Shown here: one piece after another, positions 1 to 64,000 of the stretch | How positions within the stretch are numbered: the first letter of the stretch is position 1 | Layout: every line of letters starts with the position of its first letter | DNA from: Thermoplasmatota archaeon | GTDB lineage: Archaea; Thermoplasmatota; Penumbrarchaeia; Penumbrarchaeales; Penumbrarchaeaceae | Direction of reading: 5' to 3' | Assembly (NCBI GenBank): GCA_029762535.1 | Contig: JARVGK010000002.1 | Coordinates: 64,001-128,000 of the forward strand | Length of the DNA: 64,000 bases | Notes under the pieces: model-generated | Database searches by the model: none | What the model saw: the letters and a program-made list of their open reading frames with translations, nothing else | Told to the model about the DNA's origin: nothing | Translations under genes and position numbers: made by a program

Positions 1-717
1 CTTTGTAGGCGTCCTGATGGATCGGAAATGCCCCCCTTTCTTCAGATGCTTTTTAGGATCCTTCATCTTGCCCACTGCATCGAAGATCGCATCGTATTCC
101 TTTGGGATCGCATCCTTGGTGTAGTCAAGGACATGGTCCGCACCCAGGGATCGGACCAGATCGATGTTATTAGTGGAACACACCCCGGTCACCTCAGCTC
201 CGTAGTTCTTTGCGATCTGGACGGCGTAGGATCCAACCGATCCGGAGGCCCCGTAGACGAGGACCTTCTGCCCCTTTCGGATGTCCATCCTCTTGATATT
301 GTAGAGGGCGGTCATCCCTCCCACGGGGATCGCAGCCGATTCCTCGAAGGAGAGGTTCTTGGGTTTGAGCATGACGACTCCCATCTTCCACCTCTCAGGG
401 ATGCAGACGTACTCCGCGTTGGCACCGTATGTCAGTCCTGTGGTGGTCCCGAAGAGCTCATCTCCCTTCTTGAAGAGAGTGACCCTGGACCCGGTGCTCT
501 CCACCGTTCCCGAGAACTCGATCCCGGGGACCTTCATCTTCTTGAAACCGAGGATCATTCCCATCGGAACGAGGACGATCGCGGGGATCTTTCTGAGGTT
601 CACATCACCTCTGGTGACCGTCGCTGCCTCCACTCTGACGAGGAGTTCATCGTATTTCGGGACCGGTTTGGGGACATCCTCGAGACGGAGGGGCCCTCGG
701 TTGACGATCGCTTTCAT
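1..717 (-). CDS. NAD(P)-dependent alcohol dehydrogenase / quinone oxidoreductase (MDR family), 3'-truncated by window edge
   Basis: Not in the ORF track because it runs off the window. Manual translation from ATG at 717 gives MKAIVNRGPLRLEDVPKPVPKYDELLVRV...VLVYGASGSVGSYAVQIAK...LGADHVLDY. Paralogous to 6765-7694. Confidence 0.85.
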   Translation of the reverse strand, partial: MKAIVNRGPLRLEDVPKPVPKYDELLVRVEAATVTRGDVNLRKIPAIVLVPMGMILGFKKMKVPGIEFSGTVESTGSRVTLFKKGDELFGTTTGLTYGANAEYVCIPERWKMGVVMLKPKNLSFEESAAIPVGGMTALYNIKRMDIRKGQKVLVYGASGSVGSYAVQIAKNYGAEVTGVCSTNNIDLVRSLGADHVLDYTKDAIPKEYDAIFDAVGKMKDPKKHLKKGGHFRSIRTPTK

Positions 718-772
718 CGGGAAACCATCATCATTCGCGGTTATTCAAATTTCTCTCCATATTTCACTTGTT

Positions 773-1456
773 TTACGGGTTCAGGTACGATGAGGCATTC
801 ACCAGGCGCTTGACGTCCCTTAGGCCAATCTTTCCCTTGAAGAACCTCTGGTCCACATTGACCATTTCAAGGTCCTTACACAGTTGTTCCGGATTCGCTT
901 CCGCTACCATCTTCGCGCTCTTGTACCCTGCCTCATAGAGCATCATCGCCGCCGTGGGATCGGTCCACTGGATCCTGGTGAGGTCGGAGAGGTGGGAGAG
1001 GGTCTCCTTCGTTTCGGGATCGATCCCGGGGAGATCTCCCTCCTGCAGGGTCTCATAGAGGTCCTGGGTGTTCTTGATCCCCTCCTTCTCCAATTTCCTG
1101 ATGACCTCCTCGTCCAGAATGGTGAAGGATCCGATGGGAAAAGGTTTGGGGAAGTAGCTCTCGATCTCCCTGCGGAGGAGGACCAGGTAATGTTCTTCGA
1201 TCCCGGTCTCCTTTGAGACCGCAGGGATCCTCTTCGCGTTCTTCAGGGCCTTCCTCAGATCGGAGAGGGTCCTGTATCCGTTCTCCTCCAGATTCGAGAA
1301 TTTCCCGTCGATCCCCTCCTTCAAGGAGGATCTGGAAGGGACTAAATCGGTATCATCGATCCTTTTTTTCAGGTCTCTAAGGGGGATCCGATCGTCGATG
1401 AAATACGACATGAGGGGGAGATCCATCGGGAATTCATTTCTTTTTCCATCAAACAT
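773..1456 (-). CDS. DUF4332-like helix-hairpin-helix domain protein
   Basis: C-terminal LSDLTRIQWTDPTAAMMLYEAGYKSAKMVAEANPEQL resembles DUF4332. Confidence 0.6.
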   Translation of the reverse strand: MFDGKRNEFPMDLPLMSYFIDDRIPLRDLKKRIDDTDLVPSRSSLKEGIDGKFSNLEENGYRTLSDLRKALKNAKRIPAVSKETGIEEHYLVLLRREIESYFPKPFPIGSFTILDEEVIRKLEKEGIKNTQDLYETLQEGDLPGIDPETKETLSHLSDLTRIQWTDPTAAMMLYEAGYKSAKMVAEANPEQLCKDLEMVNVDQRFFKGKIGLRDVKRLVNASSYLNP

Positions 1457-1584
1457 TTTCTGACCTTCAACCTATTTATTCTATTATTAGTTCCTTATTT
1501 TAGGGACAGAAAATCAAATTATGTCTTTTATAAAGGGACATAATAACGATAAAAATAAATAATAGGAAGCTACTAACTCCTGGC

Positions 1585-2922
1585 ATGGAACGATCCCTGG
1601 CGATCGACTTGATAAAAGAGTTCGAAGAGGAGGGTGTTCCAACAATGATTTTACGGGAGATCCCGACAATATCTCCGAAACAAGGAAGGTCGCTAACCGT
1701 CATTGGTCCGAGGAGAGCAGGAAAAACATACTTCATGTATGAAATGATCAACAGAGGATCTATACCAATTTCCGATCTCGTTTTCTTGGACCTGGAGGAT
1801 GATCGGATCTATCCACCGACCACAAAGGACATCGATGATTTCCTTCGGATACATGATGAGTTATACAGTTCCAGGGTCAATATGACCAGATATGTGTTCC
1901 TGGACGAGATCCAAAACGTAGATGGATGGGAAAGGTTTGTTAGAAGGATCATTAAAGAGAAACGGAACAGGGTTTTTTTAACGGGCTCTTCTTCCAGAAT
2001 GCTGGCTAAGGAGATCGCCACAGCGATGAGAGGGAGGTCCCTCTCTAATCTCGTTCTTCCGTTCTCGTTCAGGGAGTGTCTGGGAGCATGGAAAATTCCG
2101 ATAAGCGAAGATCCCTCACCCAAGAGCCGGACTCAGATAGTAGGTAAAATGGATGAGTACCTCGAATGCGGCGGTTTTCCGGATGTTGTTCAAGAAGATG
2201 AACCCAGAACTCGTGTCCGTATATTGAAGGAATATGTCGAAACGATGTTATTGCGAGATGTGATCGAGAGGAACAAGGTGACAGAGCCCCAGGCTCTGAG
2301 GGTTATCATGAACGGGCTCATTTCATCCTTTTCAAAGGAGGTTCCCTTGAAGAAATACCATGGATTCTTGAAGAGCATCGGGATCGGGGTCTCCAAGAAC
2401 AAGGTATACGAGTACTCCGAGTATTTGATGGAGGCTATGATGTTTTTCAAACTAAAGAAGATCGGAGGGGGTTATAGGACCGTGGAGGGATCTTTTCCCA
2501 AGGTGTATCTGATCGATAACGGGATGGCAACCCAGTATGGTATGAATTACAGAGAGAACAGAGGAAGGTTTTTCGAGAATGCATTGGCTCTTGAGTTCTT
2601 GAGAATGACAGGCTTCGATACGAGGATAAAGTTGGATTACTGGAAGGATACCTACGGGAGGGAGGTTGACTTTGTTCTCAAGACCGAAGGCAAGGTCCGA
2701 TTATTGGTTCAATCCTGTGTAAACCTCTCCGACCCTCAAACCGGAAAAAGAGAATTGGACTCTATTGTAAGAGCTTCCGAGCAGCTTCAATGTGATAACA
2801 TGTTGATCGTCACCCAGGATATGGATTCCAGTATCGAATGGAATGGGAAAACGGTCAGGGTGATCCCTTTATGGAGATATCTGATATCCGATCCTCAAGA
2901 TAGGATAAAGAGTCTGTTCTGA
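1585..2922 (+). CDS. AAA_14 ATPase with DUF4143 domain
   Basis: Walker A GPRRAGKT, Walker B VFLDEIQ, TGSSS, GGFP, KVYLIDNG, EVDFV. Confidence 0.9.
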   Translation: MERSLAIDLIKEFEEEGVPTMILREIPTISPKQGRSLTVIGPRRAGKTYFMYEMINRGSIPISDLVFLDLEDDRIYPPTTKDIDDFLRIHDELYSSRVNMTRYVFLDEIQNVDGWERFVRRIIKEKRNRVFLTGSSSRMLAKEIATAMRGRSLSNLVLPFSFRECLGAWKIPISEDPSPKSRTQIVGKMDEYLECGGFPDVVQEDEPRTRVRILKEYVETMLLRDVIERNKVTEPQALRVIMNGLISSFSKEVPLKKYHGFLKSIGIGVSKNKVYEYSEYLMEAMMFFKLKKIGGGYRTVEGSFPKVYLIDNGMATQYGMNYRENRGRFFENALALEFLRMTGFDTRIKLDYWKDTYGREVDFVLKTEGKVRLLVQSCVNLSDPQTGKRELDSIVRASEQLQCDNMLIVTQDMDSSIEWNGKTVRVIPLWRYLISDPQDRIKSLF

Positions 2923-2924
2923 TA

Positions 2925-3048
2925 ACGTTAGATTGTCCCTCTCTAGGTCCCGTCAGAGTGTGTCCGGATCGGCCGATGCTACCGACCTGTCATCCTCGTA
3001 ACCTTCTTCCAAGAACATCAGGGCCGCCATGGGTTTGGTCCACTGGAT
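2925..3048 (-). pseudogene. Fragment of a DUF4332-like paralog with an internal stop
   Basis: Manual translation IQWTKPMAALMFLEEGYEDDRSVASADPDTL*RDLE aligns with IQWTDPTAAMMLYEAGYKSAKMVAEANPEQLCKDLE of 773-1456. Confidence 0.65.
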
Positions 3049-3056
3049 ATTGTTAT

Positions 3057-4292
3057 TTATTTTGATATTCTCAACCTTACCTTCTCCAGAGGATACCAGG
3101 TTGCCTTCTCGGTGATGATCTCCTTGTATTCATGCCATAAATTCATAAACCCGTGGATCCGTTCCTCTGAAGGGAAATCGGAAGAACAATATCTGGGTGT
3201 CATCCAGTCCGGGACGATTCCTACATAATCGATCCCTTTGAGCATACGAAGGATCTCATGTGACTCGTGTAATTCAAAAGGAATACCATGCTTATTCAAT
3301 GCTAAGGCCATTTTCACAGTCTCAAGAACCCTGACCCTGCTCGATCCGACAAGGGTAAGGCGCCAGCCATCATTCTCCCTGTGAACGTAAAGAGAGATAT
3401 GTGTGGAGTTGCCGCCGCTACATATCTCAAAAGGATGTCCACCGCAATGGGATCCGTGATGATGCCATTCCAGGAACGCTTCTTCTGAGTCAAGATCGAT
3501 CTCGCCCAGGCCGCAGTCCCTCCCGTCGGCCATGACCCGATACATCTCTCTAGCGGTCATGTTGGGTCCGGTGACCCTTTCGTATCCATTGGCAAGATAA
3601 CAGATCCTGCATATGTCGTAGAAGGATCCCGCGGTCATCTTTTCAATGGTTTTGATCGGTTCTGAGATGATCCCCTCGAGTTTCTCGATGTCTTTATCGG
3701 AGAGATCCCCTCGGACCTGGTCCCGCTCTTTGGGGAACACCTCCCACAGATCGCTCCTCAGGACCTTGCCGAATCTCTTTTCATGGGGAAGTTTCTCCTC
3801 GACGTATTTGTTGTAACCCTCTTCATCAGAAACCAGTTTGTCCATGGTCTCTTCGGCTTTGGAACGGATCCAGAGAAGAAGTTCTCTCGGGATCTTTCCA
3901 ATCTTATTCTCATCGACGGGGATCCCCGTCTGGAAATAGGTATCAGGACCAATTGTGAAGTAGTAATTCTCCTGATATTTCGATTGGTTGAACCTGTACC
4001 ACTTGGTTGGGTTCGGATAGTATCCTTGCCATAGTTCTATGAAATCATCGTGGTCATCCACCTCCCCATCCTCCAAGTATTCATTATAATCACCGAAGTC
4101 AGCGATGTCCCCTCTTGGAGCCTCGAACCATACCTTTCTGGTCTCATCGTCATCCTGGACCTCTATCCTCTCCATTGTTTCGATGATTGGTCTGATCAGT
4201 TCTAAGATATTCTTATCCACGATGCCGATCCCTTTTTCGGTGGATTCTATCAACCTGTCGATTCTGGGGGCGGACAATTCGATTCGTTTCAT
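3057..4292 (-). CDS. Conserved hypothetical protein (411 aa)
   Basis: Long ORF with motifs ADGRDCGL and GGHPFEICSGGNSTHISL; family not recognised. Confidence 0.7.
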   Translation of the reverse strand: MKRIELSAPRIDRLIESTEKGIGIVDKNILELIRPIIETMERIEVQDDDETRKVWFEAPRGDIADFGDYNEYLEDGEVDDHDDFIELWQGYYPNPTKWYRFNQSKYQENYYFTIGPDTYFQTGIPVDENKIGKIPRELLLWIRSKAEETMDKLVSDEEGYNKYVEEKLPHEKRFGKVLRSDLWEVFPKERDQVRGDLSDKDIEKLEGIISEPIKTIEKMTAGSFYDICRICYLANGYERVTGPNMTAREMYRVMADGRDCGLGEIDLDSEEAFLEWHHHGSHCGGHPFEICSGGNSTHISLYVHRENDGWRLTLVGSSRVRVLETVKMALALNKHGIPFELHESHEILRMLKGIDYVGIVPDWMTPRYCSSDFPSEERIHGFMNLWHEYKEIITEKATWYPLEKVRLRISK

Positions 4293-4400
4293 TCATCATC
4301 GGATGTATTAACCTATTTATTCATATTTCGAATTAAATTCAGTTTTTTTTAAGAGTAGTTTGTAAAAAAAAACTCAGAGAAAGTGGATTTTTAACGGTTA

Positions 4401-4541
4401 CTATTTTCTTATCTTCCGATGCCCTATGATCGATCCGATCACGATCCCTATCCCAGCACCCATTCCTGTAAAAAGGGGGGCCATGATGAAGTTGGTGAGG
4501 ATCAACCCTAGACTGAAGCCCAAGGCAAGTCCAAGGATCAT
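4401..4541 (-). CDS. Small glycine-rich membrane protein (46 aa), possibly an N-truncated remnant
   Basis: Manual translation MILGLALGFSLGLILTNFIMAPLFTGMGAGIGIVIGSIIGHRKIRK; an in-frame TAA lies just upstream. Confidence 0.4.
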   Translation of the reverse strand: MILGLALGFSLGLILTNFIMAPLFTGMGAGIGIVIGSIIGHRKIRK

Positions 4542-4608
4542 GCAGATCCCAACCCACTTGGATTACTCGTTCCTCCGGCGCCGGTTCACGGAAGTATCAT
4601 GGTCTGTA

Positions 4609-5442
4609 TCATATTTTTTCGTTGAGGCTGAGTTTGTAAAAGGGCATGCGCCTTATCTCCTCGAAGCCGAGCTTCAGGGCCAGATTGTAGGATCCGGTGT
4701 TCTCCAGTCTGCACGACCAGACCGGGGTCAGGTCATTGTCCAGACAATGTTCTATGAACCTGATGGAGACGAGCTCTGCAAAGCCCCGGTTCCGGTATCG
4801 TGCATCTGTCTCTATCCCGATCTCGATGAGATCGCCGTGCACCCAGGCCGTGTACGACCAGGCGACGATGTCCTCGTCTTTGATTATGCAGAACCCGATC
4901 CCCCTTCTGAGGAAGTCCCCGGAGTTGTCCCAGAAGGACTTTGGAATGACCGTCCCCTCGATGGAGTCGAAGAGGTCCGATCCGATGTCCACGATCCTGA
5001 AACCTGCCGGGAGCGGTCTCTTTTTGTTCCGGATGTACTCTCGGAACCGATCCTCGTGGAAGCTGAAGTTCACCCTGTGGTGTAGTTCGATGTTCCTTCT
5101 ATCGTATGGTTCCTGGGGCGGGACCAGGCGGGATCCGAGTAGGGTCTTGATCCTGTTATTCCAGTGATCCGGGTGGACCTGCATCCACTCGTAGGAGCTG
5201 TGGGTGGTCCTTTTTCCAAACATGTACTCAATGAGATGCTGTTCAAACTCCTCGTTGGGATCCCCCACGAGGAGGGAGAGCCCGTAGGGATGGAGGATGT
5301 AGAATGTTGTCGGTCTCTCGATGGAGTTGGTGTAGACCTTCCCGGTGAGATGACCTACGAGGACAGCTTTCGCGAAGTAGGTGTCGAAGGGGACCTGGTC
5401 CAGGTCCACTTCGTGGTATTTATCCGGAGGGAGGACGATCAT
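4609..5442 (-). CDS. GNAT family N-acetyltransferase
   Basis: IEIGIETDARYRNRGFA acetyl-CoA motif; PVWSC and NTGSYNLALKLGF. Confidence 0.85.
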   Translation of the reverse strand: MIVLPPDKYHEVDLDQVPFDTYFAKAVLVGHLTGKVYTNSIERPTTFYILHPYGLSLLVGDPNEEFEQHLIEYMFGKRTTHSSYEWMQVHPDHWNNRIKTLLGSRLVPPQEPYDRRNIELHHRVNFSFHEDRFREYIRNKKRPLPAGFRIVDIGSDLFDSIEGTVIPKSFWDNSGDFLRRGIGFCIIKDEDIVAWSYTAWVHGDLIEIGIETDARYRNRGFAELVSIRFIEHCLDNDLTPVWSCRLENTGSYNLALKLGFEEIRRMPFYKLSLNEKI

Positions 5443-5528
5443 CGATCGTCCAGGATATCATCCAAGGAGATAATCCCAGCGGAGGCAATGTGAAGGAAGA
5501 GGCCGGGATCGACTCCGCCTCCCGGCCG

Positions 5529-6017
5529 TCATCCAACCAGTGAGAAGGCGAACTTCTCAGCGTTGGCGAGGTCTTCCTGGTCCGGATGTCCTCGGTTTAA
5601 GCCTCCGAACGCCTTGAGGAAGGAGTTGGTGTTCCACCCGCGGCAACCGAACTCCCCGGCGATGACGAACCCTTTCGATTCCAGGATGGTCCTCAGTTTC
5701 GAATGGTTGCTTTTTATGAACTCATCGTTCATTGCGATCGTGGGGGCACCTGTTGTTGTGAATAGGAAGGCTCTCTTGTTCTGGACTTGAGGGATCCTCT
5801 TGGCCAGTTCTATTATCGAGGGATCGTGCTGGGCGGAATAGACCCCCGATCCGAACCCGACGAGATCGTATTCCTTTAAAGATGAGGGATCGATCTCCGA
5901 GGGTTTCACGATCTCAGCTTTCAGGACCTTCGCCATCGCTTGGGCGATCTTCTCCGTATTCCTGTGATGGTATGATACCAGGACGATCAATGACCGCGCG
6001 TTCCTTGATTGGACCAT
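5529..6017 (-). CDS. Flavodoxin family protein
   Basis: SYHHRNTEKIA, YDLVGFGSGVY, AFLFTTTG, GEFGCRG. Confidence 0.85.
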   Translation of the reverse strand: MVQSRNARSLIVLVSYHHRNTEKIAQAMAKVLKAEIVKPSEIDPSSLKEYDLVGFGSGVYSAQHDPSIIELAKRIPQVQNKRAFLFTTTGAPTIAMNDEFIKSNHSKLRTILESKGFVIAGEFGCRGWNTNSFLKAFGGLNRGHPDQEDLANAEKFAFSLVG

Positions 6018-6035
6018 TATATCACCATCCAGATG

Positions 6036-6656
6036 CTATGCCTTTAGTAAAATGACGAAGAACGAGGATGACACCCCGACCTTTTGGCGGCATCTGTCGA
6101 TCTCCAAACGGTCCTTTTCCATCTCTTCGATCAGTTCGGGGTCCGACGGTCGCATCTCCATAATATCGATCAACAGTCTCTCTATCTTCAAGAAATAACT
6201 CTCATACCAGATATCTTCCGAAAGTTCGATGAGCCCCAGTATCAAATAACCCGCATCGATGGCGGACGCGATCTTTGCACCTCTGTCTCGATCCTCATCA
6301 TGCACGACGAGAACGCCGCCCTTTCTTAGGAATCGTCCCCATTCCCGGATGCTCCTTTGGAATCCCATCACGAAAACGGTCCCTTCCGACCAGATGATGT
6401 CATAGGACCCTTCCGGGAATACCATATCATCGATGGATCCCTGAATTATGGTTATCCTGTGAACCAGGCCAGCTTCCGCCACCTTTCTTCGAAGGAGTTC
6501 GAGTGCTCTTCCGTCCAGGTCGATCGAGTCTATGGTACCGTCGCAAAGACGGGCCAACTCCATCGTGGGGACCCCGGACCCGCAACCCACGTCCAGTATT
6601 CTAGGGGAATCCATGTGGGGTACATACGAGAACGCCCTCCTCGTGTATTCGCTCAA
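6036..6656 (-). CDS. Class I SAM-dependent methyltransferase
   Basis: ILDVGCGSG motif I, YDIIWSEG. Confidence 0.85.
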   Translation of the reverse strand: MSEYTRRAFSYVPHMDSPRILDVGCGSGVPTMELARLCDGTIDSIDLDGRALELLRRKVAEAGLVHRITIIQGSIDDMVFPEGSYDIIWSEGTVFVMGFQRSIREWGRFLRKGGVLVVHDEDRDRGAKIASAIDAGYLILGLIELSEDIWYESYFLKIERLLIDIMEMRPSDPELIEEMEKDRLEIDRCRQKVGVSSSFFVILLKA

Positions 6657-6764
6657 TCCTTCGCGTATTCTTTCCTTGAGTTCAAGGTAATCGTCACATC
6701 CGATCCCTCGAACAGGATCGGTTTCCGGTTTGAGTCCTTCGTTGATAGGATCACATCCAATTGT

Positions 6765-7694
6765 TCATACCATCCTGATCGCCACGTTGCCTCGCTTATG
6801 CCCCTGATCGACGTAACGATGGGCCTCCACTATTTGTTCCAGGGTATAGGTCCGGTCTATGAACGGCCGGATCCCTCCGGAGGAGACGATCCCTGCCAAC
6901 TCGGTTAGGAGCGATCCGATGTTGTACTTCTTGATCTTGTTGGAGGAGGTGTCGGAGTTGAGGTGGATGCCTCCTTCCTTCAGGGCTTTTTTTGCCATGT
7001 TCTTTGGTATCTTACCCACCGCATCGAAGACCACGTCGTATCGCTTGGGGTTCGTGGTGAAGTCCTCCTTCTGGTAGTCGATAACATGGTCCGCTCCCAG
7101 GGATCGGACCATCTCCATGTTCTTTCCGGAGCAGACCGCGGTGACTATCGCTCCCTCGGCCTTTGCCAGCTGGATCGAGATGGATCCGAGACTGCCCGAT
7201 GCCCCGTAGATGAGGATCTCCTGGCCTTTCTTTAGATAGGCCTGTTTGAGGATCCCCAGGGCTGTGACCCCTCCCGAAGGGATGACCGCGGCCTCTTCGA
7301 ATGAGAGCTTTTTTGGTTTCTTTGTCACAGGACCGTTCTGGGGCATGGTCTTGTACTCGGCGTATCCTCCGAAACCGTTGAAGACGGTTGTTGCCATGAC
7401 CTCGTCCCCGGCCTGGAACCTGGTCACTTTTTCTCCTGTGGATTCGACGATCCCGGAGAGTTCCATCCCAAGGACCTTCTTTCTGGGTCTGGTTGATCCA
7501 AGGTATAGCCTCGCCAGGACCTTTGTGATCCAGGGGCCTGGAATATCCAGACCCCGCATCCGGGAATCTCCCCTGTGGACGGATGTGGCTTTTACCTTGA
7601 TGAGGATCTCATCGTCCTTTGGCAATGGTTTTGGCATCCGCTCCATCCGGAGGACCTCAGGAGGGCCGTAGGATGAACATACTATCGCTTTCAT
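6765..7694 (-). CDS. NAD(P)-dependent alcohol dehydrogenase / quinone oxidoreductase (MDR family)
   Basis: MKAIVCSSYGPPEVL, IYGASGSLG, AHRYVDQGHKRGNV. Confidence 0.9.
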   Translation of the reverse strand: MKAIVCSSYGPPEVLRMERMPKPLPKDDEILIKVKATSVHRGDSRMRGLDIPGPWITKVLARLYLGSTRPRKKVLGMELSGIVESTGEKVTRFQAGDEVMATTVFNGFGGYAEYKTMPQNGPVTKKPKKLSFEEAAVIPSGGVTALGILKQAYLKKGQEILIYGASGSLGSISIQLAKAEGAIVTAVCSGKNMEMVRSLGADHVIDYQKEDFTTNPKRYDVVFDAVGKIPKNMAKKALKEGGIHLNSDTSSNKIKKYNIGSLLTELAGIVSSGGIRPFIDRTYTLEQIVEAHRYVDQGHKRGNVAIRMV

Positions 7695-7945
7695 CCTTTC
7701 TCACCATCGTCCAAGAAACAATCGTCACATTCCCAATATTCTCCCTCATGATAGCTTCCTGTCCATTCAACAACAGGGACATTATCGAGTACCTTGGAAT
7801 TACCTATCCGAACATATTCTCCCTTGCCGCAAGGGGCACGTATACGTCCGAAAAAGTGACCTCCGGAGTATTCGCCATTTTCCTTGATATGAACGATGAT
7901 CTCCTTTCCGCATATCGAGCAATTCTTATTTATCGATCTTTCCAT
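7691..7945 (-). CDS. Small zinc-ribbon-like hypothetical protein
   Basis: CSIC...YWECDDC; probable start MERSINK behind a GGGG Shine-Dalgarno-like run. Confidence 0.5.
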   Translation of the reverse strand: MERSINKNCSICGKEIIVHIKENGEYSGGHFFGRIRAPCGKGEYVRIGNSKVLDNVPVVEWTGSYHEGEYWECDDCFLDDGEKG

Positions 7946-8176
7946 GGTCAGCCCCCAGAAAGGTGCTATTCCGATGTGATAATGGATGGAACGACCATTC
8001 ATTCTACACCTATATATGCTGGTCGATCAGGATCCGATCGGGAGCGGTCAGTGTGATGATCGGAGATAGAATAATTGGGGATCGGTCCGATCGTTCTGAT
8101 CCAGCACTGGTCCGGGGGCATACCGGGATAGTTATTGTTCTTTGGTTACTTCACGCTCATTTTTCCCTGGAAAGGT

Positions 8177-8557
8177 TCAATTCAAAGCAACAATAAGGCT
8201 CGCAATAAGAGAAAGAGCGGTGACCGGAGCCCATATCCTCTCGATCCTGCTGGGGGTTATCGTGTTCATGATGGTTCCCACCACTGTGAAGAGGACCACG
8301 GCCCAGATGGCATATCTAGAGAATGTGTAGAGGGAGGGCAGGACAAGTTCCGCCCGGGCAAGAACGATGACGATCAGGGCTGCCAGTATAAACATATTGG
8401 ATACTGCCACGATCCTCATCTTCGGAGGATACTTCCCGGGGTATTTTCCTCCCATGGAGGCAGATCCCCATGGGGCGCCCAGAACTAGTGCTCCCTGAAA
8501 AAGGATCACGATCCCGATAAGGAAGGTGAAGATTATTGCGGATATCGTTGCGATCAT
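8177..8557 (-). CDS. Integral membrane protein (4 TM)
   Basis: Hydrophobic segments; LGAPWGSASMGGKYPG and SRIERIWAP motifs. Confidence 0.7.
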   Translation of the reverse strand: MIATISAIIFTFLIGIVILFQGALVLGAPWGSASMGGKYPGKYPPKMRIVAVSNMFILAALIVIVLARAELVLPSLYTFSRYAIWAVVLFTVVGTIMNTITPSRIERIWAPVTALSLIASLIVALN

Positions 8558-8566
8558 GATCTTACC

Positions 8567-9019
8567 CTATCCGAAGGATCTCCCTTTGGTCTCTATAAGG
8601 TTCTTGAACGTTTCCAGTTCGGATCGGGATTGTTTGATCATCTTTCTCTTCATCAAAGGGAGGAGCAGGTTCAAAGGGAACCTTGTTCCCTTCCCTGACC
8701 AGGTCAATGTCATCGAGGTTTTTTTTCCCAAGGGTTTCAGAATCGTCTCAACTTGAGCAATAATGACATCACCCTTAACTCGGGATAAATATCTCTTACC
8801 TGGTTCGCATTCGATAAGTCGATCCTCCATGACATATGGTCTCCCCTTCTGCGTGTAGTGGAGAAGGCCCACGGAACCGACCTCCCCAGGTTTACCGTTT
8901 ATTACTTCGAACCTTTCCAGATCCCTCTGCCAGTAAGGGAAATTGGTTGGATCCATCAGGGCTTCGACAACGATCCCTGCGGGTTTGTTTATAGTGGTAT
9001 TTACGGTGAATTTTAACAT
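8567..9019 (-). CDS. SRPBCC/START-like domain protein
   Basis: TTINKPAGIVVEALMDPTNFPYW N-terminus and ELETFKNLIE C-terminal helix. Confidence 0.75.
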   Translation of the reverse strand: MLKFTVNTTINKPAGIVVEALMDPTNFPYWQRDLERFEVINGKPGEVGSVGLLHYTQKGRPYVMEDRLIECEPGKRYLSRVKGDVIIAQVETILKPLGKKTSMTLTWSGKGTRFPLNLLLPLMKRKMIKQSRSELETFKNLIETKGRSFG

Positions 9020-9218
9020 ATCGTTCCCCTCTTGAAAGGTTTCAAGGTAAAACAGGTGTTATCGGCGGTATTTTCGATATGGTCGATCCATATCAATGCC
9101 AACATATAGGTGTTTCGATCGAAAAAGAGGATGGTTGAGTACAGGAGGGGGGCCCGCCTCCAGCGCGGCAACCACTCCGGTTCTTTGAATTCCTCTGAAA
9201 TTCCCTTCCACCACTTTA

Positions 9219-9401
9219 TCATTTCAAAGCGTTCACGAGTTTGCTGTATTGGCCTTTTGTCAAAAAGATCCTGACCTGGCCAGGTACCGCGTCTTTCGAG
9301 AGGTTCGCCCGAAAGTCGCGATCCCATCTCAGGACCTTTTTCGTCCTGGCATCGATGTCGATGTAGTATCTGATCTCTTTATCGTCTTCCATGAATTTCA
9401 C
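9219..9401 (-). CDS. Small hypothetical protein
   Basis: 60-aa ORF co-oriented and tightly packed with its neighbours. Confidence 0.4.
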   Translation of the reverse strand: MKFMEDDKEIRYYIDIDARTKKVLRWDRDFRANLSKDAVPGQVRIFLTKGQYSKLVNALK

Positions 9402-9419
9402 CGGTCAATGAGCAATTAA

Positions 9420-9890
9420 TTACAGTTCCATCCTCATCCGGACCATGTCCCTGCACTCGATCCCGTTCTCGAATATCCTCTCCTTGTAATGGATCCGGAA
9501 GTGGTCGGGTTCGACTCCGATGATCCTGAAACCGCATTTCTGATACAGGAGCATCTGGATGGCACCTGGATTCCCGGTCCCGATCTCTAACGTCTTGATC
9601 CCGTCATTTTTGGATCGTTCGATGGCCTGTAGGATCAGGGCCTTCCCGATCCCTCGGTTATGATGGTCCTCCTGGACCGAGACGTTGATGATCTCTCTTG
9701 TTAGAGGTCTGGTATCGATCATAATTATTACCCCGAGGATCCTATCTTTCTCTTTATGGACATAGCATATGCTCCTGTCGAGATAGCTATCGATCATCTC
9801 CTCCGAAGGGTCCGCCAGCATCAAGAGGTCTTTTGGTATTATGGATTTGTCGCACACTTCTTCGATCATTGGTATTACCTCGTTATTCAT
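9420..9890 (-). CDS. GNAT family N-acetyltransferase
   Basis: LMLADPSEEMIDSYL, VSVQEDHHNRGIGKAL, LYQKCGFRI. Confidence 0.9.
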   Translation of the reverse strand: MNNEVIPMIEEVCDKSIIPKDLLMLADPSEEMIDSYLDRSICYVHKEKDRILGVIIMIDTRPLTREIINVSVQEDHHNRGIGKALILQAIERSKNDGIKTLEIGTGNPGAIQMLLYQKCGFRIIGVEPDHFRIHYKERIFENGIECRDMVRMRMEL

Positions 9891-9952
9891 CTATTCCGAA
9901 AAGAAGATTCGGTTTTGACCCGAATCTTCTTGAGTTCGATTTACCCCCTTGT

Positions 9953-10717
9953 TCAAGACGTGAGATCCTCCACGAACGAGGAGAATTTCTTCTCCGTCAT
10001 CAGTTCATGGGTCTTGAACTCGCCTTGGTAGTATATACCCAGTGTTCCGAAAGGACTACCCAAGTTCTGGGCTTCCTCATGATCTTGGAGTTTGATGGCC
10101 TGATATGGGATTCCTCTGTTCTTCAGTGTGTCCGATAGGAGGTTGACGTAGTCTTCCATGAACGGGCACTGGTTGGAGTAGATGAAGGTGAACCCCTTCT
10201 TGTTGGAACAGGTGCCCGTTTTCGCGTTTTGGGTGAAACTGGGAGGTTCTCCCTTTTTTTTAAGGTTGAGGAACAACAGCTCGAAGTAAGGAGTGGCTTT
10301 GTCGACCGTTCTGAAGCCGTGTTCGAGGTAGAATTTTTTATCCGTCAGGAAGGGTCTGACCTTGTCGCTGGAGACGACGACGATCCCATCCATACCCTTT
10401 GATTTCGAGTCTTGGATGCAGTCGTTCAAGAGTTGTGTGGAGAGGCCTTTTCCCTTGAACTTTCCCGAGACCCAGAGGCAGTTGATGACCATCATTTTCT
10501 TACCAACGATAGGTTTCCAGACCTTTTCAATTGGCATGTATTCGATGAAGAACTTCCCCCTCTCGTCGAACCTTCTGAAGACCAATCCGTCGCTGAAGCG
10601 ATCTTTCATCCACACTTTTTTTGTTTGGGCCCTTCTCTGATTGTCCTTGTCGTTTCCGATGCAGCAGCAGATATGTTCCGTGTCTATGTTGGTATCGTCT
10701 ATCGATATGATCTCCAT
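9953..10717 (-). CDS. YoaP-domain GNAT-like protein
   Basis: EHICCCIG, INCLWVSGKFKGKG, YSNQCPF, AQNLGSPFGT. Confidence 0.85.
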   Translation of the reverse strand: MEIISIDDTNIDTEHICCCIGNDKDNQRRAQTKKVWMKDRFSDGLVFRRFDERGKFFIEYMPIEKVWKPIVGKKMMVINCLWVSGKFKGKGLSTQLLNDCIQDSKSKGMDGIVVVSSDKVRPFLTDKKFYLEHGFRTVDKATPYFELLFLNLKKKGEPPSFTQNAKTGTCSNKKGFTFIYSNQCPFMEDYVNLLSDTLKNRGIPYQAIKLQDHEEAQNLGSPFGTLGIYYQGEFKTHELMTEKKFSSFVEDLTS

Positions 10718-11185
10718 TCATGATCCCTCCTTCAGGGTTTTTTCCACAAATCCTCTGGGAAGGGAGGTCATGGTCACGATGTCGTCAATTGACTTCCCCT
10801 GACCGGACAGTCTCCTGCAGACATCTTCCATGGATTCCCCGATCTCTATGATGTTTCGGTCAGGATCGTAGAACCTCATGACCCTCTGCTGCCAGGGCTG
10901 GGTCCTGATATCGTGGACGAAGTCCACATTGAGGGTTTCTAGTTCGGACCGGATCCGATCCAGATCGTCGTGTTCGAAGTATAGCTCGAAGTTGTTGCCT
11001 CCGGTCGTGACAGGGTGATCCTCGATGAGGCTGGCATAGTGTTCCTTCAGGTGGATGGCGAAATCCCCGTTAAAGACAACGTTCTGGCCGTAATCTTCCT
11101 TGATGGTTTGGCCGAGTACTTCCTGGTAGAACCTCTTGGACCTCTCCATATCCTCGACCACGATCAATGGACAGATGTATCTCAT
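10718..11185 (-). CDS. VOC/glyoxalase family protein
   Basis: VEDMERSKRFY, ELYFE, PWQQRVMRFYDPDRNIIEIGE. Confidence 0.9.
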   Translation of the reverse strand: MRYICPLIVVEDMERSKRFYQEVLGQTIKEDYGQNVVFNGDFAIHLKEHYASLIEDHPVTTGGNNFELYFEHDDLDRIRSELETLNVDFVHDIRTQPWQQRVMRFYDPDRNIIEIGESMEDVCRRLSGQGKSIDDIVTMTSLPRGFVEKTLKEGS

Positions 11186-11470
11186 CTACGATCCCCCCGT
11201 GAGCCTTTGGACTCTATCTTTTATGGACCGATCGTGTTGTTCGTCGGTGTAGATGGGATCCTTGAGGTCCCTCCAGAGGTCGCAGGGGATCTTTAGGCAC
11301 GATCCGCAGTTCTCAATTGATTTCTTGGTCACACAGTCATAGATGGGGCAGGCATCTGAGTTGACGTACTGTGCCCACCAGACCCTGCCTTTTATCTGGG
11401 AGCATCCCCGGCAGGAGGAATCTTTGTAGTGGGTGCAATCGGTGCCGCATACTGATATGGCATCTTCCAT
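11186..11470 (-). CDS. DUF3795-like cysteine-rich protein
   Basis: VCGTDC, CRGC, CPIYDC, NCGSCLKIPC; start probably MEDAISV. Confidence 0.7.
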   Translation of the reverse strand: MEDAISVCGTDCTHYKDSSCRGCSQIKGRVWWAQYVNSDACPIYDCVTKKSIENCGSCLKIPCDLWRDLKDPIYTDEQHDRSIKDRVQRLTGGS

Positions 11471-11637
11471 CTGTTCTATCCTCCACGGATGGTTAGTTAT
11501 TGATATCCTTCTATACTTCCTCAAGGGTCTTTCCATTTCCTATATTAACCTGATCCACGCCTTCTTCGATAATCTTCAGGATCTTTTCTGACAATCTCGT
11601 TTCTTTTGCCATAGACCATCCTCATGATGATATTGTT

Positions 11638-11904
11638 TTACTTGATACGATGAGGACATCCTGCCCAGCAGCAGGGTCGGCGCTTCCCTTCCAGGAGTTC
11701 TTCTTTCGTGCGCCGGATCCGCCGCGTCCTTGTCTGGGGTTTCTTCGCGTCCTCGATCCAGCAGATGAACTCGTTCCTTGCGATGGGAGTGAGGTCCTTC
11801 CATAGAGCGAGGACCTCCTCGGAGGAGGTCAGAGCGATCCGTAGATCCTCCGGCAGTTCGTGGGCGATCCCTGCGGGGATCTCATTTTCGGACATATATC
11901 TCAC
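11638..11904 (-). CDS. YdeI/OmpD-associated family protein
   Basis: LPEDLRIAL, WKDLTPIARNEFICWIEDAKKPQTRTRRI, PCCWAGCPHR. Confidence 0.85.
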   Translation of the reverse strand: MRYMSENEIPAGIAHELPEDLRIALTSSEEVLALWKDLTPIARNEFICWIEDAKKPQTRTRRIRRTKEELLEGKRRPCCWAGCPHRIK

Positions 11905-12014
11905 CTATCATACTTCCAAGCACCATAGCTTATAGTGGATCATCAAAAAGTGGTAATAAGGACCATAGTTTTTTAAAAAAAGTAGCTTTTCATTGATACT
12001 TATTTCTTTATTTC

Positions 12015-12521
12015 TCATAATTTTTTTCGATAAACTTGATGGACCTGATCATGGAACAATGTTTCTTTTTCCAGTTTCAATCCATTCTTCTCAGATACTC
12101 GTATGGATCGTATGTTTTGTTTAAGGATTATGCTTATGATTGATTTGAGTTTCAGTTCATTTTTGGCATACTTAATACATCCTTCAGCTGCTTCGGTCCC
12201 ATATCCCTTACCCCAAAATTCGTCGGATATCCTGTAAGCGACCTCGATCTCGTCGATCTCATCGATGGTTTGTTTAAGCAATCCACATATCCCAAGAAAC
12301 CTATTATCATCCTTTAGAATAACTGCCCAAAAGGTGAATCCATCTTCATTTTGTCTTCTCTGAATCTCCTTGAGAAATTCCCGCGATTCTATCATGTTCA
12401 ATGTTTTTGGGAAGAACCTATGCACCTTTTCATTTGCCAATAATATCGCCAATTCTTCGAATCTGTCCTCTCCAAGCGTCTCGAGGATCAATCTATCGGT
12501 TTCAAATATTCTCAAGATCAT
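12015..12521 (-). CDS. RimJ/RimL-type GNAT acetyltransferase
   Basis: FETDRLIL, EVAYRISDEFWGKGYGTEAA, NIRSIRVSEKNG; start reassigned to MILRIF behind GGAGAG. Confidence 0.85.
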   Translation of the reverse strand: MILRIFETDRLILETLGEDRFEELAILLANEKVHRFFPKTLNMIESREFLKEIQRRQNEDGFTFWAVILKDDNRFLGICGLLKQTIDEIDEIEVAYRISDEFWGKGYGTEAAEGCIKYAKNELKLKSIISIILKQNIRSIRVSEKNGLKLEKETLFHDQVHQVYRKKL

Positions 12522-12612
12522 CTCTCCGATAATGTAGATCGAGGTGTAATGAACGATCCGTACAGTCGAAAGTTGTGCACATGATTCCCGGCCGCTCTTG
12601 CTCTTCTTATTG

Positions 12613-13272
12613 CTACTTTGGTGGAGGATCTGAATAGTTAATTTTCCTGAACACATAGGCATATGCGGTCATGGTGTATGCCGGACCCTTCATTGTCTTT
12701 TCAATTGTTTCTTCATCTATCAGCTTCTTTCCCTTGGGGACGAAATAGGACTCAAGAGCAGTATCCGAATAGCCAAACCTATTCCCATTTCTCTTAACTA
12801 CACCGATGAACTCAAATCTTGTGTCCAGATATGCAAGCGGTGCATCACCATGGCTGTTGTTGGCCAGAAGGATCCCGCCCCTTCTCAAATAGTTCCCACA
12901 ATACCGCGAAATGGATCCTGCATAGAGGGATATGAGAAGATCGAACGAGTCTTTCTTCTCTGGAAAGCCTTCTGAAAAGTCCGCTTTGTAAAATCTGTAA
13001 GAAGCTGACCGTTCATATTCTTTATTTTTGTTTACGAATAACAATGTCTCGTCTGATCCGAAGAAGGGCTCGCATCTTTTGTCCATATCCACATAAGCCA
13101 TATACGGGATCACAAGTGAGGGCGTAATGTGCACGAAACTGCCGGGATACAACCCGGACTCGATGTTGAACATCTCGGCCAATAAACTGAAAAGTCCGAG
13201 CCTTTCATCCCCCTTGTCGACTAAGTATTTTTTGTAGAGTTCGGGATAAATGGAATTCATTTTGAGTTTCAT
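12613..13272 (-). CDS. Methyltransferase-fold hypothetical protein
   Basis: LYPGSFVHITPS, FDLLISLYAG, LRRGGILLANNSHGDA. Confidence 0.6.
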   Translation of the reverse strand: MKLKMNSIYPELYKKYLVDKGDERLGLFSLLAEMFNIESGLYPGSFVHITPSLVIPYMAYVDMDKRCEPFFGSDETLLFVNKNKEYERSASYRFYKADFSEGFPEKKDSFDLLISLYAGSISRYCGNYLRRGGILLANNSHGDAPLAYLDTRFEFIGVVKRNGNRFGYSDTALESYFVPKGKKLIDEETIEKTMKGPAYTMTAYAYVFRKINYSDPPPK

Positions 13273-13294
13273 CTTTTACCCCCCCTAAAGGATG

Positions 13295-13345
13295 AATTTG
13301 GGTCGAACGAAGTGCAACGAGTGGACCACATGGCCGAGATGTAAT
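13295..13345. repeat. Degenerate half of an attC-like repeat
   Basis: aatttgggtcgaacgaagtgcaacgagtggacc closely matches aatttgggtcgagcgaagtgcaacgagcgagcc of the 21917 and 22780 sites. Confidence 0.7.
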
Positions 13346-13439
13346 AGACACGATCGATGGCTGATATTATTCCCCGCCACACAGAAGGAATACACAGCAT
13401 AGCGCGAATGATGTGAACGATCAATTATCAGAGACATGT

Positions 13440-13802
13440 TCATTCTGACCAAACTGAGTCTTCATTATCGTCGGGCCGATTAATCTTAAAAACCAGTAGG
13501 CGAAATGGCAGATCCGATCTATTCCAGAGATTATGCACCTCTCTGGGAGAGCACACGAACGCGTCACCTGGTTTCGCAAGGTATTGAGCCTCGTCGATAA
13601 ATATGTGGCACTCTCCGGATAGGATGTAAAAGACCTCCGTCTGAATATTGTGATAGTGAGCACGCTGTTTGGTGTGGGGAGGGATCGTAACTTCCTGAAG
13701 CATGTGGCCACCCGGTGGTAGATCCATCGTATCGAACAGTACTCGCTTGGAGTAGTCTTTGCGAACATCTGGTGTGACCGAAGACAGAGAGCTTTGTTTC
13801 AT
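13440..13802 (-). CDS. Cupin domain protein (cassette-like, between att remnants)
   Basis: HYHNIQTEVFYILSG and PREVHNLWN cupin motifs. Confidence 0.9.
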   Translation of the reverse strand: MKQSSLSSVTPDVRKDYSKRVLFDTMDLPPGGHMLQEVTIPPHTKQRAHYHNIQTEVFYILSGECHIFIDEAQYLAKPGDAFVCSPREVHNLWNRSDLPFRLLVFKINRPDDNEDSVWSE

Positions 13803-13840
13803 ATGGGATCCAACCTATTATCAATTGATCTTAGAATATT

Positions 13841-13938
13841 TCCATCAACGGCCGCGAGTATGCGGAGTCCTGGGCGCAGTGATGGATTTGGGTGAGGGGC
13901 GATCAGCGCCCCGAACTTTATACTCGCGAGTTAAAGGA
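13841..13938. repeat. attC-like hairpin (distal)
   Basis: AAC-ggc-CGCGAGTAT...atttgggtgagggg...ATACTCGCG-a-GTT; same architecture as the proximal sites. Confidence 0.8.
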
Positions 13939-14261
13939 AACGAACGTAGTTATCCCGCAGGATAACGTATTGAGAGCGGAGCATGGCACGGAGCGAAGCG
14001 AAGTGAGCTTTTCGTCTGCGAAGATCATACAGCTGACGTAGTTATTTCTTGCTCTATTTATCGTTCAGATCCTCCGTGAGGGGGTTCGATACACACTTTT
14101 GTGTCATGGTATTATGGATGTCGGAGAACTCAGATAAAGGAATTGGAGATGGCATCAAATTACCTGACGATGTGCATCAGGCGTAAGCAACGAAAAGTAT
14201 ATCTTCATGGCGTCCATGCGTAACACGAATTATAATATTGTGCCACCTGGAGATGACACAC

Positions 14262-14873
14262 ATGACGAACCTTGAGAAAATGCTCATTGAGGCGGGCCGG
14301 TTCCACGGCCACATCTGCCCAGGACTGGCCATCGGAGTGGTGGCTTCTTACATTGCTCTTCGTGACGCGCGGCGTTCCGATGACGAGGAATTGGTGGCCA
14401 TCGTGGAGAATGATGCTTGCGGTGTTGATGCCATTCAGCACCTCACCGGATGCACCTTCGGCAAGGGAAACCTTGTGTTTCGGGACCATGGCAAGTCCGT
14501 CTATACATTCCTGAACCGAGCCACAGGCAAGGCCCTGCGCCTTTCTCTCGACCATTCCGCGATCGAAAGCAGCTTGCACGATCGTGAATTGTTCGAAAGC
14601 GTCCGCAATGGAACCGCAACTCCAGGGGAGATAGATGCGTTTCATGTTCGCTGGGAGGAGCGCGCCAGGGAGGTCCTTTACCGTGCTGGATCACTTTTCA
14701 AGGTCGATCAGGTGGACATTGCCTTCCCTGAGAAGGCCCGGATACATGACAATATTACTTGTGATAAGTGCAAAGAGCAAGTAATGGCCACCCGGATCGT
14801 GGAGACGGAACAGGGGCGCAAATTCTGCATACCATGCTCCGAAGAGAAAAAAGAAAAGGAGTATGGAAAATGA
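14262..14873 (+). CDS. fmdE: FmdE family protein (formylmethanofuran dehydrogenase subunit E-like) with C-terminal zinc finger
   Basis: FHGHICPGLAIG, ENDACGVDAIQHLTGCTFGKGNL, CDKCKE...CIPC. Confidence 0.85.
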   Translation: MTNLEKMLIEAGRFHGHICPGLAIGVVASYIALRDARRSDDEELVAIVENDACGVDAIQHLTGCTFGKGNLVFRDHGKSVYTFLNRATGKALRLSLDHSAIESSLHDRELFESVRNGTATPGEIDAFHVRWEERAREVLYRAGSLFKVDQVDIAFPEKARIHDNITCDKCKEQVMATRIVETEQGRKFCIPCSEEKKEKEYGK

Positions 14874-15964
14874 AAAGAGCAAATCCAAGCTTCGCCACGT
14901 TGGGGCTGCTGCTAACTGTGTCGATCCTCTCCGCAGGATGCTTGAACGTCGAAACGGAAAATGATGGCGAAATGAAGGAGATCACGGACCTGCTTGATCG
15001 AAAAGTTGACGTTCCTGTTGAAGTGGAGCGCGTTGTTGGGGTCGCTTCGGGGACGGTCAGAATGCTGACATACCTTGAAGCAACCGACATGATCGTGGGC
15101 GTGGAGGACGTTGAGACCACGCCTCCCATGACGCCCTACCAGTTCGCCCATCCGGACCTGAAGGACCTCCCCGTTATTGGACCACAGCACGGAGGCGATG
15201 CGGAACTCATAATGGTCCAGCAGCCAGATGTGATCTTCCACTCATGCTCGCAGTTCGAAACGGCCACCGGGGCGATGATGGACGATCTCCAGACGAAGAC
15301 AGGCATACCCGTCGTGGCCATAGACCTTGGTGATCTTGGAGAAAGGCGGGCAGTTTTCGATCGATCCCTGCGCCTCATAGGGGATATTCTGGGAAAAGGC
15401 GATAGGGCAGGGGCGGTCATCTCCTACATCGACAAAGTTCTTGAGGATCTTGAAGATCGGACCTTTGATATACCGGATGACATCAAACCTTCGGTCTACG
15501 TTGGTGGAGTTGCGCTTCGAGGCTCCCGGGACATTCTATCGACGCGGGCGGACTATCCTCCTTTCGAGTACACCAACGTGAACAACGTCGCCTCGTCGGT
15601 GGGCACCGGGCATATGTTCCTCGATAAGGAACAACTTTTGGCCTGGGATCCCGACATTCTGTTCGTCGACTCCATGAGTTACGACCTTGTTGTTGATAGA
15701 ATGACCAATGATACCGCCTATTCCCTGCTGTCGGCCGTTGTCGAAGGCGACATATACACCGTCATGCCATACAATTCATATAACAACAATTTCGCGACGG
15801 TGCTGGCCAACTGTTACTTCGTTGGGTCGGTAGTGTACCCGGATGGTTTTGCAGATGTGAACGTCACGGCCGAGGCAGATGAGATATACTCCGCCATGTT
15901 GGGAGCGCCCGTATATGAGCAGATGGCAAAGAAATACCATGGGTTTGAAAAGATCGACCTTTAA
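14870..15964 (+). CDS. Iron/cobalamin-type ABC transporter substrate-binding lipoprotein
   Basis: LSAGC lipobox, ITDLLDRKV, LLAWDPDILF, LSAVVEGDIY; ATGA overlap with fmdE. Confidence 0.85.
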   Translation: MKRANPSFATLGLLLTVSILSAGCLNVETENDGEMKEITDLLDRKVDVPVEVERVVGVASGTVRMLTYLEATDMIVGVEDVETTPPMTPYQFAHPDLKDLPVIGPQHGGDAELIMVQQPDVIFHSCSQFETATGAMMDDLQTKTGIPVVAIDLGDLGERRAVFDRSLRLIGDILGKGDRAGAVISYIDKVLEDLEDRTFDIPDDIKPSVYVGGVALRGSRDILSTRADYPPFEYTNVNNVASSVGTGHMFLDKEQLLAWDPDILFVDSMSYDLVVDRMTNDTAYSLLSAVVEGDIYTVMPYNSYNNNFATVLANCYFVGSVVYPDGFADVNVTAEADEIYSAMLGAPVYEQMAKKYHGFEKIDL

Positions 15965-15991
15965 AATGACTGAAAACTCGGGAAGTTCCAT

Positions 15992-17071
15992 ATGACAGAC
16001 CATAACTCTTCACATAAGCCCCGAGACCCGATCGCACAGCACAGGAGGCAGAACCTCTTAAGGAGAATTTTGCTGCTGACAGGGGCCATCCTATTGGGGC
16101 TGGTGGCCATGTACGCCCTCACCCTGGGACCGTACCCGATGACCATGATCGATGTTTTCAATGCATTCATTGGTAATGGATCGGATGTCCATCGGACCGT
16201 GATATGGAACATCCGTATGACGCGCATCGCCACCGCCATATTCGCAGGCGCCGCCCTGGCCGTTTCCGGGATGGTAATGCAGAACGTCCTTCGCAACCCC
16301 CTGGCATCACCATCGACACTGGGGGTCTCCCACGCCGCGTCCTTCGGGGCCGCCTTCGGAATCGTTGTCCTCGGCGCGGGCACCACACAGGCCCACTCAG
16401 TGTACTTCGACCACCCCTATTTATTGGCTTTATGCGCATTCGCCGCGGCCATGATTTCCACCGGAGTCATAATCCTGCTAGCGCGGATCAGGGATGCATC
16501 ACCCGAGACCATGATCCTGGCCGGCGTGGCCATGGCATCCCTGTTCACCGCAGGAACCACCTCACTTCGGTACTTCGCCAGTGATGAGGTGCAGCTATCA
16601 TCCATCATATTCTGGACCTTTGGTGACCTGGGCCGGACCGATTGGACCTCTGTGTCCATCATTTCTGTGGGCACCGTAGCCACCCTCATCTACTTCTTCC
16701 TCAATCGCTGGCGATACAATGCGATCAACGGCGGAGAGGATGTAGCCCGCACCTTGGGGGTCAATACCAATCGAACCCGCATATTGGGTCTGCTTATCTC
16801 ATCCCTCCTGACCGCTCTGGTCGTCTCCTTCGTGGGCATTATCGGGTTCGTTGGTCTGGTTGTTCCTCACATCGTTCGGCGCGTGGTTGGAACAGACGCC
16901 CGCTTTCTCATCCCCGGGTGCTGTATCGCCGGTGCCCTCCTCCTTCTGGTATCCGACACCGTCGCCCGGACTATGCTCTCACCCGTCATCATGCCGGTTG
17001 GGATCCTCACCTCATTCCTCGGGGCTCCACTTTTCATCTATCTCATCATCAGGGGGCGGAAGCATTGGTAG
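15992..17071 (+). CDS. FecCD/BtuC-type ABC transporter permease
   Basis: MQNVLRNPLASPSTLGVSHAA, GIIGFVGLVVPHIVR, PVGILTSFLGAPLF. Confidence 0.95.
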   Translation: MTDHNSSHKPRDPIAQHRRQNLLRRILLLTGAILLGLVAMYALTLGPYPMTMIDVFNAFIGNGSDVHRTVIWNIRMTRIATAIFAGAALAVSGMVMQNVLRNPLASPSTLGVSHAASFGAAFGIVVLGAGTTQAHSVYFDHPYLLALCAFAAAMISTGVIILLARIRDASPETMILAGVAMASLFTAGTTSLRYFASDEVQLSSIIFWTFGDLGRTDWTSVSIISVGTVATLIYFFLNRWRYNAINGGEDVARTLGVNTNRTRILGLLISSLLTALVVSFVGIIGFVGLVVPHIVRRVVGTDARFLIPGCCIAGALLLLVSDTVARTMLSPVIMPVGILTSFLGAPLFIYLIIRGRKHW

Positions 17072-17862
17072 ATCTCGTCACCCTCGATGATGTCTCGTTC
17101 GCTTACGGGAAGATACAAGCACTGAGTGATATCACTCTTTCCTTTCGGACAGGTTCACTGGTAGGCATGATCGGTCCCAATGGATCGGGAAAGACAACCC
17201 TCATAAGATGCGTTTGTAGGCTTGTCAGGCCCGAAAATGGAACCGTGACGATCAATGGCAGGGACCTCTCATCACTGAACAGTCTTGATCTGGCCCGCAT
17301 GGTGGGGTATGTGCCCCAGATGCAGGAGAAGGCCTTTCCAGTGCCTATATTCGAAGCTGTTCTTGCGGGGCGCATACCTCATCTGGGATGGGCTCCTTCG
17401 GACCATGATCTTGCCATAGTCAAAAACGTCCTGGAACTCATGGACCTGGAAGATATCTCCCAGAGGAACATCAACACACTCAGTGGGGGACAGATGCAGC
17501 GCGTACAAATCGCCCGCGCCCTGGCCCAGGAACCCCTGGTATTGTGCCTTGATGAGCCCACCAGCAATCTGGACATCAAGCATCAACTGGGGCTCATGCG
17601 CATGGTACGAGATCTGACCCGGAAAAGAAAGATGCTGGCCCTCATGGCCATCCACGACCTAAACCTGGCATCTCAGTACTGTGACCGATTGGTCCTCCTC
17701 CAGAACGGTGAGGTCTTTTCCTCGGGAACACCACAGGAGGTCCTGACCCGGAAGAACGTCAGGAACGCATTCAATATCAACGTGGCCATTCACACCCACG
17801 GCGATCTGATACACATCGTGCCCGTGGAGAACACTGATCTCAGGAGGCTTGAACATACCTGA
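17065..17862 (+). CDS. Iron/cobalamin-type ABC transporter ATP-binding protein
   Basis: GPNGSGKT, LSGGQMQRV, LDEPTSNLD, IHDLNLA; probable TTG start overlapping the permease stop. Confidence 0.9.
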   Translation: MVDLVTLDDVSFAYGKIQALSDITLSFRTGSLVGMIGPNGSGKTTLIRCVCRLVRPENGTVTINGRDLSSLNSLDLARMVGYVPQMQEKAFPVPIFEAVLAGRIPHLGWAPSDHDLAIVKNVLELMDLEDISQRNINTLSGGQMQRVQIARALAQEPLVLCLDEPTSNLDIKHQLGLMRMVRDLTRKRKMLALMAIHDLNLASQYCDRLVLLQNGEVFSSGTPQEVLTRKNVRNAFNINVAIHTHGDLIHIVPVENTDLRRLEHT

Positions 17863-17866
17863 ATCT

Positions 17867-17933
17867 TCTGGCAACCCGGTCCAAGGATGGAGTGGGTGCC
17901 ACCCTCGAAGATCCATGGCCGTGGGTTATCCGA
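17867..17933. repeat. Degenerate att-like hairpin
   Basis: aacccggtccaaggat...atccatggccgtgggtt, followed by gttatccgatccga, which is identical to the sequence at 22008. Confidence 0.45.
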
Positions 17934-17952
17934 TCCGAACGGAGTGATCCAT

Positions 17953-18050
17953 TAGGATAACGGGTGGGGACATGCGACGTTGCCGAAGGCAATGTCCCCC
18001 TGGGCGCAGCGGCCCGCAGGGGCGCGGAGGCGTGTCCGCAAGTTAGACAA
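17953..18050. repeat. attC-like hairpin
   Basis: ataAC-ggg-TGGGGACATGC-gacgtt...GCGTGTCCGCA-a-GTTag, followed by the conserved gcgagagcgcag linker. Confidence 0.75.
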
Positions 18051-18161
18051 CCCGAGAGAAGCGAGAGCGCAGTGTGGTCGTGCACCGCATCCGAAGGCGA
18101 GGAGCGCAGAAGTTTCTAATTCTCCTGAACCACAGGGCTTGGCGTAGTTTTCAATAACCGG

Positions 18162-19544
18162 TTATGTTTCGTGAGGGGGAGTCTCATCCACCACTAACTC
18201 ATACCAGACATTGTTCCCACCGCCCTTTTTCACAATCTTGCCTTCCCTGATAAGTTCATTCAGGTCACGGAGGGCGGTGCCTCTGTGAATAGAGAAATGA
18301 TATTCAATGTCTTCTGCCATTATTCTCTCTTTAGCTTCAATAAAGTCCATAATCCACTTCAATCGATTTCCTTTGCGTTTGTTCCGCATTTGTATCTGTT
18401 CTTTGTCCGTTCTGTGCCCGATTTCCTTCGGTTCAGCTTCGGATTTGCTTCGGATGTCACGATGGAAGACGGCACTGAAAAAAGAACCAATCTCAAAATC
18501 GATTCCGAGATCGTACTCTTTCATCGATTTTCTCATCCTTTTAATGCCGGAGCCAGCTTTTTCCACCAGACCAAGTCTGTGAACCATGTCAGTTAAGAGA
18601 GGGTTTCTCTGAGCACTCCGTTTCCCCAGGTCTTCTTCCGGAAACAACAGCTTTCCCGGGTTCACTATTTCCACCCGCTCGGGGCTGATGTGTACCTGGA
18701 TGTTCGAGGAATAGAGATAATCCCTGTGTATCATTGCGTTTATGATGGCCTCCCGCAGGGCATCTTTCGGAAGCTCCAGCTTCGCGGTATGTTTCAGGCC
18801 GTCGATGATTATGGCAGTGTTCAGCTTTGACAGAAGATAATTGTTGGCGTCGTTCAGATTGGTGGCGAAGTCTACAGAGAATTCCTTCGAGTCTATGATA
18901 TCGATCTGCTCTTTATCGGCATACAGGAAGCAGGCCACCGTCGCATTGGGGAAATGTGATTTTACGTCCTTGGAAAAGAACAGAACGCCGCAGTTGTTCA
19001 GCTTTCCATTGGTCAGCAGGTTCAGGTTGCTCAGAATATGCTCTTTCGACAGGTCGCCGTCCAGCCCTGCTTCCTTCCGGAATCTGGCAAACGCGTCTTC
19101 TGAGAAATCCCGGTCTTTGAAATCAATGGTGTTTCTCTCGAAGGAGATGAGGTTCTCCTTCTGGAACAGTTCCCTAATCTCGTCCCTGTTCAGCTACTGG
19201 GAATTGGCGCCGTACCTCAGATAGAAGTGGCCGTTCACGGTGTAGGGCTTGTCCTTCCCTTCCGAGACGTATATCACCACCATATCTCTAACCTGCTCGA
19301 TCCGGGCATTGAAGGCGGGGTTCATGTTCCTGGCGATGTCTTGGATCTTCGACCTGTCGGAATTGGTCAGCTTGTAGCCTTTTATATCACCGGTCCTATC
19401 CTCAACACCGATTATTATCTTACCGCCGGAGGAGTTGGCAAAAGCACAGATGTCCTTTTCGATGGTACTGCTCAGCGACTCCTTCAGCTCGATGGTGTAG
19501 CCCTCACCGGTTTTCACGACATCAACAAGTTCTTCGTAGTTCAT
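18162..19544 (-). pseudogene. Schlafen/AlbA_2 + HATPase_c_4 + wHTH protein (RecG-like regulator family) interrupted by one in-frame TAG
   Basis: ORFs 19194-19544 (GEGYTIELKE, ICAFANSSGGKIIIGV) and 18162-18938 (ALREAIINAMIHRDY, RNPLL, EKAGSGI) are in the same frame; only the TAG at 19194-19196 separates them. Confidence 0.85.
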
Positions 19545-19678
19545 ATCTCAACCCCGAGTTGTTCTTCCATCATGATCTCGAACTGCCTTGAGATTAGCAA
19601 CCCCTTCTTCTTGCAATGCTCTTTGTATTTGTCGTATAGATCGGAATCCACGCTCAAAGTGACGTTTCTTGACGGCAT
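19541..19678 (-). CDS. Small RHH/CopG-like protein (45 aa), cassette leader gene copy 1
   Basis: Manual translation MPSRNVTLSVDSDLYDKYKEHCKKKGLLISRQFEIMMEEQLGVEI; ATGA overlap with the next gene; two homologs in this window. Confidence 0.85.
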   Translation of the reverse strand: MPSRNVTLSVDSDLYDKYKEHCKKKGLLISRQFEIMMEEQLGVEI

Positions 19679-19914
19679 GTTATCACATTCACAGGTAAAT
19701 GTCTGCATTGTTATTTAAATGTGTATGATCCGTAACCCACCCTCACTCCGGTTATTGAAAATTTAAATCGAGAGTTAGCGAGCCATTTAATGTGTGTTAT
19801 GCCTGGTTGCGTAGCAACCGAGTATCTGTTTCTTCTGGTGTTTCGTTAAACGAAGCCAAGCCCGTTTCTGGTGGTTCAGGTTCCACGATTAAAAGGAGGG
19901 GAAAATTAGGATTT

Positions 19915-19985
19915 TCGGATAACGGACGCGGCTAACCGAAGTTCGTGGGGAGAAGGTGCTTTAGCACCCGAAGCCTTAAAATGAG
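19915..19985. repeat. Damaged attC-like site (left arm intact, right arm deleted)
   Basis: tcggataacggacgcggctaaccgaagtt matches the left arms of other sites; only ttaaaatga remains of the expected gttaaatga core. Confidence 0.65.
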
Positions 19986-20133
19986 GTCGAGGCTTCGGTT
20001 CCGAAAATCATCCTGCCGCCGTAGTTTTTTCTTGCTCTGTTTTTATTCATCTTTTCGTTATCCGTCGTGGGGGGTGTTCCGGTATTCTCTATTCTGCTTG
20101 TTTTTTTCCAAAATGCCTCAATACTCGTATGCT

Positions 20134-21542
20134 TCATATAATCTCCCAGCGTCCTTCCTTTCGACCGCCCGTGCGTCTGAGCAAACCATCGGATTGCAGT
20201 TTTTGGATGTTTCGTTCTATTGATCGTTCAGTAACTCCTATAAGAGAAGCCAGTTCAGGAATTGTTATTGTGTCGTTCTTTTCGATCTCCTGCAATATCT
20301 TTCCTGACGTTTTTCCAACGCTTTCCCGACGCTTTCTCTGGCGATTCCTGTATATAAAAGCGGAATCGCGGTAGTGAATACCGGTCCATCCATATACTTT
20401 GGAACGCCGTCGGGCGTGTAATGAGGTAGATACTTCCCGATATTCATCATCCCGGATCCAATTTCTTCCACCCAGCTCAGTTGTGCAAAGAACTTTGCAA
20501 TAACGGGATTCTTGGAGAAGGGCACCACTTTTTCGGGGTCAAGGACTCCCTCGACCCTGTAGTTGCTTGCGTTAGTGGTTTCTACACGATCTTTGTAAAT
20601 TATCAATCGGGCTGGATGGGCGTTCATGTATTCGCGATGCACCAGAAAATTAGCAATAACTTCCCGGAATATCTTATCGCGTAGACTTATCCTAGCGTCT
20701 CCTTCCAGGTAAAATGGGTCTGGAAGATGTTTGGCAATAAAGGCCATGAGCCGGTCGTATGCTTCAATGAGATTGCAATCTATACGGTCGCGGTCGTCAT
20801 AATGGTCCATCTGAACCCGGCGAACCATGGCATCGATCTTGTAATGAGGTAAAACACTCCGTATGGTCTCGTCTTTTCCCAGTAGCAGGATGGCAGCAAG
20901 GGTATAGCCCTCATTCCCGGTTTCCTGATCCTTTCTGAAAAGCCCGGCCTTGAGCAACAGCTGCTCATCGTCCAATTCTCTCCACGGATGATTCGGTCCA
21001 CGGGTTAATATGAGATTACGAAGCCTGGGCAGCATGTCCAAACGCAAATCGTCAAGAGTTGTGGCAGAATAAATTATGTTCTCGGTGTATGTCGCCCGCT
21101 TCCGGTTACTAATCTCCGCGATCCGGTGGGGCTGGGTCACACGGAAATCGCCATCATTGCTTCGGTCGAAGACAACACCGTTGGTTTTATGCACCTAGGA
21201 ACTAGCAGGCACTGAAATATGCATGATCTTCTTTCCATCAAGAACATGTATAACGGGATGGAGGATGAACGGCGGATCCAGCTTTTGAGTATTATTGGAA
21301 AGATTGACCATATCTGTTTTCATCTTATCGATGGATTGCGGATCGATTCCCAATACCCTTCCTTGATCATCAACTCCGAGAAGAATGTCTCCTCCGTCCC
21401 GGTTCAGCATTGCACATATTGTTTCGAATAAACTCGTGGGAAGAGATTTTCTTGCTTCCTTGTATTCTACCCGGATACCCTCGCCCATTGCAAGCAGATG
21501 TTTAAGGCGAATTTGCATCGGGTCACTTTGCATTTTTCTCAT
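20134..21542 (-). pseudogene. Schlafen/AlbA_2 + HATPase_c_4 + wHTH protein with in-frame TAG and C-terminal frameshift
   Basis: VPASS*VHKT with TAG at 21195-21197; IFREVIANFLVHREY; the HTH ILQEIEKNDTITIPELASLIGVTERSIERNIQKL...RWEII lies in another frame ending at 20134. Confidence 0.85.
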
Positions 21543-21672
21543 CCTCTTTCATCTGTTCTTCCATCATGATCTCGAACTGTCTTGATATGAGCCAACCTTT
21601 CCTTTTACAGTAATCTCTGTATTTATTATAGAGATTTTCATCGAACCTTAAAGTAACGTTCTTTGAAGGCAT
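21523..21672 (-). CDS. Small RHH/CopG-like protein (49 aa), cassette leader gene copy 2
   Basis: Manual translation MPSKNVTLRFDENLYNKYRDYCKRKGWLISRQFEIMMEEQMKEDEKNAK. Confidence 0.85.
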   Translation of the reverse strand: MPSKNVTLRFDENLYNKYRDYCKRKGWLISRQFEIMMEEQMKEDEKNAK

Positions 21673-21916
21673 TTTAATCACTCACTGCACATACTTACAA
21701 ATGCATATAAATGCATCATTTTTGTTATATGACACCCCCCCCACGCCCGTTGAGCAAGAAAAATTTGGGTGAGCGGAGCGAACCATTTAACCGGTGTTAT
21801 ACTGGGTTGCGAAGCAATCTGGCACATGTCGTTATTCTCTTTTCGTGTGGGTTAAACGAAGGCGGCAGGAATAGATGATTTTCGCTTGTCTGGCCAATGC
21901 CGGGAGACGAAAAATT

Positions 21917-22016
21917 TCATTTAACGGACGCGACTATGCGAAGTTGCGTAGCGAAGCGGAGCAATTTGGGTCGAGCGAAGTGCAACGAGCGAGCCGTATA
22001 GTCGCGAGTTATCCGA
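21917..22016. repeat. attC-like hairpin
   Basis: ttAAC-gga-CGCGACTATGC-gaagtt...aatttgggt...gcc-GTATAGTCGCG-a-GTTat. Confidence 0.9.
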
Positions 22017-22060
22017 TCCGAGCTATGCGAGGATGAGCATCTTTGATGCGAACGTCGGGT

Positions 22061-22483
22061 TCAGTGGTTTTTATTAGCTATATTAAAGAGTTCTTTCGTC
22101 GAGAATCTCTTTAATTTGTCCTGTCTATCAAAATCCTTATCTTCAGTCCATATCCCACTTGCCTTAACCGCCAAACCTAAAGCTAGAAAGGGCGTATCTT
22201 TAATATCGATATCTTTCATGATTTCTTCAGCGAGTTCAAGATGATCTATGAATACATCCGATGGAATCAATTCGATTCTCTCGAGAATTGATAATAATAT
22301 GATGTCAAATTCTCTATCGGTTAACTTTGATTTTTCGATTAGGTAATGTCGATATTTTTCTATCTCTGTTATTACGTAATCTGGAGCAATAAAATTGAAC
22401 TCCTCATTGAAGATGATCTTTCTTGTTTGTGAATCTTTGATCAATCCAGCCATGATTCTATTTGAATCTATGACCATCTTCAT
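22061..22483 (-). CDS. PIN-domain (VapC-like) toxin
   Basis: VIDSNRIMAGL, EIEKY, DIKDTPFLAL, IWTEDKDF. Confidence 0.9.
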   Translation of the reverse strand: MKMVIDSNRIMAGLIKDSQTRKIIFNEEFNFIAPDYVITEIEKYRHYLIEKSKLTDREFDIILLSILERIELIPSDVFIDHLELAEEIMKDIDIKDTPFLALGLAVKASGIWTEDKDFDRQDKLKRFSTKELFNIANKNH

Positions 22484-22713
22484 GCGGATTGCTTCCTTTT
22501 GTAATGTTTGTAGATGCCTTCTTTGACCTTTTCATCGAGAGCCATGACTTCTTCTTCAGTCAGTTCGCTCTCTTGAGTCAAAGAGTCAAGCAATGCCAAC
22601 TTCTTTGCATAATCGGATATTGCCCTTCTAGCAATCTCGCTCCATCTGATCTCGCTGTGTTGTTTCATGATCACATGAATATCTGAAGGTACCGATAGGG
22701 TTATGTTGGGCAT
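22480..22713 (-). CDS. RHH-type antitoxin (VapB-like)
   Basis: MPNITLSVP...EIRWSEIARRAI; ATGA-coupled to the PIN gene. Confidence 0.8.
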   Translation of the reverse strand: MPNITLSVPSDIHVIMKQHSEIRWSEIARRAISDYAKKLALLDSLTQESELTEEEVMALDEKVKEGIYKHYKRKQSA

Positions 22714-22730
22714 ATGATTACCACACAGGC

Positions 22731-22755
22731 ATATGTGATATCACATATTTATTAA
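22731..22755 (-). promoter_or_regulatory. TA promoter: TATA-like box plus perfect 18-bp palindromic operator
   Basis: atatgtgatatcacatat (22731-22748) is self-complementary and abuts TTAATAAA on the minus strand upstream of the antitoxin ATG. Confidence 0.7.
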
Positions 22756-22779
22756 TTGCCGTAACCACTGAACCCGATG

Positions 22780-22879
22780 TCGGATAACGGACGCGACTAT
22801 GCGAAGTTGCGTAGCGAAGCGGAGCAATTTGGGTCGAGCGAAGTGCAACGAGCGAGCCGTATGAGCGCGAGTTAAGTTC
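22780..22879. repeat. attC-like hairpin
   Basis: Identical to the 21917 site from taacggacgcg through gagccgtat; ends in GTTaagttc. Confidence 0.9.
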
Positions 22880-22972
22880 CCCGAGCCGAAGTTATCCGTA
22901 AGGATAACGTAGGCGAGAGCGCAGCGTGGTCCGGAGTTATCGAAGATAACGACGGAAGTTGACCAGGATCAA

Positions 22973-23143
22973 TTAAGAAAACAATATCAAATATACAATG
23001 AATATCAGTATTATACTAAGGAGAATATAAAAGGGAATACTCTTGCCTTTTTTTGCTAAATAGATTAATAACCCTATAATAGCAAGGATAAATGAAAGAA
23101 GACAACATCCCGGAATTAATAAAAAATATGTTGGCATTCCCAT
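22973..23143 (-). CDS. Small two-TM membrane protein (56 aa), single-gene cassette
   Basis: Manual translation MGMPTYFLLIPGCCLLSFILAIIGLLIYLAKKGKSIPFYILLSIILIFIVYLILFS; AGGAG SD 7 nt upstream; fills the cassette exactly. Confidence 0.75.
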   Translation of the reverse strand: MGMPTYFLLIPGCCLLSFILAIIGLLIYLAKKGKSIPFYILLSIILIFIVYLILFS

Positions 23144-23174
23144 TAATATTCTCCTGTAAAAATGCTGGTCAATT

Positions 23175-23274
23175 GAACTTAACGGACGCGACTATGCGAA
23201 GTTTGCGAACGTAGTGAGCAAATTTGGGTGAGGGGCGGGCCGAGCCCCGAACCGCATAGTGGCGTGTTATTCGC
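23175..23274. repeat. attC-like hairpin
   Basis: ttAAC-gga-cgcgACTATGC-gaagtt...aatttgggt...aacc-GCATAGTggcg-t-GTTat. Confidence 0.9.
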
Positions 23275-23344
23275 CCCGAGCCGTAGGCGAGAGCGCAGCG
23301 TGGTCCGAAGTTATCCGAAGGATAACGAAGGAAGTTGAGGGGGT

Positions 23345-23743
23345 CTAATGCCCGGATAAGAATTCGGAAGATTGAATGATCCTCACGCTATCATATTGCT
23401 TGATCTTCAGTAAATGATTATCTCCCGAAATGATATATTCAGCCTTTCCTAAAATTGCTGTTTCCAAGACCATGTTATCCTTTGGATCATCTTCGATGAC
23501 ATATAGAGAATCTGTTATGAAAACGAGATCAGACATCAAGATCAAACTTTGAATGAAAGCATGGATCTTATCATCCGGGACATGGAACTTTTTTCGAAGA
23601 ACCATCTCAGTTTCTGAAAGAATCTGTTCGGAGGTGACAGATCTTATTTTTCCTGACTTGCATCTTGTCAATAATGACCTTTCATTCCCATTCCAGAAAA
23701 AGCCAGAGATGAGAATGTTCGAATCAAGGACTATCCGGACCAA
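23345..23743 (-). CDS. PIN-domain toxin (PIN_3 type)
   Basis: IVLDSNILISG, DDPKDNMVLETA, YIISGDNHLL. Confidence 0.9.
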   Translation of the reverse strand: MVRIVLDSNILISGFFWNGNERSLLTRCKSGKIRSVTSEQILSETEMVLRKKFHVPDDKIHAFIQSLILMSDLVFITDSLYVIEDDPKDNMVLETAILGKAEYIISGDNHLLKIKQYDSVRIIQSSEFLSGH

Positions 23744-23746
23744 AGA

Positions 23747-24013
23747 TCAATTCTCCTTGGATCTGATTTCCTTTATTGCTTTAAGTACATCTGATTTCTT
23801 TAACATCTTCTCCTTGGCGAAATCACTTCCCCAATGGAGAAGATTTTGGAAATCCTCATCGGTGGGGATGTCGATCTTTTTCAGGACTATCGTTTCGTTC
23901 TCTCCATACATGGCAAAGAACTCACCGGGTTTGAATCCGAGGAGTTCGCGAAGGTCTTTCGGTATCACGATCTGCCCTTTGGAGGAGAGCCTTGTGATGG
24001 TTACTTCGGACAT
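23747..24013 (-). CDS. AbrB/MazE/SpoVT family antitoxin
   Basis: TRLSSKGQIVIPKDLRELLGFKPGE; inverted repeat agtaaga-cca-tcttact (24021-24037) just upstream of the ATG. Confidence 0.9.
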   Translation of the reverse strand: MSEVTITRLSSKGQIVIPKDLRELLGFKPGEFFAMYGENETIVLKKIDIPTDEDFQNLLHWGSDFAKEKMLKKSDVLKAIKEIRSKEN

Positions 24014-24087
24014 GGTAATAAGTAAGACCATCTTACTATTTCATTTTTTCGGGTACTTGTAGACGATCACATTAAACCCCCGAAATT

Positions 24088-24182
24088 GCGAATAACGTCC
24101 TGGGGATATGGGAAGTTGGCCGAAGGCCAATTTGGGTGAAGGGTCTGCAAGACCCGTAACCTCATATCCCCATGTTATCTTC
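24088..24182. repeat. attC-like hairpin
   Basis: atAAC-gtcc-TGGGGATATG-ggaagtt...aatttgggt...aacct-CATATCCCCA-t-GTTat. The stem sequence differs from other copies but still pairs. Confidence 0.9.
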
Positions 24183-24322
24183 CCCGAGCGATAGCGAGAG
24201 TGCAACGGGGTCGAGGCACGAAGTGCCGAAGAAGTTTGAAACCCTGCCGTAAATTCCGTTGTTGCCGTAGTTTTTTCTTACTCTATTCATCGTTCACGTT
24301 CTCCGTGGGGGTGTTCCGTTTA

Positions 24323-26920
24323 TCATGCTTTCAACTCTAATTTTTCATTAAATGCTCCAATGAAATTTGTTTTCAGATCTTCATTGTAGAATGGAAGCCC
24401 GATAATTTTGTATTTCGTATTTTCTGCCAGTATCTCGATTTGATAATTTCCTTCAATGTTTGTTAGGAATTGCTGTTTCCAGTCATCTTTTTCAAGTAAG
24501 TGACTTCCTTTCGGTTCGATGAAAACCTGGTAATAGAGAATTTGTTTGGTTTTTTTCTCTTTTAAGAATAGGACAAAATCTGGTTCAAGAGAATTTCCAT
24601 CTGAAAAGCGATAAAGCTGGAAAATTTTCTGGTTTCTAAGTAGATATATATCTGAATATCTTTTTTGTAATTTATCAATTGCATCGTTTATGAATCTTAC
24701 AAAGTATTTCTCTTCTGATGTTCCATAATTTTCTTCATATACATACCAGTCCTTGTTTTTTAGGTCTAATCGTAAATCTAGTTTTAGAGTTTCACTCATC
24801 CCAATACCGATTTCTTTGTCAGATGTGTCATTTACTGCGATATTGATTATTTTGTCTTCTACTAAATCTTTAATTTTGCTTGCTTTGAATAATATAGTCC
24901 CGACATATTCAGTATAACCAGATTCGATATTGCTTTGAAGTTTCTTCAAAACCTCTGTACATATTTCCAGTTTATCATCACAATTGAGTGAATCTAATTT
25001 TGTAATTGAAGTCGTTACCTCTACCTGAACATCTTTTAAAGCTTCAATGAACTTGCTGATAGATTTTGATTTAGGGAAATATTTTTTCAGGTTATTAAAT
25101 TTGTAAAAATCCAACCTGGTTAGAGATTTTCGCATAATTTGAATTCCGAAGTCGTTCAGTTTAAAAATCTTTGATCTTTTCTCTTCAACATCTTTCTTCT
25201 TTTCCCCGTTGAATATAGTAGAATCTCTAACATATCCTGTTCTGAGACCAATTTTATACAATTTATCGATGTCCAAATCTGATATATCCTTGATTTTAGT
25301 TCTATCTGATTTTTTCTTTTCGTTGATGAATATCAGGCCATTAGACCAAAAATCTGATTTCTTAAACCCATCTTTGACTTTCAAATGGATTTCTCGCTTT
25401 TCCGGTGGCATGATGCCAGATTCCACCAAAGCTGTAGTCAATTCTTGAATGTATCTTGGGTTATGGGCACTGTGGTAATAAAGCTCTTCAAGAATTTTCA
25501 ACTCGTTGTTTGGTTCCTCATCGTATTTTCTCTTGAATCGCTCCTGTTCATCTGTTATTGTGAAAGGAAAATATCTAGCGCCTCTCCCGATAAGTTGGGC
25601 TTCTGCGATGGTCGTTTTACCAGGCTTCCCTGCTTTTGCATCTCTAGTATCATAAAGTCTTACAATGTCAAATAGATTGAGAACATCCCAACCTTCGTTA
25701 AGCATACCGACTGCAAAAACAACCCGAATTTCGTTATCTTTATCCTCAAGCGAATTAACTAGTAACTGTTTCTTTTCACTCTCACTTTTAGAATTGACTG
25801 ATAAACACTTATTCTCATGAAATTCTTCTTTAATCTCTGATACCAAATTCTCCAATGTAATGTCATTTTCTTCAAAATAATTAAAAGCCGTATTAAGAAT
25901 CGATTTTTGTTCAACATTGTTTTTTATTTTTGATATGTCGCTAATTTTCAAGGATTTGATCTTTTTCTTAAATTCATCTTCAATAGTGGTAGATTCATCA
26001 ATGGTTCTGGATTTCAACAGGATTACTGGCTTAATAAATTTCTTATGCTTTTCTGCAATCTTTCGTCTATATTGACTTAGGATGACTGACTGTAATGTCC
26101 TTTCTATTGGCTTTAAATCTGCCTCCATCACTTTGACTTCCTTTGAATACCCGTCTAATCTAAACTGTTTTAATGAGTAATCATAGATTATTTTACTATC
26201 GTATTTATCTCTAATTGCTGGATGACTCAAATCAACGGTGGCGGTATACTCCAGCATGATATTTCCCAGGTTTGAATTGAAGATATTATTTACGGTATGT
26301 TCCCAGGTAGTTTTGGCTAATTTTTCTTCCTTACCCAATTTATTCTTTGTCCAAGCATTGATATGGTGGGCTTCATCGGAAATGATTACGATTTTTTTAT
26401 CCTTGAAGTCCTCGTAAGTCATGCTGTTCTCGCGCGGGGTATTCATGAAACAGTGAAGCCCCTGGATTGTGGTAAAATGGATATTGATCGCATCAGGGTT
26501 AGCACCCTCGAAATTTTCTACCGGACTAATGAAAACCTCTTTTTCTCCAAATTTTATGTGTTCGTTGAACAGATATTTTGATGAAAGTAGATTTAAGAAA
26601 TTATCTTTAGTCTTTTCTATGATGTTGGTACTATTCACAAAGAAAAGAAAATTCCGATAACCTTTCTCATAAAGATAGAGAATATTGGCGGCCATCAATA
26701 ATGTTTTTCCGCTTCCAGTGGCCATGTGAAACAGCAATTGCGTTGGTTTGATTCTCCTTTTATCTTTTTCATAATTATAAATGAATCTGCGTATAGCTTC
26801 CAGTTGATATTCTCTCAATTCAAACAAATGATTCAGATTATTTGTAATATTGTCTGGAATCTCAGTACCCAGCAAGCCCTGTTCTGAAAGAACATCATAC
26901 GTTTCCTTCAAAGTGGGCAT
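24323..26920 (-). CDS. res: Type III restriction enzyme Res subunit (DEAD/DEAH helicase + PD-(D/E)xK)
   Basis: HMATGSGKT, SDEAHH, LNEGWDVLNLFDIVRL, QLIGRGARYFPF, EPDF...IEPKG. Confidence 0.9.
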   Translation of the reverse strand: MPTLKETYDVLSEQGLLGTEIPDNITNNLNHLFELREYQLEAIRRFIYNYEKDKRRIKPTQLLFHMATGSGKTLLMAANILYLYEKGYRNFLFFVNSTNIIEKTKDNFLNLLSSKYLFNEHIKFGEKEVFISPVENFEGANPDAINIHFTTIQGLHCFMNTPRENSMTYEDFKDKKIVIISDEAHHINAWTKNKLGKEEKLAKTTWEHTVNNIFNSNLGNIMLEYTATVDLSHPAIRDKYDSKIIYDYSLKQFRLDGYSKEVKVMEADLKPIERTLQSVILSQYRRKIAEKHKKFIKPVILLKSRTIDESTTIEDEFKKKIKSLKISDISKIKNNVEQKSILNTAFNYFEENDITLENLVSEIKEEFHENKCLSVNSKSESEKKQLLVNSLEDKDNEIRVVFAVGMLNEGWDVLNLFDIVRLYDTRDAKAGKPGKTTIAEAQLIGRGARYFPFTITDEQERFKRKYDEEPNNELKILEELYYHSAHNPRYIQELTTALVESGIMPPEKREIHLKVKDGFKKSDFWSNGLIFINEKKKSDRTKIKDISDLDIDKLYKIGLRTGYVRDSTIFNGEKKKDVEEKRSKIFKLNDFGIQIMRKSLTRLDFYKFNNLKKYFPKSKSISKFIEALKDVQVEVTTSITKLDSLNCDDKLEICTEVLKKLQSNIESGYTEYVGTILFKASKIKDLVEDKIINIAVNDTSDKEIGIGMSETLKLDLRLDLKNKDWYVYEENYGTSEEKYFVRFINDAIDKLQKRYSDIYLLRNQKIFQLYRFSDGNSLEPDFVLFLKEKKTKQILYYQVFIEPKGSHLLEKDDWKQQFLTNIEGNYQIEILAENTKYKIIGLPFYNEDLKTNFIGAFNEKLELKA

Positions 26921-26921
26921 G

Positions 26922-28928
26922 TTATAACACTCCGTAGAAGCGTTTGTTTATTTCTTTGTCCTCGTCTGATACGCCATAATCCTCGTCATCAATTTCGTTG
27001 AAATTAACATAAAGCTGATTTTTATCCAGACACTCAATTAGGAATGCCTTTTGGTTCTCCAAGTCCAAGTCCTTGAAATCTTGAGCATTTTCATCGAATT
27101 GCTTCGGATCTATTCTGTAACTAAGGAAAGCTTCTTTTTTCATCTTATCCCATATTGCCAATAAATCTTTTATTGTCTTTGCTTCTTGAATTTTATCCAT
27201 ATAGGATTCATTCCATTTCATCAGTTCACAATAAATAAATTCACCACCACCTTCCCACTTTACATATTTTGAGATACCAGATTGATCATAATTTTCAATT
27301 TTCTCTATTAATTTACCCTTTGAGTTTGCATTTCCGATAACATTTTTTAATCTCATAAGCGAATCATTTTTACCATAATCCAATTGTTCTATGCCGAGAT
27401 ATTTTCTACCCAACTTATGCGCAACTGCACATGTTGTACCACTACCTAAGAAGAAATCCAAAACAATATCTCCCTTATCAGTTCCCATTTCAATTATTCT
27501 CCTTAAAAGTTTTTCTGGTTTTTTACCACGTTTTAATTTAACATTACCTTCATTAGCAATTCCTTCCCAAGGTATATCCGTCCATATATTTGATAATAAA
27601 TTTGTTGGAACGAGATTACCATCAATGTTTCTAACCTTGTTATTATAAAAAGTAATTTCTTTTCCATTTAAGATATATCTATCAGTTAAATTATCTCTTC
27701 GATTAACAAATACTTTATCCAGATTCTTCAAAGATTCTTCCTTTATGTCTAATGTTTCCTTTCCAGCATCAATGTTTATTTCTGTAAATCGAAAGACTCT
27801 TTCCTTATTATTCAAGGCATAGTCCGCTAATTCAGATAAAGTACGATTTGTTCCTAATTCTTTTTTTAAATATCGACTATTTTTAACCTTAAACTTTTCC
27901 GCAATAATATCTTTAATATTTGAATAAGTCCAATTTGATGGGTTTTCTTCAATATTGTCTATCTGAAATGAATAATTTTCATCATAATTAGTTTCTTCGT
28001 ATTGAGTGATGTACTTCCACAACTTTTTAGACTTTGCATAAATTAATATATATTCGGCACTTTCAAAAACTCCCAAATTTACAGTTTTAAAACCAGACGG
28101 AGATCGAGTTTTTATACTAATAAGATTAATGAAATTATTATCAAATATTTCATCTAGTAATATTCTTAATCTGGATACATGAATGTCGCTAATTTGAATG
28201 AAAATGGCCCCATCCTTACATAGTAATTCTCGTGCAATTTCTAATCTGTTTTTCATAAATGTAAGCCATGTTGAGTAGTTAAAACTATCATTATACTGAA
28301 ACTCATCATTCCCTGTATTGTAGGGAGGGTCAATGTAAATTAATTTAATTTTTCCAGCATATCTTTTTTTCAATGAATGCAAAGCAAGGAGATTATTACC
28401 TTTAATCATGATATTATCTGTTGTTTTAATTTCTTCTATGTTATGCTCTCCTTTTGCATCAATCCGTTTTAAACCAGTCAATACTTTAGGATCGAATAAT
28501 CTGTCAATCTCATCAGGAGCAAGAATTTCATTCCAAAATATTTCTTTGCGATTTTTTTCTTCGGGATCTTCCATTCCGCCTTCCAAAACGCAATCTTTGT
28601 ATGGCCAGGATAGAACCACTTCACTACTTTTTGTTAGGTATTCGTTTTGTGTTGTAAGTCCAATCTTGTTTTTGAAAGTGGTGTACGAATCTGGTAAGAA
28701 TTCTTTGTTATCAACGAATTTCATGAATTTTTCTTTGTCAAAAATGATTGCTTTATTTACAATTTTAAAGAAATGCACTTTTAATTTTTCGTTTTCAAGA
28801 AGGAGGGAAATCAGCTCATCATCGAGTTTAAGACCAAGTTCGATTATTTTATTTTTCAATAATTTATCATCTGAAACTAAACGTTCATCCTTTTTTAATG
28901 TGTCAATCATTTCATCAATTAACGTCAT
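26922..28928 (-). CDS. mod: Type III R-M DNA methyltransferase (Mod, N6-adenine)
   Basis: IKGNNL, IYIDPPYNTGND, KKPEKLLRRII, VLDFFLGSGTT. Confidence 0.95.
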   Translation of the reverse strand: MTLIDEMIDTLKKDERLVSDDKLLKNKIIELGLKLDDELISLLLENEKLKVHFFKIVNKAIIFDKEKFMKFVDNKEFLPDSYTTFKNKIGLTTQNEYLTKSSEVVLSWPYKDCVLEGGMEDPEEKNRKEIFWNEILAPDEIDRLFDPKVLTGLKRIDAKGEHNIEEIKTTDNIMIKGNNLLALHSLKKRYAGKIKLIYIDPPYNTGNDEFQYNDSFNYSTWLTFMKNRLEIARELLCKDGAIFIQISDIHVSRLRILLDEIFDNNFINLISIKTRSPSGFKTVNLGVFESAEYILIYAKSKKLWKYITQYEETNYDENYSFQIDNIEENPSNWTYSNIKDIIAEKFKVKNSRYLKKELGTNRTLSELADYALNNKERVFRFTEINIDAGKETLDIKEESLKNLDKVFVNRRDNLTDRYILNGKEITFYNNKVRNIDGNLVPTNLLSNIWTDIPWEGIANEGNVKLKRGKKPEKLLRRIIEMGTDKGDIVLDFFLGSGTTCAVAHKLGRKYLGIEQLDYGKNDSLMRLKNVIGNANSKGKLIEKIENYDQSGISKYVKWEGGGEFIYCELMKWNESYMDKIQEAKTIKDLLAIWDKMKKEAFLSYRIDPKQFDENAQDFKDLDLENQKAFLIECLDKNQLYVNFNEIDDEDYGVSDEDKEINKRFYGVL

Positions 28929-31405
28929 TTCTTTTCCTCCTTATTATTCGAAATTAAATTCCAGTTTACGCTTCCACAATTACATCTTACGCCACTTTGT
29001 TTCATTCCATCTGCTGTAATTTTCAATATACCACCACAACTATGACATGAAAAGAGATAATATAAATCTTGAAATGCCTCTTTTATAGGTCGAAAGTCTT
29101 TATCACTAAAGTTTATCCAATTATTAAAATGAACGTTTGCATTAATTCCCCATTGTTCAGCATATGTGCGTTTATAAATGCTAGAACGCATTGAATCTAA
29201 TTCTTCAAATTTTGCCGTCTTTTCTGATTTTTCCCAGGAAACTGATGATTTTTTAGCCTTTTTAATTAAGTCCTTATATCCATCCATTAATGGTATTGTA
29301 AAATCACCAAGATCTAGCTGGCCGTTTAATTTGTATCGTACTCGTATCTGTAATGAATCACACACTAGCCCAAAATACTCTTCCAAACCGCGTCTTAATC
29401 TCGAAGCAGCAGAAGGAACATCGTTTCTTGTCAAATCTTCTTCAATTTTACTCCAGAGGTCTGCTTGAAGATTTACTTGAGGCCCTGTATCAACTTTCCA
29501 ATTATAGAATTCAACCATGCAACTCTTATTATCAACAACTCCTTCACTTCTCATTTGATTAGCCCATGTCTTATCATGGGTTGTGATTAAAAATTGTCTG
29601 TTTGGGAAATTTGATGCAAGCACGCGACAAATATCTCGCCTATGATTCGAATCCACAGACATTATTACATCATCTAAGATAATGAGGTCAATAAGACCTT
29701 CTGCCAAACGTTCAGATAGAGCCAAATATAAACAAAGCCCCATACTATCTTGATGACCTTCACTGTGGAGGGCTTGTGGAGAAAAAGCCCCTCGGCCATA
29801 AAAATCAACTTCAAATTTTAATGCCGCCCCATCTGGTGAAATAGTCGCGGAAAAATCTTTTTCGTCTGAACCATGTAATTCTTTATATAATTGCACAAAG
29901 CGATCATTTACATCTTTGTAAAGATTTCCCAATATAGTATCTCTGGAATATTCAAATGTATTTAACAATATCTCTGCTTTTTTATATGAGATACTTGCGT
30001 TTTTAAAATCATTTTTTGCTTTTTCAAGACCTTTTAAATTTTCTTCAAGGCGTGTTAATGTATCCCACGCAGTTTGTTCAGGGGTTATCGGTGGCGCTTT
30101 GGTTTTAACAATTTCTATTAGAGTTTGAAGATTTTGTTTAATTTCCTCAGAAATAAGCATGTGTTTTACTCTGTCGCTATCAAATTCGATCAATGGATAT
30201 TTTTCGAGTGGATTAGCTAATGCTATGGATAACTGATTCAAATCTGACGAACATGTTTTCAATTGGATGCTCCATTCCTTTTCCTCAATTTTATTTAATA
30301 CCTCAATTATTTTATTTATGCTTCCTCTTGTATTGTTCACACGCTTTGATATGGAATCGGACAAAGATGTAATTCTGTTTCTTTGTTGTGATATTTCTTC
30401 AATATCAGTCAATTTTGAGGTAAGATATTCATCTAATTTACCGCTTGGCCACTGTGTATCACACAATGGGCAGTTACCCGTGTCATCGATCATAGATTTT
30501 CCAAGTTCAATTAATTGAAATCGATTGTATGTTTTCAATAATTTCGGATTCGATTTTATAGAGTTTAGAAGATTTCTAAGTTCTTTATCAAATTCAATGA
30601 TTCCTTTTTGATTCTTTTCGTCAAAGGAATTATGAATATTTTGAATATCTTTTTCAAATATAGTAAGATTGACATGATTGTCGTTGATAATACTGGTAGG
30701 TGGCGTAAGGGCCTTTTTTAACGTATCTGAAGAAACCGAATTCAATTCATTACTTTTTAATGTTTTACGTAATTGATTTACGTAATCCAGTAGCATCTTT
30801 TCATTAAATGATGTTGTTTGAATTGTTGCGTTAACCTCACCTTTTTTCTCATCTATTGCTTCTTCTTTTGTCTGCTTTTCTCTTTTAAAAGTATTTTCAA
30901 TATTTACAAATGCTTTTCTTATTATTTCAATGTCTGATATATTTAATAATGCTTGAATCTCCTGGGCACGTGTACTACCATCAGAGGTAATATATTTTAA
31001 AATTTCTCGTCTTGTTAATACATGTTCTCCCCTCGATGCAAGGGATAAAATGGGTTCAAGATTAGGTAAATATTTTTCATCAGATACAACTAACTTAGTG
31101 GGTTGTGCCATATCTCTTTTTATTTCAATAGGAACATTAATTTTTGGAAATTGAATAACTGCACGTACAATAGCATCTTTTGGCTTGTGATCAATATGTG
31201 GGCCACATTCTTTCAATTTGATATTGCGAGTTCCCTCTCCCTTTAAACGAGAAATTCGACCTGTTAAGAGGAAATCAATGGCATCAACAACAGCACTTTT
31301 CCCTGAACCATTTGGCCCCCATATTACTATATTTTTTCCTTGGGGCGTTAGTTTTATATGGGTTATACCCCGCACATTTTCAATTTCAAGCTCAATCAGT
31401 TTCAA
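28925..31405 (-). CDS. Rad50/SMC-like ABC ATPase with zinc hook and possible C-terminal HEPN (RloC-like)
   Basis: GPNGSGKS, coiled coils, CPLC hook, HSEGHQ signature, ILDDV, ITTHD; C-terminal LRRGLEEYF...INANVH. Confidence 0.7.
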   Translation of the reverse strand: MKLIELEIENVRGITHIKLTPQGKNIVIWGPNGSGKSAVVDAIDFLLTGRISRLKGEGTRNIKLKECGPHIDHKPKDAIVRAVIQFPKINVPIEIKRDMAQPTKLVVSDEKYLPNLEPILSLASRGEHVLTRREILKYITSDGSTRAQEIQALLNISDIEIIRKAFVNIENTFKREKQTKEEAIDEKKGEVNATIQTTSFNEKMLLDYVNQLRKTLKSNELNSVSSDTLKKALTPPTSIINDNHVNLTIFEKDIQNIHNSFDEKNQKGIIEFDKELRNLLNSIKSNPKLLKTYNRFQLIELGKSMIDDTGNCPLCDTQWPSGKLDEYLTSKLTDIEEISQQRNRITSLSDSISKRVNNTRGSINKIIEVLNKIEEKEWSIQLKTCSSDLNQLSIALANPLEKYPLIEFDSDRVKHMLISEEIKQNLQTLIEIVKTKAPPITPEQTAWDTLTRLEENLKGLEKAKNDFKNASISYKKAEILLNTFEYSRDTILGNLYKDVNDRFVQLYKELHGSDEKDFSATISPDGAALKFEVDFYGRGAFSPQALHSEGHQDSMGLCLYLALSERLAEGLIDLIILDDVIMSVDSNHRRDICRVLASNFPNRQFLITTHDKTWANQMRSEGVVDNKSCMVEFYNWKVDTGPQVNLQADLWSKIEEDLTRNDVPSAASRLRRGLEEYFGLVCDSLQIRVRYKLNGQLDLGDFTIPLMDGYKDLIKKAKKSSVSWEKSEKTAKFEELDSMRSSIYKRTYAEQWGINANVHFNNWINFSDKDFRPIKEAFQDLYYLFSCHSCGGILKITADGMKQSGVRCNCGSVNWNLISNNKEEKK

Positions 31406-31595
31406 GTTCTTCCCTCGAAGTAGTTTTTAATACGCTGATAATTTTTTTAGTATCAGCTAATTGTCCTGTTGAATTAAGTTCACGAAGCTTATTGATGGTC
31501 ACCACATTAAATTCATCTTTATCATTGAGGTCTGAAAACATTTTATCAAGTATGTGGTCAATCAATGAAGATGTTTGTATTGTTTCGGGAGTCAT
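31392..31595 (-). CDS. Small hypothetical protein translationally coupled to the ATPase
   Basis: 67-aa ORF overlapping both neighbours, with a GGAGGT SD. Confidence 0.65.
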   Translation of the reverse strand: MTPETIQTSSLIDHILDKMFSDLNDKDEFNVVTINKLRELNSTGQLADTKKIISVLKTTSREELETD

Positions 31596-31732
31596 TTATT
31601 TACCTCCTTCATCTGTTCTTCCATCATAATTTCAAATTGTCGGGATATGAGCCACCCCTTCTTCTTACAGAATCCTTTGTATCGTTCGTAAAGGTCTTCA
31701 TCAACACTGAGGGTTACGTTCTTTGAAGGCAT
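31592..31732 (-). CDS. Small RHH/CopG-like protein (46 aa), cassette leader gene copy 3
   Basis: Manual translation MPSKNVTLSVDEDLYERYKGFCKKKGWLISRQFEIMMEEQMKEVNK; ATGA overlap; CTTATATA TATA box upstream. Confidence 0.85.
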   Translation of the reverse strand: MPSKNVTLSVDEDLYERYKGFCKKKGWLISRQFEIMMEEQMKEVNK

Positions 31733-31993
31733 GATAATCACATTCATCTCCAAATGTCAGCAAATGTATATAAGTATTCGCTTTTTCCGTTTCTATTCGT
31801 TGTTCGGAACACCCCCCACGTCCATAGAGTAAGAAAAAATTTGGGTATTCGCTTTGCGAATCCGTTTAACATCCGTTAGCCGAGAGTCTGGACTTGTCCA
31901 GATTTTGGTGGTTCTTTCCGTCTTGTTTCCGTTAAACGAAGGCAACAACGTCATGAATTTACGGTCTCCTTTTCATAGGCATGGTTTCAAATT

Positions 31994-32111
31994 GAAGATA
32001 ACGGAACGCGGGTATGCGAAGTGAATATGTTTCCAGTGCGGTTCCTCAGCAGAGTATTCATTTGGGAGAGCGAGTGCAACGAAGCGAACCGCATACCCGC
32101 GTGTTAAGTCC
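31994..32111. repeat. attC-like hairpin (most proximal)
   Basis: atAAC-gga-ACGCGGGTATGC-gaagt...atttggga...aacc-GCATACCCGCGT-GTTaag: perfect 12-bp stem with a 3-nt bulge next to the core. Confidence 0.9.
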
Positions 32112-32434
32112 TCCGAATGAAGTTATCCTACGGATAACGAAATGAGAATGCAATGAGATCGAGCACCGCAGACCGTTAGGTTGAGGAGCGGAGAAGTTGG
32201 CCAGCCAAGAACGTTGTTCGGGACACGGTGGATTTTTTACTACCAATCTACCCCACAAGGGTTATAGGTCGAGGGTGTCTTGCTTGTAAGTCGAGGGGTT
32301 TGAAATACTTGTCAAACCAAGATTTGACCATGGCGAGGTTTACTATCTTTTGGGTTATCGTTCTGACCATTATTATTTTAGAGTTGCAATATGATTTGTT
32401 CAAATTTTCTGATGAATTCGTAAGTAAAAGAGAT

Positions 32435-35400
32435 TCAATCCTCCTCCTTTATTGGTTTGATGGTTCGAAGGTTCAAAGAAAAAGATCGCCCCTCGATATT
32501 TTCTTCTGGGATATCATCATATCTCGTTATAATAACCTTATCATCAACTTTATCACTGAGGTTTTCCACATTCCATAACTCCCATCGATCCCCACCTTCT
32601 TCCTGACTTAAAAGGAATTCCACATATTCCCTAGAGGTTATGTTTACAATTTTGGAAGAACCTAAATGTGCCTTGACTTCGATCTTAATTTGTTCTCTAT
32701 CACGAATAGCAATGATATCATAGCCTGGATTCTGTTTGGGCATTTGTTCAACTTCGAATCCTTTTAATTCTAACTCTCTTTGAGCAAATGATCTTCCTTT
32801 AGTTTCTATCATCTCATTGTCCTCATATGATGTTCTGTTCCCAGATTTGCCACCACCACCGCCACCAGATGAACCCTTAGTTTCCTCATCAACTCTCTCC
32901 TCTGTATTAACTTCATATTCAGAGTCGTCATCCTTTAATTGAATACCTTCATCTTCCTCTGAATCTGGAGTTCTTTCTTCTCTATTTTGCTCATCAAGTA
33001 ATTTTTCCTTATTGTCTTCTTCACTTTTTGTCGGTTGTTTCGGCTTTTTAGGAAGCATACCAGGAAATGGCTTCTTCGATGGTGGAGTTGACTTTTGTTG
33101 ATCAGAGTCTTTGTGTTTTACATAGTCGTTATTGAATTCTAAAAAAGAGATATCGATCTGTTCATCTGATATTCCGCTGGAAGTCAATTTTTCTCGTCTT
33201 TCGTAATCATTATTACACCTTAAAAGATTTTCATAAGTGTCGGCTTCTCCTGGCACTCCTAAATAAAACGATATTGATCGAGATATTGTAGTTACACTTT
33301 GTTTATCTTCACTTATGAATATTGTTGAACCAACAATGTAAAAATCTCCGGATATTTCGGTTTCATACTTATCAAGTAGTATCAATTTTTTTCGAATTTC
33401 CTTTTTTACTTTAACTTTGATATTTTTAATTCTTTGAATCAATTTCTGATGATCTGATAGTTTATCCGATCTTATCACATATATGTATGAAAGACTGTCA
33501 ATTAGATTTTTCGCCAATTCCGGTTTCAATTGTTTCTCATCATCATTTGTCTCAATTATTTCTTCCTTCAATATATTCTTATCACTAATTTGACGTTTTC
33601 CAAAATACTTACTTACAAACTGGTGATATCTTCTAGATATATTGAAAAAATAAACATCATTATTAAAAGCATTTTTAATCTCCACATCATCATTAATGAA
33701 TATCTCTTTGCTACTTATAATTTGAAATATATTGCTTCTTTCACATAAAAGGGGACAATCATGAAGCAATAATTCAGGAAGTGCTACCATCAAACTATTT
33801 GTTGTATCTAAACATCTTTCGTAGATTTTCATTATTTTGAATCTTAATTCTCGATTATCATTTATATCTTCATCTGAAATGAATTTTATTAATAGGTTGG
33901 ATAATATTTCTTTCCATTCTTCAGGTTTTAATTCATCAATATTTGTTCTAATAATTTTCACTTTATTCTTTAACCAATGAAAAATATTATCCTTTGAACT
34001 CTCAAAAAGATTTAAATTGATAACTGGTAATAAATACCCTATTTCAAAATTATCTTTTTCATTTAATATCCAACATTCTTCCAATGGTTTAGGATCTAGA
34101 TAATGTGTAAGAGGAGGTATGAACTTTGTTTTTAAATCAAACCACCATGATGCATCTGAGTTTCCATAATATAATGCTCTGTTGTATGGTCGATAGTGTA
34201 CTCGAATATTCATATATTCTTCATAGTATTCCCAATTGTTTGCTATTAACTTTAATAAGGATATTTTAGATTTTTCAGGCAATTCGTCTAAATTTATTTT
34301 ATCAAATCTTTTATTATAACTGATTTTTTCAACATTATTATAATCTTCATTCACATGTATCGGAATTTCTTCTGTAGAAATTAATCGGGGAAATGTTTTA
34401 CACCCTAACCATCTTAAGATATCTTGATCAATTATTTTCTCTAAGCTATTGTTTTCTTTTTGTACCCATTGTATATCGTAATGATTGCGAAATAATGAGT
34501 TCAAATCACTATTGCCCCATTCTTTTCCCATATATCCAAATTTGGCTTTTATCCATATAACATCTTTTTTCCCCTTCCTTCTAGATGGAATTGGACAATT
34601 TCTAATTCCTACGGGTGCATTTTCTTCTTTCATCAACCATTTATTTTTATAGATATATCGATAATATATTGAGGGATTATCTTTTTGATTCTTGTTCCTA
34701 CTATCCCAATAATTCTCAATAGCTTTAATTAAAGCTTTTTCTGTAACATTTTCAATTCTCTCTACACCCAATGTTGCTAGGATTTTGTTGACTGAATGAT
34801 GGTTTTCCAATAACTTATCCCCAAACCATTCATCAACAAACACTATCGGCATCCATTTAGGTACGAGATTTTTCTTGTCTTGATCAGATTTCCAAGTGAT
34901 GATTTGACCCTTTGAATTGGCAATTGATATCAGATGATTACCAACAGGAAGTATTGGTAGACTTTTTATAATCTCAATTTTCTCCTCTTCATTGATTTCA
35001 TCTGAATCATGATTAGCCCAATTAGAGAGCCATTTCCAACAAGTCCAAATCCAATCAATATTTCCTGTATTTTTAGATGACTCTTCATTGATTACACTTA
35101 GTAACGTATTATCATCAATCAAACTGCAGTTCATGGATTTTAAAACGTTATATGAAACTTCATTCTCCTCATAACTGAAATGTAACAAGTTGTCACTAAT
35201 ATTTGATGTATTTAAAATTTTACGGGCGTTTGTCAAATCACATGTTGTTGATATAAGCTTTATATCAGAGAAATTTAATAATTTTTCTCCATTAATATTG
35301 CCGAATTTTAAAGTGTTCTTTGAATAATCAACAATCACATCCCAAAATAATTTGGTGATTTCATGACTGTTTCTCTCCTCAAATGGTGATAACAATGTAA

Positions 35401-36532
35401 TATTATTTGCTGGATCACCTTTTAAATATTGCTCATCCACAAATTCAACTAATGTATGAACGAGATTATCCATTATCCATTTATTTAGATTATTATTCTC
35501 TATCGGAAGAATTTCCGTTCTATCACTTTTTACAAAAAAATCCGCATGAAGAAGTATTGGAACTGGGGAGTAGTGTTTTGTCGGATAATACACATGGATT
35601 TTTGGGTAATCGGTCATAGATCTGATTTTACCATCAATGACATATGTACCAACCAGGAAATTAATTCCATCTTCGATAATTCTCGCATTATCTTCTTTAT
35701 CAAGGTTAGATAAGAAATAAGGTGGAATCATATCACCCGACATCGTTTTTCGTTTGATTTTCCATTTCGTTACATCTTCAACGCCATCAATGGTATCATT
35801 GATTACATTTTCCTTATCTATTGTTATTTTCCTTAAGGTTTTACTTGAACCAACAGCATCAATTATCTCCAACATTCTAATATGATGAAATGTTAGGAGA
35901 GTATAATTTTTCAATGAAATTTTATCAAATAATACTTCGTTATCAATTTCCTCAAGATAATTCAATTTAACTACAGTTGACCAATCCGATTGAGAGGTTA
36001 GATATTGATCATTCAAAGAAATATCATCCCAGGATATCGAAAAAGGGATCCATTGATATGGTACATCATCATCTGGAAAACCATTATTTTGTAACCATTG
36101 TTTCGCCTTTTCAAATGAGAATTCTACTCCCTCTCCTCCTATGCTAAATATTTGTGGATTATTTGAAATCTCATAAACAGCTTTGAATCCTAATCCCTTT
36201 CTTCCGATGGTCCCAGATTTTTTAATTGAATAATCCGTTCCACACAAAGATTCAATAGCATCTGGCTGTAATCCTACTCCCTTATCCAAGATATAGACCG
36301 ATTTATCGGTCAACAAAACCTTTACCTCTTTAGATTCTGCATCATCACAATTTTGGAATAATTCGTAAAACCATCGTCCAGTGTGGTCAGAAGTTACTCT
36401 TTCTGCACTTCTTGTGTCTCTGATGATTCGTTTGGGATCTCCTTTATATGTCCCTTGTAATTTTTGGTTGAATAAATCAATTGCCTTTTTAATAGGTTTC
36501 AATATACTATCACCATCGACATACACAATCAT
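32435..36532 (-). CDS. Sacsin/Nov-like GHKL ATPase with C-terminal DUF3883 (PD-(D/E)xK) domain; first cassette
   Basis: YELFQNCDDA, IGRKGLGFKAVY, LLHADFFVKSDR; C-terminal PGYDIIA...KIEVKA; visibly AT-rich. Confidence 0.8.
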   Translation of the reverse strand: MIVYVDGDSILKPIKKAIDLFNQKLQGTYKGDPKRIIRDTRSAERVTSDHTGRWFYELFQNCDDAESKEVKVLLTDKSVYILDKGVGLQPDAIESLCGTDYSIKKSGTIGRKGLGFKAVYEISNNPQIFSIGGEGVEFSFEKAKQWLQNNGFPDDDVPYQWIPFSISWDDISLNDQYLTSQSDWSTVVKLNYLEEIDNEVLFDKISLKNYTLLTFHHIRMLEIIDAVGSSKTLRKITIDKENVINDTIDGVEDVTKWKIKRKTMSGDMIPPYFLSNLDKEDNARIIEDGINFLVGTYVIDGKIRSMTDYPKIHVYYPTKHYSPVPILLHADFFVKSDRTEILPIENNNLNKWIMDNLVHTLVEFVDEQYLKGDPANNITLLSPFEERNSHEITKLFWDVIVDYSKNTLKFGNINGEKLLNFSDIKLISTTCDLTNARKILNTSNISDNLLHFSYEENEVSYNVLKSMNCSLIDDNTLLSVINEESSKNTGNIDWIWTCWKWLSNWANHDSDEINEEEKIEIIKSLPILPVGNHLISIANSKGQIITWKSDQDKKNLVPKWMPIVFVDEWFGDKLLENHHSVNKILATLGVERIENVTEKALIKAIENYWDSRNKNQKDNPSIYYRYIYKNKWLMKEENAPVGIRNCPIPSRRKGKKDVIWIKAKFGYMGKEWGNSDLNSLFRNHYDIQWVQKENNSLEKIIDQDILRWLGCKTFPRLISTEEIPIHVNEDYNNVEKISYNKRFDKINLDELPEKSKISLLKLIANNWEYYEEYMNIRVHYRPYNRALYYGNSDASWWFDLKTKFIPPLTHYLDPKPLEECWILNEKDNFEIGYLLPVINLNLFESSKDNIFHWLKNKVKIIRTNIDELKPEEWKEILSNLLIKFISDEDINDNRELRFKIMKIYERCLDTTNSLMVALPELLLHDCPLLCERSNIFQIISSKEIFINDDVEIKNAFNNDVYFFNISRRYHQFVSKYFGKRQISDKNILKEEIIETNDDEKQLKPELAKNLIDSLSYIYVIRSDKLSDHQKLIQRIKNIKVKVKKEIRKKLILLDKYETEISGDFYIVGSTIFISEDKQSVTTISRSISFYLGVPGEADTYENLLRCNNDYERREKLTSSGISDEQIDISFLEFNNDYVKHKDSDQQKSTPPSKKPFPGMLPKKPKQPTKSEEDNKEKLLDEQNREERTPDSEEDEGIQLKDDDSEYEVNTEERVDEETKGSSGGGGGGKSGNRTSYEDNEMIETKGRSFAQRELELKGFEVEQMPKQNPGYDIIAIRDREQIKIEVKAHLGSSKIVNITSREYVEFLLSQEEGGDRWELWNVENLSDKVDDKVIITRYDDIPEENIEGRSFSLNLRTIKPIKEED

Positions 36533-36716
36533 ACTTTAATCGTGGACCTTTGTTTATTTTTGCGGTCATAAACATCATTTTCCGAACTTGTTCTATGCTT
36601 TTACCATATTTATAAGCTTCTTTGCTTTCACCCAAGCTCCATGTTATTACACCCTCAACCTATTCTTTCCAAAAAATCCACCGTGTCTTTTTACCCCGAA
36701 GTCTGGCTGGCCAATT

Positions 36717-36742
36717 GGACTTAACTCCTATCATGCGATGTG
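36717..36742 (-). other. attI-like primary recombination site
   Basis: ggacttAAC (minus strand G|TTAAGTCC) complements the first cassette's own core at 32103-32111. It has no hairpin partner, keeps a catgcgatgt motif like the att left arms, and lies ~130 bp upstream of the integrase. Confidence 0.75.
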
Positions 36743-36854
36743 TTGGATCGGATACTTTCACTTTCACATGGTTATTGCGAAGATTTATTAACCCGGGATC
36801 CTCCTTTGGTTTCATGGGATCATACCCGGACATGGATAAGGAGATGGTGAATAT

Positions 36855-37655
36855 ATGAATGTTTCCGAAAAGGGCAGGGAGAGAATGCTGGCTCGGCTGG
36901 ATGAGGAGATGAGGCTTCGGAAGTATTCGCCTGCGACAATGAAGCAGTATCTCGGATTCATCAAGAGGTTCCTTGATTCCGGATCCGATCCCCGGAGCTT
37001 CATGCTGGGTCTCTCCGACAGATGCTCACGATCCACGGTCCGATCCGCTTACTTCTCCCTGACGTTCTTCTATCGATATGTCCTTCATCAACCCTTCGAC
37101 GAGGGGATCCCCCTCGCAAAGCGCGGTGGGAGGCTTCCAACGGTACTCAATCGCGAAGAGGTCCATTCCATGATCGATAGCGCCGTGAACGTTAAGCACA
37201 AGGTCCTGCTGATGCTTCTGTATTATGGTGGCCTAAGGCTCAGCGAGGCTCGATCCCTGCGCTGGGAGGGTCTCGATTTCGAACGGGGGATCATCCATAT
37301 AAAGCACGGGAAGGGGGATCGGGATCGGGTCGTCTTTCTCCATTCCAGGCTTGCAGAGGCGCTTTCCGTATTGGGGGTTAAAAGCGAAGGTTGCGTATTG
37401 ATCTCTTCGGTCTCCAAAGGAGCCTATACACCAAGGGGTATCCAGTTGACTGTCGCGGATATCGCTAAACGGGCGGGGATAAAAAAGAGGGTCAGTCCCC
37501 ATACGCTTCGGCACAGCTTCGCGACCCATCTCCTTGAGGCCGGGGCTGACGTCAGGCACATACAGAAGCTTCTGGGGCACAGGAACCTGTCGACAACACA
37601 AGTATACACCCACATCGCCGACCGGGAAATGATCAGGATAGTTTCCCTGCTCTGA
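36855..37655 (+). CDS. Tyrosine recombinase/integrase (Xer/IntI-like, lacking the IntI-specific insertion)
   Basis: N-terminal LRKYSPATMKQY, RLPTVLNREEV, GLRLSE (R), GKGDRDR (K), HTLRHSFATHLL (HxxR), LLGH (H), TTQVYTH (Y); catalytic set intact. Confidence 0.95.
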   Translation: MNVSEKGRERMLARLDEEMRLRKYSPATMKQYLGFIKRFLDSGSDPRSFMLGLSDRCSRSTVRSAYFSLTFFYRYVLHQPFDEGIPLAKRGGRLPTVLNREEVHSMIDSAVNVKHKVLLMLLYYGGLRLSEARSLRWEGLDFERGIIHIKHGKGDRDRVVFLHSRLAEALSVLGVKSEGCVLISSVSKGAYTPRGIQLTVADIAKRAGIKKRVSPHTLRHSFATHLLEAGADVRHIQKLLGHRNLSTTQVYTHIADREMIRIVSLL

Positions 37656-37802
37656 CATGCTAAAACAATGACCAGCTCCAATACGGTACATAGCCTTAGC
37701 TAGGACGCGGGTCCTTTCTTCACCGCCCCTTTCACAGGGCTCCGTTCAGATGCCGCTCCGGGTCGCATAGATGAGTGTTATTTGTTATCCAGTTGTACCT
37801 CC

Positions 37803-38900
37803 TCAGCCGTCCTTGAGATCTTTGTCCATCGACTTCTTCTTTTTCTTCTTCGGCGGTGGATGAGCGATCCCTGGCAGTTTCGAGCCGCTCTTTGGGCCCG
37901 AGGGTTTCGCGCTCGCGTTCGAGCGCTTCACGGCCCAGACTATCAAGGCTATGATGATGATCACGGCCATCATGGGAAAGATCATCAATACCAATAGCGG
38001 TAGCAAAGTGAAGAGCATCATGAACACGAATAATGCCAACATCGCCTCTTCATCCATAGGATCAAATTCCTGCGATGGAACTATGAACATGGTCAGGTTG
38101 TATCCGCCTCTGCCCCTGACCGATACGGTTACTGAGGTATCATAATAGTAGCTACCCTCCAACACGTCGGAATCGTTCTCGTCGGGTCCGCTGACGCCGA
38201 GAGATATGTCCCAGCTAGAGGGGACCTCCACACTTCTGGAATATGTCTGAAGATATACCGTGCCCGTTTCGTTATCCGTCTTCTCGAGCGTGATCTCAAG
38301 GGCCTCCCCGGCCGGCACCATGATCCTGTAGTAATGTGACTCGGCAATATTTGGATCCGCATCGTGGACGTATCCCGAATAGGATCCCTCGTCCACGTAC
38401 TGGGCCTGCTCCCAACTATCGTGCCTCTGCGGCGGGGGCGGGACCTCCTTTATGGGGGTCAAATTGACATTCAGATGGTAAGTGCCGTTCCCCTCGACGA
38501 CCAGATGGACCCTCGATCTGGAATTCTGAGAATTCTCCCACCTGCCGATAAATACCTCCCCTGGAACGCTGAGGACCATGTCCAGAGGGGAATGGAGCCT
38601 CATTTTTTCCTCATCGTATGTCCTGATGCTGATCGCGTGAGGGCCCAGATCCGTCTTCTTGAAAGATAGTTCAAGAACGTGCTTCATCTCGACATCGACG
38701 GCGAAGATATCCCTGTCTATCTGTATCGGTCCGGTCGCGTCGAACGATGAACTAACTTCTCCCTCCAATTCGCCAACGGTCAAAACCTGTGGCGAGTCGA
38801 GCGAATCGTTGGGCTCCAACTCCGCTTGCGCCCCGCATGATAAGGGCAAGGCCAGGAACAGAAGGACCAGGCCTATCAACCATCTCCTTCCCGGGAACAT
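37803..38900 (-). CDS. Secreted, membrane-anchored protein with PPC-like domains
   Basis: Signal peptide, ELEPNDSLDSPQ motif, two repeated beta domains, C-terminal TM helices and a basic tail. Confidence 0.65.
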   Translation of the reverse strand: MFPGRRWLIGLVLLFLALPLSCGAQAELEPNDSLDSPQVLTVGELEGEVSSSFDATGPIQIDRDIFAVDVEMKHVLELSFKKTDLGPHAISIRTYDEEKMRLHSPLDMVLSVPGEVFIGRWENSQNSRSRVHLVVEGNGTYHLNVNLTPIKEVPPPPQRHDSWEQAQYVDEGSYSGYVHDADPNIAESHYYRIMVPAGEALEITLEKTDNETGTVYLQTYSRSVEVPSSWDISLGVSGPDENDSDVLEGSYYYDTSVTVSVRGRGGYNLTMFIVPSQEFDPMDEEAMLALFVFMMLFTLLPLLVLMIFPMMAVIIIIALIVWAVKRSNASAKPSGPKSGSKLPGIAHPPPKKKKKKSMDKDLKDG

Positions 38901-38945
38901 GTATATTGCAACGTTTCTTCGATATTTAATCGTTCCCCGAAGCGG

Positions 38946-40448
38946 TCAGGGAATGATCGAGATCTCATCAAGCATATCCGTGGCACACATGGAATAACCC
39001 CTTCTCTCGAACGCCGCCTCTCCCGCCTTCCCGTTGAGATAAGCCCCCAGGCACGCGGAGTCGAATGTGGACATGCCCCGCGCCATCAGACCTGCACAGA
39101 GGCCTGCGAGTACGTCCCCCGTTCCTCCCTTGCTCATCGCAGGATGCCCCGAAGTGTTCCTCCTGACGAGGAGCGGCTCATCATTGAAGGGTGTCTGTAT
39201 ATGCTTTCCAAGACCGTGAGGTCCGTGCCCGATGATGAGATCCACTTGACCCTTGCACAGAAGAACGTAGCCGGACCGCGAAGCGAAGTACATGGTTGCT
39301 TCCTCGAGGTCCTCCACTCCTTTGGACTTTGCACCAAGCAAGGCCTTGAGCTCACCCGCATGGGGAGTTATCAAGACATCCCCAATTATGGCAAGAGGGT
39401 CCGCGGCCATCGCATGTATGCCATCGGCATCTACAACGATCCTCTTTCCCTTTCCGGATGCCTCCCTCATGGCAAGCAAGAGCAGCTCAACGGTACCGTG
39501 ATCCCTGCCCGCACCCGGACCGATCAGGACCGTATCGGACCATTCTATCAACTGTACTATTTGGGCCATGTCCCTCTCCACAAGGCGGATCGATCCTTCC
39601 TTCCCGACGCCCTCGACTATGATGTCGGGGCTGTATCCGGCAAGGACGTTCCTAATCCCGGTGGGAACCGCTGCCCTAACCAGGTCCGCCCCCGCTCTGA
39701 GAGCGCCCATGGAAGAGAGCAGTGGGGCTCCCGTGTAAGGGCCGCCCCCGATCACCAGCACCTTGCCCATGTCCCCTTTTTTGGAGCTTTTTACCGGTAT
39801 TGGATAGCGTAGGAGGTCCCCTGGACCGACGACCGTTGCGGCCTCTTCGGGGATCCCTATGTCCGAGACCGAGATCCTGCCGCATTCCGGCAGGGGATCT
39901 TCTCCCCGGTACATATTGGACTTGACGTCATGGAAGGTCACGGTCACTGCAGCCTTGATGCAGGGATCGTATCCGATTCCCGAGGGTATGTCTATTGATA
40001 CGATATCCCTTCCCGACGAGTTCATGGCCTTGATAAGAGATGCAGATATACCTTCCGGGGCACCTCTTGCGCCCGCCCCCAGGAGCCCGTCGACGATGAG
40101 ATCACAACTCCCCATCAAACCTTCGATCTCCTTTTGGGACATGCCTTTGGCTTTGAGAGGGACGATGCCAGACCACACAGCTGCCGTCCTGGCCAGGTCA
40201 GTTCCCGGATCGCCCGCGGAGAGTACCGCCACATCGTATTCGGATTCCTTGAGATATCTTGCGGCTACGTAGCCGTCGCCGCCGTTGTTGCCCTTGCCGC
40301 AGACGAAGAGAACGCCTGCGGGGGCTTTAATCATCCTCATTATCTCATCTGCGAGGGATCTGCCAGCATTGTCCATGAGCGTGGAAGTTTCCATCCCCAA
40401 GGCCATCGCGTTCCTGTCGAGGATCTTGACCTCCCGCGGATCGATCAT
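38946..40448 (-). CDS. nnr: Bifunctional NAD(P)H-hydrate epimerase/dehydratase
   Basis: LMDNAG, CGKGNNGGDG, SIDIPSG, KKGDMGKVLVIGG, ITPHAGEL, MSKGGTGDVLAG. Confidence 0.95.
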   Translation of the reverse strand: MIDPREVKILDRNAMALGMETSTLMDNAGRSLADEIMRMIKAPAGVLFVCGKGNNGGDGYVAARYLKESEYDVAVLSAGDPGTDLARTAAVWSGIVPLKAKGMSQKEIEGLMGSCDLIVDGLLGAGARGAPEGISASLIKAMNSSGRDIVSIDIPSGIGYDPCIKAAVTVTFHDVKSNMYRGEDPLPECGRISVSDIGIPEEAATVVGPGDLLRYPIPVKSSKKGDMGKVLVIGGGPYTGAPLLSSMGALRAGADLVRAAVPTGIRNVLAGYSPDIIVEGVGKEGSIRLVERDMAQIVQLIEWSDTVLIGPGAGRDHGTVELLLLAMREASGKGKRIVVDADGIHAMAADPLAIIGDVLITPHAGELKALLGAKSKGVEDLEEATMYFASRSGYVLLCKGQVDLIIGHGPHGLGKHIQTPFNDEPLLVRRNTSGHPAMSKGGTGDVLAGLCAGLMARGMSTFDSACLGAYLNGKAGEAAFERRGYSMCATDMLDEISIIP

Positions 40449-40452
40449 GGGA

Positions 40453-43023
40453 TCACTCCAGTATCTCGGCCTCCACCGGCTCTTCGCCCAGGGCCTGCCT
40501 CGAGAGCATATCGGCCCTCCTGACCGACTCATCGTCTGGCGGAGGGCTCAGAGGTCTTGTGCTCCCGCTCGAGGGCCTCTCCTTAACCTCGGGGCTGGCT
40601 TGGGGCTTCTGCTGGACGGATTGTTTCTTTCCGAGCCTGAAGTATGCGAACGCCCCGACCATCGCCAGAAGGACGATGAACACCGATATCGAAATGATCA
40701 TTATCAAGTCCGTGTCGAGCTTTTGCTTCTCGCCTTTGGAATGGATCTCGAGAGGGAGGGACGATGTATTCCCTCCGGCTGTGGCCTTCACGGTTAGTTC
40801 GTAGTTCTCGTCCTTTTCCGAAGCTGGGAGTGATATCTTCACCATCACATCGCCGGAGTCACCCGGTGCGAGCTTTAGCGATGTGGGAGTGATGACGCCT
40901 ATAATATCTTCCGGCGTCTCAAGGGAGAGGGATACGTCCTCGTTATAATTCCCATGGTTCATGACCGTAATGTTGTCCACCGCCTCCGAACCAGCCTTAC
41001 CCTCGATGGGCATGATCCTATCGATGGTCATTTTGATGTCGGTCACCCTCGGTATTTTGACCTCGAGGTCCAAACTGGAATCGTCTCCTATGCCTTCCAT
41101 GGAGACGGTCACGGTCTTCCCCGCTGAGGGGGTATGTTCCTCACCCCTTGCGGGAGTTACCGAAAGGTTGTAGGCGGCGTTCTCCCCGGGCGCAAGCTCC
41201 ATGCTGGAGAAGTCACCGGACACGTCCCAACCTTCCGGCCCCGTGGATGTGACGTATACCAAAGCCGAGGCGAGTGTGGGGTTGTAGAGGTCCAGTACGA
41301 ACGACAGTTGCCTGTAGGCGACGGGGTAAGTGTTCCCGGACCTCGAAGCGGTATGAGAGACGGTCCCACCCCTCGCAGAGATGGTCGCTTTTTGATCGTC
41401 CACCACTGTCAGTGTAAGGTAGGCGTAGCGTTTTTCCGTCTCCCCCCTCTGGCGGGCGAAAGCCCTCAGATCGTGCCGGCCTTCGTCCGATCCTGTGCCG
41501 GCAGTGACGTTCAATGCCAGGTCCAGGATCTCCCCCGGCCCCACGTTCACGCTCCAGTAAACGGCGCCTTGTGTGACGCCTTTACCCGAGAAGGTCGAAG
41601 TCACCCCACGGGGCGGATCCTCGAGTGAGAGCTCGTAGCTGTTCGAGGAGTTCTCGATATTGCGCAGCTTCAGCCCATATGACGCCGTTGTGCCCTTGAG
41701 AACGGCGGCTTGGTTCTGGCCAATGACCTCAAGGGAAAAGGTCGCGGCCTTGGCCACTATCGCCGATCCGGTTGACTCGTACTCCTTGCCGGAATTTCGC
41801 GAACCGGCCTTGAACGTCAATTCGTCCTCGGTGCCCACCGGGGCATCTATGGGAACGCTGACCCTGAACGAGACGATGATCTCCTCGCCGCCTGCGATCT
41901 CGCTCTCGGGGGGAAACTGTATCGCCCAACCCCTCTCGCTGGTCCCGGAGAAGGTCACCCTGTCGCTCGAGGTCCCGCCGTTGATGACGCTCGCTTCGAA
42001 CTCTGTCACATCGCCTGCGTCAACGTTCCTGGGCGAGGGATCGATCAGGCTGAATATCAAGCCGGAGGTGACCTTGAGGGTCATCTCACCCAGAGCCTCC
42101 TGTCCCGTCCAGGACCTTCCGGTCGCCCTGAGGTTGTAATCGCCTTCCGGCAGGTTCTCGGGTACTGTATACGTATGGTTGAAATAAGCCCACTCCTGTC
42201 CGCCCGATGGCTGGGGATCGTCCGTGGTTACGTCCAATATCACGTCCCCCGCACTGTTCGTGAGGTTGATCTCGATGCTTTCCAGGTCATAGGCCCCGAA
42301 GGCGTCTCGGACCCCGGCGGAAAATATGACCGTCCTGGCGTTCGCCGGACCGTTGGGCATCACCTCGTCCACTTCCTGGCCGTCCCTGAAGACCCCTACT
42401 TTCACACCATCTGCATGGATCGGGTCCGCCAGCATCTCGACGAAGGAGTGCTCGCCTCCGCTCGAATAGAGGAACTGGAACGTCGGGAGAAGCCCGCTGC
42501 CCTTGGTGATTGTGATGCGCAGCCTGAGATAGGATCCCTTGGCAGCGGCCTCGGAGCTGCCGATCATGGCCATCTCATAGTCCGAAGATGTCATTGAGGA
42601 CTGTTCTATCTCGGCCGAGGCGAGCGTCCTCTCTCCATCGCTCTGATCGACCTCGAGAAGCTCCATGGTCATCTCCATGCCGCTTGTCCCAGGAGTAATG
42701 GTGGGAGACTCCAGATGGAGTTTTATCATATTGGCCCCGCCCTTGAGCTCTCCGGAGATCTCAAGTTCGGTCGTGAGAGGGTAAGGTGTGTCGTAGCTCA
42801 CGCTCCCCCCTACCGCGATAGTCTCCAGGGGGGATGTCAGGCCCGCTTCCGGGATCTCGGTCGTCAGGATGCGCGGCGACCTGACCAGATATAGTTTGGT
42901 CTGGTTCAGGGGTATTCCATCGGCATCCTGCGAACCGAGTATGAACACGAAGGCTCCGATAATTAGCATGAACATGATCATCGCTTGAACGAATGAGCGT
43001 TTCATTTCTACCGCCTTCTCCAT
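40453..43023 (-). CDS. Large cell-surface protein with repeated Ig-like (NEW3/CARDB-like) domains
   Basis: N-terminal signal, repeated xNxG...GW...LAPGE units, C-terminal TM anchor. Confidence 0.7.
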   Translation of the reverse strand: MEKAVEMKRSFVQAMIMFMLIIGAFVFILGSQDADGIPLNQTKLYLVRSPRILTTEIPEAGLTSPLETIAVGGSVSYDTPYPLTTELEISGELKGGANMIKLHLESPTITPGTSGMEMTMELLEVDQSDGERTLASAEIEQSSMTSSDYEMAMIGSSEAAAKGSYLRLRITITKGSGLLPTFQFLYSSGGEHSFVEMLADPIHADGVKVGVFRDGQEVDEVMPNGPANARTVIFSAGVRDAFGAYDLESIEINLTNSAGDVILDVTTDDPQPSGGQEWAYFNHTYTVPENLPEGDYNLRATGRSWTGQEALGEMTLKVTSGLIFSLIDPSPRNVDAGDVTEFEASVINGGTSSDRVTFSGTSERGWAIQFPPESEIAGGEEIIVSFRVSVPIDAPVGTEDELTFKAGSRNSGKEYESTGSAIVAKAATFSLEVIGQNQAAVLKGTTASYGLKLRNIENSSNSYELSLEDPPRGVTSTFSGKGVTQGAVYWSVNVGPGEILDLALNVTAGTGSDEGRHDLRAFARQRGETEKRYAYLTLTVVDDQKATISARGGTVSHTASRSGNTYPVAYRQLSFVLDLYNPTLASALVYVTSTGPEGWDVSGDFSSMELAPGENAAYNLSVTPARGEEHTPSAGKTVTVSMEGIGDDSSLDLEVKIPRVTDIKMTIDRIMPIEGKAGSEAVDNITVMNHGNYNEDVSLSLETPEDIIGVITPTSLKLAPGDSGDVMVKISLPASEKDENYELTVKATAGGNTSSLPLEIHSKGEKQKLDTDLIMIISISVFIVLLAMVGAFAYFRLGKKQSVQQKPQASPEVKERPSSGSTRPLSPPPDDESVRRADMLSRQALGEEPVEAEILE

Positions 43024-43148
43024 ATGTGGGCCGCCCTTAAATAATTGGCCCGTATCCTCATTGCCTTAACTTGCGTATAAAGTTTTTTTTCCGCAATAGA
43101 TATGTAAATGGATTCGGATACGCCGCAAACCCCGGAAGTGAGCCTACC

Positions 43149-45233
43149 ATGGTCCAGAAACGCATCGACGATCATCCGATCCTTTCGCCAAAAGACGAAA
43201 GGGAAGTGCGCTTCAGTTGGAACGGAAAGGAGATGACAGGCCTCGATGGCGAGATGATCTCCTCCGCATTGATAGCGAACGATATCCACGTTTTCGGCCA
43301 TCACGAGAAGGACAATAGCCCTCAGGGAATATTCTGTGCCAACGGTCAATGCTCCCAGTGCCTGGTCCTCGTCAACGGCAGGCCCCTCAAGGCATGCATG
43401 ACTCCTCTGTGCGGGGGCATGGACGTCCGATCCGTCGATGGACTGCCATCCATACCCGAGGATACGGACAAGGCGAAACCCCTCGACACCCCGCTCAATG
43501 AGGTCGATGTGCTGATAATCGGCGGAGGCCCCGCGGGATTGTCGGCATCGATAGAGCTGGGCGAACGCGGGGTCGATGTCCTGCTCATAGACGATAAGGA
43601 TCGTCTAGGTGGCAAGCTTGTACTCCAGACCCACAAGTTCTTCGGTTCTGTGGAGGACTCCTACGCCGGCACCAGAGGATACGAGATCGGGAAAATACTC
43701 TCCGAAAAGGTAAGGGCGCTTGAAAGCGTCGAGGTCTGGCTCGAGACAACGGCCGTTGGCGTGTTCTCCGACGGGATCGTCGGGGCCGTCAAGGGGAGCG
43801 AATACAGGCTGATAAGGCCGAAGAAGCTTCTGGTGGCGACCGGTGCAAGGGAGAAGATGCTCTCGTTCCCCGGCAACACGCTGCCGGGCGTTTACGGAGC
43901 TGGGGCTTTCCAGACCCTTGTGAACCGGGACCTCGTCAAATGCTCCGAGAGGGTCCTTATAGTGGGCGGGGGCAACGTCGGACTGATAGCTGGATACCAC
44001 GCCATTCAGGCCGGGATCGGGGTTGTGGCGCTCGTGGAGGCACTGCCCCAGGTCGGAGGGTACAAGGTACACGCCGACAAGCTCAGAAGGCTCGGCGTTC
44101 CGATACTGACAAGGCACACCGTTTTGGCCGCCCACGGGTCGGACAAAGTCGGATCCGTGACGATAGCGGGGCTGGACGATAGCTGGAAGGTCGTACCGGG
44201 CACGGAGAGGACGTTCGAGGTTGACACCATATTGATCGCCGTGGGGCTCTCCGAGGTGAACGAGTTCTACCTCAAGGCGAATGAATGGGGCATAGACGTC
44301 TATTCGGCAGGGGACGCCCAGGAGATAGCCGAGGCCTCGGCCGCTATGTTCACGGGGAAGATAGAGGGCATGAGGATATGCAGTGCGCTGGGGCTCGATG
44401 TGGGGGAGATCCCCGCCGAATGGGAGGAGAAAGCGATCATACTCAAGTCGAAACCCGGACCCGTCAGGGAGTGGATACCTCCGGAGAGGGAGGAAGGCGT
44501 TTTCCCTATCTTCCACTGCACCCAGGAGGTGCCGTGCAATCCCTGCACCTCCGTTTGCCCGGTCGGGGCGATCCGGACCGAGAACGATTCCATAACCGGG
44601 CTGCCTTACATGCCCGACCTCTCAAAATGCATTGGATGCTTAAGCTGCGTCGCCATATGCCCGGGCCTCGCGGCGACCGTTGTTGATTACCGGAAGGACG
44701 CAAAGAACCCCACCGTCACCCTGCCCTACGAGATCTGGAGGAAGGAAGTCGAACCGGGGACAAAAGTGCCCGTATCGGACAGGGACGGGGCAGTTCTAGG
44801 ACGTTTCCCGGTGGAGAAGGTCATAGCGAACCCCAAGTATCCCGGGACGCTCATGGTGCAGGTGAAGCTTCCACGGGATGCGGCCAAGAGGGCCGTGGGC
44901 ATCTGGGTGCAGGAGGAGAACCGCGAGCCCTCCGAGCTCTACGAGAAGGAGCCGCTTCCCGATTCCGCCGTGATCTGCAGGTGCGAGAGGGTCACTGCCG
45001 GGGAGATAAGATCCGCGATACGCTCCGGGGTGAGGGATATGAACCAGCTCAAGGCCCTGACCCGCGCGGGGATGGGCGCCTGCGGCAGCAAGACCTGCAG
45101 GGTGATGATACACCGTATCTTCAGGGAGGAGGGAATAGATGTCTCGGAGGTCACGGACAGGACCGACAGGCCCCTGTTCGTGGAGGTGCCGATGGGAGCC
45201 CTTGCCGGTGAGAGGAGGGATGGAATTGAGTAG
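43149..45233 (+). CDS. FAD-dependent oxidoreductase, sarcosine oxidase / dye-linked proline dehydrogenase alpha-like, fused to 2Fe-2S, 4Fe-4S and BFD-like domains
   Basis: GIFCANGQCSQC, IIGGGPAG, VATGARE, CNPCTSVCP, CIGCLSCVAICP, ICRCERV...RAGMGACGSKTC. Confidence 0.85.
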   Translation: MVQKRIDDHPILSPKDEREVRFSWNGKEMTGLDGEMISSALIANDIHVFGHHEKDNSPQGIFCANGQCSQCLVLVNGRPLKACMTPLCGGMDVRSVDGLPSIPEDTDKAKPLDTPLNEVDVLIIGGGPAGLSASIELGERGVDVLLIDDKDRLGGKLVLQTHKFFGSVEDSYAGTRGYEIGKILSEKVRALESVEVWLETTAVGVFSDGIVGAVKGSEYRLIRPKKLLVATGAREKMLSFPGNTLPGVYGAGAFQTLVNRDLVKCSERVLIVGGGNVGLIAGYHAIQAGIGVVALVEALPQVGGYKVHADKLRRLGVPILTRHTVLAAHGSDKVGSVTIAGLDDSWKVVPGTERTFEVDTILIAVGLSEVNEFYLKANEWGIDVYSAGDAQEIAEASAAMFTGKIEGMRICSALGLDVGEIPAEWEEKAIILKSKPGPVREWIPPEREEGVFPIFHCTQEVPCNPCTSVCPVGAIRTENDSITGLPYMPDLSKCIGCLSCVAICPGLAATVVDYRKDAKNPTVTLPYEIWRKEVEPGTKVPVSDRDGAVLGRFPVEKVIANPKYPGTLMVQVKLPRDAAKRAVGIWVQEENREPSELYEKEPLPDSAVICRCERVTAGEIRSAIRSGVRDMNQLKALTRAGMGACGSKTCRVMIHRIFREEGIDVSEVTDRTDRPLFVEVPMGALAGERRDGIE

Positions 45234-46377
45234 GTACGACGTCATCGTGGTGGGGGCGGGGTCCGTCGGAGTGCCGACGGCCCTGGCGATGGCAGAGGCG
45301 GGACTGAAGGTAGCGGTGATCGACAAGTACCCCTCTCCCGGACAGGGCGAGAACAAGCACGCCATAGGCGGGATCCGCGCTACGCACTCCGACGCGGCAA
45401 AGATCCTAACGTGCGTGAGGTCCCTTGAGATCTTCTCCACATGGGAGAACAAAAGAGGGGACGACATTGAATGGATCCGGGGAGGCTACTGCTTCCCCGT
45501 TTACAGGGATATCGAGGAAAATGCCCTCAAGTCTTTACTGCCCATACAGAAGGAGCATGGTCTGGACATCGACTTCGTCGGACCTGACAGGATCCAGGAG
45601 CTGATCCCGGGGATCGAGAAAGAGGGCTTGATCGGAGGGACCTTCTCCCCCGGGGACGGGTCCGCCTCCCCTCTGCTTTCGGTGAACGCGATGTACAGGG
45701 CGGCCGTATCCGCCGGGGCGGAGTTCCTGTTCAAGCATGAAGTGAAGAGGATACACCTCAGCGGAGGCAAGGTGAATGGTGTCGACACCCCCGCCGGACG
45801 CATGGAGGCAGATGTCGTTGTGGACGCGGCCGGGCCGTATTCACCGGAGCTATGCCGCAGCGTCGGGGTCGATCTCCCGGTCGTTCCGGATTCGCACGAG
45901 GGGGCGATTACCGAGCCGGTTAAAAGGTTCTTCGAGCCGATGGTCGTCGATCTCAGGCCCGCGCCGGGGTCGAAGAACTACTACTTCTATCAGAACAAGC
46001 ACGGGCAGGTCGTGTTCTGCATCACCCCGGACCCCCCTATAGTTGGAACGGACCACAGGGAGACGTCCGTTTTCCTCCCTCAGGTGGCAAGGAGGATGCT
46101 ATTTATTCTCCCCCGGTTGAGGCATATACGGGTCAGGCGGGTATGGAGAGGGTTGTATCCTATGACCCCTGACGGATCGCCGTTGGTGGGATGGAACAGG
46201 AAGGTCGAAGGACTGCTCCATGCCACGGGGATGTGCGGGCAGGGCTACATGATCGGCCCCGGAATAGGCGAGGTGATAGCAAGGCTCGTTACAGGGTCAT
46301 CGACACATGAAGACGGACCTATACTGGCCGGATTCGACCCCTACAGGCAGTTTTTGGGGGCGGAGGCCCTCAAATGA
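45220..46377 (+). CDS. FAD-binding oxidoreductase (DAO family; proline/sarcosine dehydrogenase beta-like)
   Basis: VVGAGSVG, RVWRGLYPMTPDGSP, GMCGQGYMIGPG. Confidence 0.85.
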   Translation: MELSRYDVIVVGAGSVGVPTALAMAEAGLKVAVIDKYPSPGQGENKHAIGGIRATHSDAAKILTCVRSLEIFSTWENKRGDDIEWIRGGYCFPVYRDIEENALKSLLPIQKEHGLDIDFVGPDRIQELIPGIEKEGLIGGTFSPGDGSASPLLSVNAMYRAAVSAGAEFLFKHEVKRIHLSGGKVNGVDTPAGRMEADVVVDAAGPYSPELCRSVGVDLPVVPDSHEGAITEPVKRFFEPMVVDLRPAPGSKNYYFYQNKHGQVVFCITPDPPIVGTDHRETSVFLPQVARRMLFILPRLRHIRVRRVWRGLYPMTPDGSPLVGWNRKVEGLLHATGMCGQGYMIGPGIGEVIARLVTGSSTHEDGPILAGFDPYRQFLGAEALK

Positions 46378-46399
46378 TCCGAGTTCCGGCCCCGCCTTA

Positions 46400-47704
46400 C
46401 TATGCCTCGGAACCCTTTGCGAACAGGAACACATGGACCGGGACCACGTTCTCCTGGAACGTGTCTTTGGACAGTACTACGAATCTCTTGAAATGAGCCC
46501 TGTTGTATTGGTCTTTTGATGTGATCCGGGTTTGGTACTTCACCTCGATCCCGAGGTCCTCTTCGATGACGAAATCCGTCTCCTTCTTGATCTTCGTATA
46601 GTGAATGGTCTTCATGGGATCAGCAGATTTGATATTGGATGCCACGATCCCTTCGATGACCTTTTCCTTATCTACCTGGATGTTCAGCTTCTCGGAGAGG
46701 ACTCGAAGTATGAAAGGGTCGTAAAAGTATAGTTTCTTGTTCTTCACGTGATCGGTTTTCTTGGATCCGATATCGAAGAAATAACAATCGATTATGACGA
46801 AGATATGTGTCAGCACCTCTATGTAGGAAGCGATCGTGACATGACTCCTCACGGACGATCTCTTGGCCAATGAGTCCCAGGAGATGGGAGTGCTGTAGGT
46901 TTGAAGGATCCCCTTCATCACCTCTTTTAGCGTTTGCTCGTTCTTGCCTTCCTTTATCACATCGCCAACGATCCAGGAGTAGTAGAGATCGTAGATGAAA
47001 GGGGGGAACTCTCCATTATCCGAGTATTCGTTTATGGCCAGAGGTATTCCACCGGTATTGAGGTATCTCTCGAACAATACCTTGAGCTCGGAACTTTGAT
47101 ATCTCAGCTCTGCCGGGCCTTTCTTCTCGTTTCGGGCATAGAATTTCGGATCGGTCAGTCGGACGTATTCCCTGAAGGTCAGTGGAAGCAGGAAAAGGTC
47201 CTTACCATGCTTTCCTCTCCTTCCGGGAAGCCTCTCCGATCCCTTCTTGAGGTCCATCGAGTTCGATCCAGTGAGGATGAAACAGGCATCAGGGGCTAGA
47301 TCAATGTCAATGAGGAACTTTATGGATCTCTGCCAGTCACCGATACCGGTGATCTCGTCAAGGATGATGAACTTCGGTTCGGATCCCATCACCTTGCTGA
47401 ACTCGACGTAGTCCTCGATCAATCTCTGGAGATCCTCCCTGTTGGTTAGATTGTCACAGGTCCAATAGAAGATGCCCTCCTTGGGGATCCCGTTCTTGAG
47501 GAGCTTTCTGATCAGCATCTTGAGGAACGTTGTCTTTCCGATCTGGCGGGGACCTCGGATGATGTAGGTGTTTCCTCCGAGGAAATCCACGTCCAGCAGA
47601 GAGGGGATGTGGACATACTTTGACCTTTCGAGCTCCATAAGATGCTTGTCCCTCTCGATCGCGTTCTCGTGATCCCACCAGGGGTTCAATGTCTTGATAT
47701 TCAT
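46400..47704 (-). CDS. AAA_14 ATPase with DUF4143 domain
   Basis: GPRQIGKTT, ILDEIT, LTGSN, ERLPGR, TGGIP, KKLYFYDP, ETDF...IEVKY. Confidence 0.9.
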   Translation of the reverse strand: MNIKTLNPWWDHENAIERDKHLMELERSKYVHIPSLLDVDFLGGNTYIIRGPRQIGKTTFLKMLIRKLLKNGIPKEGIFYWTCDNLTNREDLQRLIEDYVEFSKVMGSEPKFIILDEITGIGDWQRSIKFLIDIDLAPDACFILTGSNSMDLKKGSERLPGRRGKHGKDLFLLPLTFREYVRLTDPKFYARNEKKGPAELRYQSSELKVLFERYLNTGGIPLAINEYSDNGEFPPFIYDLYYSWIVGDVIKEGKNEQTLKEVMKGILQTYSTPISWDSLAKRSSVRSHVTIASYIEVLTHIFVIIDCYFFDIGSKKTDHVKNKKLYFYDPFILRVLSEKLNIQVDKEKVIEGIVASNIKSADPMKTIHYTKIKKETDFVIEEDLGIEVKYQTRITSKDQYNRAHFKRFVVLSKDTFQENVVPVHVFLFAKGSEA

Positions 47705-47757
47705 TGTTAATGATAATAACAGTCTCTTTATATAAGGATTGTTAATGTCAATAACAA
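47704..47757 (-). promoter_or_regulatory. Leaderless promoter: TATA box flanked by two imperfect palindromic operators
   Basis: ttgttaatgataataaca (47704-47721) and ttgttaatgtcaataacaa (47739-47757) flank tttatataa. Confidence 0.6.
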
Positions 47758-48048
47758 CCTCGTCTTGATCATCTCATCTCCATCAACCTTCCCATGGGCC
47801 GGATCTGACCAGTCTCGCTTTCTTGTACCTTGGGAAAAAGAACGATGGAAATCGATCTCGAGGCCTAGAAATAGCATTGGTCGAAGGACCGATGAGGGAT
47901 AATGGTATAGAACGGCCTGCATGGTTATAGCAGGGTCTTTGATGACAGGGATGTCAGGAAAGTGTTTTCCGACCAGTCGGATCCGATCCGGTCAGAAATA
48001 ATGGACCTCAGACACAATGTGGCATCGAGCCGATATCCTTCAGGACGA

Positions 48049-48990
48049 TCAGATCATGCTCGTCCCGGCCCTGCCCTCCAAGGCCTCGAAGCCGTCCTTG
48101 ATGGAGGATATTATCACTTTTTTCCCCCCTCCCTCGAGGAACTGTATTGCCGACTCGATCTTTGGACCCATGGACCCCTTCGGGAACTGCCCCTGCTCGA
48201 GATAGGCCTTTGCTTCCTCCAGTGTTGCGTTGCGGAGCTTTCTCTGGTCCGGAGTGCCGTAGTCGAGGTACACTCCGTCCGCCTCCGTGAGGATCAGAAG
48301 GATCTGCGCCCCGATGTTGAGACCGAGGACGGCGGAGGCACGGTCCTTGTCTATCACGGCATCGACGCCCTCCCAGCGGCCGTCGTTCTCCCTATACACC
48401 GGGATCCCGCCGCCTCCGGCGGCGATGACGATCTTACCGGAGTGGACCAGATCCCTTATCGTTTGGCCGTTGATTATCTGAAGGGGTATCGGCGAGGGTA
48501 CGACCCGCCTCCATCCCCGACCCTTGTCCTCCTTTACCGTCCATCCGAGCCTGTCTCTCAGTTTCAGGGCCTCCTCCTCCGTGTAGAACTGGCCCACGAA
48601 CTTGTTCGGGTCCTTTATCGATGGATCATCGCGGTCCACCTCCACCTGGGTTGCTATCGTTACCACGTCCCTTTCAACGCCTTTTAGGATCAGCCCGTTC
48701 TGCAGAGACTGCTCTATCATGTAACCGATCCCGCCCTGTGTGTCGGCGACGAGTACGCCCAGGGGCAGGTCCGGGGCGACGCTTCTGGCCATCTCGACCC
48801 TCAACAGTGCGTTCCCCACCTGCGGCCCGTTCCCGTGTGTGATCGCCATCCTGTAGCCCTCCTCTATCATTTTGAGGATGGGGGGCAGGCTCTCCCTTGT
48901 GTGCCTGAACTGGTTCTGTATGGTGTCGGGGATCCCTTTCCTGGTTATCGCATTGCCGCCGAGGGCAACGACAACGGTCTTCCTCTTCAT
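48049..48990 (-). CDS. arcC: Carbamate kinase
   Basis: VVALGGNA, THGNGPQVG, GWRRVVPSP, GGGGIPV, AVIDKD, GSMGPKI. Confidence 0.97.
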   Translation of the reverse strand: MKRKTVVVALGGNAITRKGIPDTIQNQFRHTRESLPPILKMIEEGYRMAITHGNGPQVGNALLRVEMARSVAPDLPLGVLVADTQGGIGYMIEQSLQNGLILKGVERDVVTIATQVEVDRDDPSIKDPNKFVGQFYTEEEALKLRDRLGWTVKEDKGRGWRRVVPSPIPLQIINGQTIRDLVHSGKIVIAAGGGGIPVYRENDGRWEGVDAVIDKDRASAVLGLNIGAQILLILTEADGVYLDYGTPDQRKLRNATLEEAKAYLEQGQFPKGSMGPKIESAIQFLEGGGKKVIISSIKDGFEALEGRAGTSMI

Positions 48991-49069
48991 GTATTTCCTC
49001 CCTTTTAGGCGGAGTTGGGTGTTAGGTAGAACGTATTATTTATAATGGATTGAGCCGTTTTGTCAAGAT

Positions 49070-49420
49070 ATGACGAGAAAGGTGGCGTTGTTCGCTTTCA
49101 ACGGGGACCAAATGTGCTTCGTTCATGTCCTCCTCAACAGCCTGGACATGGCAGATAGGGGATACGATGTCAAGCTGGTCATCGAGGGATCGGCAACGGG
49201 ATTGATCCCCCGCTTCTCGGACCCTGCCGAGCCTTTCAAAGCCCTCTATTCCAGGGTCCTCTCCGAAGGATTGATAGACAGCGCCTGCAAGGCGTGCTGT
49301 AGCAAGATGGGGACATTGGGTTCCGCTCGGGAACAGGGGATCCGCCTCTCCTTTGATATGTCGGGCCATCCCTCTATAGCGAGGTACATCGAAGATGGAT
49401 ACGAGATAATGACCTTCTGA
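49070..49420 (+). CDS. DsrE-like protein
   Basis: CFVHVLLNSLDM, VKLVIEG, ACKAC, MSGHPSI. Confidence 0.7.
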   Translation: MTRKVALFAFNGDQMCFVHVLLNSLDMADRGYDVKLVIEGSATGLIPRFSDPAEPFKALYSRVLSEGLIDSACKACCSKMGTLGSAREQGIRLSFDMSGHPSIARYIEDGYEIMTF

Positions 49421-49473
49421 GAGGGGTCAGCTATATCTCCATCCAGTGCGATACCTCTTATGGAGGGACCTCC

Positions 49474-49899
49474 ATGGACGATGATAAAGAGCTCGAGATG
49501 ATACGAAAAAGGAAGATGGAATCGCTCATGAGGGAGATGGAGGAAGCGTCCCACAAGGCGCCCTTCCCCGACCGTCCAATCGACGCGACGGACCTGGACT
49601 TCAAGGATGTGATATCCAGATACGAATTGGTACTGGTGGATTTCTGGGCCCCGTGGTGCGCACCGTGCAAGATGGTCGCCCCTGTCATCGAGAAGCTGTC
49701 CTCCGAGTTGAAGGGAAAGGTCGCTTTCGTCAAGGTCAATGTCGATGAGAACCCCCTCACCGCAAGGTCCGATCAGGTCATGAGCATACCTACAATGGTG
49801 ATCTACTCAAAGGGAAGAATGGTGGACCGCTTCGTCGGAGCTCAGAGCAAGGCGGCCATCGAGGAGAGGCTTCGAAGGCACATGCCCAAAAGTGAGTGA
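49474..49899 (+). CDS. trxA: Thioredoxin
   Basis: VDFWAPWCAPCK, VMSIPT; archaeal-style N-terminal ELEMIRKRKM extension. Confidence 0.95.
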   Translation: MDDDKELEMIRKRKMESLMREMEEASHKAPFPDRPIDATDLDFKDVISRYELVLVDFWAPWCAPCKMVAPVIEKLSSELKGKVAFVKVNVDENPLTARSDQVMSIPTMVIYSKGRMVDRFVGAQSKAAIEERLRRHMPKSE

Positions 49900-49955
49900 T
49901 CACATCCCTTATCACCCTTAAATACACCTTCACCCTTGGATGTGGTGTGGTCCGG

Positions 49956-50558
49956 ATGATCCGCTACCCCGAGCACGGACTTACGCCTCGAGAGATCGAG
50001 GATATGGAGCCGAGGCGCAACATCATCAAGGCCGCCGTCATGCTGATGCTCATTTTCATATTGTCCCTGGTCCTGAGCTATCTGTTCAAAGGTGAGCTCG
50101 AAGCGGCTGGTCTATGGCTCGTTGAGAGGCTGGGCTTCTTCGGGATGTTCCTGACGGTCCTCATCATGGACACGTTCATAATGCCCGTCTCTCCGGACAT
50201 CGTGATATTCGTCTCTATAGCTGGCGACATGAACCCGCTCCTCGCGCTGATTGCTATGATATCCGGATCTATCTTAGGCGGGAACCTCGGATATCTCATC
50301 GGGAGATACATCGGCAAGACCAGATCGGTCCGGGTCATGATGGGGCGCAACTACAACAAGGGGGTGTACCTGGCCTCGAGATACGGCATGAGGGCCGTTG
50401 TGCTCGGGGCGTTCACGCCGGTGCCTTTTTCAACGACATGCTGGCTGGCAGGGATGTTCCAGTTAAGGTATGTCGAGTTCCTCATAGCGACGACCTATCG
50501 GATGCCCAGGTTCCTTCTTTGGTACCTGATAATAGGGACGGGCTTCAATTTCATCTGA
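49956..50558 (+). CDS. VTT/YqaA (DedA-like) membrane protein
   Basis: PVSPD, GSILGGNLGYLIGR, FTPVPFS. Confidence 0.8.
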   Translation: MIRYPEHGLTPREIEDMEPRRNIIKAAVMLMLIFILSLVLSYLFKGELEAAGLWLVERLGFFGMFLTVLIMDTFIMPVSPDIVIFVSIAGDMNPLLALIAMISGSILGGNLGYLIGRYIGKTRSVRVMMGRNYNKGVYLASRYGMRAVVLGAFTPVPFSTTCWLAGMFQLRYVEFLIATTYRMPRFLLWYLIIGTGFNFI

Positions 50559-50559
50559 A

Positions 50560-51642
50560 TCACGGGATGATCTCGCAGCCGTCGTTTATCCTGGGATGGT
50601 CAAAGCTGTCAGCGGGCAGTATCCCTTCATCCAGCAGGTGCCTGACCTCGGGAAGGGCCTCGCGGAGGAGGTCTATCATCCTCCCGGTCGATACGCATAC
50701 CCTGTCGAACAGTTCCCGGCCCCAAGACATCGTCATATTGGAATACAGGCAGCGTCCCCCGCATATGTCCAATATGTCGCACTCCGTGCATGGCGAGCCA
50801 ACCGGACGGGACCCGGCGATGTCAGAAGGGCGGGATGAACAGATGTGTCCTACGAGCGAATAGGGCAGCTCCGGGGCGATGGGGCACGCGTGTATCTCTC
50901 CCGAGGTCATTATCGAGAACGAGTCGATCCCCGAACCGCATCTGAGGGACGAGGGGATCCCGGTCAGAAGCGTACTCATCAACGGGATGAAAGGCACGAT
51001 CCTGGGCCGCCCCCCCTTGCGGAGGTGATGCAGGAAATGATCGACAAGCCGGGATATGCCATCGTCGTAACGATCGAGGAATCCTGTTATGTCCTCCCTA
51101 TTCTCTATCTCCGACCAGAAAACATCGAGCTGCCAGTGGACATGGTCGAATATTTCGTTCCCGGCATCGAGAAGATGCGTCACGTCCCGAAGTATATCTC
51201 CCCCGTCCGAGAACGCCATCCTTGCAACGAGATCCCCCGTAAAACCCCTATCCCTCATATCCATGACGTTATTCATGACCCTGTCGTACGTCCCCGCACC
51301 CCTGTTGTGATCCGTTATCTCCCGGGATCCGTCTATGGAGACCAGGATCGAATGGAGACGCTTGAGATAGGCATCGGGCAGGCTCTTGAGCAGGGTCCCG
51401 TTCGTCTGCAGCGTGAAGGCCCTTGCAGGGATACGGTCCATTATCTCGACCATCCGATCCACGGCCAGGAGGGGTTCGCCCCCGTAGAAGCCTATCACTG
51501 GACCGTCGTCGAGGGATAGGAACCGGCCAAGCTCCCCGATGTCGTAGGATATGTTCAGGGGCAGGTCCGGTATGTTCCTGGTGCCTCCGCAGTAGCGGCA
51601 GGAGAGATTGCACCTCTCGGTCGTTATGACATGATACTGCAT
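50560..51642 (-). CDS. Radical SAM/SPASM protein (archaeal AF0577/TIGR04084-like)
   Basis: CNLSCRYC, FYGGEPLL, QTNG, DHVHWQLD, RCGSG, CTEC...CGGRC, C-terminal GCEIIP. Confidence 0.85.
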   Translation of the reverse strand: MQYHVITTERCNLSCRYCGGTRNIPDLPLNISYDIGELGRFLSLDDGPVIGFYGGEPLLAVDRMVEIMDRIPARAFTLQTNGTLLKSLPDAYLKRLHSILVSIDGSREITDHNRGAGTYDRVMNNVMDMRDRGFTGDLVARMAFSDGGDILRDVTHLLDAGNEIFDHVHWQLDVFWSEIENREDITGFLDRYDDGISRLVDHFLHHLRKGGRPRIVPFIPLMSTLLTGIPSSLRCGSGIDSFSIMTSGEIHACPIAPELPYSLVGHICSSRPSDIAGSRPVGSPCTECDILDICGGRCLYSNMTMSWGRELFDRVCVSTGRMIDLLREALPEVRHLLDEGILPADSFDHPRINDGCEIIP

Positions 51643-51702
51643 CGGCCCACCTCATACCGATCCGGATAATATCGGTTGCGGAATCTTCGAGGGCCTTTTC
51701 GA

Positions 51703-52185
51703 TCATACCGTCGATCCTATCTCCTCCAGACGGTCCATTACGTCCTCCTCAAGGGCCCTGTCCTTCAGATAATCCATATCCAACCGGTCCAAGTATATGC
51801 CGTAGAGGTATCTGGCCTGCTCGCAGTCGGTGTTCGATCTCCACCATTTACAAGCGCACAACCTGTCCACAAGAAGGTCCTCGACCGATATGACCCTTAT
51901 CACATGGTCCGTCCCCTTGATGGCGATCTCATTGTATCTTCCGTACAATCTGGATCCCACTATATCGATGAAGATCTTGTCCTTTATGAAGTACCTGCCC
52001 TCCTTTGAAAAACCCAAAGTGAGCAGGATCGGGGCGATCTCCTTGGAATTTCCGACGATGTCAACGTCTCCGGTCGTGTACATGCCTCCAGTGTAGAACT
52101 CGACCGCGCTGCCCCCTACCATCACCGGACTTCTCCTTGCGGCATTGGATATCTCCGACAGGAGTTCGATAAGTCCGCTATCCAT
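51703..52185 (-). CDS. Nucleotidyltransferase-fold protein (DUF6036-like)
   Basis: VMVGGSAVEFYTGGMYTTGDVDIV, EDLLVDRL. Confidence 0.75.
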   Translation of the reverse strand: MDSGLIELLSEISNAARRSPVMVGGSAVEFYTGGMYTTGDVDIVGNSKEIAPILLTLGFSKEGRYFIKDKIFIDIVGSRLYGRYNEIAIKGTDHVIRVISVEDLLVDRLCACKWWRSNTDCEQARYLYGIYLDRLDMDYLKDRALEEDVMDRLEEIGSTV

Positions 52186-52438
52186 TCAGGTCGACCTCCA
52201 CGATCATCCCGTTTTCCCAGACCACGTTCTTCCTGGCCCAATCCCTGGAGGCTTTGATCATGGCTTTAAGCTTTTTTGGATCCCTTCTCTTTTTTTCCCC
52301 ATCCCTCTCAAGCCTCTCGGCGATGTCGATGAGCTCCCCCAGGTATTCGTCATATGTCTTCCTGAACTTCAACCTGTAGAGGCGATCCCTTGTCGAGGAC
52401 CGTATCTGTATCGTCGTCATCCTGTCATTATTTTCCAT
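52178..52438 (-). CDS. Small RHH/antitoxin-like DNA-binding protein
   Basis: TTIQIRSSTRDRLYRLKFRKTYDEYL; overlaps the nucleotidyltransferase start. Confidence 0.65.
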   Translation of the reverse strand: MENNDRMTTIQIRSSTRDRLYRLKFRKTYDEYLGELIDIAERLERDGEKKRRDPKKLKAMIKASRDWARKNVVWENGMIVEVDLNG

Positions 52439-52620
52439 AAGATTATATAACTTATATATTATATAAATAATTTTTCTATCATATAGGAGATCTCAAAGTC
52501 TCGCCTTCCACCCCTGAATCTCCACTTCCAGATCGAGATCCGCCCCAATCCGCCAGCGGAGGGAAGGAGAGGGCCCCTGCATGTTACTATCAGAAGATCG
52601 TTCCTCCCCATCGAAAAACA

Positions 52621-54639
52621 TCATGTAACTACCTCCTCGACCTTCCCCTCGAGGGAGGCGAGGATCCCCTTCTTGATCCTCTTCACCGCCTCACCTTCCT
52701 TAGGAAGGGCGGACATGTCCATGCCCATCTTCTCGGACATGATCATGAACATCAACGATTCGAAGGCGGAATACGATCCCTCCCCCTGGCCGATGACCAT
52801 TTTTGGAACCACATCCACTTTGGACTCCTCTATGGCCCTTGAAAACCTGTCCACGCTCTGCTGGAGGACCTGATATCTAGGCCCGCCGTAGGCGCGGACC
52901 TTCTCCTGTATCGCCAAAGCCTGGGCTATGCCAACTCTGGCCTGACGTTCGGCGCTCGCCTCGGCCAGTGTCCGGATCCTCATAGCCTCCTGGACGGACC
53001 TCTCGTACTCGGCCCTTCCCTGGTTCTTCTGGATATCTATGCCGATCTCGGACTCCGTCAGGAACTCCTGCTGTTTGGCCCTGGCCCTGGCCTCGTTGAG
53101 CTCCCTTTCCTTCACCGAGGCCTCCTGCTGCCTCTGGAAGGTCTCGAGCTTCTCCCTGGCGATCTGCCTGTCCCTGAGCTGGACCAGGATCTGCTCGATC
53201 CTACCGTCATTGGTGGAGGAAGCAGGCGTGCCTATGAGCACCTCCTCAAGCTCCAGATCATAGTGGGCGAACTTCTCCTTCATATCGCTGGAAGCTGTAG
53301 CCTGGATAGCGGAGCGCTCCTGGATCAGTTCTATCAGTGTCCTGGTCTGCCCTATGTTCTTGAAGTAGGCGGCAACCATCGGGTCGAGTGTCTGGTCCAC
53401 CAGCTTCTTCACGTCCCCGAAACGCTGGATCACAAGCGGGGCCCTCCTGTAATCGATGTGTATTACGACAGATAACGGCAGTTCCGGCTCGAAAGCGTCC
53501 TTAGTGATCAGGTCGATGGCGGAGAGGTTCTCGTCCAATTTATGAGATCCTATCACATTCTTGATCCACTTGAGCACGATGTTAGTGGTTGGAACAAGGA
53601 TCACCATACCAGCGTAGATGTTGAACGGGTACTTTCCTGGCATCAGGGAGTCCTTCCATACGCCTTTCTTCCCCACTTCGACCAGTTCCCCGTGTTTGTA
53701 ATCTATGCCGGATTCATCGATGCCCTTGGACCCGACATATGATACGACGACACCAACATATCCTACGGGGACTATGGTCTTGGGAACTATCTCGACCGTT
53801 GCGAACAGCCTGTTGATGAAATAGGTCCCGTCCACCAGCACCTGGTATTGCTTACCGCGGCGTCCCCCGCTCTCAAGGAAGGTCTCGGGGTCCTGGAAAT
53901 GGTTATGGTTCGCCTTGGATCCTGGCACTTCGGCCCCGACCAGCGGGGCTATTATCTCCCCCGGGCTGAGAGGCGGTCCGTCGTGGACGGTGACGATCCC
54001 TATGTTGTCCTCACTGCCCTGGATCGTGATCGGTCTGAAACCCTTCTCCCTGCGGATCTGCTCGGACATCCATTCGAAGGTCTTGCTATCATCGTGCCCG
54101 ATCTGCCAGTAGTATATCCTGTTCTCGAGGATCACGACGAACTGGGAGAGGTTGATTGCGTAGGTCCCCTCCCTCAATATCCCTCTTTGGGGGCCTCTTT
54201 GGCCGTTGTTCTCCAAGAATCCCCTTACCGATTGAAAATCATGGGACTCCTCAACGATCCTTCCAAGTGTTTGGGATGGTTTCAGAGGGACCCCGTCCCT
54301 GGCGAAGACGTAACCTATCTGGCCCCTGGGTATGGTCACCAAGGGGATCTTATGGATGCTGAAAATGTATCTGGGTTTGATATGCAATCCGCCCCTGAGG
54401 ATCTCCGGCTGATAGCCTGCCTCTTTGTTCAGGGCGATTATCCTATCCTTCAGCGAGCCCCTCGAGGACATCCTCTTCTCGACGATAGCGCAGAAATTGT
54501 TCGGAATTATCCTTATCCCGGCCATCCAGAAGAAGAATATCAGGATGGCGCCCATAAATAGAAAGACGATCTCCCACATTTTGCATTTCCTGGGGGACGA
54601 TATCGCCCCTTGGAACGATGATATTGGGATCTTTTCCAT
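52621..54639 (-). CDS. SPFH/flotillin family protein
   Basis: N-terminal TM, repeated GVVV/GKQ/GTY modules, ELEEVLIG, coiled-coil C-terminus, VVPKMVI. Confidence 0.85.
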   Translation of the reverse strand: MEKIPISSFQGAISSPRKCKMWEIVFLFMGAILIFFFWMAGIRIIPNNFCAIVEKRMSSRGSLKDRIIALNKEAGYQPEILRGGLHIKPRYIFSIHKIPLVTIPRGQIGYVFARDGVPLKPSQTLGRIVEESHDFQSVRGFLENNGQRGPQRGILREGTYAINLSQFVVILENRIYYWQIGHDDSKTFEWMSEQIRREKGFRPITIQGSEDNIGIVTVHDGPPLSPGEIIAPLVGAEVPGSKANHNHFQDPETFLESGGRRGKQYQVLVDGTYFINRLFATVEIVPKTIVPVGYVGVVVSYVGSKGIDESGIDYKHGELVEVGKKGVWKDSLMPGKYPFNIYAGMVILVPTTNIVLKWIKNVIGSHKLDENLSAIDLITKDAFEPELPLSVVIHIDYRRAPLVIQRFGDVKKLVDQTLDPMVAAYFKNIGQTRTLIELIQERSAIQATASSDMKEKFAHYDLELEEVLIGTPASSTNDGRIEQILVQLRDRQIAREKLETFQRQQEASVKERELNEARARAKQQEFLTESEIGIDIQKNQGRAEYERSVQEAMRIRTLAEASAERQARVGIAQALAIQEKVRAYGGPRYQVLQQSVDRFSRAIEESKVDVVPKMVIGQGEGSYSAFESLMFMIMSEKMGMDMSALPKEGEAVKRIKKGILASLEGKVEEVVT

Positions 54640-54724
54640 TATACCATTTTCATTTCGAGAGGGGATTTTTATTCATAAATTCACGTAAATTCCATACTGT
54701 TTAATATCAGAAGGATCTTCCATC

Positions 54725-55936
54725 ATGGGAAGCAGCATGAAGAAGCGGCGGGGAAAGCAGCCGGCCAAGCCCGATATGGGAGAGGCCATGAAGGAGAGGT
54801 CGATATCCCTCAAGGGAAGGCAGAACTCGACCATGAACATCCCGATGATATACAGAAGGACGTTCGAATGGACCGAGGAGAACGTGATGTTCAGGCCCGT
54901 GAACAAGAGGAGCTTCATAGTGAGCCGGCCCGATATACCGGATGAGGAGTTCAGGGCCGAGAACCACCTAAAGAGGGACCTGGACCTGTCCGATCTACCA
55001 TGGTATCATAAGGAGAGGGCCCGATCCGAAACGGACGATCCCTCCGACATGGAAGAGCTCAAAGAGATGCTTCTTTCCATGTCGCTCAAGGACAGATATG
55101 TGGACATCAACATCAATAGGCCCGCGGACAGCGGGCTCAACAGGAAGCTCAGGAGCGATCTCGAGAGGCTCTCGAGGGATCTGGGCTTCAAACTGCATTT
55201 CAAGGACCCCGTATACACATGCTCCTTCCTCTATCCGAAGCACAGCATGGTACAGATGGAGGCGATGTGCTCCGAACTACTTCTGAGATCCATCGATGCG
55301 GCATCGTCCTTCGCCGATTCGGTGTACGAACTGGATATAGAGGGATCGGGATCCGCCCTCTCGGACCTTCTGTACTCGATACAGACCGTTGAGAGCTCGA
55401 TAGACGCAGTTTTCACCGATTCGCTGAACCTGCTCTGGGATCCGCCCCCGCTCGAGCCGCCGGGCCATTTCCTGCTGATACAGGCTCACGAGGCGGTGAA
55501 CGATGAGATAGAGAATATGGCCAAGGACTCTTTGAGGTTCCTGACTCTGCTCCCGCGCAATGACAGGGACATATGCGATCTGATATGGGACGAGTTCCTG
55601 CAGGTATGGAGGACATCCGTTCTTCCCTCGTTCGGCCTGTACAGGCGGCTGATCGCCGGAGAGGGGGATCCGGAACAGAGGGCCCTTGAGAGGATACGCA
55701 CGCATCGCATATGGAAGGAGAGAGAACCTTCCCCGCATACGGATTACATATCGAACATGGCTCAAAGGGTGGAGTCCACCGCAGCCAGCAGATCGGGGAA
55801 GGAGAGGATACTCGCCACCTCAGACTGCATTAAGGCGATGCAGTGCCTGTTCTCGATTAACGATTCCGCCTCCCGGATAGAGAGCATATCGCAGGTTGCA
55901 GCGACGATAATGCTATACCTTTCGAGATCGGCATAG
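54725..55936 (+). CDS. Hypothetical protein (possible AbrB-like N-terminus plus PhoU-like helices)
   Basis: Long ORF; NSTMNIPM resembles an AbrB-like strand; the rest is helical. Family assignment uncertain. Confidence 0.5.
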
Positions 55937-56752
55937 CTTCTTCGTTATCAATACTGCAATGACGGAGGCCGAGACCAGGGCCGTTGGGAACGGAAGGGTT
56001 CTGGCCTCTCCCTTTTCGACGGGCTCATCCTCCGTTTTATTGTCCCATTCGCCCTCGATGATGTAGACCTTCGTCATAACGATATCATCTACGGGATGGT
56101 CCTTAAGCAGAGGGCGCCTGTTACCATATGTTTCGGTGGCGGCGATCCTTTTGGCAACGTCCAATCCCTCTATCACCACGCCGAAGACAGCATATCCATG
56201 CCCATTTCCAGCATCCATCCGGGGCTTGTCATCTAGACCATGCTGCGGCCCGTCGCATATGTAGAACTGCGAGGACGCGCTGTCCGGCTCCGAGGAGCGG
56301 GCCATGCCCAATGCCCCGTCGATATGGGTCGCGTCGTGGTTGATCTCGAGGGGGATGGTCTTTCCGGAACCGCCCATGCCGTCATCGTATGGATTTAGGT
56401 TCCTGGTGTTCGGATCCCCCGTCTGGGCTACGAAATCGTCTATGCATCTGTGGAACTTGATCCCGTCATAGAAGCCCGACTGGGCGAGATCAATGAAGTT
56501 CTGTGTCGTGATAGGGGTCATGTTCTCGTATAGCTCGAACTTGATGATGCCGTGGTCCTTGACCTCTATCACGGCGATCCTGTTAGGGCGGCCAATATCT
56601 TGGGCCTCGGTATATATCACACCATCCTCATAAGGTGCGGCCGAGGCGGATCGGACCATGGCGAGGGCCAACAGTGCCAGGACCAATACCGCATATGCCG
56701 CTTTCCTCAAAGGGGGTGCCATATGGCCTCTTACATGGTCGGTAATCGTCAT
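55913..56752 (-). CDS. Cyclophilin-type peptidyl-prolyl cis-trans isomerase, secreted/anchored
   Basis: [47 protein letters not shown]. Confidence 0.95.
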
Positions 56753-56823
56753 AAAGATTTCCGAAGCCTCCACAGAAGGATTAATTCCCTTTGACCGCAT
56801 GAGGATGGCTGCGAGGCATATAT

Positions 56824-57930
56824 ATGACGTCAAAGGTATTCTTCGCCGATCTAAAGAGCAGGTCCGAGGAGGGAAATACACAGAACAAGCTCGTCAGGCT
56901 TTTCGATATGGCCGGAATGGACGGGATCATCGAAAAGGGAGACCTGGTAGCGTTGAAGCTGCATTTCGGCGAGAGCGGATGCGATGCACACATAAGGCCC
57001 TCGCACGTCGGGAGGATCGCCCGGAGGGTAAAGGAACTCGGGGGATCCCCCTTTGCCACGGATACGAACACTTTATACAAGGGTTCGAGGCATAACTCGG
57101 TGGACCATCTGAGGACCGCCGTGGAGAACGGGTTCGATGCTGCCGTATTGGGATGCCCCGTGATCATAGCGGATGGGTTGACGGGCAAGAATGCTGTAAG
57201 CGTGAAGGTTGACCTCAAGAGGATAAAGAGCGCAAGGATCGCAGGAGACATATTCCACGCCGATTCGATGATAGTGATGACGCATTTCAAGGCCCATATG
57301 GTGGCGGGATTCGGAGGAGCGATAAAGAACGTGGCGATGGGATGCGCCACCGCGTACGGAAAGATGGACCAGCATTTCGCGAGGCCCAATGTGGACCCCG
57401 ACGTCTGCATCGGTTGCGGCCTCTGCACCGAGGTGTGCCCCGTATCAGCCCTCAAGGTTATCCAGGGTAAGGCCAGGATCGACAAGGCGACTTGCATAGG
57501 CTGCGGCGAGTGCATGACGGTCTGCGAGAACGACGCCATAGGTCTCGATTGGGGATCGGAGATCCCCCCCTTCAACGAGAGGATGGTTGAATATGCCTTC
57601 GCCGCCGTCAAGGACAAGAAGGGCAAGGTGGGCTACATCAATTTCCTCATGCAGATCTCCCCCGACTGCGACTGCGTTCCCTGGAGCGACAGTCCGATCG
57701 TCCCCGATATTGGTATTTTGGCATCGATGGACCCTGTCGCCCTGGACCGTGCATGCTTCGACCTTGTCAACGCCCAGGAGGGGATCAAGGGATCCCATCT
57801 TAAGCGAAACCTCGCCCGGGGAGAGGACAAGTTCAAGGGGCTGAGGCCGAATACGGACGGTTACCATCAGATAAGATACGCTGCCGGGATCGGCCTTGGA
57901 TCCGAGGATTACGAACTGGTCCCGTTATAA
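56824..57930 (+). CDS. DUF362 family Fe-S protein with 2x[4Fe-4S] ferredoxin domain
   Basis: [53 protein letters not shown]. Confidence 0.9.
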
Positions 57931-57959
57931 CGCATCACATATGAATCCCGGGATGCCGA

Positions 57960-58799
57960 GTGGATGATCAATGGGATCCAAATCCCTATCGTCAATTTCT
58001 AGTGTTACATCAATGAGTGTTACTTTGATGAGAAGATGTTGGTGCTCCCGACGGAACCTTTGGATCGTCCTCACATTGACGGGAAATCAGATCCAAAGGT
58101 TCAGGAAAATGCCCAACGGGCATTTTTCGTATAAAAGCAATGTTAAGCATCCATTTCCGGGAACTTTACTATTTGACGGAAGGAAATGGATGAGAGAAGG
58201 GAGCACACTTGTAAGCAATGAAGATGTTGGTGCTCCCGACGGAATTTGATGCTTGGAAAGTCACCTGTGACTTTCCGCATCTCGCGAGATGCTGATCGTC
58301 AAATAGAGATACGCATCTCACGAGAACCCGGACTGGTCAGTGATCAATTGGTGGGATTCAAATCCCTACCGTCAAATCCTAGCGTTACATCAAGGGGTAT
58401 TACATCTATGATAAGATGTTGGTGCTCCCGACGGAACCTTTGGACTGTCCATAATATGACGATAATTCAAGTCCAAAGGTCCAGGAAAATGCCCAACGGG
58501 CATTTTTCGTATAGAGGCAATGTAAAGCATCCATTTCCGGGAACGGTAATATTTGACGGAAGGAAATGGATGCGAGAAGGGAGCACACATCTAAGCAATG
58601 AAAAATTTGGTGCTCCCGACGGAATTTGATGCTTGGAAAGTCACCTGTGACTTTCCGCATCTCGCGAGATGCTGATCGTCAAATAGAGATACGCATCTCA
58701 CGAGAACCCTGACTGGTCAGTGATCAATTGGTGGGATTCAAATCCCTACCGTCAAATCCTAGCGTTACATCAAGGGGTATTACATCTATGATAAGATGT
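57960..58799. repeat. Tandem 188/192-bp alternating units, each bounded by a copy of the tRNA-Glu 3' end
   Basis: tggtgctcccgacggaa at 58040, 58228, 58420, 58608 and (in the tRNA) 58800; partial extra unit from ~57960. Confidence 0.95.
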
Positions 58800-58875
58800 T
58801 GGTGCTCCCGACGGAATTTGAATCCGTGTCGCTGGCTCGAGAGGCCAGCATGATTGGCCACTACACTACGGGAGC
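58800..58875 (-). tRNA. tRNA-Glu (anticodon CTC), CCA encoded
   Basis: GCTCCCG acceptor, anticodon arm CTGGC-CTCTCGA-GCCAG, T-arm CGGATTCAAATTCCG, ends ACCA; TTTATAAA box at 58915-58922. Confidence 0.95.
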
Positions 58876-58935
58876 AACCCTTTGTCGTGGTAGAAGCGCC
58901 CAATGAAGAGGTCCTTTATAAATCTTATCGGAACA

Positions 58936-60600
58936 TCACTTGCCTTTGACCTTGGCCCAGGTGTCCCTCAGCGTTATGGTCCTGTTGATCACGAGCCTGT
59001 CGGGATCGCTGTCCGGATCGATGCAGAAGTAACCTAACCTCTCGAACTGGAAACGTGAGAGATGTGGAAGCTTCCCGACGATCTGCTCCACCTTGCACCC
59101 CTTGAGGACCTTCAGCGAATCATGGTCGATATACTCTGTGAAGTCCCCGGGCATCGAGAGGGGATCCTCAACCGTGAATAACTTGTCATACTGCCTCACC
59201 TCGGCATCGATCGCATGTTTGGCCGACACCCAGTGCAGGGTGGACCTCACCTTCCTGCCGTCAGGGGCATCCCCTCCCCTGGAGGCGGGATCCACCTTGC
59301 ACACTATCTCTTTCACCTCGCTCCCGTCCTTGACCACATTCGTGCAGGTGACGAGATACGCGTTCCTCAGCCGGACCTCCCTTCCTGGAGCCAGCCTGTA
59401 GAACTTCGGGGGTGGGTCCTCCATGAAATCCTCCCTTTCGACATACACCTCGCCTGAAAAAGGGACCTTCCTCCTGCCAGCGGATGGGTCCTCGGGATTG
59501 TTGATGACATCCATCTCGTCCTCCCCTTCGTAGTTCTCGATCCTCATCAGCAGGGGGTCAAGTACGCCCATGTAGCGGGGAGACGTCCTGTTCAGGTCCT
59601 CCCTGACGGCGTGCTCCAGCGTCTCTATGGCGATCGTGGAGTTAATCTTCGCGACGCCTATCCGGGAGCAGAAATCCCTGATGGACGCGGGAGAGTAACC
59701 TCTTCTTCTCATACCGCTTATCGTGGGCATCCTGGGGTCGTCCCAGCCGGATACCAGCTTCTTCCGGACCAGTTCCAGGAGCTTCCTCTTGGACATGACG
59801 GTGTATGTCAGGTTAAGCCTTGCGAACTCTATCTGCTGGGGATGATATATCTCAAGTTCGTCCAGGAACCAGTCGTAGAGCGGCCTGTGGTTCTCGAACT
59901 CCAGAGTGCATATCGAATGGGTGATACCTTCTATCGAATCCTCCAACCCATGAGCCCAATCGTACATGGGATAGATGCACCATTCGTCCCCGGTGTTGTG
60001 ATGCGTCGAGTGCAGGATGCGGTACATGACCGGATCCCTCATGTTCATGTTGGGATGCGACATGTCGATCCTGGCCCTCAGGACCTTCTCTGCGTCCCTG
60101 AACTCCCCTTTTCTCATCCTCTCGAACAGCTCTAAGTTCTCCTCAGTGCTCCTGTTCCTGTACTCGCTCTCTATTCCAGGGGCTGTCAGCGAACCTCTCA
60201 TTCTGGATATCTCATCGGCGGTATGGTCATCGACGTAGGCCTTGCCCTTCTTGATCAGGTCCACTGCCCATTTATACATCTGCTCGAAGTAATCCGAGGC
60301 GAAGTACAGCCTTTCCTCCCAGTCGAAACCCAGCCATCTCACGTTATCCTTGATCGAACTGACGTATTCCTCCTCCTCCTTGGCGGGGTTGGTGTCGTCG
60401 AAGCGCAGGTTGCATTTTCCCCCATATTCCCCTGCGATCCCGAAGTTCAGGCAGATCGACTTCGCATGCCCTATGTGCAGGTATCCGTTGGGTTCGGGCG
60501 GGAACCTGGTATGTATCCTCCCATCGAACCTGCCCGAGGCGTTGTCCTCGTCTATGATCTCCCTTATGAAGTCCTTCGGGACCATTTTTTCCTCGACCAT
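58936..60600 (-). CDS. glnS: Glutaminyl-tRNA synthetase, bacterial type
   Basis: [87 protein letters not shown]. Confidence 0.95.
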
Positions 60601-60737
60601 TACGGGTCACCAGTACAGCTAATGCCATGGTACTAATTATATCTGTCAATCGTCGAGTGGGGATTTTGAATAAAGGTCCGAACAATAACCCTGCCGCACA
60701 GCCAAGTATTTATCCCTTGATGTTCGCTCCGGGTCCG

Positions 60738-61577
60738 ATGAAAAGGCTTCGTGGCATGCTCTCCATAATCAGGCCCGAGGACTGTGCCATAAGCTCGATC
60801 GCGGTGTGGGTTGGCCTCGCTGTGTCCTCGAGGAGATTGGTCCCTTCAAGACCCCTGCCGCTATTGATGTGGGGCTTGTCCACGTTCTTCCTTGTGGCGG
60901 CCCTGAACATACTTAACGACATGGGGGATCTCGAGATCGATCGGATGATACACGAGAAGAGGGCACTTGCTTCAGGGAGGATCTCTCTGAGGCTGACCGA
61001 GAGATACCTCCTGGGAGTGATATTGGCCTCGCTCTTATTCGCTTTTATCGGAGCGATGGTCGGAAAGAGCGCTCTGCCCATGCTCATATACATCATCGGT
61101 TTGGGACTGGGATTGTTATACGAGATCAAACTCAAGCGGTTGGGGTTCCTGGGCAACATCGCCATTGCGGTGCTTTTCGCTTTCCCCCTCCTTCTGGGAG
61201 GATCCCTCGAGAGGATCACACTGCTTCTCGTCATACTATGCTCCATGGCGGTCGTCAACGGGCTTGCAAAAGAGGTGATCAACGACGTCAAGGACCTCGA
61301 GGGGGATAGGGGAAAGAGGCCCACTCTACCGCAGTGGATCGGGGTGAAGCCATCGTTGTCCATCGCAGGGACCCTGATCATGGCGACTGTGGGTATGAGC
61401 ATACTGCCTTTGACATTCGTTGGATGGAGCATATCCTACATCATCCTGATCTCCATCTGCGATGCGATCCTGCTATCGGTCATCGTACTTTCCTTCAGGA
61501 GGCCGATGCTGGCGCATAACGTTCACAGCCTGGGGATGCTCGCATCACTTCCAGCCTTCCTCTCGCTTTCGATCTGA
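60738..61577 (+). CDS. UbiA family prenyltransferase (DGGGP synthase-like)
   Basis: NILNDMGDLEIDR and EVINDVKDLEGDR aspartate motifs, LKRLGFLGN, TLP; multi-TM. Confidence 0.8.
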   Translation: MKRLRGMLSIIRPEDCAISSIAVWVGLAVSSRRLVPSRPLPLLMWGLSTFFLVAALNILNDMGDLEIDRMIHEKRALASGRISLRLTERYLLGVILASLLFAFIGAMVGKSALPMLIYIIGLGLGLLYEIKLKRLGFLGNIAIAVLFAFPLLLGGSLERITLLLVILCSMAVVNGLAKEVINDVKDLEGDRGKRPTLPQWIGVKPSLSIAGTLIMATVGMSILPLTFVGWSISYIILISICDAILLSVIVLSFRRPMLAHNVHSLGMLASLPAFLSLSI

Positions 61578-61629
61578 GTAGGATTTGATCTTCCTCCAGT
61601 TCGAACTGGTCGGTTTAATTATAATGTAA

Positions 61630-62001
61630 TGGTAGCCCCGCTAAAATTTCCCCGAAATTTTAGAACACAAGAAAACGGATCCCCACCCCGAAAGAGGCTA
61701 TGATTGTGCAGCCACTATTCCATATAGCCTTCACATTAATAGAGATGGAATAGTGGTAGCCCCGCTAAAATTTCCCCGAAATTTTAGAACACAAGAAAAC
61801 GGATCCCCACCCCGAACATGGCTATGATTGTGCAGCCACTATTCCATATAGCCTTCACATTAATAGAGATGGAATAGTGGTAGCCCCGCTAAAATTTCCC
61901 CGAAATTTTAGAACACAAGAAAACGGATCCCCACCCCGAAAGAGGCTATGATTGTGCAGCCACTATTCCATATAGCCTTCACATTAATAGAGATGGAATA
62001 G
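61630..62001. repeat. Three tandem 124-bp units, each bounded by a copy of the tRNA-Gln 3' end
   Basis: tggtagccccg at 61630, 61754, 61878 and (in the tRNA) 62002; units near-identical with internal hairpins. Confidence 0.95.
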
Positions 62002-62077
62002 TGGTAGCCCCGACCAGATTCGAACTGGTGACAAGAGATCCAGAGTCTCCTATGCTAGACCGCTACACTACGGGGCT
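62002..62077 (-). tRNA. tRNA-Gln (anticodon CTG), archaeal A1-U72 type, CCA encoded
   Basis: AGCCCCG/CGGGGCT acceptor, GGAGA-CTCTGGA-TCTCT anticodon arm, CCAGTTCGAATCTGG T-arm, ends ACCA. Confidence 0.95.
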
Positions 62078-62201
62078 ATGCTGTCGGGGCGAGGGATTAT
62101 TCAAAATATATATTACCCTTGCGGTCGGGGTAGATCCCTTCAGGATAACATCTCCTGCGATAATGTTAATAAGAAGCAGCATGTTCGCCTCCCCGATATC
62201 A

Positions 62202-62429
62202 ATGGCCGAGGAAAAAGAGATCAAACTGCCAGACAACATAATAAAAGGGCTTTTCTTCCTTCTGATGCTCGCCGGGATCCTCCTGCTGGTCATCTGGACC
62301 GCCGTGGCCCTCATCCCCCAGGGGATATTCTTCGACCTGGGTCTCTACTCCATAAGCTCGGTCATGATCCTAGGCGGCCTAACAGGATGGCTCCTCTACT
62401 CCCACAGGGAGAAGCTCCAGTCCTCCTGA
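62202..62429 (+). CDS. Small two-TM membrane protein
   Basis: MAEEKEIKLPDN followed by two hydrophobic helices with FFDLGLYS. Confidence 0.6.
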   Translation: MAEEKEIKLPDNIIKGLFFLLMLAGILLLVIWTAVALIPQGIFFDLGLYSISSVMILGGLTGWLLYSHREKLQSS

Positions 62430-62478
62430 TCCATCTCCGTTACTTACGATCCATTCCACATTCGCGGCGGGATCGCAA

Positions 62479-63084
62479 ATGGGATCGGAACATGTTAACG
62501 GTTCGTTCGACAGTATCGCTTCCGCGGCCGGATGGCTGCACCTATCCGAATTGGACCCGTCCAATTTCGGCAACATCTCGGTCCTGCATCGTAAGTCCTC
62601 ATGTACCGCTCCAGCCCTTGAGCGCTTCGATGTTCCTGGAGACCAAACAGAGCTCATCGATTCATTACTGTTCATCACGCGGGCGGGGTCCACGATGAAG
62701 GAGGTCATGGAACGCCCGTTGTTGAACATCGGTGCATATCGTATCGAACAAGGTTCCTCGATGTCCCTCATCTATGGCGTCGGACCGCCATCCTCCGAGA
62801 TCGCCGCCCATCTGGAGATCTACAAGGCTCTCCTCTTGGACGAAATCTCGATCCTGCACTTCCACGATGATCCCCTCCTTGAGAGGATCTCCTCCATTTC
62901 GGATCCTCCGGACTGGATACGTATGATACCAGAGCTATTGCCGGGATCCCTCGAGCTCGCCAAGACGTCCGCGGAGGAGGCCTCGTCATCCCGCCTGCTT
63001 GTCTGGAGGGGGCATGGATTGACCGTGATATCCGAAAGCATCGAGGACGCAATCATAATGGTGGAAAGGGCAATGGCCATCTAG
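62479..63084 (+). CDS. Class II aldolase/adducin-like protein
   Basis: FGNISV, FITRAGS, PSSEIAAHLEIY, ILHFH, PGSLELA, VWRGHGL. Confidence 0.8.
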   Translation: MGSEHVNGSFDSIASAAGWLHLSELDPSNFGNISVLHRKSSCTAPALERFDVPGDQTELIDSLLFITRAGSTMKEVMERPLLNIGAYRIEQGSSMSLIYGVGPPSSEIAAHLEIYKALLLDEISILHFHDDPLLERISSISDPPDWIRMIPELLPGSLELAKTSAEEASSSRLLVWRGHGLTVISESIEDAIIMVERAMAI

Positions 63085-64000
63085 GCAGTGAGCCTGTTCC
63101 TGATGTGCAGGGCTATCTGGAGTTTTCCGATATGCCATGCAGAAATGAAGGCAGTGGTCAAGCCCGTCAACAGGGCGATAGCCGCCGTCGCGAAATAGAC
63201 CAAAACAGGGACCTCGAGCACGAAATACATGATGTCCCGGGCAATGTAGGCAAAGGACCATACGGTGGCGTAATAAGCGAGCGGGAAACCGATAATGAAG
63301 GATGCCAGGATCAAGCCTGCGGTCTCGAGGACCAGCATCCTCCGAATGCTCATGGGGCGGACTCCCATCGCTCTCAGGTTCACGAGATCGTCCTGGCGAT
63401 CGAGGATCCCGAGGGTGACCGTTGTCCCAATGAAAAGGACCTCGGCCAGGACCCCGAAGAGGATGAATATGTAGAGTATGGCGGTGATCCCCTGCATCAT
63501 CGCCTCCATCCCATGGAGGACATCGGATGAATATACGATATTGGTAACGTTGAGACCGCTCCTCAGCGCCTCCTCGAACAGGGGTTTGTCCCCCTCGTCC
63601 AAACCTCCAACGACGAACGTATCGATCCGTTCCCCATCGCCTCTAAGGGAGATGACATTCTCGAGTTCCATCATTATCGAATCGTCCATGAGCTCTCCCG
63701 TGATCCCGACGATCATCAGACTGGCATTTGAGCTCCCCAGTCCTATTATGACCTCGTCCCCCACCCCTAAAGAGAGGTCCCTGGCCAATTTGGACCCCAT
63801 CAACGCCCCTCTTTCGTGGTCCTGTGACCCTTCGATGACGTTGTATCTCCTCAATTTCGTATCCCTGGTGTATGCCTGCAGCCTGACGAAATGCATGCCA
63901 TCGGAGTCATACAGCGGAACGAACTCCTCCAATGCTGGCTCGTAGATGAGGTCCAGTTCGCTCGCGTTAATGGCTTCGCGTATGGATGAACGGTCCACTC
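63081..64000 (-). CDS. ABC transporter permease (FtsX-like), 5'-truncated by window edge
   Basis: LARDLSLGVGD, DRQDDLVNLRAMG, MLVLET; C-terminal TM helices. Confidence 0.8.
   Translation of the reverse strand, partial: VDRSSIREAINASELDLIYEPALEEFVPLYDSDGMHFVRLQAYTRDTKLRRYNVIEGSQDHERGALMGSKLARDLSLGVGDEVIIGLGSSNASLMIVGITGELMDDSIMMELENVISLRGDGERIDTFVVGGLDEGDKPLFEEALRSGLNVTNIVYSSDVLHGMEAMMQGITAILYIFILFGVLAEVLFIGTTVTLGILDRQDDLVNLRAMGVRPMSIRRMLVLETAGLILASFIIGFPLAYYATVWSFAYIARDIMYFVLEVPVLVYFATAAIALLTGLTTAFISAWHIGKLQIALHIRNRLTA

Follow-up and report, generated by a model that had tools for sequence, protein, structure and literature searches.

The window, a 64,000-nucleotide stretch of a Thermoplasmatota contig, very probably contains a chromosomal integron-like gene-capture platform, to judge from its sequence. 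A 266-aa Xer-type integrase would insert circular cassettes at an attI site beside its own gene and would excise them again by att x att recombination. Because the cassette ends are complementary and homology between strains breaks at attI, the topology is of the integron type. Recombination at the array, with the 266-aa protein as its catalyst, is what we infer from these features. The original prediction, a cassette system with a different integrase clade and a different att fold, is supported: the integrase forms its own clade, the att sites fold as three-way junctions, the cassette ends are complementary and the strain break coincides with attI. No description of a Xer-like integrase combined with a three-armed folded site in an integron layout was found in the literature searched.

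The array comprises seven full att sites of ~90 nt and additional degenerate and half copies within 13.2-32.1 kb of the window (Table 1). The earlier count of about 10 repeats was fair. The sites have the form TAAC-stem-GAAGTT-hairpin-ATTTGGGT-hairpin-stem'-GTTA, which agrees with the predicted pattern AAC-stem-GAAGTT[hairpin]...ACC-stem'-GTT. A single att folds as a three-way junction, and the folds bear out that stem sequences vary between copies with pairing retained. The R-box is 9 bp long; 5 nt of it are variable, and the spacer measures 2/1 nt. Of the canonical R-spacer-L geometry that was predicted to be absent, an R-box-like AAC/GTT pair is in fact kept; the sites depart from it in their spacing, in stems that pair perfectly and have no extrahelical bases, and in a branched core. 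A regular-expression search and the covariance model placed the motif only at the integrase locus, apart from a single solo copy on another contig; the repeats are thus neither chance occurrences nor scattered genome-wide. The relic arm downstream of the integrase is kept in a strain with a 94%-identical integrase and is absent from other genomes.

Table 1. Features of the integrase locus, with positions in the window.
Feature	Position	Strand	Content or context	Evidence
Eroded distal array	13235-17924	.	Half-site 13290-13345, cupin 13440-13802 (-), att 13846-13933, FmdE/ABC-transporter operon 14238-17862 (+)	
Full att	13846-13933		In eroded distal array part	Covariance model R1
Cassette 7	17925-19919	-	RHH header, AlbA_2, HATPase_c_4; 3' half-site ending GTTA 17925-17928	
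Full att, divergent	17958-18045		Just inside cassette 7	R1, 31.2 bits
Cassette 6	19920-21921	-	RHH header, AlbA_2 (Schlafen-type), HATPase_c_4; degenerate att	
Degenerate att	19920-~19995		In cassette 6; 5' half kept	Sequence
att of cassette 5	21922-22011	+		R1, 97.1 bits
Cassette 5	22012-22784	-	PIN_2 toxin and 77-aa partner	
att of cassette 4	22785-22874	+	3' arm of outer stem mutated	R1, 89 bits; stem broken in fold
Cassette 4	22875-23179	.	305 bp, no ORF of at least 60 aa, two GTTATC..GATAAC mini-hairpins	
att of cassette 3	23180-23269	+		R1, 93.5 bits
Cassette 3	23270-24092	-	MazE-like antitoxin and PIN toxin	
att of cassette 2	24093-24177	+		R1, 77.2 bits; DNA fold z = -5.6
Cassette 2	24178-31998	-	Small RHH header gene, SMC-like ATPase, type III R-M methylase, res helicase; ~33% GC	
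att of cassette 1	31999-32106	+	Three-way junction	R1, 72.6 bits; fold
Cassette 1	32107-36721	-	1365-aa HATPase/NOV_C protein (32435-36532), ~30-35% GC	Complementary ends
attI-like site	36722-36854	+	Crossover TAAC 36722-36725, then TCCTAT..ATGCGA .. GGTTATTGCGAAG	
Integrase	36855-37655	+	266-aa tyrosine recombinase, Xer/IntI-like clade, without IntI insertion	Profiles, alignment, tree
Relic att 3' arm	37745-37780	+	..GGGTCGCATAGATGAGT-GTTA, downstream of integrase	Sequence
3' half copies of att	13290-13345, ~19760-19800, 21762-21800, 31838-			
Complementary junction pairs	22008/22780, 22871/23175, 23266/24088, 24174/31994, 32103/36717			

The fold was evaluated in 51 att sites from more than 12 genomes, using an alignment fitted to the model and including related sites that are not independent; in this set the three-way junction covaries, with 92.7% of the cells paired versus 29-44% in slid controls. 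Double changes were found in 165 cells, and the observed values were reached by none of 500 shuffles. In the stems, G.T outnumbered A.C by 77 to 23. When the sites were folded as single-stranded DNA the model strand was more stable in 48 of the 51 cases, and this better-folding strand is antisense to the cargo genes, i.e. the bottom strand.

The cassette ends obey a complementarity rule. At five of five consecutive junctions (Table 1), the 9-mer formed by GTTA and the following 5 nt reads, in reverse complement, exactly as the 5 nt and TAAC that precede the next site, a match with a chance of ~1e-3 per junction. Reverse-complementing GTTAAGTCC, which follows the att at 32103, gives the 9-mer GGACTTAAC (36717-36725), and the ends of cassette 2 are complementary as GTTATCTTC and GAAGATAAC. 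In cassette 6, TTAAAATGA at ~19975 nearly matches TCATTTAAC before 21922, and cassette 7 has complementary ends in GTTATCCGA (17925) and TCGGATAAC (19915). The rule does not hold in the distal array part at 13235-17924. It is also kept in G004, G020, G035, G147 (a closed genome), G351 and L002, and its range extends to Nanoarchaeota; in G351 it includes attI, and CAAC and GTTG covary.

The genes between the repeats are generally co-oriented on the minus strand as predicted, except for the FmdE/ABC-transporter operon, which lies on the plus strand in the eroded distal third of the array and has a host-like GC content. The cargo has 30-35% GC as compared to 53% for the genome, pointing to a foreign composition. 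Toxin-antitoxin pairs, a cupin, and genes for restriction-modification and other defence-like functions make up the content, which is typical of sedentary integrons; a GNAT gene lies immediately past the distal end of the array. Cassettes 1 and 2 are very large (4.6 and 7.8 kb) and multi-gene. Some cassettes bring their own RHH-gene header.

The TAAC at 36722-36725, located 130 bp upstream of the integrase, is the partner of the end of cassette 1. The motif of this attI-like site is conserved 5' of clade integrases in at least 8 genomes, and the site is able to form a TAACTCC...GGAGTTA hairpin. Four contigs of the strain with the 94%-identical integrase carry the same downstream genes, and their sequence is identical to that of the window until exactly TAAC 36722. 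Beyond this position two of the four continue as different sequence and two end exactly at TAAC; a scaffold gap in G004 likewise occurs at the attI TAAC. The site corresponds to the attI of an integron: it adjoins the integrase gene, and pairing with the first cassette end, a break in strain homology and a conserved motif are all found there.

The integrase gene is transcribed away from the array and encodes an intact protein, as originally proposed. The protein matched Pfam families PF00589 and PF13495, and the alignment showed the full catalytic set (R, K, HxxR, H and Y). When aligned with IntI1 and archaeal IntIs, the protein showed a gap of ~40 aa at the insertion (I2 helix region), which confirmed that the extra segment of IntI is missing. 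The IntI model TIGR02249 gave 187.1 bits against a cut-off of 265, in two matched stretches that skip the insertion. The NCBIfam XerA equivalog model NF040815 gave 184.7 bits against a cut-off of 220, the true XerAs of relatives scoring 220-285. In the tree the integrase belongs to its own clade outside IntI and outside XerA with an SH-aLRT value of 100, and together with the sub-threshold score this separates it from housekeeping XerA. The structures nearest to an AF2 model were XerA 5HXY and IntI 2A3V, of which 5HXY was best; among solved structures XerA was the top match by sequence as well as by structure. A search of the 93%-complete genome revealed no second full-length tyrosine recombinase, so the integrase may also serve in chromosome dimer resolution.

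Clade integrases have a patchy distribution: 7 of the 23 same-family genomes and 17 of the 401 genomes of the phylum have a member. G026 carries two copies, and G020 combines a clade member with a true XerA. The majority of the same-family genomes, some of them 95-97% complete, have no clade integrase, which argues against a conserved housekeeping Xer. Twelve contigs have both R1 att sites and a clade integrase; in 10 of them (G000, G004, two in G013, G026, G035, G147, G351, L001 and L002) the sites are located 5' of the integrase and share its strand. The way in which integrase, attI and att sites are linked and oriented is conserved across genomes, and other families of the phylum as well as Nanoarchaeota share the end-complementarity rule, the attI motif and the orientation. 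R1-type sites were also present in 11 of 31 relatives without a clade integrase (E < 1e-80), and solo copies exist too. In some families a XerA-scoring gene has one R1-type site downstream on the opposite strand.

The cell's Xer might instead stack small integrative elements, as with IMEXs or pdif modules, by ordinary recombination of duplex DNA at a short core that surrounds TAAC, the hairpins being incidental or having another purpose. This would suit a Xer-like protein with a near-equal XerA-model score and XerA 5HXY as best structural match, the only full-length tyrosine recombinase found in the genome, and also the large multi-gene units, which are more island-like than classic cassettes. 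However, a duplex core needs no 90-nt three-way junction maintained by compensatory changes, and it requires neither complementary unit ends nor a strand bias in foldability. Since the integrase gene is also absent from most same-family genomes, including those that are 95-97% complete, and G020 has a true XerA as well, we consider such accretion unlikely.

Comparison with the known Xer systems shows both similarities and differences. The integrase resembles archaeal XerA (PDB 4A8E, 5HXY; NF040815) in size, two-domain architecture and catalytic motifs, but it scores below the equivalog cut-off, forms a separate clade, is patchy and sometimes present in two copies, and adjoins attI and a cassette array, whereas XerA acts at a 28-bp dif site. 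In IMEXs (CTX phage) and Acinetobacter pdif modules a Xer-family enzyme without the IntI insertion likewise moves units that lack a recombinase. XerCD recombines the folded single-stranded attP of CTX phage, an example of a folded single strand serving as substrate for a Xer enzyme. In contrast to these elements, the recombinase gene described here has a dedicated attI and a long array directly beside it, and the sites are branched, ~90 nt long and provided with a 9-bp R-box instead of being dif-like 28-mers (two ~11-bp arms and a 6-8-bp spacer).

The layout is shared with integrons, including sedentary and archaeal ones (PMC9668308): the integrase is transcribed away from a co-oriented array and attI adjoins it, the crossover would fall in a conserved AAC/GTT triplet, the first bases of a cassette can pair with the inverse core of that cassette's site, the bottom strand folds better, and the cargo consists of toxin-antitoxin and defence genes. 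A canonical archaeal integron of the same phylum, in G156, has the same cassette-end topology. The differences from integrons are that the integrase lacks the IntI-specific insertion and falls outside the IntI clade, that the att core branches into a three-way junction whose stems are perfect, with conserved junction motifs and no extrahelical bases, that the 9-bp R-box has 5 variable nt and a spacer of 2/1 nt, and that attI can form a hairpin. The att families are not cross-detected either. Built from 11 canonical archaeal attCs, the proxy covariance model R2 recovered such sites in a second genome and detected no att site in the window; R1 in turn detected nothing in canonical arrays. With an IntI score of 187 against 265 and no R2 hit in the window, the locus does not score as an ordinary integron on the IntI model or on this attC proxy. 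Insertion-less relatives of IntI are already known as sequences from an 'integron-like' subgroup of simple tyrosine recombinases; the portion of Smyshlyaev et al. 2021 available to us describes no cassette arrays, att sites or attI for these members (PMC8138268).

It is very improbable that the locus is an ordinary integron remnant (CALIN) with divergent attC sites that are served in trans by a canonical IntI, the Xer-like neighbor being unrelated. The AAC...GTT ends and the integron-like cassette topology would agree with a remnant, most archaeal integrons reported so far are CALINs (539 attC sites and only 6 IntI; PMC9668308), and canonical IntI is present in the same phylum. Against this, no IntI-model match at E <= 1e-40 occurred in this genome or in any of 23 same-family genomes, the two att families do not cross-detect, and the Xer-like gene, the conserved attI and the array keep a constant order and orientation across genomes and phyla. 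The notion that the repeats are no recombination sites, but structured RNAs, terminators or MITE-like repeats between accessory genes, accommodates the strong covarying secondary structure, the many G.U-compatible pairs and, in hairpin 2, a conserved internal loop that resembles tandem G.A pairs, but is equally hard to sustain because no Rfam family was matched even at E <= 1, the strand that folds better runs antisense to the cargo genes, which rules out mRNA 3' ends, the two sequences flanking the cargo are complementary in inverted order unlike the direct target duplications of a MITE, and the sites are found at one locus beside an integrase where strain homology breaks exactly at TAAC.

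For the gene-capture platform we propose that strand exchange would take place within the conserved AAC/GTT of the 9-bp R-box, which is composed of TAAC/GTTA and a 5-nt cassette-specific 'barcode'. Each cassette would carry one ~90-nt att that is expected to fold, on the strand antisense to the cargo genes, into an outer stem and two hairpins with conserved junction bases GAAGTT / ATTTGGGT / CC. The substrate would be the folded single (bottom) strand, presumably resolved by replication as in integrons, and strand and orientation may be signalled by the branched junction, in place of the extrahelical bases and the I2 helix of IntI.

The chances appear evenly balanced that the platform represents a second, widespread integron class in Archaea, in which short Xer-type integrases recombine folded, branched single-stranded sites without an I2 helix. 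This helix is currently regarded as the innovation that enabled single-strand recombination (PMC7790495), and such a class would challenge the need for the helix and for extrahelical bases in recombination of folded single-stranded DNA. Both the definition of integrons and the searches for them rely on the canonical attC model and the IntI insertion; if the two miss a parallel system, archaeal cassette capture would be much under-counted. Many integrase-less attC clusters of Archaea and many genes annotated as XerA/XerD would then be parts of such platforms, and integron-type gene capture would be older than IntI or have arisen twice. The system would also offer a compact recombinase/site pair, with a 266-aa enzyme, a ~90-nt site and a programmable 5-nt 'barcode'. 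For the archaeon itself the platform is probably a store of anti-virus functions, since the cargo consists mostly of defence and toxin-antitoxin genes.

The window (G000:C25:64001-128000) belongs to an archaeal assembly of 2.96 Mb (53% GC, 93% complete) in which no mcrA was found. A family of ca. 90-nt repeats, hereafter att sites, occupies 13.2-32.1 kb of the window. As originally noted, the Xer-like integrase gene beside it is intact and transcribed away from the repeat array. The GC content of the 24-36 kb block is 30-35%, versus 53% genome-wide. The observation that the repeats separate co-oriented minus-strand genes holds except in the distal array, where an FmdE/ABC-transporter operon lies on the opposite strand. 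With a host-like GC content of 52-56%, this operon could be captured, or could be backbone left after rearrangement.

On the plus strand the sites have the form TAAC-(2-4 nt)-stem-GAAGTT-hairpin 1-AATTTGGGT-hairpin 2-(A/G)CC-stem'-(0-1 nt)-GTTA. Single-strand folding predicted a three-way junction (z = -5.6 for the site at 24093-24177); RNAalifold recovered it too, and each of its three helices shows compensatory changes. Over 51 sites, 92.7% of structure cells were paired, versus 29-44% with the partners slid, and there were 165 double-change cells; none of 500 shuffles attained the observed values. Because these sites share ancestry and had been aligned by fitting them to the model, the figures overstate the independence of the evidence. 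The stems of these sites contained 77 G.T versus 23 A.C combinations, leaving out one nearly invariant G.T pair that is present in 49/51. When folded with DNA parameters, the modelled strand was more stable than its complement in 48/51 sites (mean -18.3 versus -15.5 kcal/mol). This better-folding strand runs antisense to the genes of the cargo, the equivalent of what is called the 'bottom' strand in integrons. We infer catalysis by the integrase, a single-strand substrate and a role for the junction.

A covariance model (R1) was trained on six of the copies in the window plus one taken from a relative; it replaced an early structural scan (TAAC-stem...stem'-GTTA) that was too strict and gave near-zero matches in relatives. 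Searched over the whole genome, R1 recovered seven array copies (E <= 6e-5), a weak half-site and one solo copy (57 bits). The 5' TAAC of the solo copy is degenerate and reads GGAC; its neighbours are PIN/RHH toxin-antitoxin genes and an archaeal ATPase (PF01637/DUF234), and the contig end is close by. A regular expression for the core motif matched in the array locus only, and the repeats are thus not scattered over the genome. No known RNA family fits them: at gathering thresholds Rfam found only two tRNAs in the window, both outside the array, and permissive thresholds gave zero matches in 13.2-24.4 kb.

At the right end of a site stand 9 nt that begin with GTTA, and these are exactly reverse-complementary to 9 nt at the left end of the following site, which end in TAAC. 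Five of these bases, the barcode, are not constant, and each of the five junctions has its own. The two flanks of one and the same site do not match, and therefore the complementarity spans the cargo. Such ends would be expected of a unit that was once circular, with its ends flanking the site core and pairing. The flanks also rule out a MITE reading of the repeats, being inverted complements across the cargo and not direct duplications. The final partner has no site core behind it but unique sequence, 130 bp before the integrase gene starts, and is therefore an attI. Integrons have the same polarity, with attI first, then the cassette start, the gene and the site belonging to that cassette.

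On four metagenomic contigs, an integrase homologue of 94% identity has the same genes downstream, for a 365-aa protein and for YjeF. Leftward from the integrase, the DNA of these contigs agrees with the window to exactly the TAAC at 36722. Past this point two of the four carry unrelated sequence with a different barcode, and the other two begin precisely at TAAC; a scaffold gap in the related genome G004 falls at the same point of attI. Near-identical strains thus differ in their first cassettes, with the join at the predicted crossover. The motif N5-TAAC|TCCTATTA(A/T)GCGAAG...GGAGTTAT.CGAA is conserved before the integrase in at least 8 genomes, and within it TAACTCC can pair with GGAGTTA. 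Sequence comparison shows the topology, the attI and the strain variation. Downstream of the integrase stop lies a relic of the 3' arm of an att site. An integrase lodged inside a split att, with attI as the 5' arm and the relic as the 3' arm, was rejected as a general feature because the downstream arm occurs only here and in the 94% relative, and at 0/12 other clade loci.

Features of the cassette locus and related elements (window coordinates unless a contig is named)
Feature	Position	Strand	Remarks
Integrase gene	36855-37655	+	intact
attI-like site (final partner)	36717-36725		
Relic 3' arm of att site	37745-37780		conserved in 94%-identical strain
Junction	22008 / 22780		variable 5 nt TCCGA
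Junction	22871 / 23175		variable 5 nt AGTTC
Junction	23266 / 24088		variable 5 nt TTCGC
Junction	24174 / 31994		variable 5 nt TCTTC
Junction	32103 / 36717		variable 5 nt AGTCC
Weak half-site	13235-13343		
Solo att copy	G000 C6:76539-76621 (= L150:8540-8622)	-	
Unit 1 from integrase			1365-aa HATPase/NOV_C protein
Unit 2			SMC-like ATPase and type III restriction-modification pair
Unit 3			MazE and PIN
Unit 4			305 bp, without ORF >= 60 aa
Unit 5			PIN_2 and small partner
Units 6 and 7			AlbA_2 and HATPase_c_4, paralogous to each other
Eroded distal part			cupin gene; FmdE/ABC-transporter operon on opposite strand
FmdE-like gene and periplasmic-binding / FecCD / ABC ATPase operon	14238-17862	+	between eroded att sites, distal array
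GNAT acetyltransferase gene			directly past distal array end
Paralogous header	19549-19687, 21543-21681, 31603-31741		common to three cassettes
3' half of att site before each header	~19760-19800, 21762-21800, 31838-		
Mini-hairpins GTTATC(C)-N3-5-(G)GATAAC	13949-13966, 17944-17961, 22891-22908, 22936-22950, 23310-23326, 32122-32138		

The header encodes an RHH-like protein of ca. 46-53 aa and leads different defence-like cargos. A cassette in the related genome G020 has the same two ends as the 7.8-kb cassette of the window with a cargo of 2.5 kb. In blastn comparisons of the array with all fetched loci, similarity was confined to att sites, RHH headers and cassette ends, and no whole cassette common to two genomes was found. 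The mini-hairpins resemble a paired R-box without the core; 6 of their 11 whole-genome matches are inside the array, where most lie 15-60 nt rightward of an att site.

On NCBIfam models the integrase scored nearly the same for IntI (187, cut-off 265, matched as two stretches) as for XerA (184.7, cut-off 220), and fell short of the cut-off in each case. In an alignment with IntI1, two archaeal IntIs, XerAs and XerC/D, it has the R, K, HxxR, H and Y residues and a shorter N-terminal domain. The same alignment confirmed that the IntI insertion is missing, with a gap of ca. 40 aa at its position relative to IntI1 and the two archaeal IntIs. In a 48-sequence tree, a quick LG+G4 calculation that does not resolve deeper branching, the integrase clade (11 rows, SH-aLRT 100) was separate from the XerAs and from the IntI clade (100), which comprises IntI1 and nine archaeal IntIs of the phylum. 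An AlphaFold2 model (pLDDT 81.6) was fitted about equally well by XerA 5HXY (E = 2.5e-15) and VchIntIA 2A3V (E = 1e-14, TMq 0.72).

Clade members are patchily distributed (7/23 same-family genomes, 17/401 in the phylum), and in G020 a clade member coexists with a true XerA (230 bits). Metagenomes contain thousands of homologues of 260-270 aa with 50-57% identity; the few named ones, nearest to the integrase, are from Thermoplasmatota, Woesearchaeota, Nanoarchaeota and Altiarchaeales. Two Terriglobia MAGs (L010-L031, L037-L049) have about 22 and about 12 copies of a Xer-like gene among the loci listed, all with 40% identity to the query, a pattern suggestive of a mobile element in multiple copies that has a tyrosine recombinase at its core.

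Repeats and integrase clade are linked: of 12 contigs that have both a clade integrase and an R1 site, 10 have such sites upstream of the integrase gene and on its strand. Besides G000, these are from G004 (three sites), G013 (two contigs), G026, G035, G147 (a closed genome), G351 and the Nanoarchaeota contigs L001 and L002. The end-complementarity rule is also true of G004, G020, G035 and G147, and in G351 and L002 it extends to attI. In G351 a CAAC variant covaries with GTTG, which puts the predicted strand exchange on the 3' side of the first TAAC base. G035, of the same class, has 29 R1 sites in all over many contigs (e.g. C45, C67, C129) and clade integrases only as fragments; its array may be very large or spread over several loci, at an estimated contamination of 7%. 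In sister families (G031:C146, L141; G034:C7, L142) one R1-type site lies on the other strand, 1-2 kb downstream of a gene whose score exceeds the XerA equivalog cut-off, and the G031 site has self-complementary flanks of its own. This layout differs, and it may link true XerA to the att site family.

Matches to the IntI model at E <= 1e-40 were absent from G000 and its family and present in ten other genomes of the phylum. Two canonical integrons from the phylum served as internal controls: G156:C16:1-17200 (L155), with an IntI of 416 bits on TIGR02249 and at least 11 canonical attCs, and G201:C7 (L161), with six attCs beside IntI. The latter were found with R2, a covariance model built from the G156 attCs. 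The G156 integron has the same cassette topology as the window. R1 gave zero matches in the canonical arrays, and R2, a proxy for the attC model of IntegronFinder and not its replacement, gave none in the window, nor in the arrays of G004 and G035; by this measure the att sites are unlike canonical ones, as had been proposed.

Archaeal integrons have been defined by an IntI with the additional domain and canonical attCs, with 539 attCs, only 6 IntIs and for the most part CALINs (Ghaly et al. 2022, PMC9668308). The ATTTGGG motif was not found in the supplements of that paper, where site sequences may not stand as text. Smyshlyaev et al. (2021, PMC8138268) describe an 'integron-like' recombinase subgroup in which the insertion is not fully conserved, and Escudero et al. 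(2020, PMC7790495) regard the I2 helix as the innovation enabling single-strand recombination. No published description of the present integrase/site combination was found in the literature searched, the coverage of which was incomplete. We conclude that the locus is a genuine integron-like platform for cassettes, in which an integrase of Xer type, not an IntI, is combined with a new att architecture.

Follow-up and report, generated by a model that had tools for sequence, protein, structure and literature searches.

The window analyzed here, 64,000 nucleotides from a Thermoplasmatota archaeon (contig JARVGK010000002.1), carries an array of cassettes that all face the same way, with a folded site at each boundary and the crossover at G|TT. 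A preliminary description of this DNA held that every cassette is clamped by inverted repeats at its two ends, and all 28 arm sequences that it quoted were found where it had placed them. What are these repeats, and how might they serve an integrase that does not carry the insertion typical of IntI? Each cassette has its own recombination hairpin, whose outer stem the crossover divides in two, and the repeats are these two half-stems. The features are as follows.

36855..37655, + strand: tyrosine recombinase of 266 aa (Phage_int_SAM_4 and Phage_integrase; no IntI/I2 insertion), divergent from the array
36717..36775, - strand: attI-like insertion site; core AAC at 36723-36725, second half-site 5 nt inside the core
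31999..32106, + strand (the bottom strand): att hairpin of cassette 1; 12-bp unbulged stem, branched tip
32103..32238, + strand: left half-stem of cassette 1; core 32103-32111 (9 nt), side-branch 32112-32196, arm 32197-32207, distal arm 32222-32238
36671..36725, + strand: right half-stem of cassette 1; distal arm 36671-36687, arm 36704-36714, 2-nt spacer, core 36717-36725
32435..36532, - strand: cargo of cassette 1; 1365-aa sacsin-like ATPase/NOV_C protein, TmtA-like in PADLOC (5.8e-66)
24093..24177, + strand: att hairpin of cassette 2
24174..24318, + strand: left half-stem of cassette 2; core 24174-24182, side-branch, arms 24235-24243, 24247-24266, 24271-24286, and 24304-24318
31805..32002, + strand: right half-stem of cassette 2; arms 31805-31819, 31824-31839, 31941-31964, and 31983-31991, core 31994-32002
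24323..31753, - strand: cargo of cassette 2; 53-aa ORF, SMC-like ATPase (LmuB-like), type III restriction-modification Mod and Res
23180..23350, + strand: att hairpin (23180-23269) and left half-stem of cassette 3 (core 23266-23274, arm 23335-23350)
24070..24096, + strand: right half-stem of cassette 3; the cargo (23345-24031) is AbrB/MazE-like plus PIN
22785..22966, + strand: att hairpin (22785-22874) and left half-stem of cassette 4 (core 22871-22879, arm 22959-22966)
23165..23183, + strand: right half-stem of cassette 4; the cargo is a 56-aa hydrophobic ORF (22973-23143)
21922..22069, + strand: att hairpin (21922-22011) and left half-stem of cassette 5 (core 22008-22016, arm 22055-22069)
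22763..22788, + strand: right half-stem of cassette 5; the cargo (22061-22713) is a 77-aa ORF plus PIN_2
19920..20081, + strand: truncated att hairpin of cassette 6 and surviving distal arms 20002-20020, 20026-20037, and 20066-20081
21740..21925, + strand: right half-stem of cassette 6; arms 21752-21763 and 21861-21884, orphaned inner arm at about 21904-21914; the cargo is AlbA_2 and HATPase_c_4 with an in-frame stop between them
17958..18161, + strand: att hairpin of cassette 7 (17958-18045), side-branch, arms 18124-18143 and 18148-18161
19748..19923, + strand: right half-stem of cassette 7; arms 19748-19761 and 19855-19880, core flank mismatched (2/5); the cargo is AlbA_2 and HATPase_c_4 with an in-frame stop between them
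13849..14095, + strand: extra att hairpin, side-branch, and left half-stem, outside the coordinates of the preliminary description and homologous to cassettes 2, 6, and 7; the right partner of this half-stem is missing in the window

Seven exact inverted repeats of at least 14 bp lie between 17.9 and 36.9 kb, and four of them connect both ends of a single cassette (32222/36671, 17 bp; 24271/31824, 16 bp; 22055/22763, 15 bp; 18148/19748, 14 bp). Another, 20066/31805 (16 bp), links the homologous ends of cassettes 6 and 2. A generic repeat search did not pick the arms out among AT-rich chance repeats, and an Rfam scan of 17.5–38 kb returned no match. When cassette ends were cofolded, the cognate partner was the strongest for all seven cassettes (−9.5 to −40 kcal/mol). 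The pairs were originally described as cassette-specific; this fails for the left end of cassette 6, which pairs with the right end of cassette 2 at −25.0 compared with −27.3 for its cognate. The reported covariation was confirmed by a compensatory G-C to A-T swap between the arms of cassettes 6 and 2. Comparison with shuffled ends gave a mixed outcome: in the unanchored test, 0 of 500 shuffles equaled the real score for cassettes 1, 2, 6, and 7, but 117, 18, and 40 of 500 were as high for cassettes 3, 4, and 5, respectively, so that support for these three comes from the anchored position of the arm beside a perfect 9-bp core. The preliminary description overlooked the 9-bp core stems, and also an inner arm of cassette 2 (24235/31983). 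Cassette 6 has lost the GTT half, side-branch, and inner arm near 19995–20000.

The site design was traced across 43 cassettes from 16 loci. A 9-bp core stem is followed by a 2-nt spacer, opposite an optional side-branch, and then by cassette-specific arms of 8–17 bp whose sequences vary freely. Core positions 4–9 are paired in 43, 39, 39, 39, 31, and 37 of the 43 cassettes, and every one of the four Watson-Crick pair types is represented at positions 5–9; pairing falls to 5–6 of 43 at positions 10–12. The spacer is TT in 28 of 30 cases and TG in 2, and GAG or AAG precedes the arm in 21 of 30. Anchored arms matched at seven or more of eight positions in 20 of 40 cognate pairs versus 12 of 1560 non-cognate pairs. 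Homologous arrays carry the cognate-end complementarity seen in the window, and software can use this pairing as a simple criterion for where a cassette begins and ends. The full design is not a strict requirement, since outer arms are weak in about one-quarter of cassettes and the side-branch is sometimes absent. In an ungapped 10-bp register, the inner stem pairs at a mean of 9.2/10 (34 sites) with no extrahelical bases, an absence that is partly built in because site detection used an unbulged-stem filter. The chains of cognate cores are unbroken in the window and at two other loci (L228 and G004), which argues that no bulged sites were skipped there. The distal arms of cassettes 2, 6, and 7 reach 150–200 nt from the core, beyond any recombinase footprint, so binding alone does not explain them.

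Rearranged relatives place the exchange within this structure. A contig from a different sediment study fuses 19920 to 24094 within the core, and a solo cassette on another contig (C6) is 88% identical to an array cassette of G004, with boundaries exactly at A|C. The joints found by read mapping come from single contigs of related strains, and no circle was seen among the contigs mapped; one run (X1), a possible source sample, was left out of the supporting evidence, and the other runs hold small shares. The X6 loose end at 17958 was considered as a reshuffled cassette 6, a reading we rejected because it is better explained as the intact right end of a unit starting at 13930 (core flanks 5/5).

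The recombinase was compared with known integrases. Its catalytic residues are intact: R128, K153, R219, H242, and Y251 are invariant, and H216 nearly so; the nearest folds are IntI (2A3V) and XerA (5HXY). Its score against the IntI profile TIGR02249 is 187 bits, in two stretches (cut-off 265), and that against the XerA equivalog NF040815 is 184.7 bits, below the cut-off of 220. Alignment with a true archaeal IntI leaves gaps of ∼43 residues, the I2 insertion is absent from every aligned relative, and in a tree the integrase clade stands apart from IntI (support 100/99). The preliminary description was therefore right that the clamps accompany an integrase without the IntI insertion. Of 8000 proteins scored, 1227 belong to the family at E 1e-60 or better; it is widespread, occurring in Thermoplasmatota and DPANN, with a patchy distribution (17/401 genomes of the host's phylum). 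At many loci a conserved attI-like site, with its core and second half-site 5 bp apart, lies 100–260 nt upstream of the integrase. The site design also accompanies a second insertion-less clade (L109, 14-bp arm). A plasmid collection yielded only distant relatives of the integrase, and a metagenome scan with back-translated patterns returned mostly other recombinases.

The system resembles classical integrons (class 1 and Vibrio VCR; PMC5371416, PMC3053210) in its divergent integrase, attI, co-oriented cassettes, and folded end sites, and its sites resemble attC in the conserved AAC/GTT, the G|TT crossover, and predicted bottom-strand folding. It differs in that the core stem has a constant length of 9 bp and is followed by the spacer/side-branch junction and 8–17-bp outer arms, the inner stem has no extrahelical bases but a 2–3-nt asymmetric loop beside the core, the attI is hairpin-like in homologs (weakly so in the window), and the integrase has no I2. 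The preliminary description did not know end pairing as a feature of classical cassettes; there, however, cognate ends regularly pair over more than 7 bp (median 9.5 bp, maximum 13), and it is the outer arms and side-branch that are distinctive. Outer arms occur in 1 of 22 classical IntI cassettes versus 75% in this family, and the median excess energy is ∼0 versus −8 to −9.5. The archaeal integrons of Ghaly et al. 2022 (PMC9668308) share an archaeal host, cassette arrays, and attI next to the integrase, but their IntIs carry the IntI-specific domain; true IntI arrays of the same phylum (G158, G203) have classical attC sites and no outer arms. Integration of ssDNA IMEX (CTX phage) by XerC (PMC3442271) also combines an insertion-less tyrosine recombinase, one strand pair, and a folded ssDNA stem built from separate segments, but IMEXs use host XerCD at dif, whereas here a dedicated enzyme lies beside its own attI and array. 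Insertion sequences with terminal or sub-terminal inverted repeats (e.g., IS1111; PMC11187229) likewise have inverted repeats near both ends of the mobile unit; in contrast, the arms here are not shared in sequence and keep a fixed register with the AAC/GTT core, and no transposase was found among the scanned cargo genes.

Loop motifs and folding energies favor one strand. Circle junctions reconstructed in silico fold with z scores of −3.9 to −15 relative to shuffles, and the bottom strand is the more stable in 6/6. GNA/GNA 3x3 internal loops number eight on the bottom strand and none on the top, in line with the suggested folding in ssDNA; GNA triloops show the same asymmetry in side-branches (65 bottom, 13 top) and hairpins (48 and 6). 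Judged from sequence, these purine loop motifs suggest that it is the bottom strand that folds as ssDNA. In a wobble-pair test, single arm mismatches had no strand bias (A.C 11, G.T 10).

We consider it probable that the repeats form an extended attachment site that is complete in the excised circle, within an integron-like platform driven by a short tyrosine recombinase that does not have the I2 helix of IntI. The bottom strand would be cut between A and C of the conserved AAC; since this cut lies within the site, the outer stem is split, and one half-stem would be left at the cassette start and the other behind the cassette's hairpin. In the excised single-stranded circle, the halves would rejoin locally as one long hairpin consisting of the inner stem, the 9-bp core duplex, the side-branch junction, an 8–17-bp outer arm, and sometimes more arms. 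The long, duplex-like arm probably meets the need of an enzyme without I2, and the rejoined hairpin probably stabilizes what is excised and lets the circle serve as a good substrate for attI. In the array, the halves may also pair across the cargo and, together with both hairpins, build a three- or four-way junction that may aid excision; the circle could be the state that matters more.

Alternatively, the arms could act mainly in the array, with the cargo looped out, the hairpins and clamp stem forming a Holliday-like junction, an ordinary tyrosine recombinase making one strand exchange, and DNA pairing responsible for partner selection and synapsis. We regard this as rather unlikely, although synapsis through a pre-formed junction is plausible. 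The looping of cargo proposed in the preliminary description survives for cassettes 1, 3, and 4, where it is the fold of lowest predicted energy, with a cognate 9-bp stem between both hairpins, but the identical arms also fold locally in the reconstructed circle, which accounts equally for every sequence feature. The uniform preference for cognate partners and the combination of an I2-less enzyme with unbulged sites fit array action, whereas the cross-pairing of cassettes 6 and 2 does not, and a 7.8-kb loop requires long ssDNA or two bubbles. The window's two longest cassettes have the strongest clamps, which suggested scaling with loop length; across 31–32 cassettes, however, clamp strength and length are unrelated (Spearman rho 0.00–0.12, p above 0.5). 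This result, with the cross-pairing, weakens the proposal that pairing sets single-cassette specificity. Poor pairing of a site's own flanks in the array (2.1/5) also seemed to favor this model, but classical sites are little different (2.4/5), yet they excise.

A relic of cassette making, in which genes are inserted or swapped in the loop of an empty hairpin cassette and little later selection is needed, is an improbable source of the arms. Cassettes 7, 6, and 2 and the left end at 13930 do have homologous ends with different cargo, near-empty units of 115–237 nt exist, and the arm of the solo C6 cassette has decayed (∼10/17 compared with 17/17 in G004). Against this, the homologous ends have diverged widely in sequence while keeping their pairing, and the fixed 9-bp core, 2-nt spacer, and strand-specific GNA loops indicate selection on structure. 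That the arms pair as RNA, joining the 5′ and 3′ untranslated regions, and control expression of the cargo is very hard to credit: they flank coding sequence and their mismatches do not favor the bottom strand, but the structured purine motifs are on the non-coding strand, Rfam gave no match, and in several cassettes an AT-rich promoter-like stretch lies between arm and gene, so the cassette's own transcript would lack the 5′ arm.

The extended-site reading bears on how integrons arose. I2 docks extrahelical bases and blocks the second strand exchange, and the insertion is regarded as the innovation that enabled ssDNA recombination by integrases, with missing evolutionary intermediates a stated limit (PMC7790495). 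A family without I2 appears to shuffle cassettes using a different, longer site; a literature search, with older subscription papers outside its scope, returned no description of outer arms or I2-less integrons. We suggest, tentatively, that cassette ends base-pair in ssDNA and assemble themselves into a Holliday-like junction, which a plain tyrosine recombinase would then resolve by a single exchange, with DNA structure doing the job of I2; if so, the system would be a living model of a pre-I2 integron. Both the origin of integrons and the rules by which attC is recognized become directly testable. The system is present in two complete genomes, as attI only in G087 and with cassettes in G149. 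As these enzymes fall below the IntI profile cut-off, archaeal cassette pools are probably undercounted. The cassette pool here is rich in defense genes.

The end repeats (arms) quoted in the preliminary description were all found at their positions in the cassette array at 18105–36716. Seven exact inverted repeats of at least 14 bp occur in this 19-kb region; in four of them the partners sit at opposite ends of a single cassette, and one more pairs homologous ends of cassettes 6 and 2. The proposed cassette specificity stands insofar as the cognate partner was the best in 7/7 cassettes in a 7 × 7 cofolding matrix, but the left end of cassette 6 also pairs with the right end of cassette 2 (−25.0 kcal/mol). 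In an unanchored comparison, 0 of 500 shuffles scored as high as the real ends of cassettes 1, 2, 6, and 7; for cassettes 3, 4, and 5, 117, 18, and 40 of 500 did. The arms of these last three convince only by their position, since their distance to a perfect 9-bp core stem is constant. Two cassettes are irregular. The core flanks of cassette 7 are paired at 2/5 positions. In cassette 6, the GTT half has been lost together with the side-branch and the inner arm; ahead of position 20000, a contig of a different sediment has the end of a side-branch and an inner arm as predicted. At the deletion (19990–20010), a leftover 9-nt segment is complementary to ∼19909–19917, just before the hairpin, which suggests that the loss may have been fold-guided.

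Read along the plus (bottom) strand, a junction begins with the outer arm of the left cassette, a 2-nt spacer, a 5-nt flank, and the core NAAC. These are followed by a 2–3-nt asymmetric loop, an unbulged stem of ∼10–12 bp, and a branched tip, then by the core GTTN, a 5-nt flank, an optional side-branch (∼20–85 nt), and the outer arm of the right cassette. The flanks and arms are complementary within one cassette, not across one hairpin. Crossover takes place between A and C of the core. In a contig from an independent study, 19920 is joined to 24094 with the joint inside the core, and a solo cassette at a secondary site (genome G000, contig C6, ∼75700–76630; 88% identity over 917 nt to cassette 2 of the array-bearing genome G004) ends exactly at the A/C position, with a perfect core flank and an outer arm decayed to ∼10/17 pairs. 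Because the crossover is inside the core, the "clamps" of the preliminary description are the parts of a single split stem, which becomes continuous once the cassette is excised as a circle. The junctions of such circles, when reconstructed, form single long branched hairpins (folding z −3.9 to −15).

The recombinase beside the array belongs to a family that takes in at least 1227 of 8000 scored candidates and is present in 17/401 sampled genomes of the phylum and also in DPANN archaea. We compared 43 consecutive site pairs from 16 loci including the window, calling sites from their hairpin and motif, without reference to the clamp. At core positions 4–9, between 31 and 43 of the 43 cassettes are paired; positions 5–9 include all four pair types, and pairing ends beyond. 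A perfect 5-nt flank is found in 67% of cognate but 3.7% of within-array non-cognate pairs. Arms anchored on both sides with at least 7/8 positions paired occur in 20/40 cognate against 12/1560 non-cognate combinations, so homologous arrays show the expected cognate-end complementarity; since the cassettes are related and not independent, all these figures serve as description. The same design, with a 14-bp arm, recurs at locus L109 in a second insertion-less clade, whose integrase is longer. The control was a small set of 22 non-redundant cassettes, each next to a true IntI gene; archaeal, environmental, and class 1 arrays are represented, Vibrio-type arrays are not. Counted from the core, their uninterrupted cognate pairing extends over a median of 9.5 bp and at most 13, so it is usual for pairing to run past the 7-bp box. 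Of these cassettes, 1/22 has an outer stem of at least 9 bp, versus 75% in the insertion-less family, and excess end-to-end energy is ∼0 versus −8 to −9.5 kcal/mol. Among classical IntI cassettes at loci L237, L246, L266, L292, and L300, cognate end stems are often 10–13 bp contiguous, longer than the textbook 7-bp box.

End pairing is a real, family-wide feature; its mechanism we infer. The arms probably constitute an extended att site that is complete in the circle, where local pairing would create an extended arm, paired throughout, next to the crossover, although sequence alone cannot tell the circle state from the array state. That the arms act in the array, bringing both cassette ends together, seems rather unlikely. 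Predicted array folds of cassettes 1, 3, and 4 do place a cognate 9-bp stem between flanking hairpins, a junction resembling an excision intermediate, but in cassette 2 the outer arms alone formed. Longer cassettes have stronger clamps in this window, as action in the array predicts, yet the relation fails family-wide (rho 0.00–0.12). This failure and the 6/2 cross-pair, which also weakens the proposal, rank it below the extended site in the circle; the two are mutually compatible. It is improbable that the arms are a trace of cassette birth.

GNA/GNA 3 × 3 loops and GNA triloops in DNA are stabilized by sheared G·A pairs. The 3 × 3 internal loops number eight on the bottom strand (six independent arrays) and none on the top; for triloops, the counts are 65 (bottom) and 13 (top) in side-branches, and 48 and 6 in hairpins. 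Single mismatches gave no strand signal. The loop asymmetry speaks for a non-coding strand that folds while single-stranded, as attC folds from its bottom strand (PMC5371416).

The tyrosine recombinase (266 aa, oriented away from the array) keeps its catalytic residues, lacks ∼43 residues present in a true archaeal IntI, scores 187 against a cut-off of 265 with the integron-integrase profile, and falls in a clade separate from IntI. The archaeal integrons of PMC9668308 have enzymes with the IntI-specific domain, unlike this one. In IntI, the I2 insertion docks extrahelical bases and impedes second exchange (PMC7790495). Sites of the present family have no extrahelical bases, albeit with ascertainment bias in their detection, so the enzyme and its site at least fit each other. 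The pattern is consistent with a link between I2 absence and the extended site, a correlation drawn from two or three related clades. The system works like an integron, but since I2 and extrahelical bases, both defining, are absent, we do not place it among the classical integrons. No description of this design turned up in the literature searches.

The host is an archaeon; among named homologs, those nearest to the integrase come from Thermoplasmatota. The array runs further left than the preliminary description had it, past a metal ABC-transporter operon.

Features of the array and its left extension
∼13295–13340: decayed site, left extension
13440–13802: short ORF, left extension
13849–13933: further att hairpin with side-branch; left half-stem (to 14095) homologous to those of cassettes 2, 6, and 7
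14238–17862, opposite strand: metal ABC-transporter operon, in the expected place of the cargo and right end of the 13849–13933 unit
17925–17961: 37-nt unit before the cassette 7 hairpin, carrying a GTT and an AAC core of its own; flanks pairing 4/5
18.1–36.5 kb, minus strand: cassette cargo, mostly defence-like (TmtA-like ATPase; LmuB-like ATPase with type III restriction-modification; two PIN modules; two AlbA-ATPase genes)
19541–19708, 21523–21681, 31592–31753: three homologous ORFs (52–55 aa, no Pfam match) heading cassettes 7, 6, and 2

The GTT flank of the 37-nt unit perfectly matches the start of cassette 7, and the unit is possibly an empty or collapsed cassette. Cassettes 7, 6, and 2, with common end sequences and differing cargo, are a reusable cassette frame. 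Both AlbA_2 + HATPase_c_4 genes contain one in-frame amber stop (19194–19196 and 21195–21197); contigs of three other runs have a different base at 21197, so the gene there looks recently inactivated in the window.

Several further observations concern related loci. The family attI is itself an inverted repeat of ∼53 nt at L100 (3813–3865), L083, L084, L088, L089, and L208 (9750), and is weak in the window; this attI could fold into a hairpin, whereas the classical attI is double-stranded. A gene-less unit of 115–183 nt with self-pairing ends occupies the first array position, similarly in L232 (5390–5600) and genome G149 (contig C1, ∼617550–617800). Beside a Bacteroidota insertion-less integrase (L060, 11800–12210), sites have cognate 5-nt flanks and a TT spacer, with weak outer arms. 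One Terriglobia chromosome carries more than 20 near-identical copies of a related recombinase (40% identity; L012–L033, L039–L051), which apparently belongs to a multicopy mobile element and is placed, weakly, as the sister of this family.

Follow-up and report, generated by a model that had tools for sequence, protein, structure and literature searches.

A predicted ribbon-helix-helix gene with its own TATA promoter as a putative mobile controller of archaeal defence operons

Three cassettes in the window (the whole stretch of DNA analysed here, 64,000 nucleotides from a Thermoplasmatota archaeon) open with a homologous small gene that probably encodes an autoregulating operon controller, carried in a mobile, swappable header and acting as a ribbon-helix-helix (RHH) analogue of the C-proteins of restriction-modification (R-M) systems. 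The header gives the impression of a transferable control device that hazardous defence genes bring along with them.

The three ORFs (W1, W2, and W3) lie at the coordinates given in an earlier sequence-only reading of this DNA, on the minus strand, and each opens with ATG (MPS...); a plus-strand reading of the same intervals was rejected because it is riddled with stops. The peptide consensus proposed in that reading agrees with the 29 invariant columns across W1–W3, and the overlap it described with the first cargo gene was confirmed, via ATGA in W1 and W3 and by 20 nt in W2. The three proteins share 68–77% mutual identity; synonymous sites have reached saturation, and amino-acid replacements are few. 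For the DNA motif at the start codon, exactly 3 occurrences were counted vs 0.19 expected, and the 2.96-Mb genome contains no copies of the small gene beyond these three. Across 75 copies of the small gene, pairwise pN is 0.12–0.18 against a pS of ~0.86, so the small ORFs are true coding genes under purifying selection. The host genome contains TBP genes, which identifies the host as archaeal.

Table 1 Features of the three RHH cassettes in the window (positions are those of the window).
Feature	Position	Strand	Remark
W1 trailer, inverted copy of W1-type leader arm	18116..18161	-	CCGGTTATTGAAAACTACGCC...
W1 cargo, AlbA_2/Schlafen + HATPase_c_4 gene	18162..19544	-	in-frame TAG at 19194-19196
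RHH gene W1 (fold predicted)	19541..19678	-	45 aa, MPSRNVTLSVD...
W1 leader	19679..19914	-	variant AAATTTTCAATAACCGG...GGGTGGGTTAC
W1 promoter core (putative)	19685..19722	-	from sequence and family comparison
W1 TATA TTTAAATA	19712-19719	-	within W1 promoter core
Degenerate attC between W2 and W1 cassettes	19915..20000	-	right arm intact, left arm deleted
W2 trailer, inverted copy of leader motif	20001..20081	-	
W2 cargo, divergent AlbA_2 + HATPase_c_4 gene	20265..21542	-	in-frame TAG at 21195-21197
RHH gene W2 (fold predicted)	21523..21672	-	49 aa, MPSKNVTLRFD...
W2 leader	21673..21920	-	motif order as in W3
W2 promoter core (putative)	21685..21716	-	from sequence and family comparison
W2 TATA TTTATATG	21704-21711	-	within W2 promoter core
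attC-like site upstream of W2 cassette	21921..22012	-	covariance-model match
attC-like site closing W3 cassette	24092..24178	-	covariance-model match
W3 trailer, inverted copy of leader motif	24247..24318	-	CGGAACACCCCCACG...AGAGTAAGAAAAAACTACGG
W3 cargo gene 4, type III Res	24323..26920	-	
W3 cargo gene 3, type III Mod methyltransferase	26922..28928	-	
W3 cargo gene 2, SMC_N/AAA_21 ATPase, LmuB-like	28925..31405	-	
W3 cargo gene 1, 67-aa protein without known function	31392..31595	-	
RHH gene W3 (fold predicted)	31592..31732	-	46 aa, MPSKNVTLSVD...
W3 leader	31733..31997	-	~265 nt, attC to start codon
W3 promoter core (putative)	31740..31774	-	from sequence and family comparison
W3 TATA CTTATATA	31767-31774	-	within W3 promoter core
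attC-like site upstream of W3 cassette	31998..32107	-	covariance-model match

Structural modelling predicts that the small protein is an RHH DNA-binding protein. In the monomer model of W2, an extended segment (residues 1–11) is followed by two helices (12–25 and 31–48), a beta-alpha-alpha arrangement. The monomer model proved uninformative as a query in fold searches (Foldseek PDB, VIA-wide, and BFVD), as expected, because the RHH fold exists only as a dimer. Some family members are natural tandem duplications of the domain, and the fold evidence comes from the predicted model of one such relative, P0188, rather than from the window proteins themselves. The P0188 model (pLDDT 91.7, pTM 0.81) comprises two successive beta-alpha-alpha units (E5-13 H14-26 H31-44 / E61-69 H70-82 H87-102). 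Its best Foldseek matches are chains E/F/G of the F-plasmid relaxosome (probability 1.00, TM 0.66, rmsd 3.3, 97 columns), with AvtR next in the ranking. VIA-align likewise matched P0188 to TraY, a relaxosome chain with tandem RHH domains (9f0x_E, Z 8.8, rmsd 3.3, 98 residues), to AvtR (4hv0, Z 6.7) and to single-chain Arc (1u9p, Z 6.3), with further matches to single RHH domains (RelB, DinJ, NikR, SvtR, PutA, omega, and AmrZ). Superposition of P0188 on RHH structures predicts that the N-terminal strands of the two repeats pair as an antiparallel ribbon.

At the level of sequence comparison, W1–W3 produced no match to Pfam at E ≤ 0.01 (the best was ParG, 0.08); among the more divergent family members, DUF6364 was matched by 30 of 68 (best 6.6e-8) and RepB-RCR_reg by 25 of 68 (best 1.7e-5). 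The RHH fold proposed in the sequence-only reading is supported by the P0188 model together with the sub-family Pfam matches. The ten best named clusters in the ESM Atlas are all RHH families, and PDB sequence profiles yielded weak matches to pArc and ParG; a match to picornavirus 3A from the same profiles was discarded as a chance ‘CKKKGW’ similarity. Comparison by hhalign with five RHH_1 proteins of the host genome gave no signal (probability <1%).

The family comprises 317 clusters at 50% identity and 138 clusters at 90%, all of them small proteins, and was found at 74 loci in metagenome-assembled genomes, mostly archaeal and from several phyla, ranging from DPANN archaea to Methanosarcinales and Thermoplasmatota. 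Given this spread over several archaeal phyla, against a presence in only 2 of the 37 genomes of the host's own class, the RHH header is probably mobile. No relatives of the small gene were detected in the viral contigs searched.

An operon follows the small gene at almost all loci, and in most the next gene begins between -26 and +5 nt from the RHH stop. The first cargo gene belongs to an R-M system (type I, II, IIG, III, or IV) in 49 of 70 loci, which fits the analogy with C-proteins drawn in the sequence-only reading; most of the remaining loci carry other defence genes downstream, including LmuB-like, PDC-S37/Hhe, GmrSD, and AlbA_2 proteins. About a quarter of the operons behind the header begin with unannotated proteins. 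That the cargo is unrelated and variable, as initially suggested from three cassettes, is apparent from the 27 first-gene clusters among the 70 loci. The reusability of the header also stood up: W1 and locus L029 agree at 90–100% of their DNA positions over the final third of the RHH gene and the cargo but at only 37–77% upstream of that stretch, a recombination breakpoint inside the RHH gene that points to swapping of headers and cargos.

The cargos in the window are those described before, namely, two divergent AlbA_2/Schlafen genes and an ATPase-Mod-Res operon. The W1 and W2 cargos share 23% identity, and each is interrupted by an in-frame TAG, which the sequence-only reading had not mentioned; an intact orthologue of the W1 cargo (86% identical) has CAG (Gln) at this position. 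Reading TAG as pyrrolysine was rejected on account of this CAG, of the lack of a PylS above cut-off in the genome, and of the use of TAG as the terminator of 15 of 37 long host ORFs. These two of the three local cargos are nonsense pseudogenes, and the W1 and W2 headers may drive nothing useful here. The W3 operon begins with a gene for a 67-aa protein, the family of which also heads the cargo in loci L007 and L053.

The TATA-like boxes reported in the sequence-only reading are present in all three headers, 39–42 nt ahead of the ATG. Over the family, 66 of 72 copies have a TATA-like hexamer between -62 and -30, most often at -43 to -40, and a control window contained one in 11 of 72; in the 66 copies, the conserved TATA box with its candidate repeat ‘operator’ is recognizable. 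A Shine-Dalgarno-like motif was found in 54 of the 72. At the TATA box or directly after it lie phased repeats with a spacing of 10–20 nt. In W1, ACATTTA occurs twice, 20 nt apart (19716-19722 and 19696-19702), along with an inverted GAATGT, and a GTGAT Shine-Dalgarno-like motif lies downstream of the repeats; in W2, ATGCATTT occurs twice, 10 nt apart (21709-21716 and 21699-21706); and in W3, ACATTTG occurs twice, 10 nt apart (31761-31767 and 31751-31757), together with an inverted AATGT (31740-31744), an architecture that is identical in loci L007 and L074. The repeat sequence varies with the class of the beta-strand: the candidate operator is ATATGTCTAA twice for SKSVTLKV, TACAAATGTGCATATTTGTA for SKNITLRVN, and ACATTTG-N3-ACATTTGG..GAATGT for SKNVTLSVD. 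This match between operator class and strand class could reflect plain co-inheritance of linked DNA.

The W3 leader contains TTCGTTTAAC, GTTAAACGG, ACCCAAATTTTTTCTTACTC, and CGTGGGGGGTGTTCCG (a half-attC-like element and one inverted-repeat arm); the trailers of the cassettes carry the inverted counterparts (Table 1). A k-mer search of other loci for such module-flanking inverted repeats returned short partial matches only. For the attC sites, a crude palindrome scan gave only ~2-fold enrichment over shuffles, and a covariance model was used instead; in its alignment 94% of the cells are paired, with compensatory changes in 10 of 12 L-box pairs, and a second iteration of the model gained no further loci. 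The W2 and W3 cassettes are bounded by matches to this model (E 1e-9 to 1e-14). The attCs flanking W1 are degenerate, and the site between the W2 and W1 cassettes was not picked up by the model. Compared to the neighbouring cassettes (0.2–1.7 kb), the RHH cassettes are large (1.9–7.8 kb), and they are multi-gene units with a TATA box, as opposed to promoterless, single-ORF, co-oriented cassettes. For the recombinase at 36855-37655, the scores are 187 bits with integrase_gron (cut-off 265 bits) and 185 bits with XerA_Arch (cut-off 220 bits); it matches the IntI model in two pieces, with positions 189–240 skipped.

Ordinary cassette ORFs are on the attC CCAAAT strand. RHH modules share this strand in ~6 loci and are inverted relative to it in ~18, and the occurrence of both orientations within attC arrays argues for an own promoter; the suggestion that the cargo is expressed regardless of its position in the array is, thus, plausible. 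Detectable attC sites are present in 22 of the 74 loci (~30%), within the sensitivity of a single attC model, and none could be detected in ~20 loci for which 10-kb flanks were covered, so that, judged by the refuting condition which the sequence-only reading had itself set, the restriction of the header to a ‘cassette subclass’, as initially put forward, does not hold.

Taken together with the family comparison, these features suggest the following scenario. Each RHH gene would be the first gene of a self-contained expression header that combines a TATA promoter of archaeal type with a pair of helically phased repeats and a Shine-Dalgarno-like motif ahead of the RHH gene itself, which would be translationally coupled to whichever operon comes next. 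The RHH dimer is proposed to bind the repeats at its own promoter, where it would compete with TBP/TFB/RNA polymerase, and this negative feedback would determine how strongly the entire defence operon behind it is transcribed, buffering expression against genomic position, orientation, copy number, and host. As a mobile, exchangeable unit, the header would be joined to its cargo at the conserved 3' coding segment SRQFEIMMEEQ, the presumed junction where headers and cargos recombine. We infer the binding of RHH to the repeats, the repression and the physiological role; autoregulation and a delayed expression of nucleases, which the sequence-only reading had supposed, are putative in the same sense. 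Because the whole R-M operon, including the methylase, lies behind the RHH gene, it is not evident how R would be delayed relative to M in the manner of C-proteins. In a bolder version, which we consider possible but lean against, RHH and promoter would form a pan-archaeal plug-in ‘defence-operon header’ and a new fold class of R-M/defence controllers, the 3' segment being an adapter for homologous recombination through which every header, each bringing its own operator specificity, could be combined with defence cargo of any kind, and archaeal integron cassettes would be expressed in either orientation without Pc.

Several other roles of the RHH protein have to be weighed against that of an autoregulating controller. 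It might be a positive, bistable controller like the classical C-proteins, activating its own promoter at a low level and repressing it at a high level, which would make for a delayed, switch-like establishment after transfer to a new host. The predominance of R-M cargo, the order RHH-REase-MTase in the NgoPII group, which mimics C-R operons, and the 2–3 repeats per promoter, which could be sites of differing affinity, are all compatible with this possibility. The repeats, however, overlap or directly follow the TATA box, and a site at or just after the TATA box is the typical position for repression in archaea, as with SvtR and F55 of archaeal viruses; furthermore, the methylase is co-transcribed in most loci, so activation would not separate M from R. 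We consider this type of control unlikely. A role in mobilisation appears decidedly improbable: under this explanation, RHH would be a DNA-architectural factor, similar to TraY/NikA or to an excisionase, that binds the leader and helps the recombinase to handle long cassettes. The best structural match is indeed a relaxosome accessory protein chain, the RHH cassettes are unusually long and clamped by co-varying inverted repeats near the attCs, and half-attC-like pieces are present in the leaders; but the conserved repeats coincide with the TATA box and the ribosome-binding region of the RHH gene instead of with attC, the loci with 10-kb flanks devoid of detectable attC are difficult to accommodate, and tight translational coupling to the cargo is a trait of operon regulators.

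The gene order, a small RHH protein followed by a potentially toxic one, resembles that of toxin-antitoxin (TA) operons, and the weak Pfam similarities include the RelB, CcdA, BrnA, and CopG antitoxins, so that RHH might directly neutralise the downstream protein as an antitoxin-like or immunity partner, as type II TA antitoxins do. This is very unlikely given that the 45–50 aa amount to the DNA-binding domain only, ending a few residues past helix 2 without a toxin-binding C-terminal tail, and that the partner is not conserved: the 27 first-gene families are unrelated and mostly methyltransferases, with many cargo types behind the same header class. Finally, the nearly universal stop-start overlaps (ATGA, -4 to -26 nt) would also be expected if the peptide were functionless and the ORF were kept as an upstream frame that loads ribosomes and couples translation into foreign cargo. 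To this explanation, too, we assign very little probability, considering the strong purifying selection on the amino acids at saturated synonymous sites, the confidently predicted RHH fold, and the natural tandem duplications of the domain.

The C-proteins of bacterial type II R-M systems (C.AhdI, C.Esp1396I, and C.Csp231I) are small dimeric DNA-binding proteins that head the R-M operon, bind repeated operators in their own promoter, and often overlap the next gene (PMC1885659, PMC3488213, PMC3115060). Like them, the members of the RHH family are small, lead the operon, have (candidate) repeats in their own promoter, and travel with R-M genes in horizontal transfer. In contrast, C-proteins are helix-turn-helix (HTH; Xre-like) proteins whereas the RHH fold is predicted for this family, which would therefore be a functional analogue of C-proteins at most and not a member of that class. 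Moreover, C-proteins are known from bacterial type II systems and control R apart from M, whereas the RHH header is archaeal, sits on an archaeal TATA promoter, and precedes whole type I, II, IIG, III, and IV R-M operons as well as non-R-M defence genes. Literature searches yielded no RHH-type C-protein. RHH autorepressors at the head of operons (CopG/RepB-RCR_reg of rolling-circle plasmids, omega, and the archaeal-virus regulators SvtR, AvtR, and F55) share with this family the fold (predicted here) and the size of ~45–55 aa, and bind phased repeats overlapping their own promoter, as the family is predicted to do; its structural neighbours include AvtR, SvtR, omega, and ORF56. Unlike CopG/RepB-RCR_reg, omega, and SvtR-type regulators, W1–W3 fall below the threshold of every curated family, and for the RHH autorepressor families no exchangeable header is described that precedes defence operons and often resides in attC cassettes. 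In function, we propose, the RHH header would be the archaeal counterpart of both the C-proteins and the RHH autorepressors of TA and plasmid operons.

An internal promoter lets cassettes be expressed away from Pc and in reverse. In Vibrio chromosomal integrons, cassettes with their own promoter are known, for example, TA cassettes and the Sucellos defence cassette (bioRxiv 10.1101/2024.07.02.601686). Vibrio and archaeal integron cassettes resemble the RHH cassettes in being attC-bounded and carrying defence or R-M genes; however, descriptions of bacterial defence cassettes portray most of them as streamlined and lacking a promoter, whereas the RHH cassettes are large and multi-gene, with one homologous promoter-plus-regulator header across phyla, and the RHH header also occurs where attC is undetectable. 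Neither promoters of cassettes nor an RHH protein are mentioned by Ghaly et al. 2022 (PMC9668308) in their paper on archaeal integrons. A further parallel is provided by the anti-CRISPR-associated (Aca) regulators, in which, as apparently in the RHH family, cargo of great diversity accompanies one small, conserved autoregulator, a genetic linkage that makes discovery by guilt by association possible. The Aca genes, however, usually follow the acr genes, reside on phages, and mostly encode HTH proteins, whereas the RHH gene precedes host defence operons and was absent from the viral contigs searched.

To our knowledge, almost nothing has been established on the regulation of R-M and defence operons in archaea or on the expression of archaeal integron cassettes, and a single conserved header would bear on both. 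It would account for the carriage, in both orientations, of defence cassettes that are large and potentially toxic, and studies of archaeal transcription as well as synthetic biology would gain a regulator and operator that can be tested together and come with natural variants of specificity. If the proposed role is true, the family could be used as bait for new archaeal defence systems among the unannotated cargos.

On the plus strand, the intervals of the three small ribbon-helix-helix (RHH) genes, denoted W1, W2 and W3, are full of stops, whereas the minus strand holds three clean ORFs encoding, from the ATG, 45, 49 and 46 residues, respectively. The sequence-only reading had proposed three homologous genes for 45–49 aa proteins, each overlapping the first gene of the operon behind it (the cargo), and both points were borne out: the proteins are 68–77% identical to each other, with 29 invariant columns (MPS.NVTL..D..LY..Y...CK.KG.LISRQFEIMMEEQ), and the stop/start overlap is ATGA in W1 and W3 and 20 nt in W2. 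The host genome (2.96 Mb, 93% complete) contains no further copies of the family. W1–W3 are old relatives that were acquired independently, not products of recent duplication. The host encodes TBP and is thus an archaeon; among the control genomes, the TBP family matches only archaeal ones.

A protein search gave 138 or more clusters (90% identity), every one of them unnamed and 44–86 aa long, from Argoarchaeum, Thermoplasmatota, Woesearchaeota and Nanoarchaeota, and an exhaustive profile search yielded 317 clusters at 50% identity. The genome scan identified 74 loci (L-numbers below), nearly all in archaeal MAGs (Woese-, Nano-, Pace- and Aenigmarchaeota, Methanosarcinales including Syntrophoarchaeum, Thermoplasmata, Bathyarchaeota, and Halohasta). 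Across 75 copies, nonsynonymous differences amount to 0.12–0.18 per site versus saturated synonymous differences of about 0.86, and therefore the RHH peptide is under purifying selection; the small ORFs are genuine genes, and their family is widespread. The family is present in 2 of the 37 genomes of the host's class, and this patchy, cross-phylum distribution indicates horizontal mobility; a search for relatives in viral contigs found none. RHH-led modules also occur on short contigs binned as CPR, Bacillota or Gammaproteobacteria (L027, L038, L043, L050, L059, L069), among which L027 is similar to L005 and L043 is almost identical to L040, a locus from Nanoarchaeota; for these, mis-binning seems more likely than cross-domain transfer.

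A Pfam scan of the W1–W3 proteins gave no match, and a profile-profile comparison with five RHH_1 proteins of the host genome gave no signal. The monomer model has just the expected extended-helix-helix topology, and fold searches with it were uninformative; since RHH chains form their fold by intertwining as a dimer, this is no surprise. Three lines of evidence converge on RHH. When more divergent members were included (alignment A6, 68 members scanned), 30 matched DUF6364 (best 6.6e-8) and 25 matched RepB-RCR_reg (best 1.7e-5), with further matches to CcdA, ParG, RHH_5, CopG_antitoxin, BrnA and RelB, and with Arc and ParG among the PDB profile matches. The ten nearest named clusters in the ESM Atlas are all RHH families. 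Finally, some metagenomic members (P0188, P0162, P0184) naturally carry the RHH unit twice in tandem within a single chain, which makes them pseudo-dimers of the TraY kind. The RHH fold claimed earlier, along with the structural check proposed for it, found support in the predicted model of one of these, P0188 (pLDDT 91.7, pTM 0.81), which comprises two β-α-α units and matches chains E/F/G of the F-plasmid relaxosome, 105–120 residues each (Foldseek probability 1.00, TM 0.66, rmsd 3.3, 97 columns; VIA-align Z 8.8), which we take to be TraY, a tandem-RHH protein. The next VIA-align matches are AvtR, single-chain Arc and DndE, followed by dozens of single RHH domains. Judging from these profiles and predicted structures, the family very probably is a divergent RHH branch.

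The 100 nt upstream of the RHH gene are strikingly alike in layout across nearly all loci. The TATA-like octamers quoted for W1, W2 and W3 are present in all three, 39–42 nt 5' of the ATG, and a GTGAT Shine-Dalgarno-like motif precedes each gene; among 72 copies, 66 have a TATA-like hexamer at −62 to −30 (mode −43 to −40) versus 11 in a control window, and 54 have a Shine-Dalgarno-like motif. Two repeats, in some cases three, are found at the TATA box or immediately behind it, about one or two helical turns apart, and their sequence varies with classes set by the RHH N-terminal strand. The residues that vary between these strand classes occupy positions 5 and 9, which on the strand face outward and make the base contacts in known RHH proteins. 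At the sequence level, the match between strand class and repeat class has the look of a cognate regulator-operator pair; it is suggestive and not proof, because linked inheritance gives the same pattern.

Behind the RHH gene come long co-oriented operons, whose first gene in most loci begins between −26 and +5 nt relative to the stop codon of the RHH gene. The cargos differ as had been described: those of W1 and W2 are each an AlbA_2/Schlafen + HATPase_c_4 gene, with only 23% mutual identity, and that of W3 encodes a 67-aa ORF, an LmuB-like SMC ATPase, and type III Mod and Res. Across 70 loci, the first cargo genes form 27 BLAST clusters, with representatives including type I HsdM, type III Mod, NgoPII endonuclease, C5 methylases, HsdR, an EcoRI-like methylase, type IIG enzymes, Mrr, GmrSD, HATPase_c_3, AlbA_2, a PDC-S37/Hhe-like helicase-nuclease, UvrD+PD-(D/E)XK and RadC; in addition, an IrrE-HTH gene occurs with a DUF4411 gene behind it, and among the later-gene clusters are HsdS, an SNF2+NOV_C helicase and DUF4411. 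The first gene belongs to a restriction-modification (R-M) system in 49 of the 70 loci, and 53 carry at least one R-M gene. One header class (promoter, repeats and RHH gene) leads many cargo types, and a given cargo type can stand behind different header classes. The same AlbA_2 cargo (86% protein identity) is shared by W1 and L029, a Thermoplasmata locus with a header of another class; their DNA is 90–100% identical from about 19585 through the cargo and only 37–77% identical upstream, a region that takes in the leader (the stretch between attC and the RHH start codon), the TATA box, the repeats and what remains of the RHH gene. The switch falls in the segment encoding FEIMMEEQ; a recombination breakpoint is therefore located within the RHH gene, in its conserved 3' part. 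In these sequences, W1/L029 is direct evidence that headers and cargos are exchanged as modules, which, together with the cargo variety, upholds the idea of a reusable module.

Because both AlbA_2 cargos are interrupted by an in-frame TAG, the W1 and W2 modules, two of the three local ones, head pseudogenes. Each TAG lies about 116 codons in, with the frame open for more than 300 codons beyond; TAG is a common normal stop in the host, and PylS was not found in its genome. Two independent nonsense changes in like cargo suggest selection against expression or recent decay.

The modules lie in an array of ~90-nt imperfect palindromes with G+C below that of the flanks, which adjoins a divergent tyrosine recombinase. 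Array sites were aligned with look-alikes from related loci to build covariance models (model R2). The outer stem pairs in 94% of cells, falling to 29–43% when the register is slid, and 10 of the 12 L-box pairs show compensatory changes. The palindromes form a single family of attC-type sites (TAAC-L''-hairpin-CCCAAATT-hairpin-AACTTC-L'-GTTA) common to several archaeal phyla, with arrays in L012, L020, L024, L030, L036, L040 and L046 (Thermoplasmatota-like, Methanosarcinales, DPANN). The array is termed integron-like because the recombinase reaches the cut-off of neither the integron-integrase nor the archaeal XerA model and lacks the stretch matching IntI model positions 189–240. Other genes in the window include an opposite-strand ABC transporter operon (periplasmic binding protein, FecCD permease, ATPase) in a 4-kb array unit with a host-like G+C of 0.53–0.58, unlike other cassettes; a cassette beside W3, with its own, different flanking inverted repeats, for a 1365-aa homologue of TmtA (Tiamat defence; PADLOC 5.8e-66) with sacsin-like HATPase and NOV_C domains; and a two-gene cassette (77 and 140 aa, 4-nt overlap) that has a short leader and an AT-rich promoter-like sequence of its own, the products of which, without a match in Pfam or NCBIfam, may be a toxin-antitoxin-like pair. 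In the flank, a full-length glutamine--tRNA ligase, an enzyme uncommon in archaea, is encoded next to tRNA-Glu and tRNA-Gln genes (glnS equivalog, 716 bits).

Features of the array and its RHH-led modules (positions in the window), and repeats by RHH strand class
Feature	Coordinates	Strand	Remarks
W1; W2; W3	19541-19678; 21523-21672; 31592-31732	-	small RHH genes
Repeats, W1	19716-19722, 19696-19702
Repeats, W2	21709-21716, 21699-21706
Repeats, W3	31761-31767, 31751-31757
W1/L029 switch point	19578-19590
In-frame TAG, W1 cargo	19194-19196	-	CAG (Gln) in orthologue L029
In-frame TAG, W2 cargo	21195-21197	-
Inverted repeats, W1	18116-18161 / 19748-19761, 19850-19910
Inverted repeats, W2	20001-20081 / 21730-21880
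Inverted repeats, W3	24247-24318 / 31805-31845
Inverted repeats, fourth pair	32222-32238 / 36671-36687
Leader inserts	19770-19870, 21765-21865, 31845-31945	-	also in leaders of L004, L007, L029, L053
attC array	13290-37780
Tyrosine recombinase	36855-37655	+	266 aa, array's end
attC-like left arm	37759-37780		past the recombinase
ABC transporter unit	13934-17950		operon 14768-17862 (+)
Two-gene cassette	22061-22713	-
TmtA homologue cassette	32435-36532	-
Glutamine--tRNA ligase	58936-60600	-
Class SKSVTLKV			ATATGTCTAA x2
Class SKNITLRVN			inverted repeat TACAAAT-N6-ATTTGTA
Classes SKNVTLSVD, SRNVTLSVD			ACATTTG/ACATTTA repeats, inverted GAATGT
Class SKNITLKVD			AGCTGTGCAAACATTTATT

Within the sensitivity of our one attC model, the modules are not specifically the subclass of cassettes that had been proposed. 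Good attC sites bound the W2 and W3 cassettes (those around W1 are degenerate), and the attC model has matches in 22 of the 74 loci as well as in the window. In 17 loci, and in W2 and W3, attC ends 190–420 nt before the RHH start, so that the RHH gene is the first beside the site; RHH cassettes bounded on two sides span 1.9–7.8 kb versus 0.2–1.7 kb for neighbouring cassettes. The CCAAAT strand of attC is where ordinary cassette ORFs are found. RHH modules share it in L012, L029, L074 and the window, with weak cases in L017 and L053; in about 18 loci (L018-L020, L022-L024, L030, L036, L040-L043, L046, L050, L052, L054, L070, L076) the modules lie on the opposite strand. Occurrence in both orientations is what a self-promoted unit predicts. 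On the other side, about 20 loci with 10-kb flanks on both sides gave no match to our one attC model, other site families being possible, and the same leader of 250 nt stands immediately behind an unrelated gene in L004. The module is therefore a general defence-operon header, often but not exclusively found in attC cassettes.

Every large cassette has its own clamp of inverted repeats, with a leader motif, e.g. AAATTTTTCTTGCTC..CGTGGGGGGTGTTCCG, recurring inverted just past the last stop codon. The variant co-varies within one cassette, W1 having its own version, and short GGGGGAGTTCC-type inverted pairs occur in L017, L062, L046 and L070. Possible functions of the clamps are insulation, as oligo-T terminators on each of the incoming strands, or pairing in an excised circle. 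Compared with the trailer arm (after the last cargo stop), the leader arm contains an extra insert of ~95 nt that, by its sequence, looks like a circularly permuted attC, with a 3'-half-like piece (CTTCGTTTAAC) followed by a 5'-half-like one (TAACA..GGTTAAAYGG..ACCCAAATT).

Several roles for the small gene can be envisaged. Less probably than the mechanism proposed below, it might encode a C-like activator switch, an accessory factor for recombination or an antitoxin, or it might be a mere coupling ORF. Its action would resemble that of C-proteins, but these are an HTH family, so the RHH protein is not a member; the literature searches on R-M controllers yielded HTH controllers only and no RHH leader of an R-M operon. 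The archaeal integron paper (PMC9668308) mentions neither cassette promoters nor RHH, and in work on bacterial integrons most defence cassettes are said to lack a promoter. The mechanism we propose is autorepression, which would be similar to that of CopG/omega-type repressors: the RHH dimer would bind the phased candidate repeats at its own TATA box and transcription start region and would throttle transcription of its gene and of the coupled operon. Such negative feedback would make expression fast but capped, independently of position, orientation and host, and capped, context-independent expression would be useful for nucleases and methylases that arrive by transfer.

Follow-up and report, generated by a model that had tools for sequence, protein, structure and literature searches.

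A window of 64,000 nucleotides, the whole stretch of DNA analyzed here, from a probable Thermoplasmatota archaeon carries five pairs of 9-mers, which raises the question of whether the segments between them are gene cassettes once inserted as circles and, if so, which kind of recombination system inserted them. The initial annotation had read these pairs as a recombination footprint, and a direct check of the window found all ten 9-mers where it had placed them, with each of the five pairs being exact reverse complements. The pairs comprise five different sequences, perfect pairing of all five arises from only 1 of the 120 possible start-end assignments, and 25 of 25 variable positions match (p ~9e-16, assuming uniform base frequencies); chance is excluded as the source of this pattern. 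The accompanying statement that the two 9-mers of an integrated hairpin do not match beyond the core holds in substance, with agreement at the chance level of 7/25 variable positions (counted by eye in the five integrated hairpins), but not literally.

Organization of the cassette array

The array is read along the minus strand, starting at an attI site (G|TT at 36725) beside the gene for a 266-aa tyrosine recombinase, so that the cassette starts are the ends first described as right ends, not the left ends. In this direction, each unit begins with GTTA and five variable bases and ends with their complement and TAAC, after which a structured body of 77-100 nt leads to the next GTTA. Measured from G|TT to G|TT, the units span 395-7906 bp, in agreement with the sizes of 0.4-7.9 kb annotated earlier, and the GC content of the cassettes is 0.33-0.42, compared with 0.53 for the genome. 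The array extends leftward at least to 13846 with decayed sites, a part that had been overlooked. The features of the platform and array are as follows:

36855..37655, plus strand: tyrosine recombinase, 266 aa, divergent from the array
36784..36791, plus strand: TATA-like box, identified by eye, with a similar box at the same place in relatives
36748..36781, minus strand: two conserved upstream repeats of attI
36717..36739, minus strand: attI core, comprising a Xer-like left arm, a 6-bp spacer whose last base is the G at 36725, and the TTA of cassette 1
32002..36724, minus strand: cassette 1, 4723 bp; outer pairing arms 36704-36716 and 32195-32207
31999..32106, minus strand: att body 1, three-way junction, from TAAC to GTTA
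24096..32001, minus strand: cassette 2, 7906 bp; outer arms 31983-31993 and 24233-24243
24093..24177, minus strand: att body 2
23183..24095, minus strand: cassette 3, 913 bp; outer arms 24077-24087 and 23333-23343
23180..23269, minus strand: att body 3
22788..23182, minus strand: cassette 4, 395 bp; outer arms 23165-23174 and 22957-22966
22785..22874, minus strand: att body 4
21925..22787, minus strand: cassette 5, 863 bp; outer arms 22763-22779 and 22053-22069
21922..22011, minus strand: att body 5
19923..21924, minus strand: cassette 6, with a decayed att body
17961..19922, minus strand: cassette 7, with a decayed att body (weak model match at 17958-18045)
13849..17960, minus strand: segment 8, closing in an intact att body at 13846-13933
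4609..13848, minus strand: probable eroded array tail, with one att remnant near 13302

The 9-mers at the start and end of segment 8 are mismatched, and this segment is therefore probably a rearranged remnant. Target-site duplication and transposon ends were both rejected, since no target is duplicated and no transposase is present among the ORFs scanned.

Structure of the att sites

A common plan underlies the 22 att bodies of the window and related loci, consisting of TAAC, a stem of 11-12 bp, a side hairpin with CCC at its end, a second arm that starts with AAAT and closes on ACTT, the stem partner, a bulge of 2-3 nt, and GTTA. In these 22 sites, extrahelical bases are absent from the stem and the whole side hairpin is extruded instead, while the spacer is paired and covarying, with only the bulge of 2-3 nt in one arm left unpaired. 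Covariation reaches 0.458, compared with 0.144 for shuffled alignments and at most 0.135 for slid controls, and involves 19 of 27 pairs; in a larger set of 69 sites, whose alignment was fitted to the model, 23 of 27 pairs covary. The bottom strand is predicted to fold more stably in 66 of the 69 sites, the energies being predictions and the structure having been derived from part of the same site set. In canonical attC sites, the spacer is unpaired and two or three bases are extrahelical (PMC5027507), the latter being contacted by VchIntIA (PMC2095811); neither feature is present here, which matches the domain missing from the recombinase (see below).

Within the class, the site model matches 17 of 37 genomes, and within the phylum, 21 of 121. 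An Rfam search gave no match up to E 1, and three members of the recombinase family (L087, L093, and L117) have no att body within the DNA examined.

Pairing between the ends of a cassette

Beyond the window, a 9/9 match between the two ends of a cassette was found in 30 of 49 cassettes (25 of the 44 outside the window), compared with 3 of 74 in-situ hairpins; permutation gave a mean of 1.5 such cassettes and a maximum of 9 in 100,000. In these 49 cassettes, position 9 matches the cassette's own end at a rate of 0.84, whereas the rate for position 10 is 0.08. End pairing resumes, however, past a side region of 30-85 nt at the cassette end, which the earlier annotation had overlooked. The match stops at 9 nt because the side hairpin interrupts a pairing that continues beyond it, in an outer arm of 14 nt that follows the start 9-mer and pairs with the cassette's own end. 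At a threshold of at least 11/14, the outer arm pairs in 26 of 31 own pairs, 1 of 31 hybrids, and 2% of cross pairs, a result reached in 0 of 100,000 permutations. In two cassettes without a side region, the second cassette of L091 (16 nt) and one in L202, the pairing is continuous. When the five window cassettes were closed into circles in silico, the 9-mer and the outer arm both paired in every one, at 7.6-18.3 kcal/mol below the in-situ hybrids. In held-out arrays, most of them distal or orphan, the rule is weaker (9-mer, 4/11 versus 1/18; outer arm, 5/11 own pairs versus 0/11), counts that were probably lowered by missed decayed sites and drift. In the structural model, the 9-mer is the inner part of one binding arm, which is split by a side hairpin like the opposite arm.

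It is also conceivable that the core operates as described, whereas the outer arms and longer end repeats are unneeded for recombination, being relics of cassette making, in which a gene was captured in the loop of an att arm, or elements acting at the RNA level. This would accommodate the longer interrupted end pairing, which is significant in 11 of 31 cassettes and extends to ~200 nt in cassette 2, well past the size of a binding site, as well as the occurrence of the same cassette frame with a Type III restriction-modification (R-M) system here and a Type II R-M system in another genome (G020). However, the first outer arm has a fixed position and shares an AAT/ACT motif with the inner arm (43/49 starts), an A-C mismatch in the outer arm becomes a T-G pair on the non-coding strand, and the outer arm of cassette 5 contains one compensatory change. 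We therefore regard such a relic as unlikely and favor outer arms that take part in recombination.

Cassette exchange in related genomes

The recombinase of one relative is 94% identical to that of the window, and the two sequences agree at 98% as far as GTTA and diverge beyond it; among the assemblies of this relative, all from one study, three stop exactly at GTTA and two run into a different cassette. GTTA is also where the contigs L090 and L096 stop and where the assembly of L089 has a gap. In another species, the first cassettes after GTT differ between strains, and one cassette is first in G004 and internal in L141, with different neighbors (87% identity, 776 nt). As had been anticipated for the core, the breakpoints of these relatives fall at GTT(A); neither breakpoints elsewhere nor a fixed gene order was seen in them, and cassettes have been exchanged at GTT. 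These breakpoints and the moved cassette support the earlier reading in part, with integron-type cassettes inserted at an attI beside a recombinase.

The crossover had also been described as defined to the nucleotide. It lies within the shared GTT triplet, but the data fix it only to that triplet, because cassette starts read GTTA, GTTG, or GTTT. The geometry of the 6-bp attI spacer, at the edge of which such recombinases cleave, and the precedent of integrons (PMC5027507) would place the crossover at G|TT, between 36725 and 36724.

Contigs of four sequencing runs contained no circle junctions, a search of contigs only that has no bearing on the absence of circles. In three of these runs (X2-X4, from one study and probably the same samples as L001-L005), cassettes 1 and 2 have low coverage and the recombinase is covered, which is suggestive only and is not counted as evidence.

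The recombinase and its attI platform

The recombinase is the sole complete tyrosine recombinase found in the genome (93% complete). Enzymes of the same family from two other genomes are listed under Thermoplasmatota at NCBI, and the best-matching sequencing run is a mud metagenome, which makes an uncultured Thermoplasmatota archaeon the probable host. Its catalytic set (R128, K153, H216, R219, H242, and Y251) is intact, and the six residues are invariant across 21 relatives. It lacks the IntI-specific insertion (I2), with 57 residues from KG..R to HxLRH, compared with 96-100 in six IntIs (IntI1 and five archaeal IntIs); its alignment to VchIntIA splits into two pieces, with ~44 residues absent from the recombinase, and that to IntI1 has gaps in the recombinase. 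The protein scores below the cut-offs of both the integron integrase model TIGR02249 (187 bits; cut-off, 265) and the XerA model (184.7 bits; cut-off, 220). Phylogenetic analysis revealed that its family forms a clade of its own (support 100/100), apart from IntI and XerA-like proteins; the deeper branches of this tree, from which 16 loci with no extracted ORF were left out, are unresolved, and we make no claim that the family is ancestral to or derived from IntI. In a fold search, XerA was the closest structure (Z 22.1) and VchIntIA gave Z 19.5, values that do not decisively separate XerA from IntI (model pTM 0.60).

The attI is conserved upstream of family members as two repeats, a Xer-like arm, a spacer of 6-7 bp, and GTT. 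It is not an 11-6-11 palindrome, since one arm is fixed and the other is supplied by the variable cassette. Judging from sequence, the two upstream repeats are likely accessory recombinase-binding sites, and the TATA-like box is probably the recombinase promoter, as by eye it suits the direction of the recombinase better than that of the array (a platform Pc). In addition, three XerA-like genes (L008, L012, and L071) have a dif-like palindrome directly upstream, the arms of which resemble the attI arm. In Terriglobia genomes (L015-L054), recombinases ~40% identical to the present one occur in dozens of near-identical copies per genome, probably representing an insertion-sequence family.

Proposed mechanism

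The conserved attI, the exchange at the GTT core, the covarying branched att sites, the pairing of cassette ends, and the missing domain indicate that the locus is likely an integron-type gene-capture platform with a Xer-sized tyrosine recombinase lacking the IntI-specific domain. Alternatively, an ordinary integron array (CALIN) may be served in trans by a true IntI, with the short recombinase as a bystander XerA: canonical IntIs occur in the phylum (4 of 151 genomes exceed the TIGR02249 cut-off), reported archaeal arrays are mostly CALINs (PMC9668308), the genome is only 93% complete, and the protein does reach 184.7 bits on the XerA model. However, this score is below the cut-off, the protein is separated from XerA-like proteins in the tree, the same attI adjoins the short enzyme throughout its family, the sites lack the extrahelical bases and unpaired spacer expected of an ordinary CALIN, and the att model has no match within the 1.5-kb flanks of five archaeal IntI genes or in a class 1 integron, all of which makes a bystander very unlikely. 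Least probable of all is a double-stranded exchange of Xer/dif-like modules (as for pdif modules) with hairpins as incidental palindromes, which would suit the Xer-sized enzyme, its structural proximity to XerA, and the dif-like arm and 6-bp spacer of attI, but double strand exchange requires spacer identity and the attI and att spacers have only GTT in common, the stems covary, to the point that both arms are shortened by one base in concert, folding is strand-biased, and pairing between distant cassette ends would have no role.

In the integron-type platform, the substrate would be the folded bottom strand of a cassette circle, in which the site would form an H-shaped double junction. Two Xer-like binding arms would flank the core, with an extruded side hairpin breaking into each arm at an identical position, and the bulge of 2-3 nt beside AAC would mark the strand for cutting. 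A single strand would be exchanged with double-stranded attI at G|TT, and the product would be resolved by replication, as in integrons. The site would be split by this exchange, so that the start of the cassette would keep the 9-mer and outer arm and its end the complementary sequences; each site in the array would combine parts of two cassettes as a hybrid, and its outer half would be mismatched. Such mismatched and presumably weaker hybrids should favor insertion over excision, stabilizing large defense cassettes. In place of extrahelical bases, the side hairpins probably serve as the structural cue, which may explain how the enzyme would do without the I2 domain.

A second insertion-less recombinase family, of 349-391 aa, has an N-terminal extension and is related to Bacteroidota proteins (L181, L176, L185, L186, and L187), with its attI located downstream of the gene in the same orientation. 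In L181 and L176, the same att type is present and the 9-mer rule is obeyed, so the pairing of enzyme and site is not one to one. A bolder proposal for the array of the window, to which we give somewhat less than even chances, is that it belongs to a separate class of single-strand cassette systems, whose Xer-sized recombinase recognizes a double junction, H-shaped and completed only by the cassette's own ends. If so, self-pairing would set directionality and may guide the excision of exactly one cassette, and the I2 domain and extrahelical bases would be dispensable for integron-type recombination.

Relationship to known systems

Integrons (IntI1/attI1/attC, VchIntIA/VCR, and sedentary chromosomal integrons) share with this system a divergent tyrosine recombinase, an adjacent attI, and a same-strand array. 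They also share the AAC/GTT core, an R-box that is complementary in the circle and not in the array, the bottom-strand folding bias, toxin-antitoxin and defense cargo, and distal-site erosion (PMC5027507, PMC5371416). R' and R'' need not match in arrays (PMC5371416), and the 9-mer footprint itself is known integron behavior (PMC5027507, PMC5371416). However, the system described here differs in the absence of the IntI-specific insertion, a stem of 11-12 bp without extrahelical bases, a paired spacer with a bulge of 2-3 nt, an R-box match of 9 nt instead of 7, a conserved three-way junction with an invariant CCCAAAT, a second junction formed from the cassette's own ends, and cassettes of up to 7.9 kb that apparently have their own TATA boxes. 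It works like an integron and lacks three of its features, the I2 domain, extrahelical bases, and an unpaired spacer, and is therefore not a canonical integron. Its unusual side is thus the enzyme, which is no canonical IntI, and the site architecture, both of which the initial annotation had passed over.

The archaeal integrons of Ghaly et al. 2022 (PMC9668308) likewise combine an archaeal host, an attI/attC-type array, and toxin-antitoxin and R-M cargo, but the IntIs found there possess the IntI-specific domain, and the attCs adopt folds like those of bacteria; the recombinase studied here would not be called an IntI, because that pipeline requires the domain. Archaeal XerA/dif (PMC8371274) and Xer acting on folded single strands (PMC5027507) are similar in enzyme size and fold, arm sequence, and 6-bp spacer. 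In contrast, the present recombinase scores below the XerA cut-off, belongs to a separate clade, and is not beside an 11-6-11 palindromic dif, whereas XerA-like loci have no att array, the site model giving no match at the 13 XerA-like archaeal loci searched. In the parts consulted of Smyshlyaev et al. 2021 (PMC8138268), the insertion of the 'Integron-like' tyrosine recombinase subgroup is called essential for integron function, and those parts describe no cassette arrays for members without it. A literature search, mostly outside subscription journals, found no description of a domain-less, double-junction system. The new elements here are the population breakpoints at GTT, the tested outer-arm rule, the reuse of a cassette frame, and the probable Thermoplasmatota host.

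The IntI-specific domain has been treated as necessary for integron recombination and used for integron detection (PMC9668308, PMC9024848), an assumption that a widespread domain-less system would make directly testable, and such a system bears on the origin of integrons from Xer-like enzymes. A soil survey recognized no complete integron in 97.4% of the contigs that carried 'integron-type' recombinases, with novel attC sites being one proposed cause (PMC13323075); a domain-less system may explain part of this gap.

Cassette cargo

The genes carried by the array are as follows:

32435..36532, minus strand: sacsin-like ATPase, 1365 aa, NOV_C domain, Tiamat TmtA-like (cassette 1)
31592-31747: RHH-like small gene (cassette 2)
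31392-31595: 67-aa ORF (cassette 2)
28925..31405, minus strand: SMC/AAA-like ATPase, 826 aa, weak LmuB-like match (cassette 2)
26922..28928, minus strand: Type III R-M methyltransferase, Mod (cassette 2)
24323..26920, minus strand: Type III R-M restriction subunit, Res (cassette 2)
23747-24031: AbrB/MazE antitoxin (cassette 3)
23345-23743: PIN toxin (cassette 3)
22973-23143: hydrophobic ORF, 56 aa (cassette 4)
22480-22713: putative antitoxin, 77 aa (cassette 5)
22061-22483: PIN toxin (cassette 5)
within 19923..21924, minus strand: RHH-like gene and Schlafen AlbA_2/HATPase_c_4 gene, the latter disrupted by a TAG and a frameshift (cassette 6)
within 17961..19922, minus strand: RHH-like gene and second AlbA_2/HATPase_c_4 gene, with an in-frame TAG (cassette 7)
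14238-17862, plus strand, reverse to the array: FmdE-like gene and FecCD-type ABC transporter (segment 8)
within 4609..13848, minus strand: co-oriented small genes, including cupin, GNATs, glyoxalase, and OmdA (eroded tail)

The TmtA match covers residues 15-1134 (E 5.8e-66), TmtA having no curated cut-off, and the adjacent mod and res genes of the Type III R-M system were recovered by PADLOC at E 7.9e-186 and 7.8e-130. Because multi-gene defense cassettes reach 7.9 kb, the array may be a main route of defense turnover in these archaea. In a related locus (L087:1-9750) with TIR/ThsB genes and an SNF2 helicase, the first cassette may exceed 10 kb, its end lying beyond the reach of the sequence. 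The TAGs at 21195-21197 and 19194-19196 occupy nearly the same codon in two divergent AlbA_2/HATPase_c_4 genes; pyrrolysine was rejected at both, as no PylS exceeded the cut-off and the codon of relatives at 21197 is a sense codon.

The same set of a leader, a TATA-like box, and a small RHH-like gene recurs in cassettes 2, 6, and 7 (31592-31940, 21523-21870, and 19541-19870), and the leader of cassettes 2 and 6 includes an inner CCCAAAT junction, the arm of which pairs with the distal end of the cassette. The G020 cassette (L129:3484-5937) has the 9-mer of cassette 2 and ends that are 78-81% identical, with Type II R-M cargo instead. One cassette frame with different cargo touches the question of how cassettes are created. 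Elsewhere in the genome, a solo and apparently gene-less mini-cassette (L182:10460-10622; G000:C6 near 76.5 kb) has 9-mers matching at 8/9, an outer arm, and a full body, and is inserted at a non-attI G|T site.
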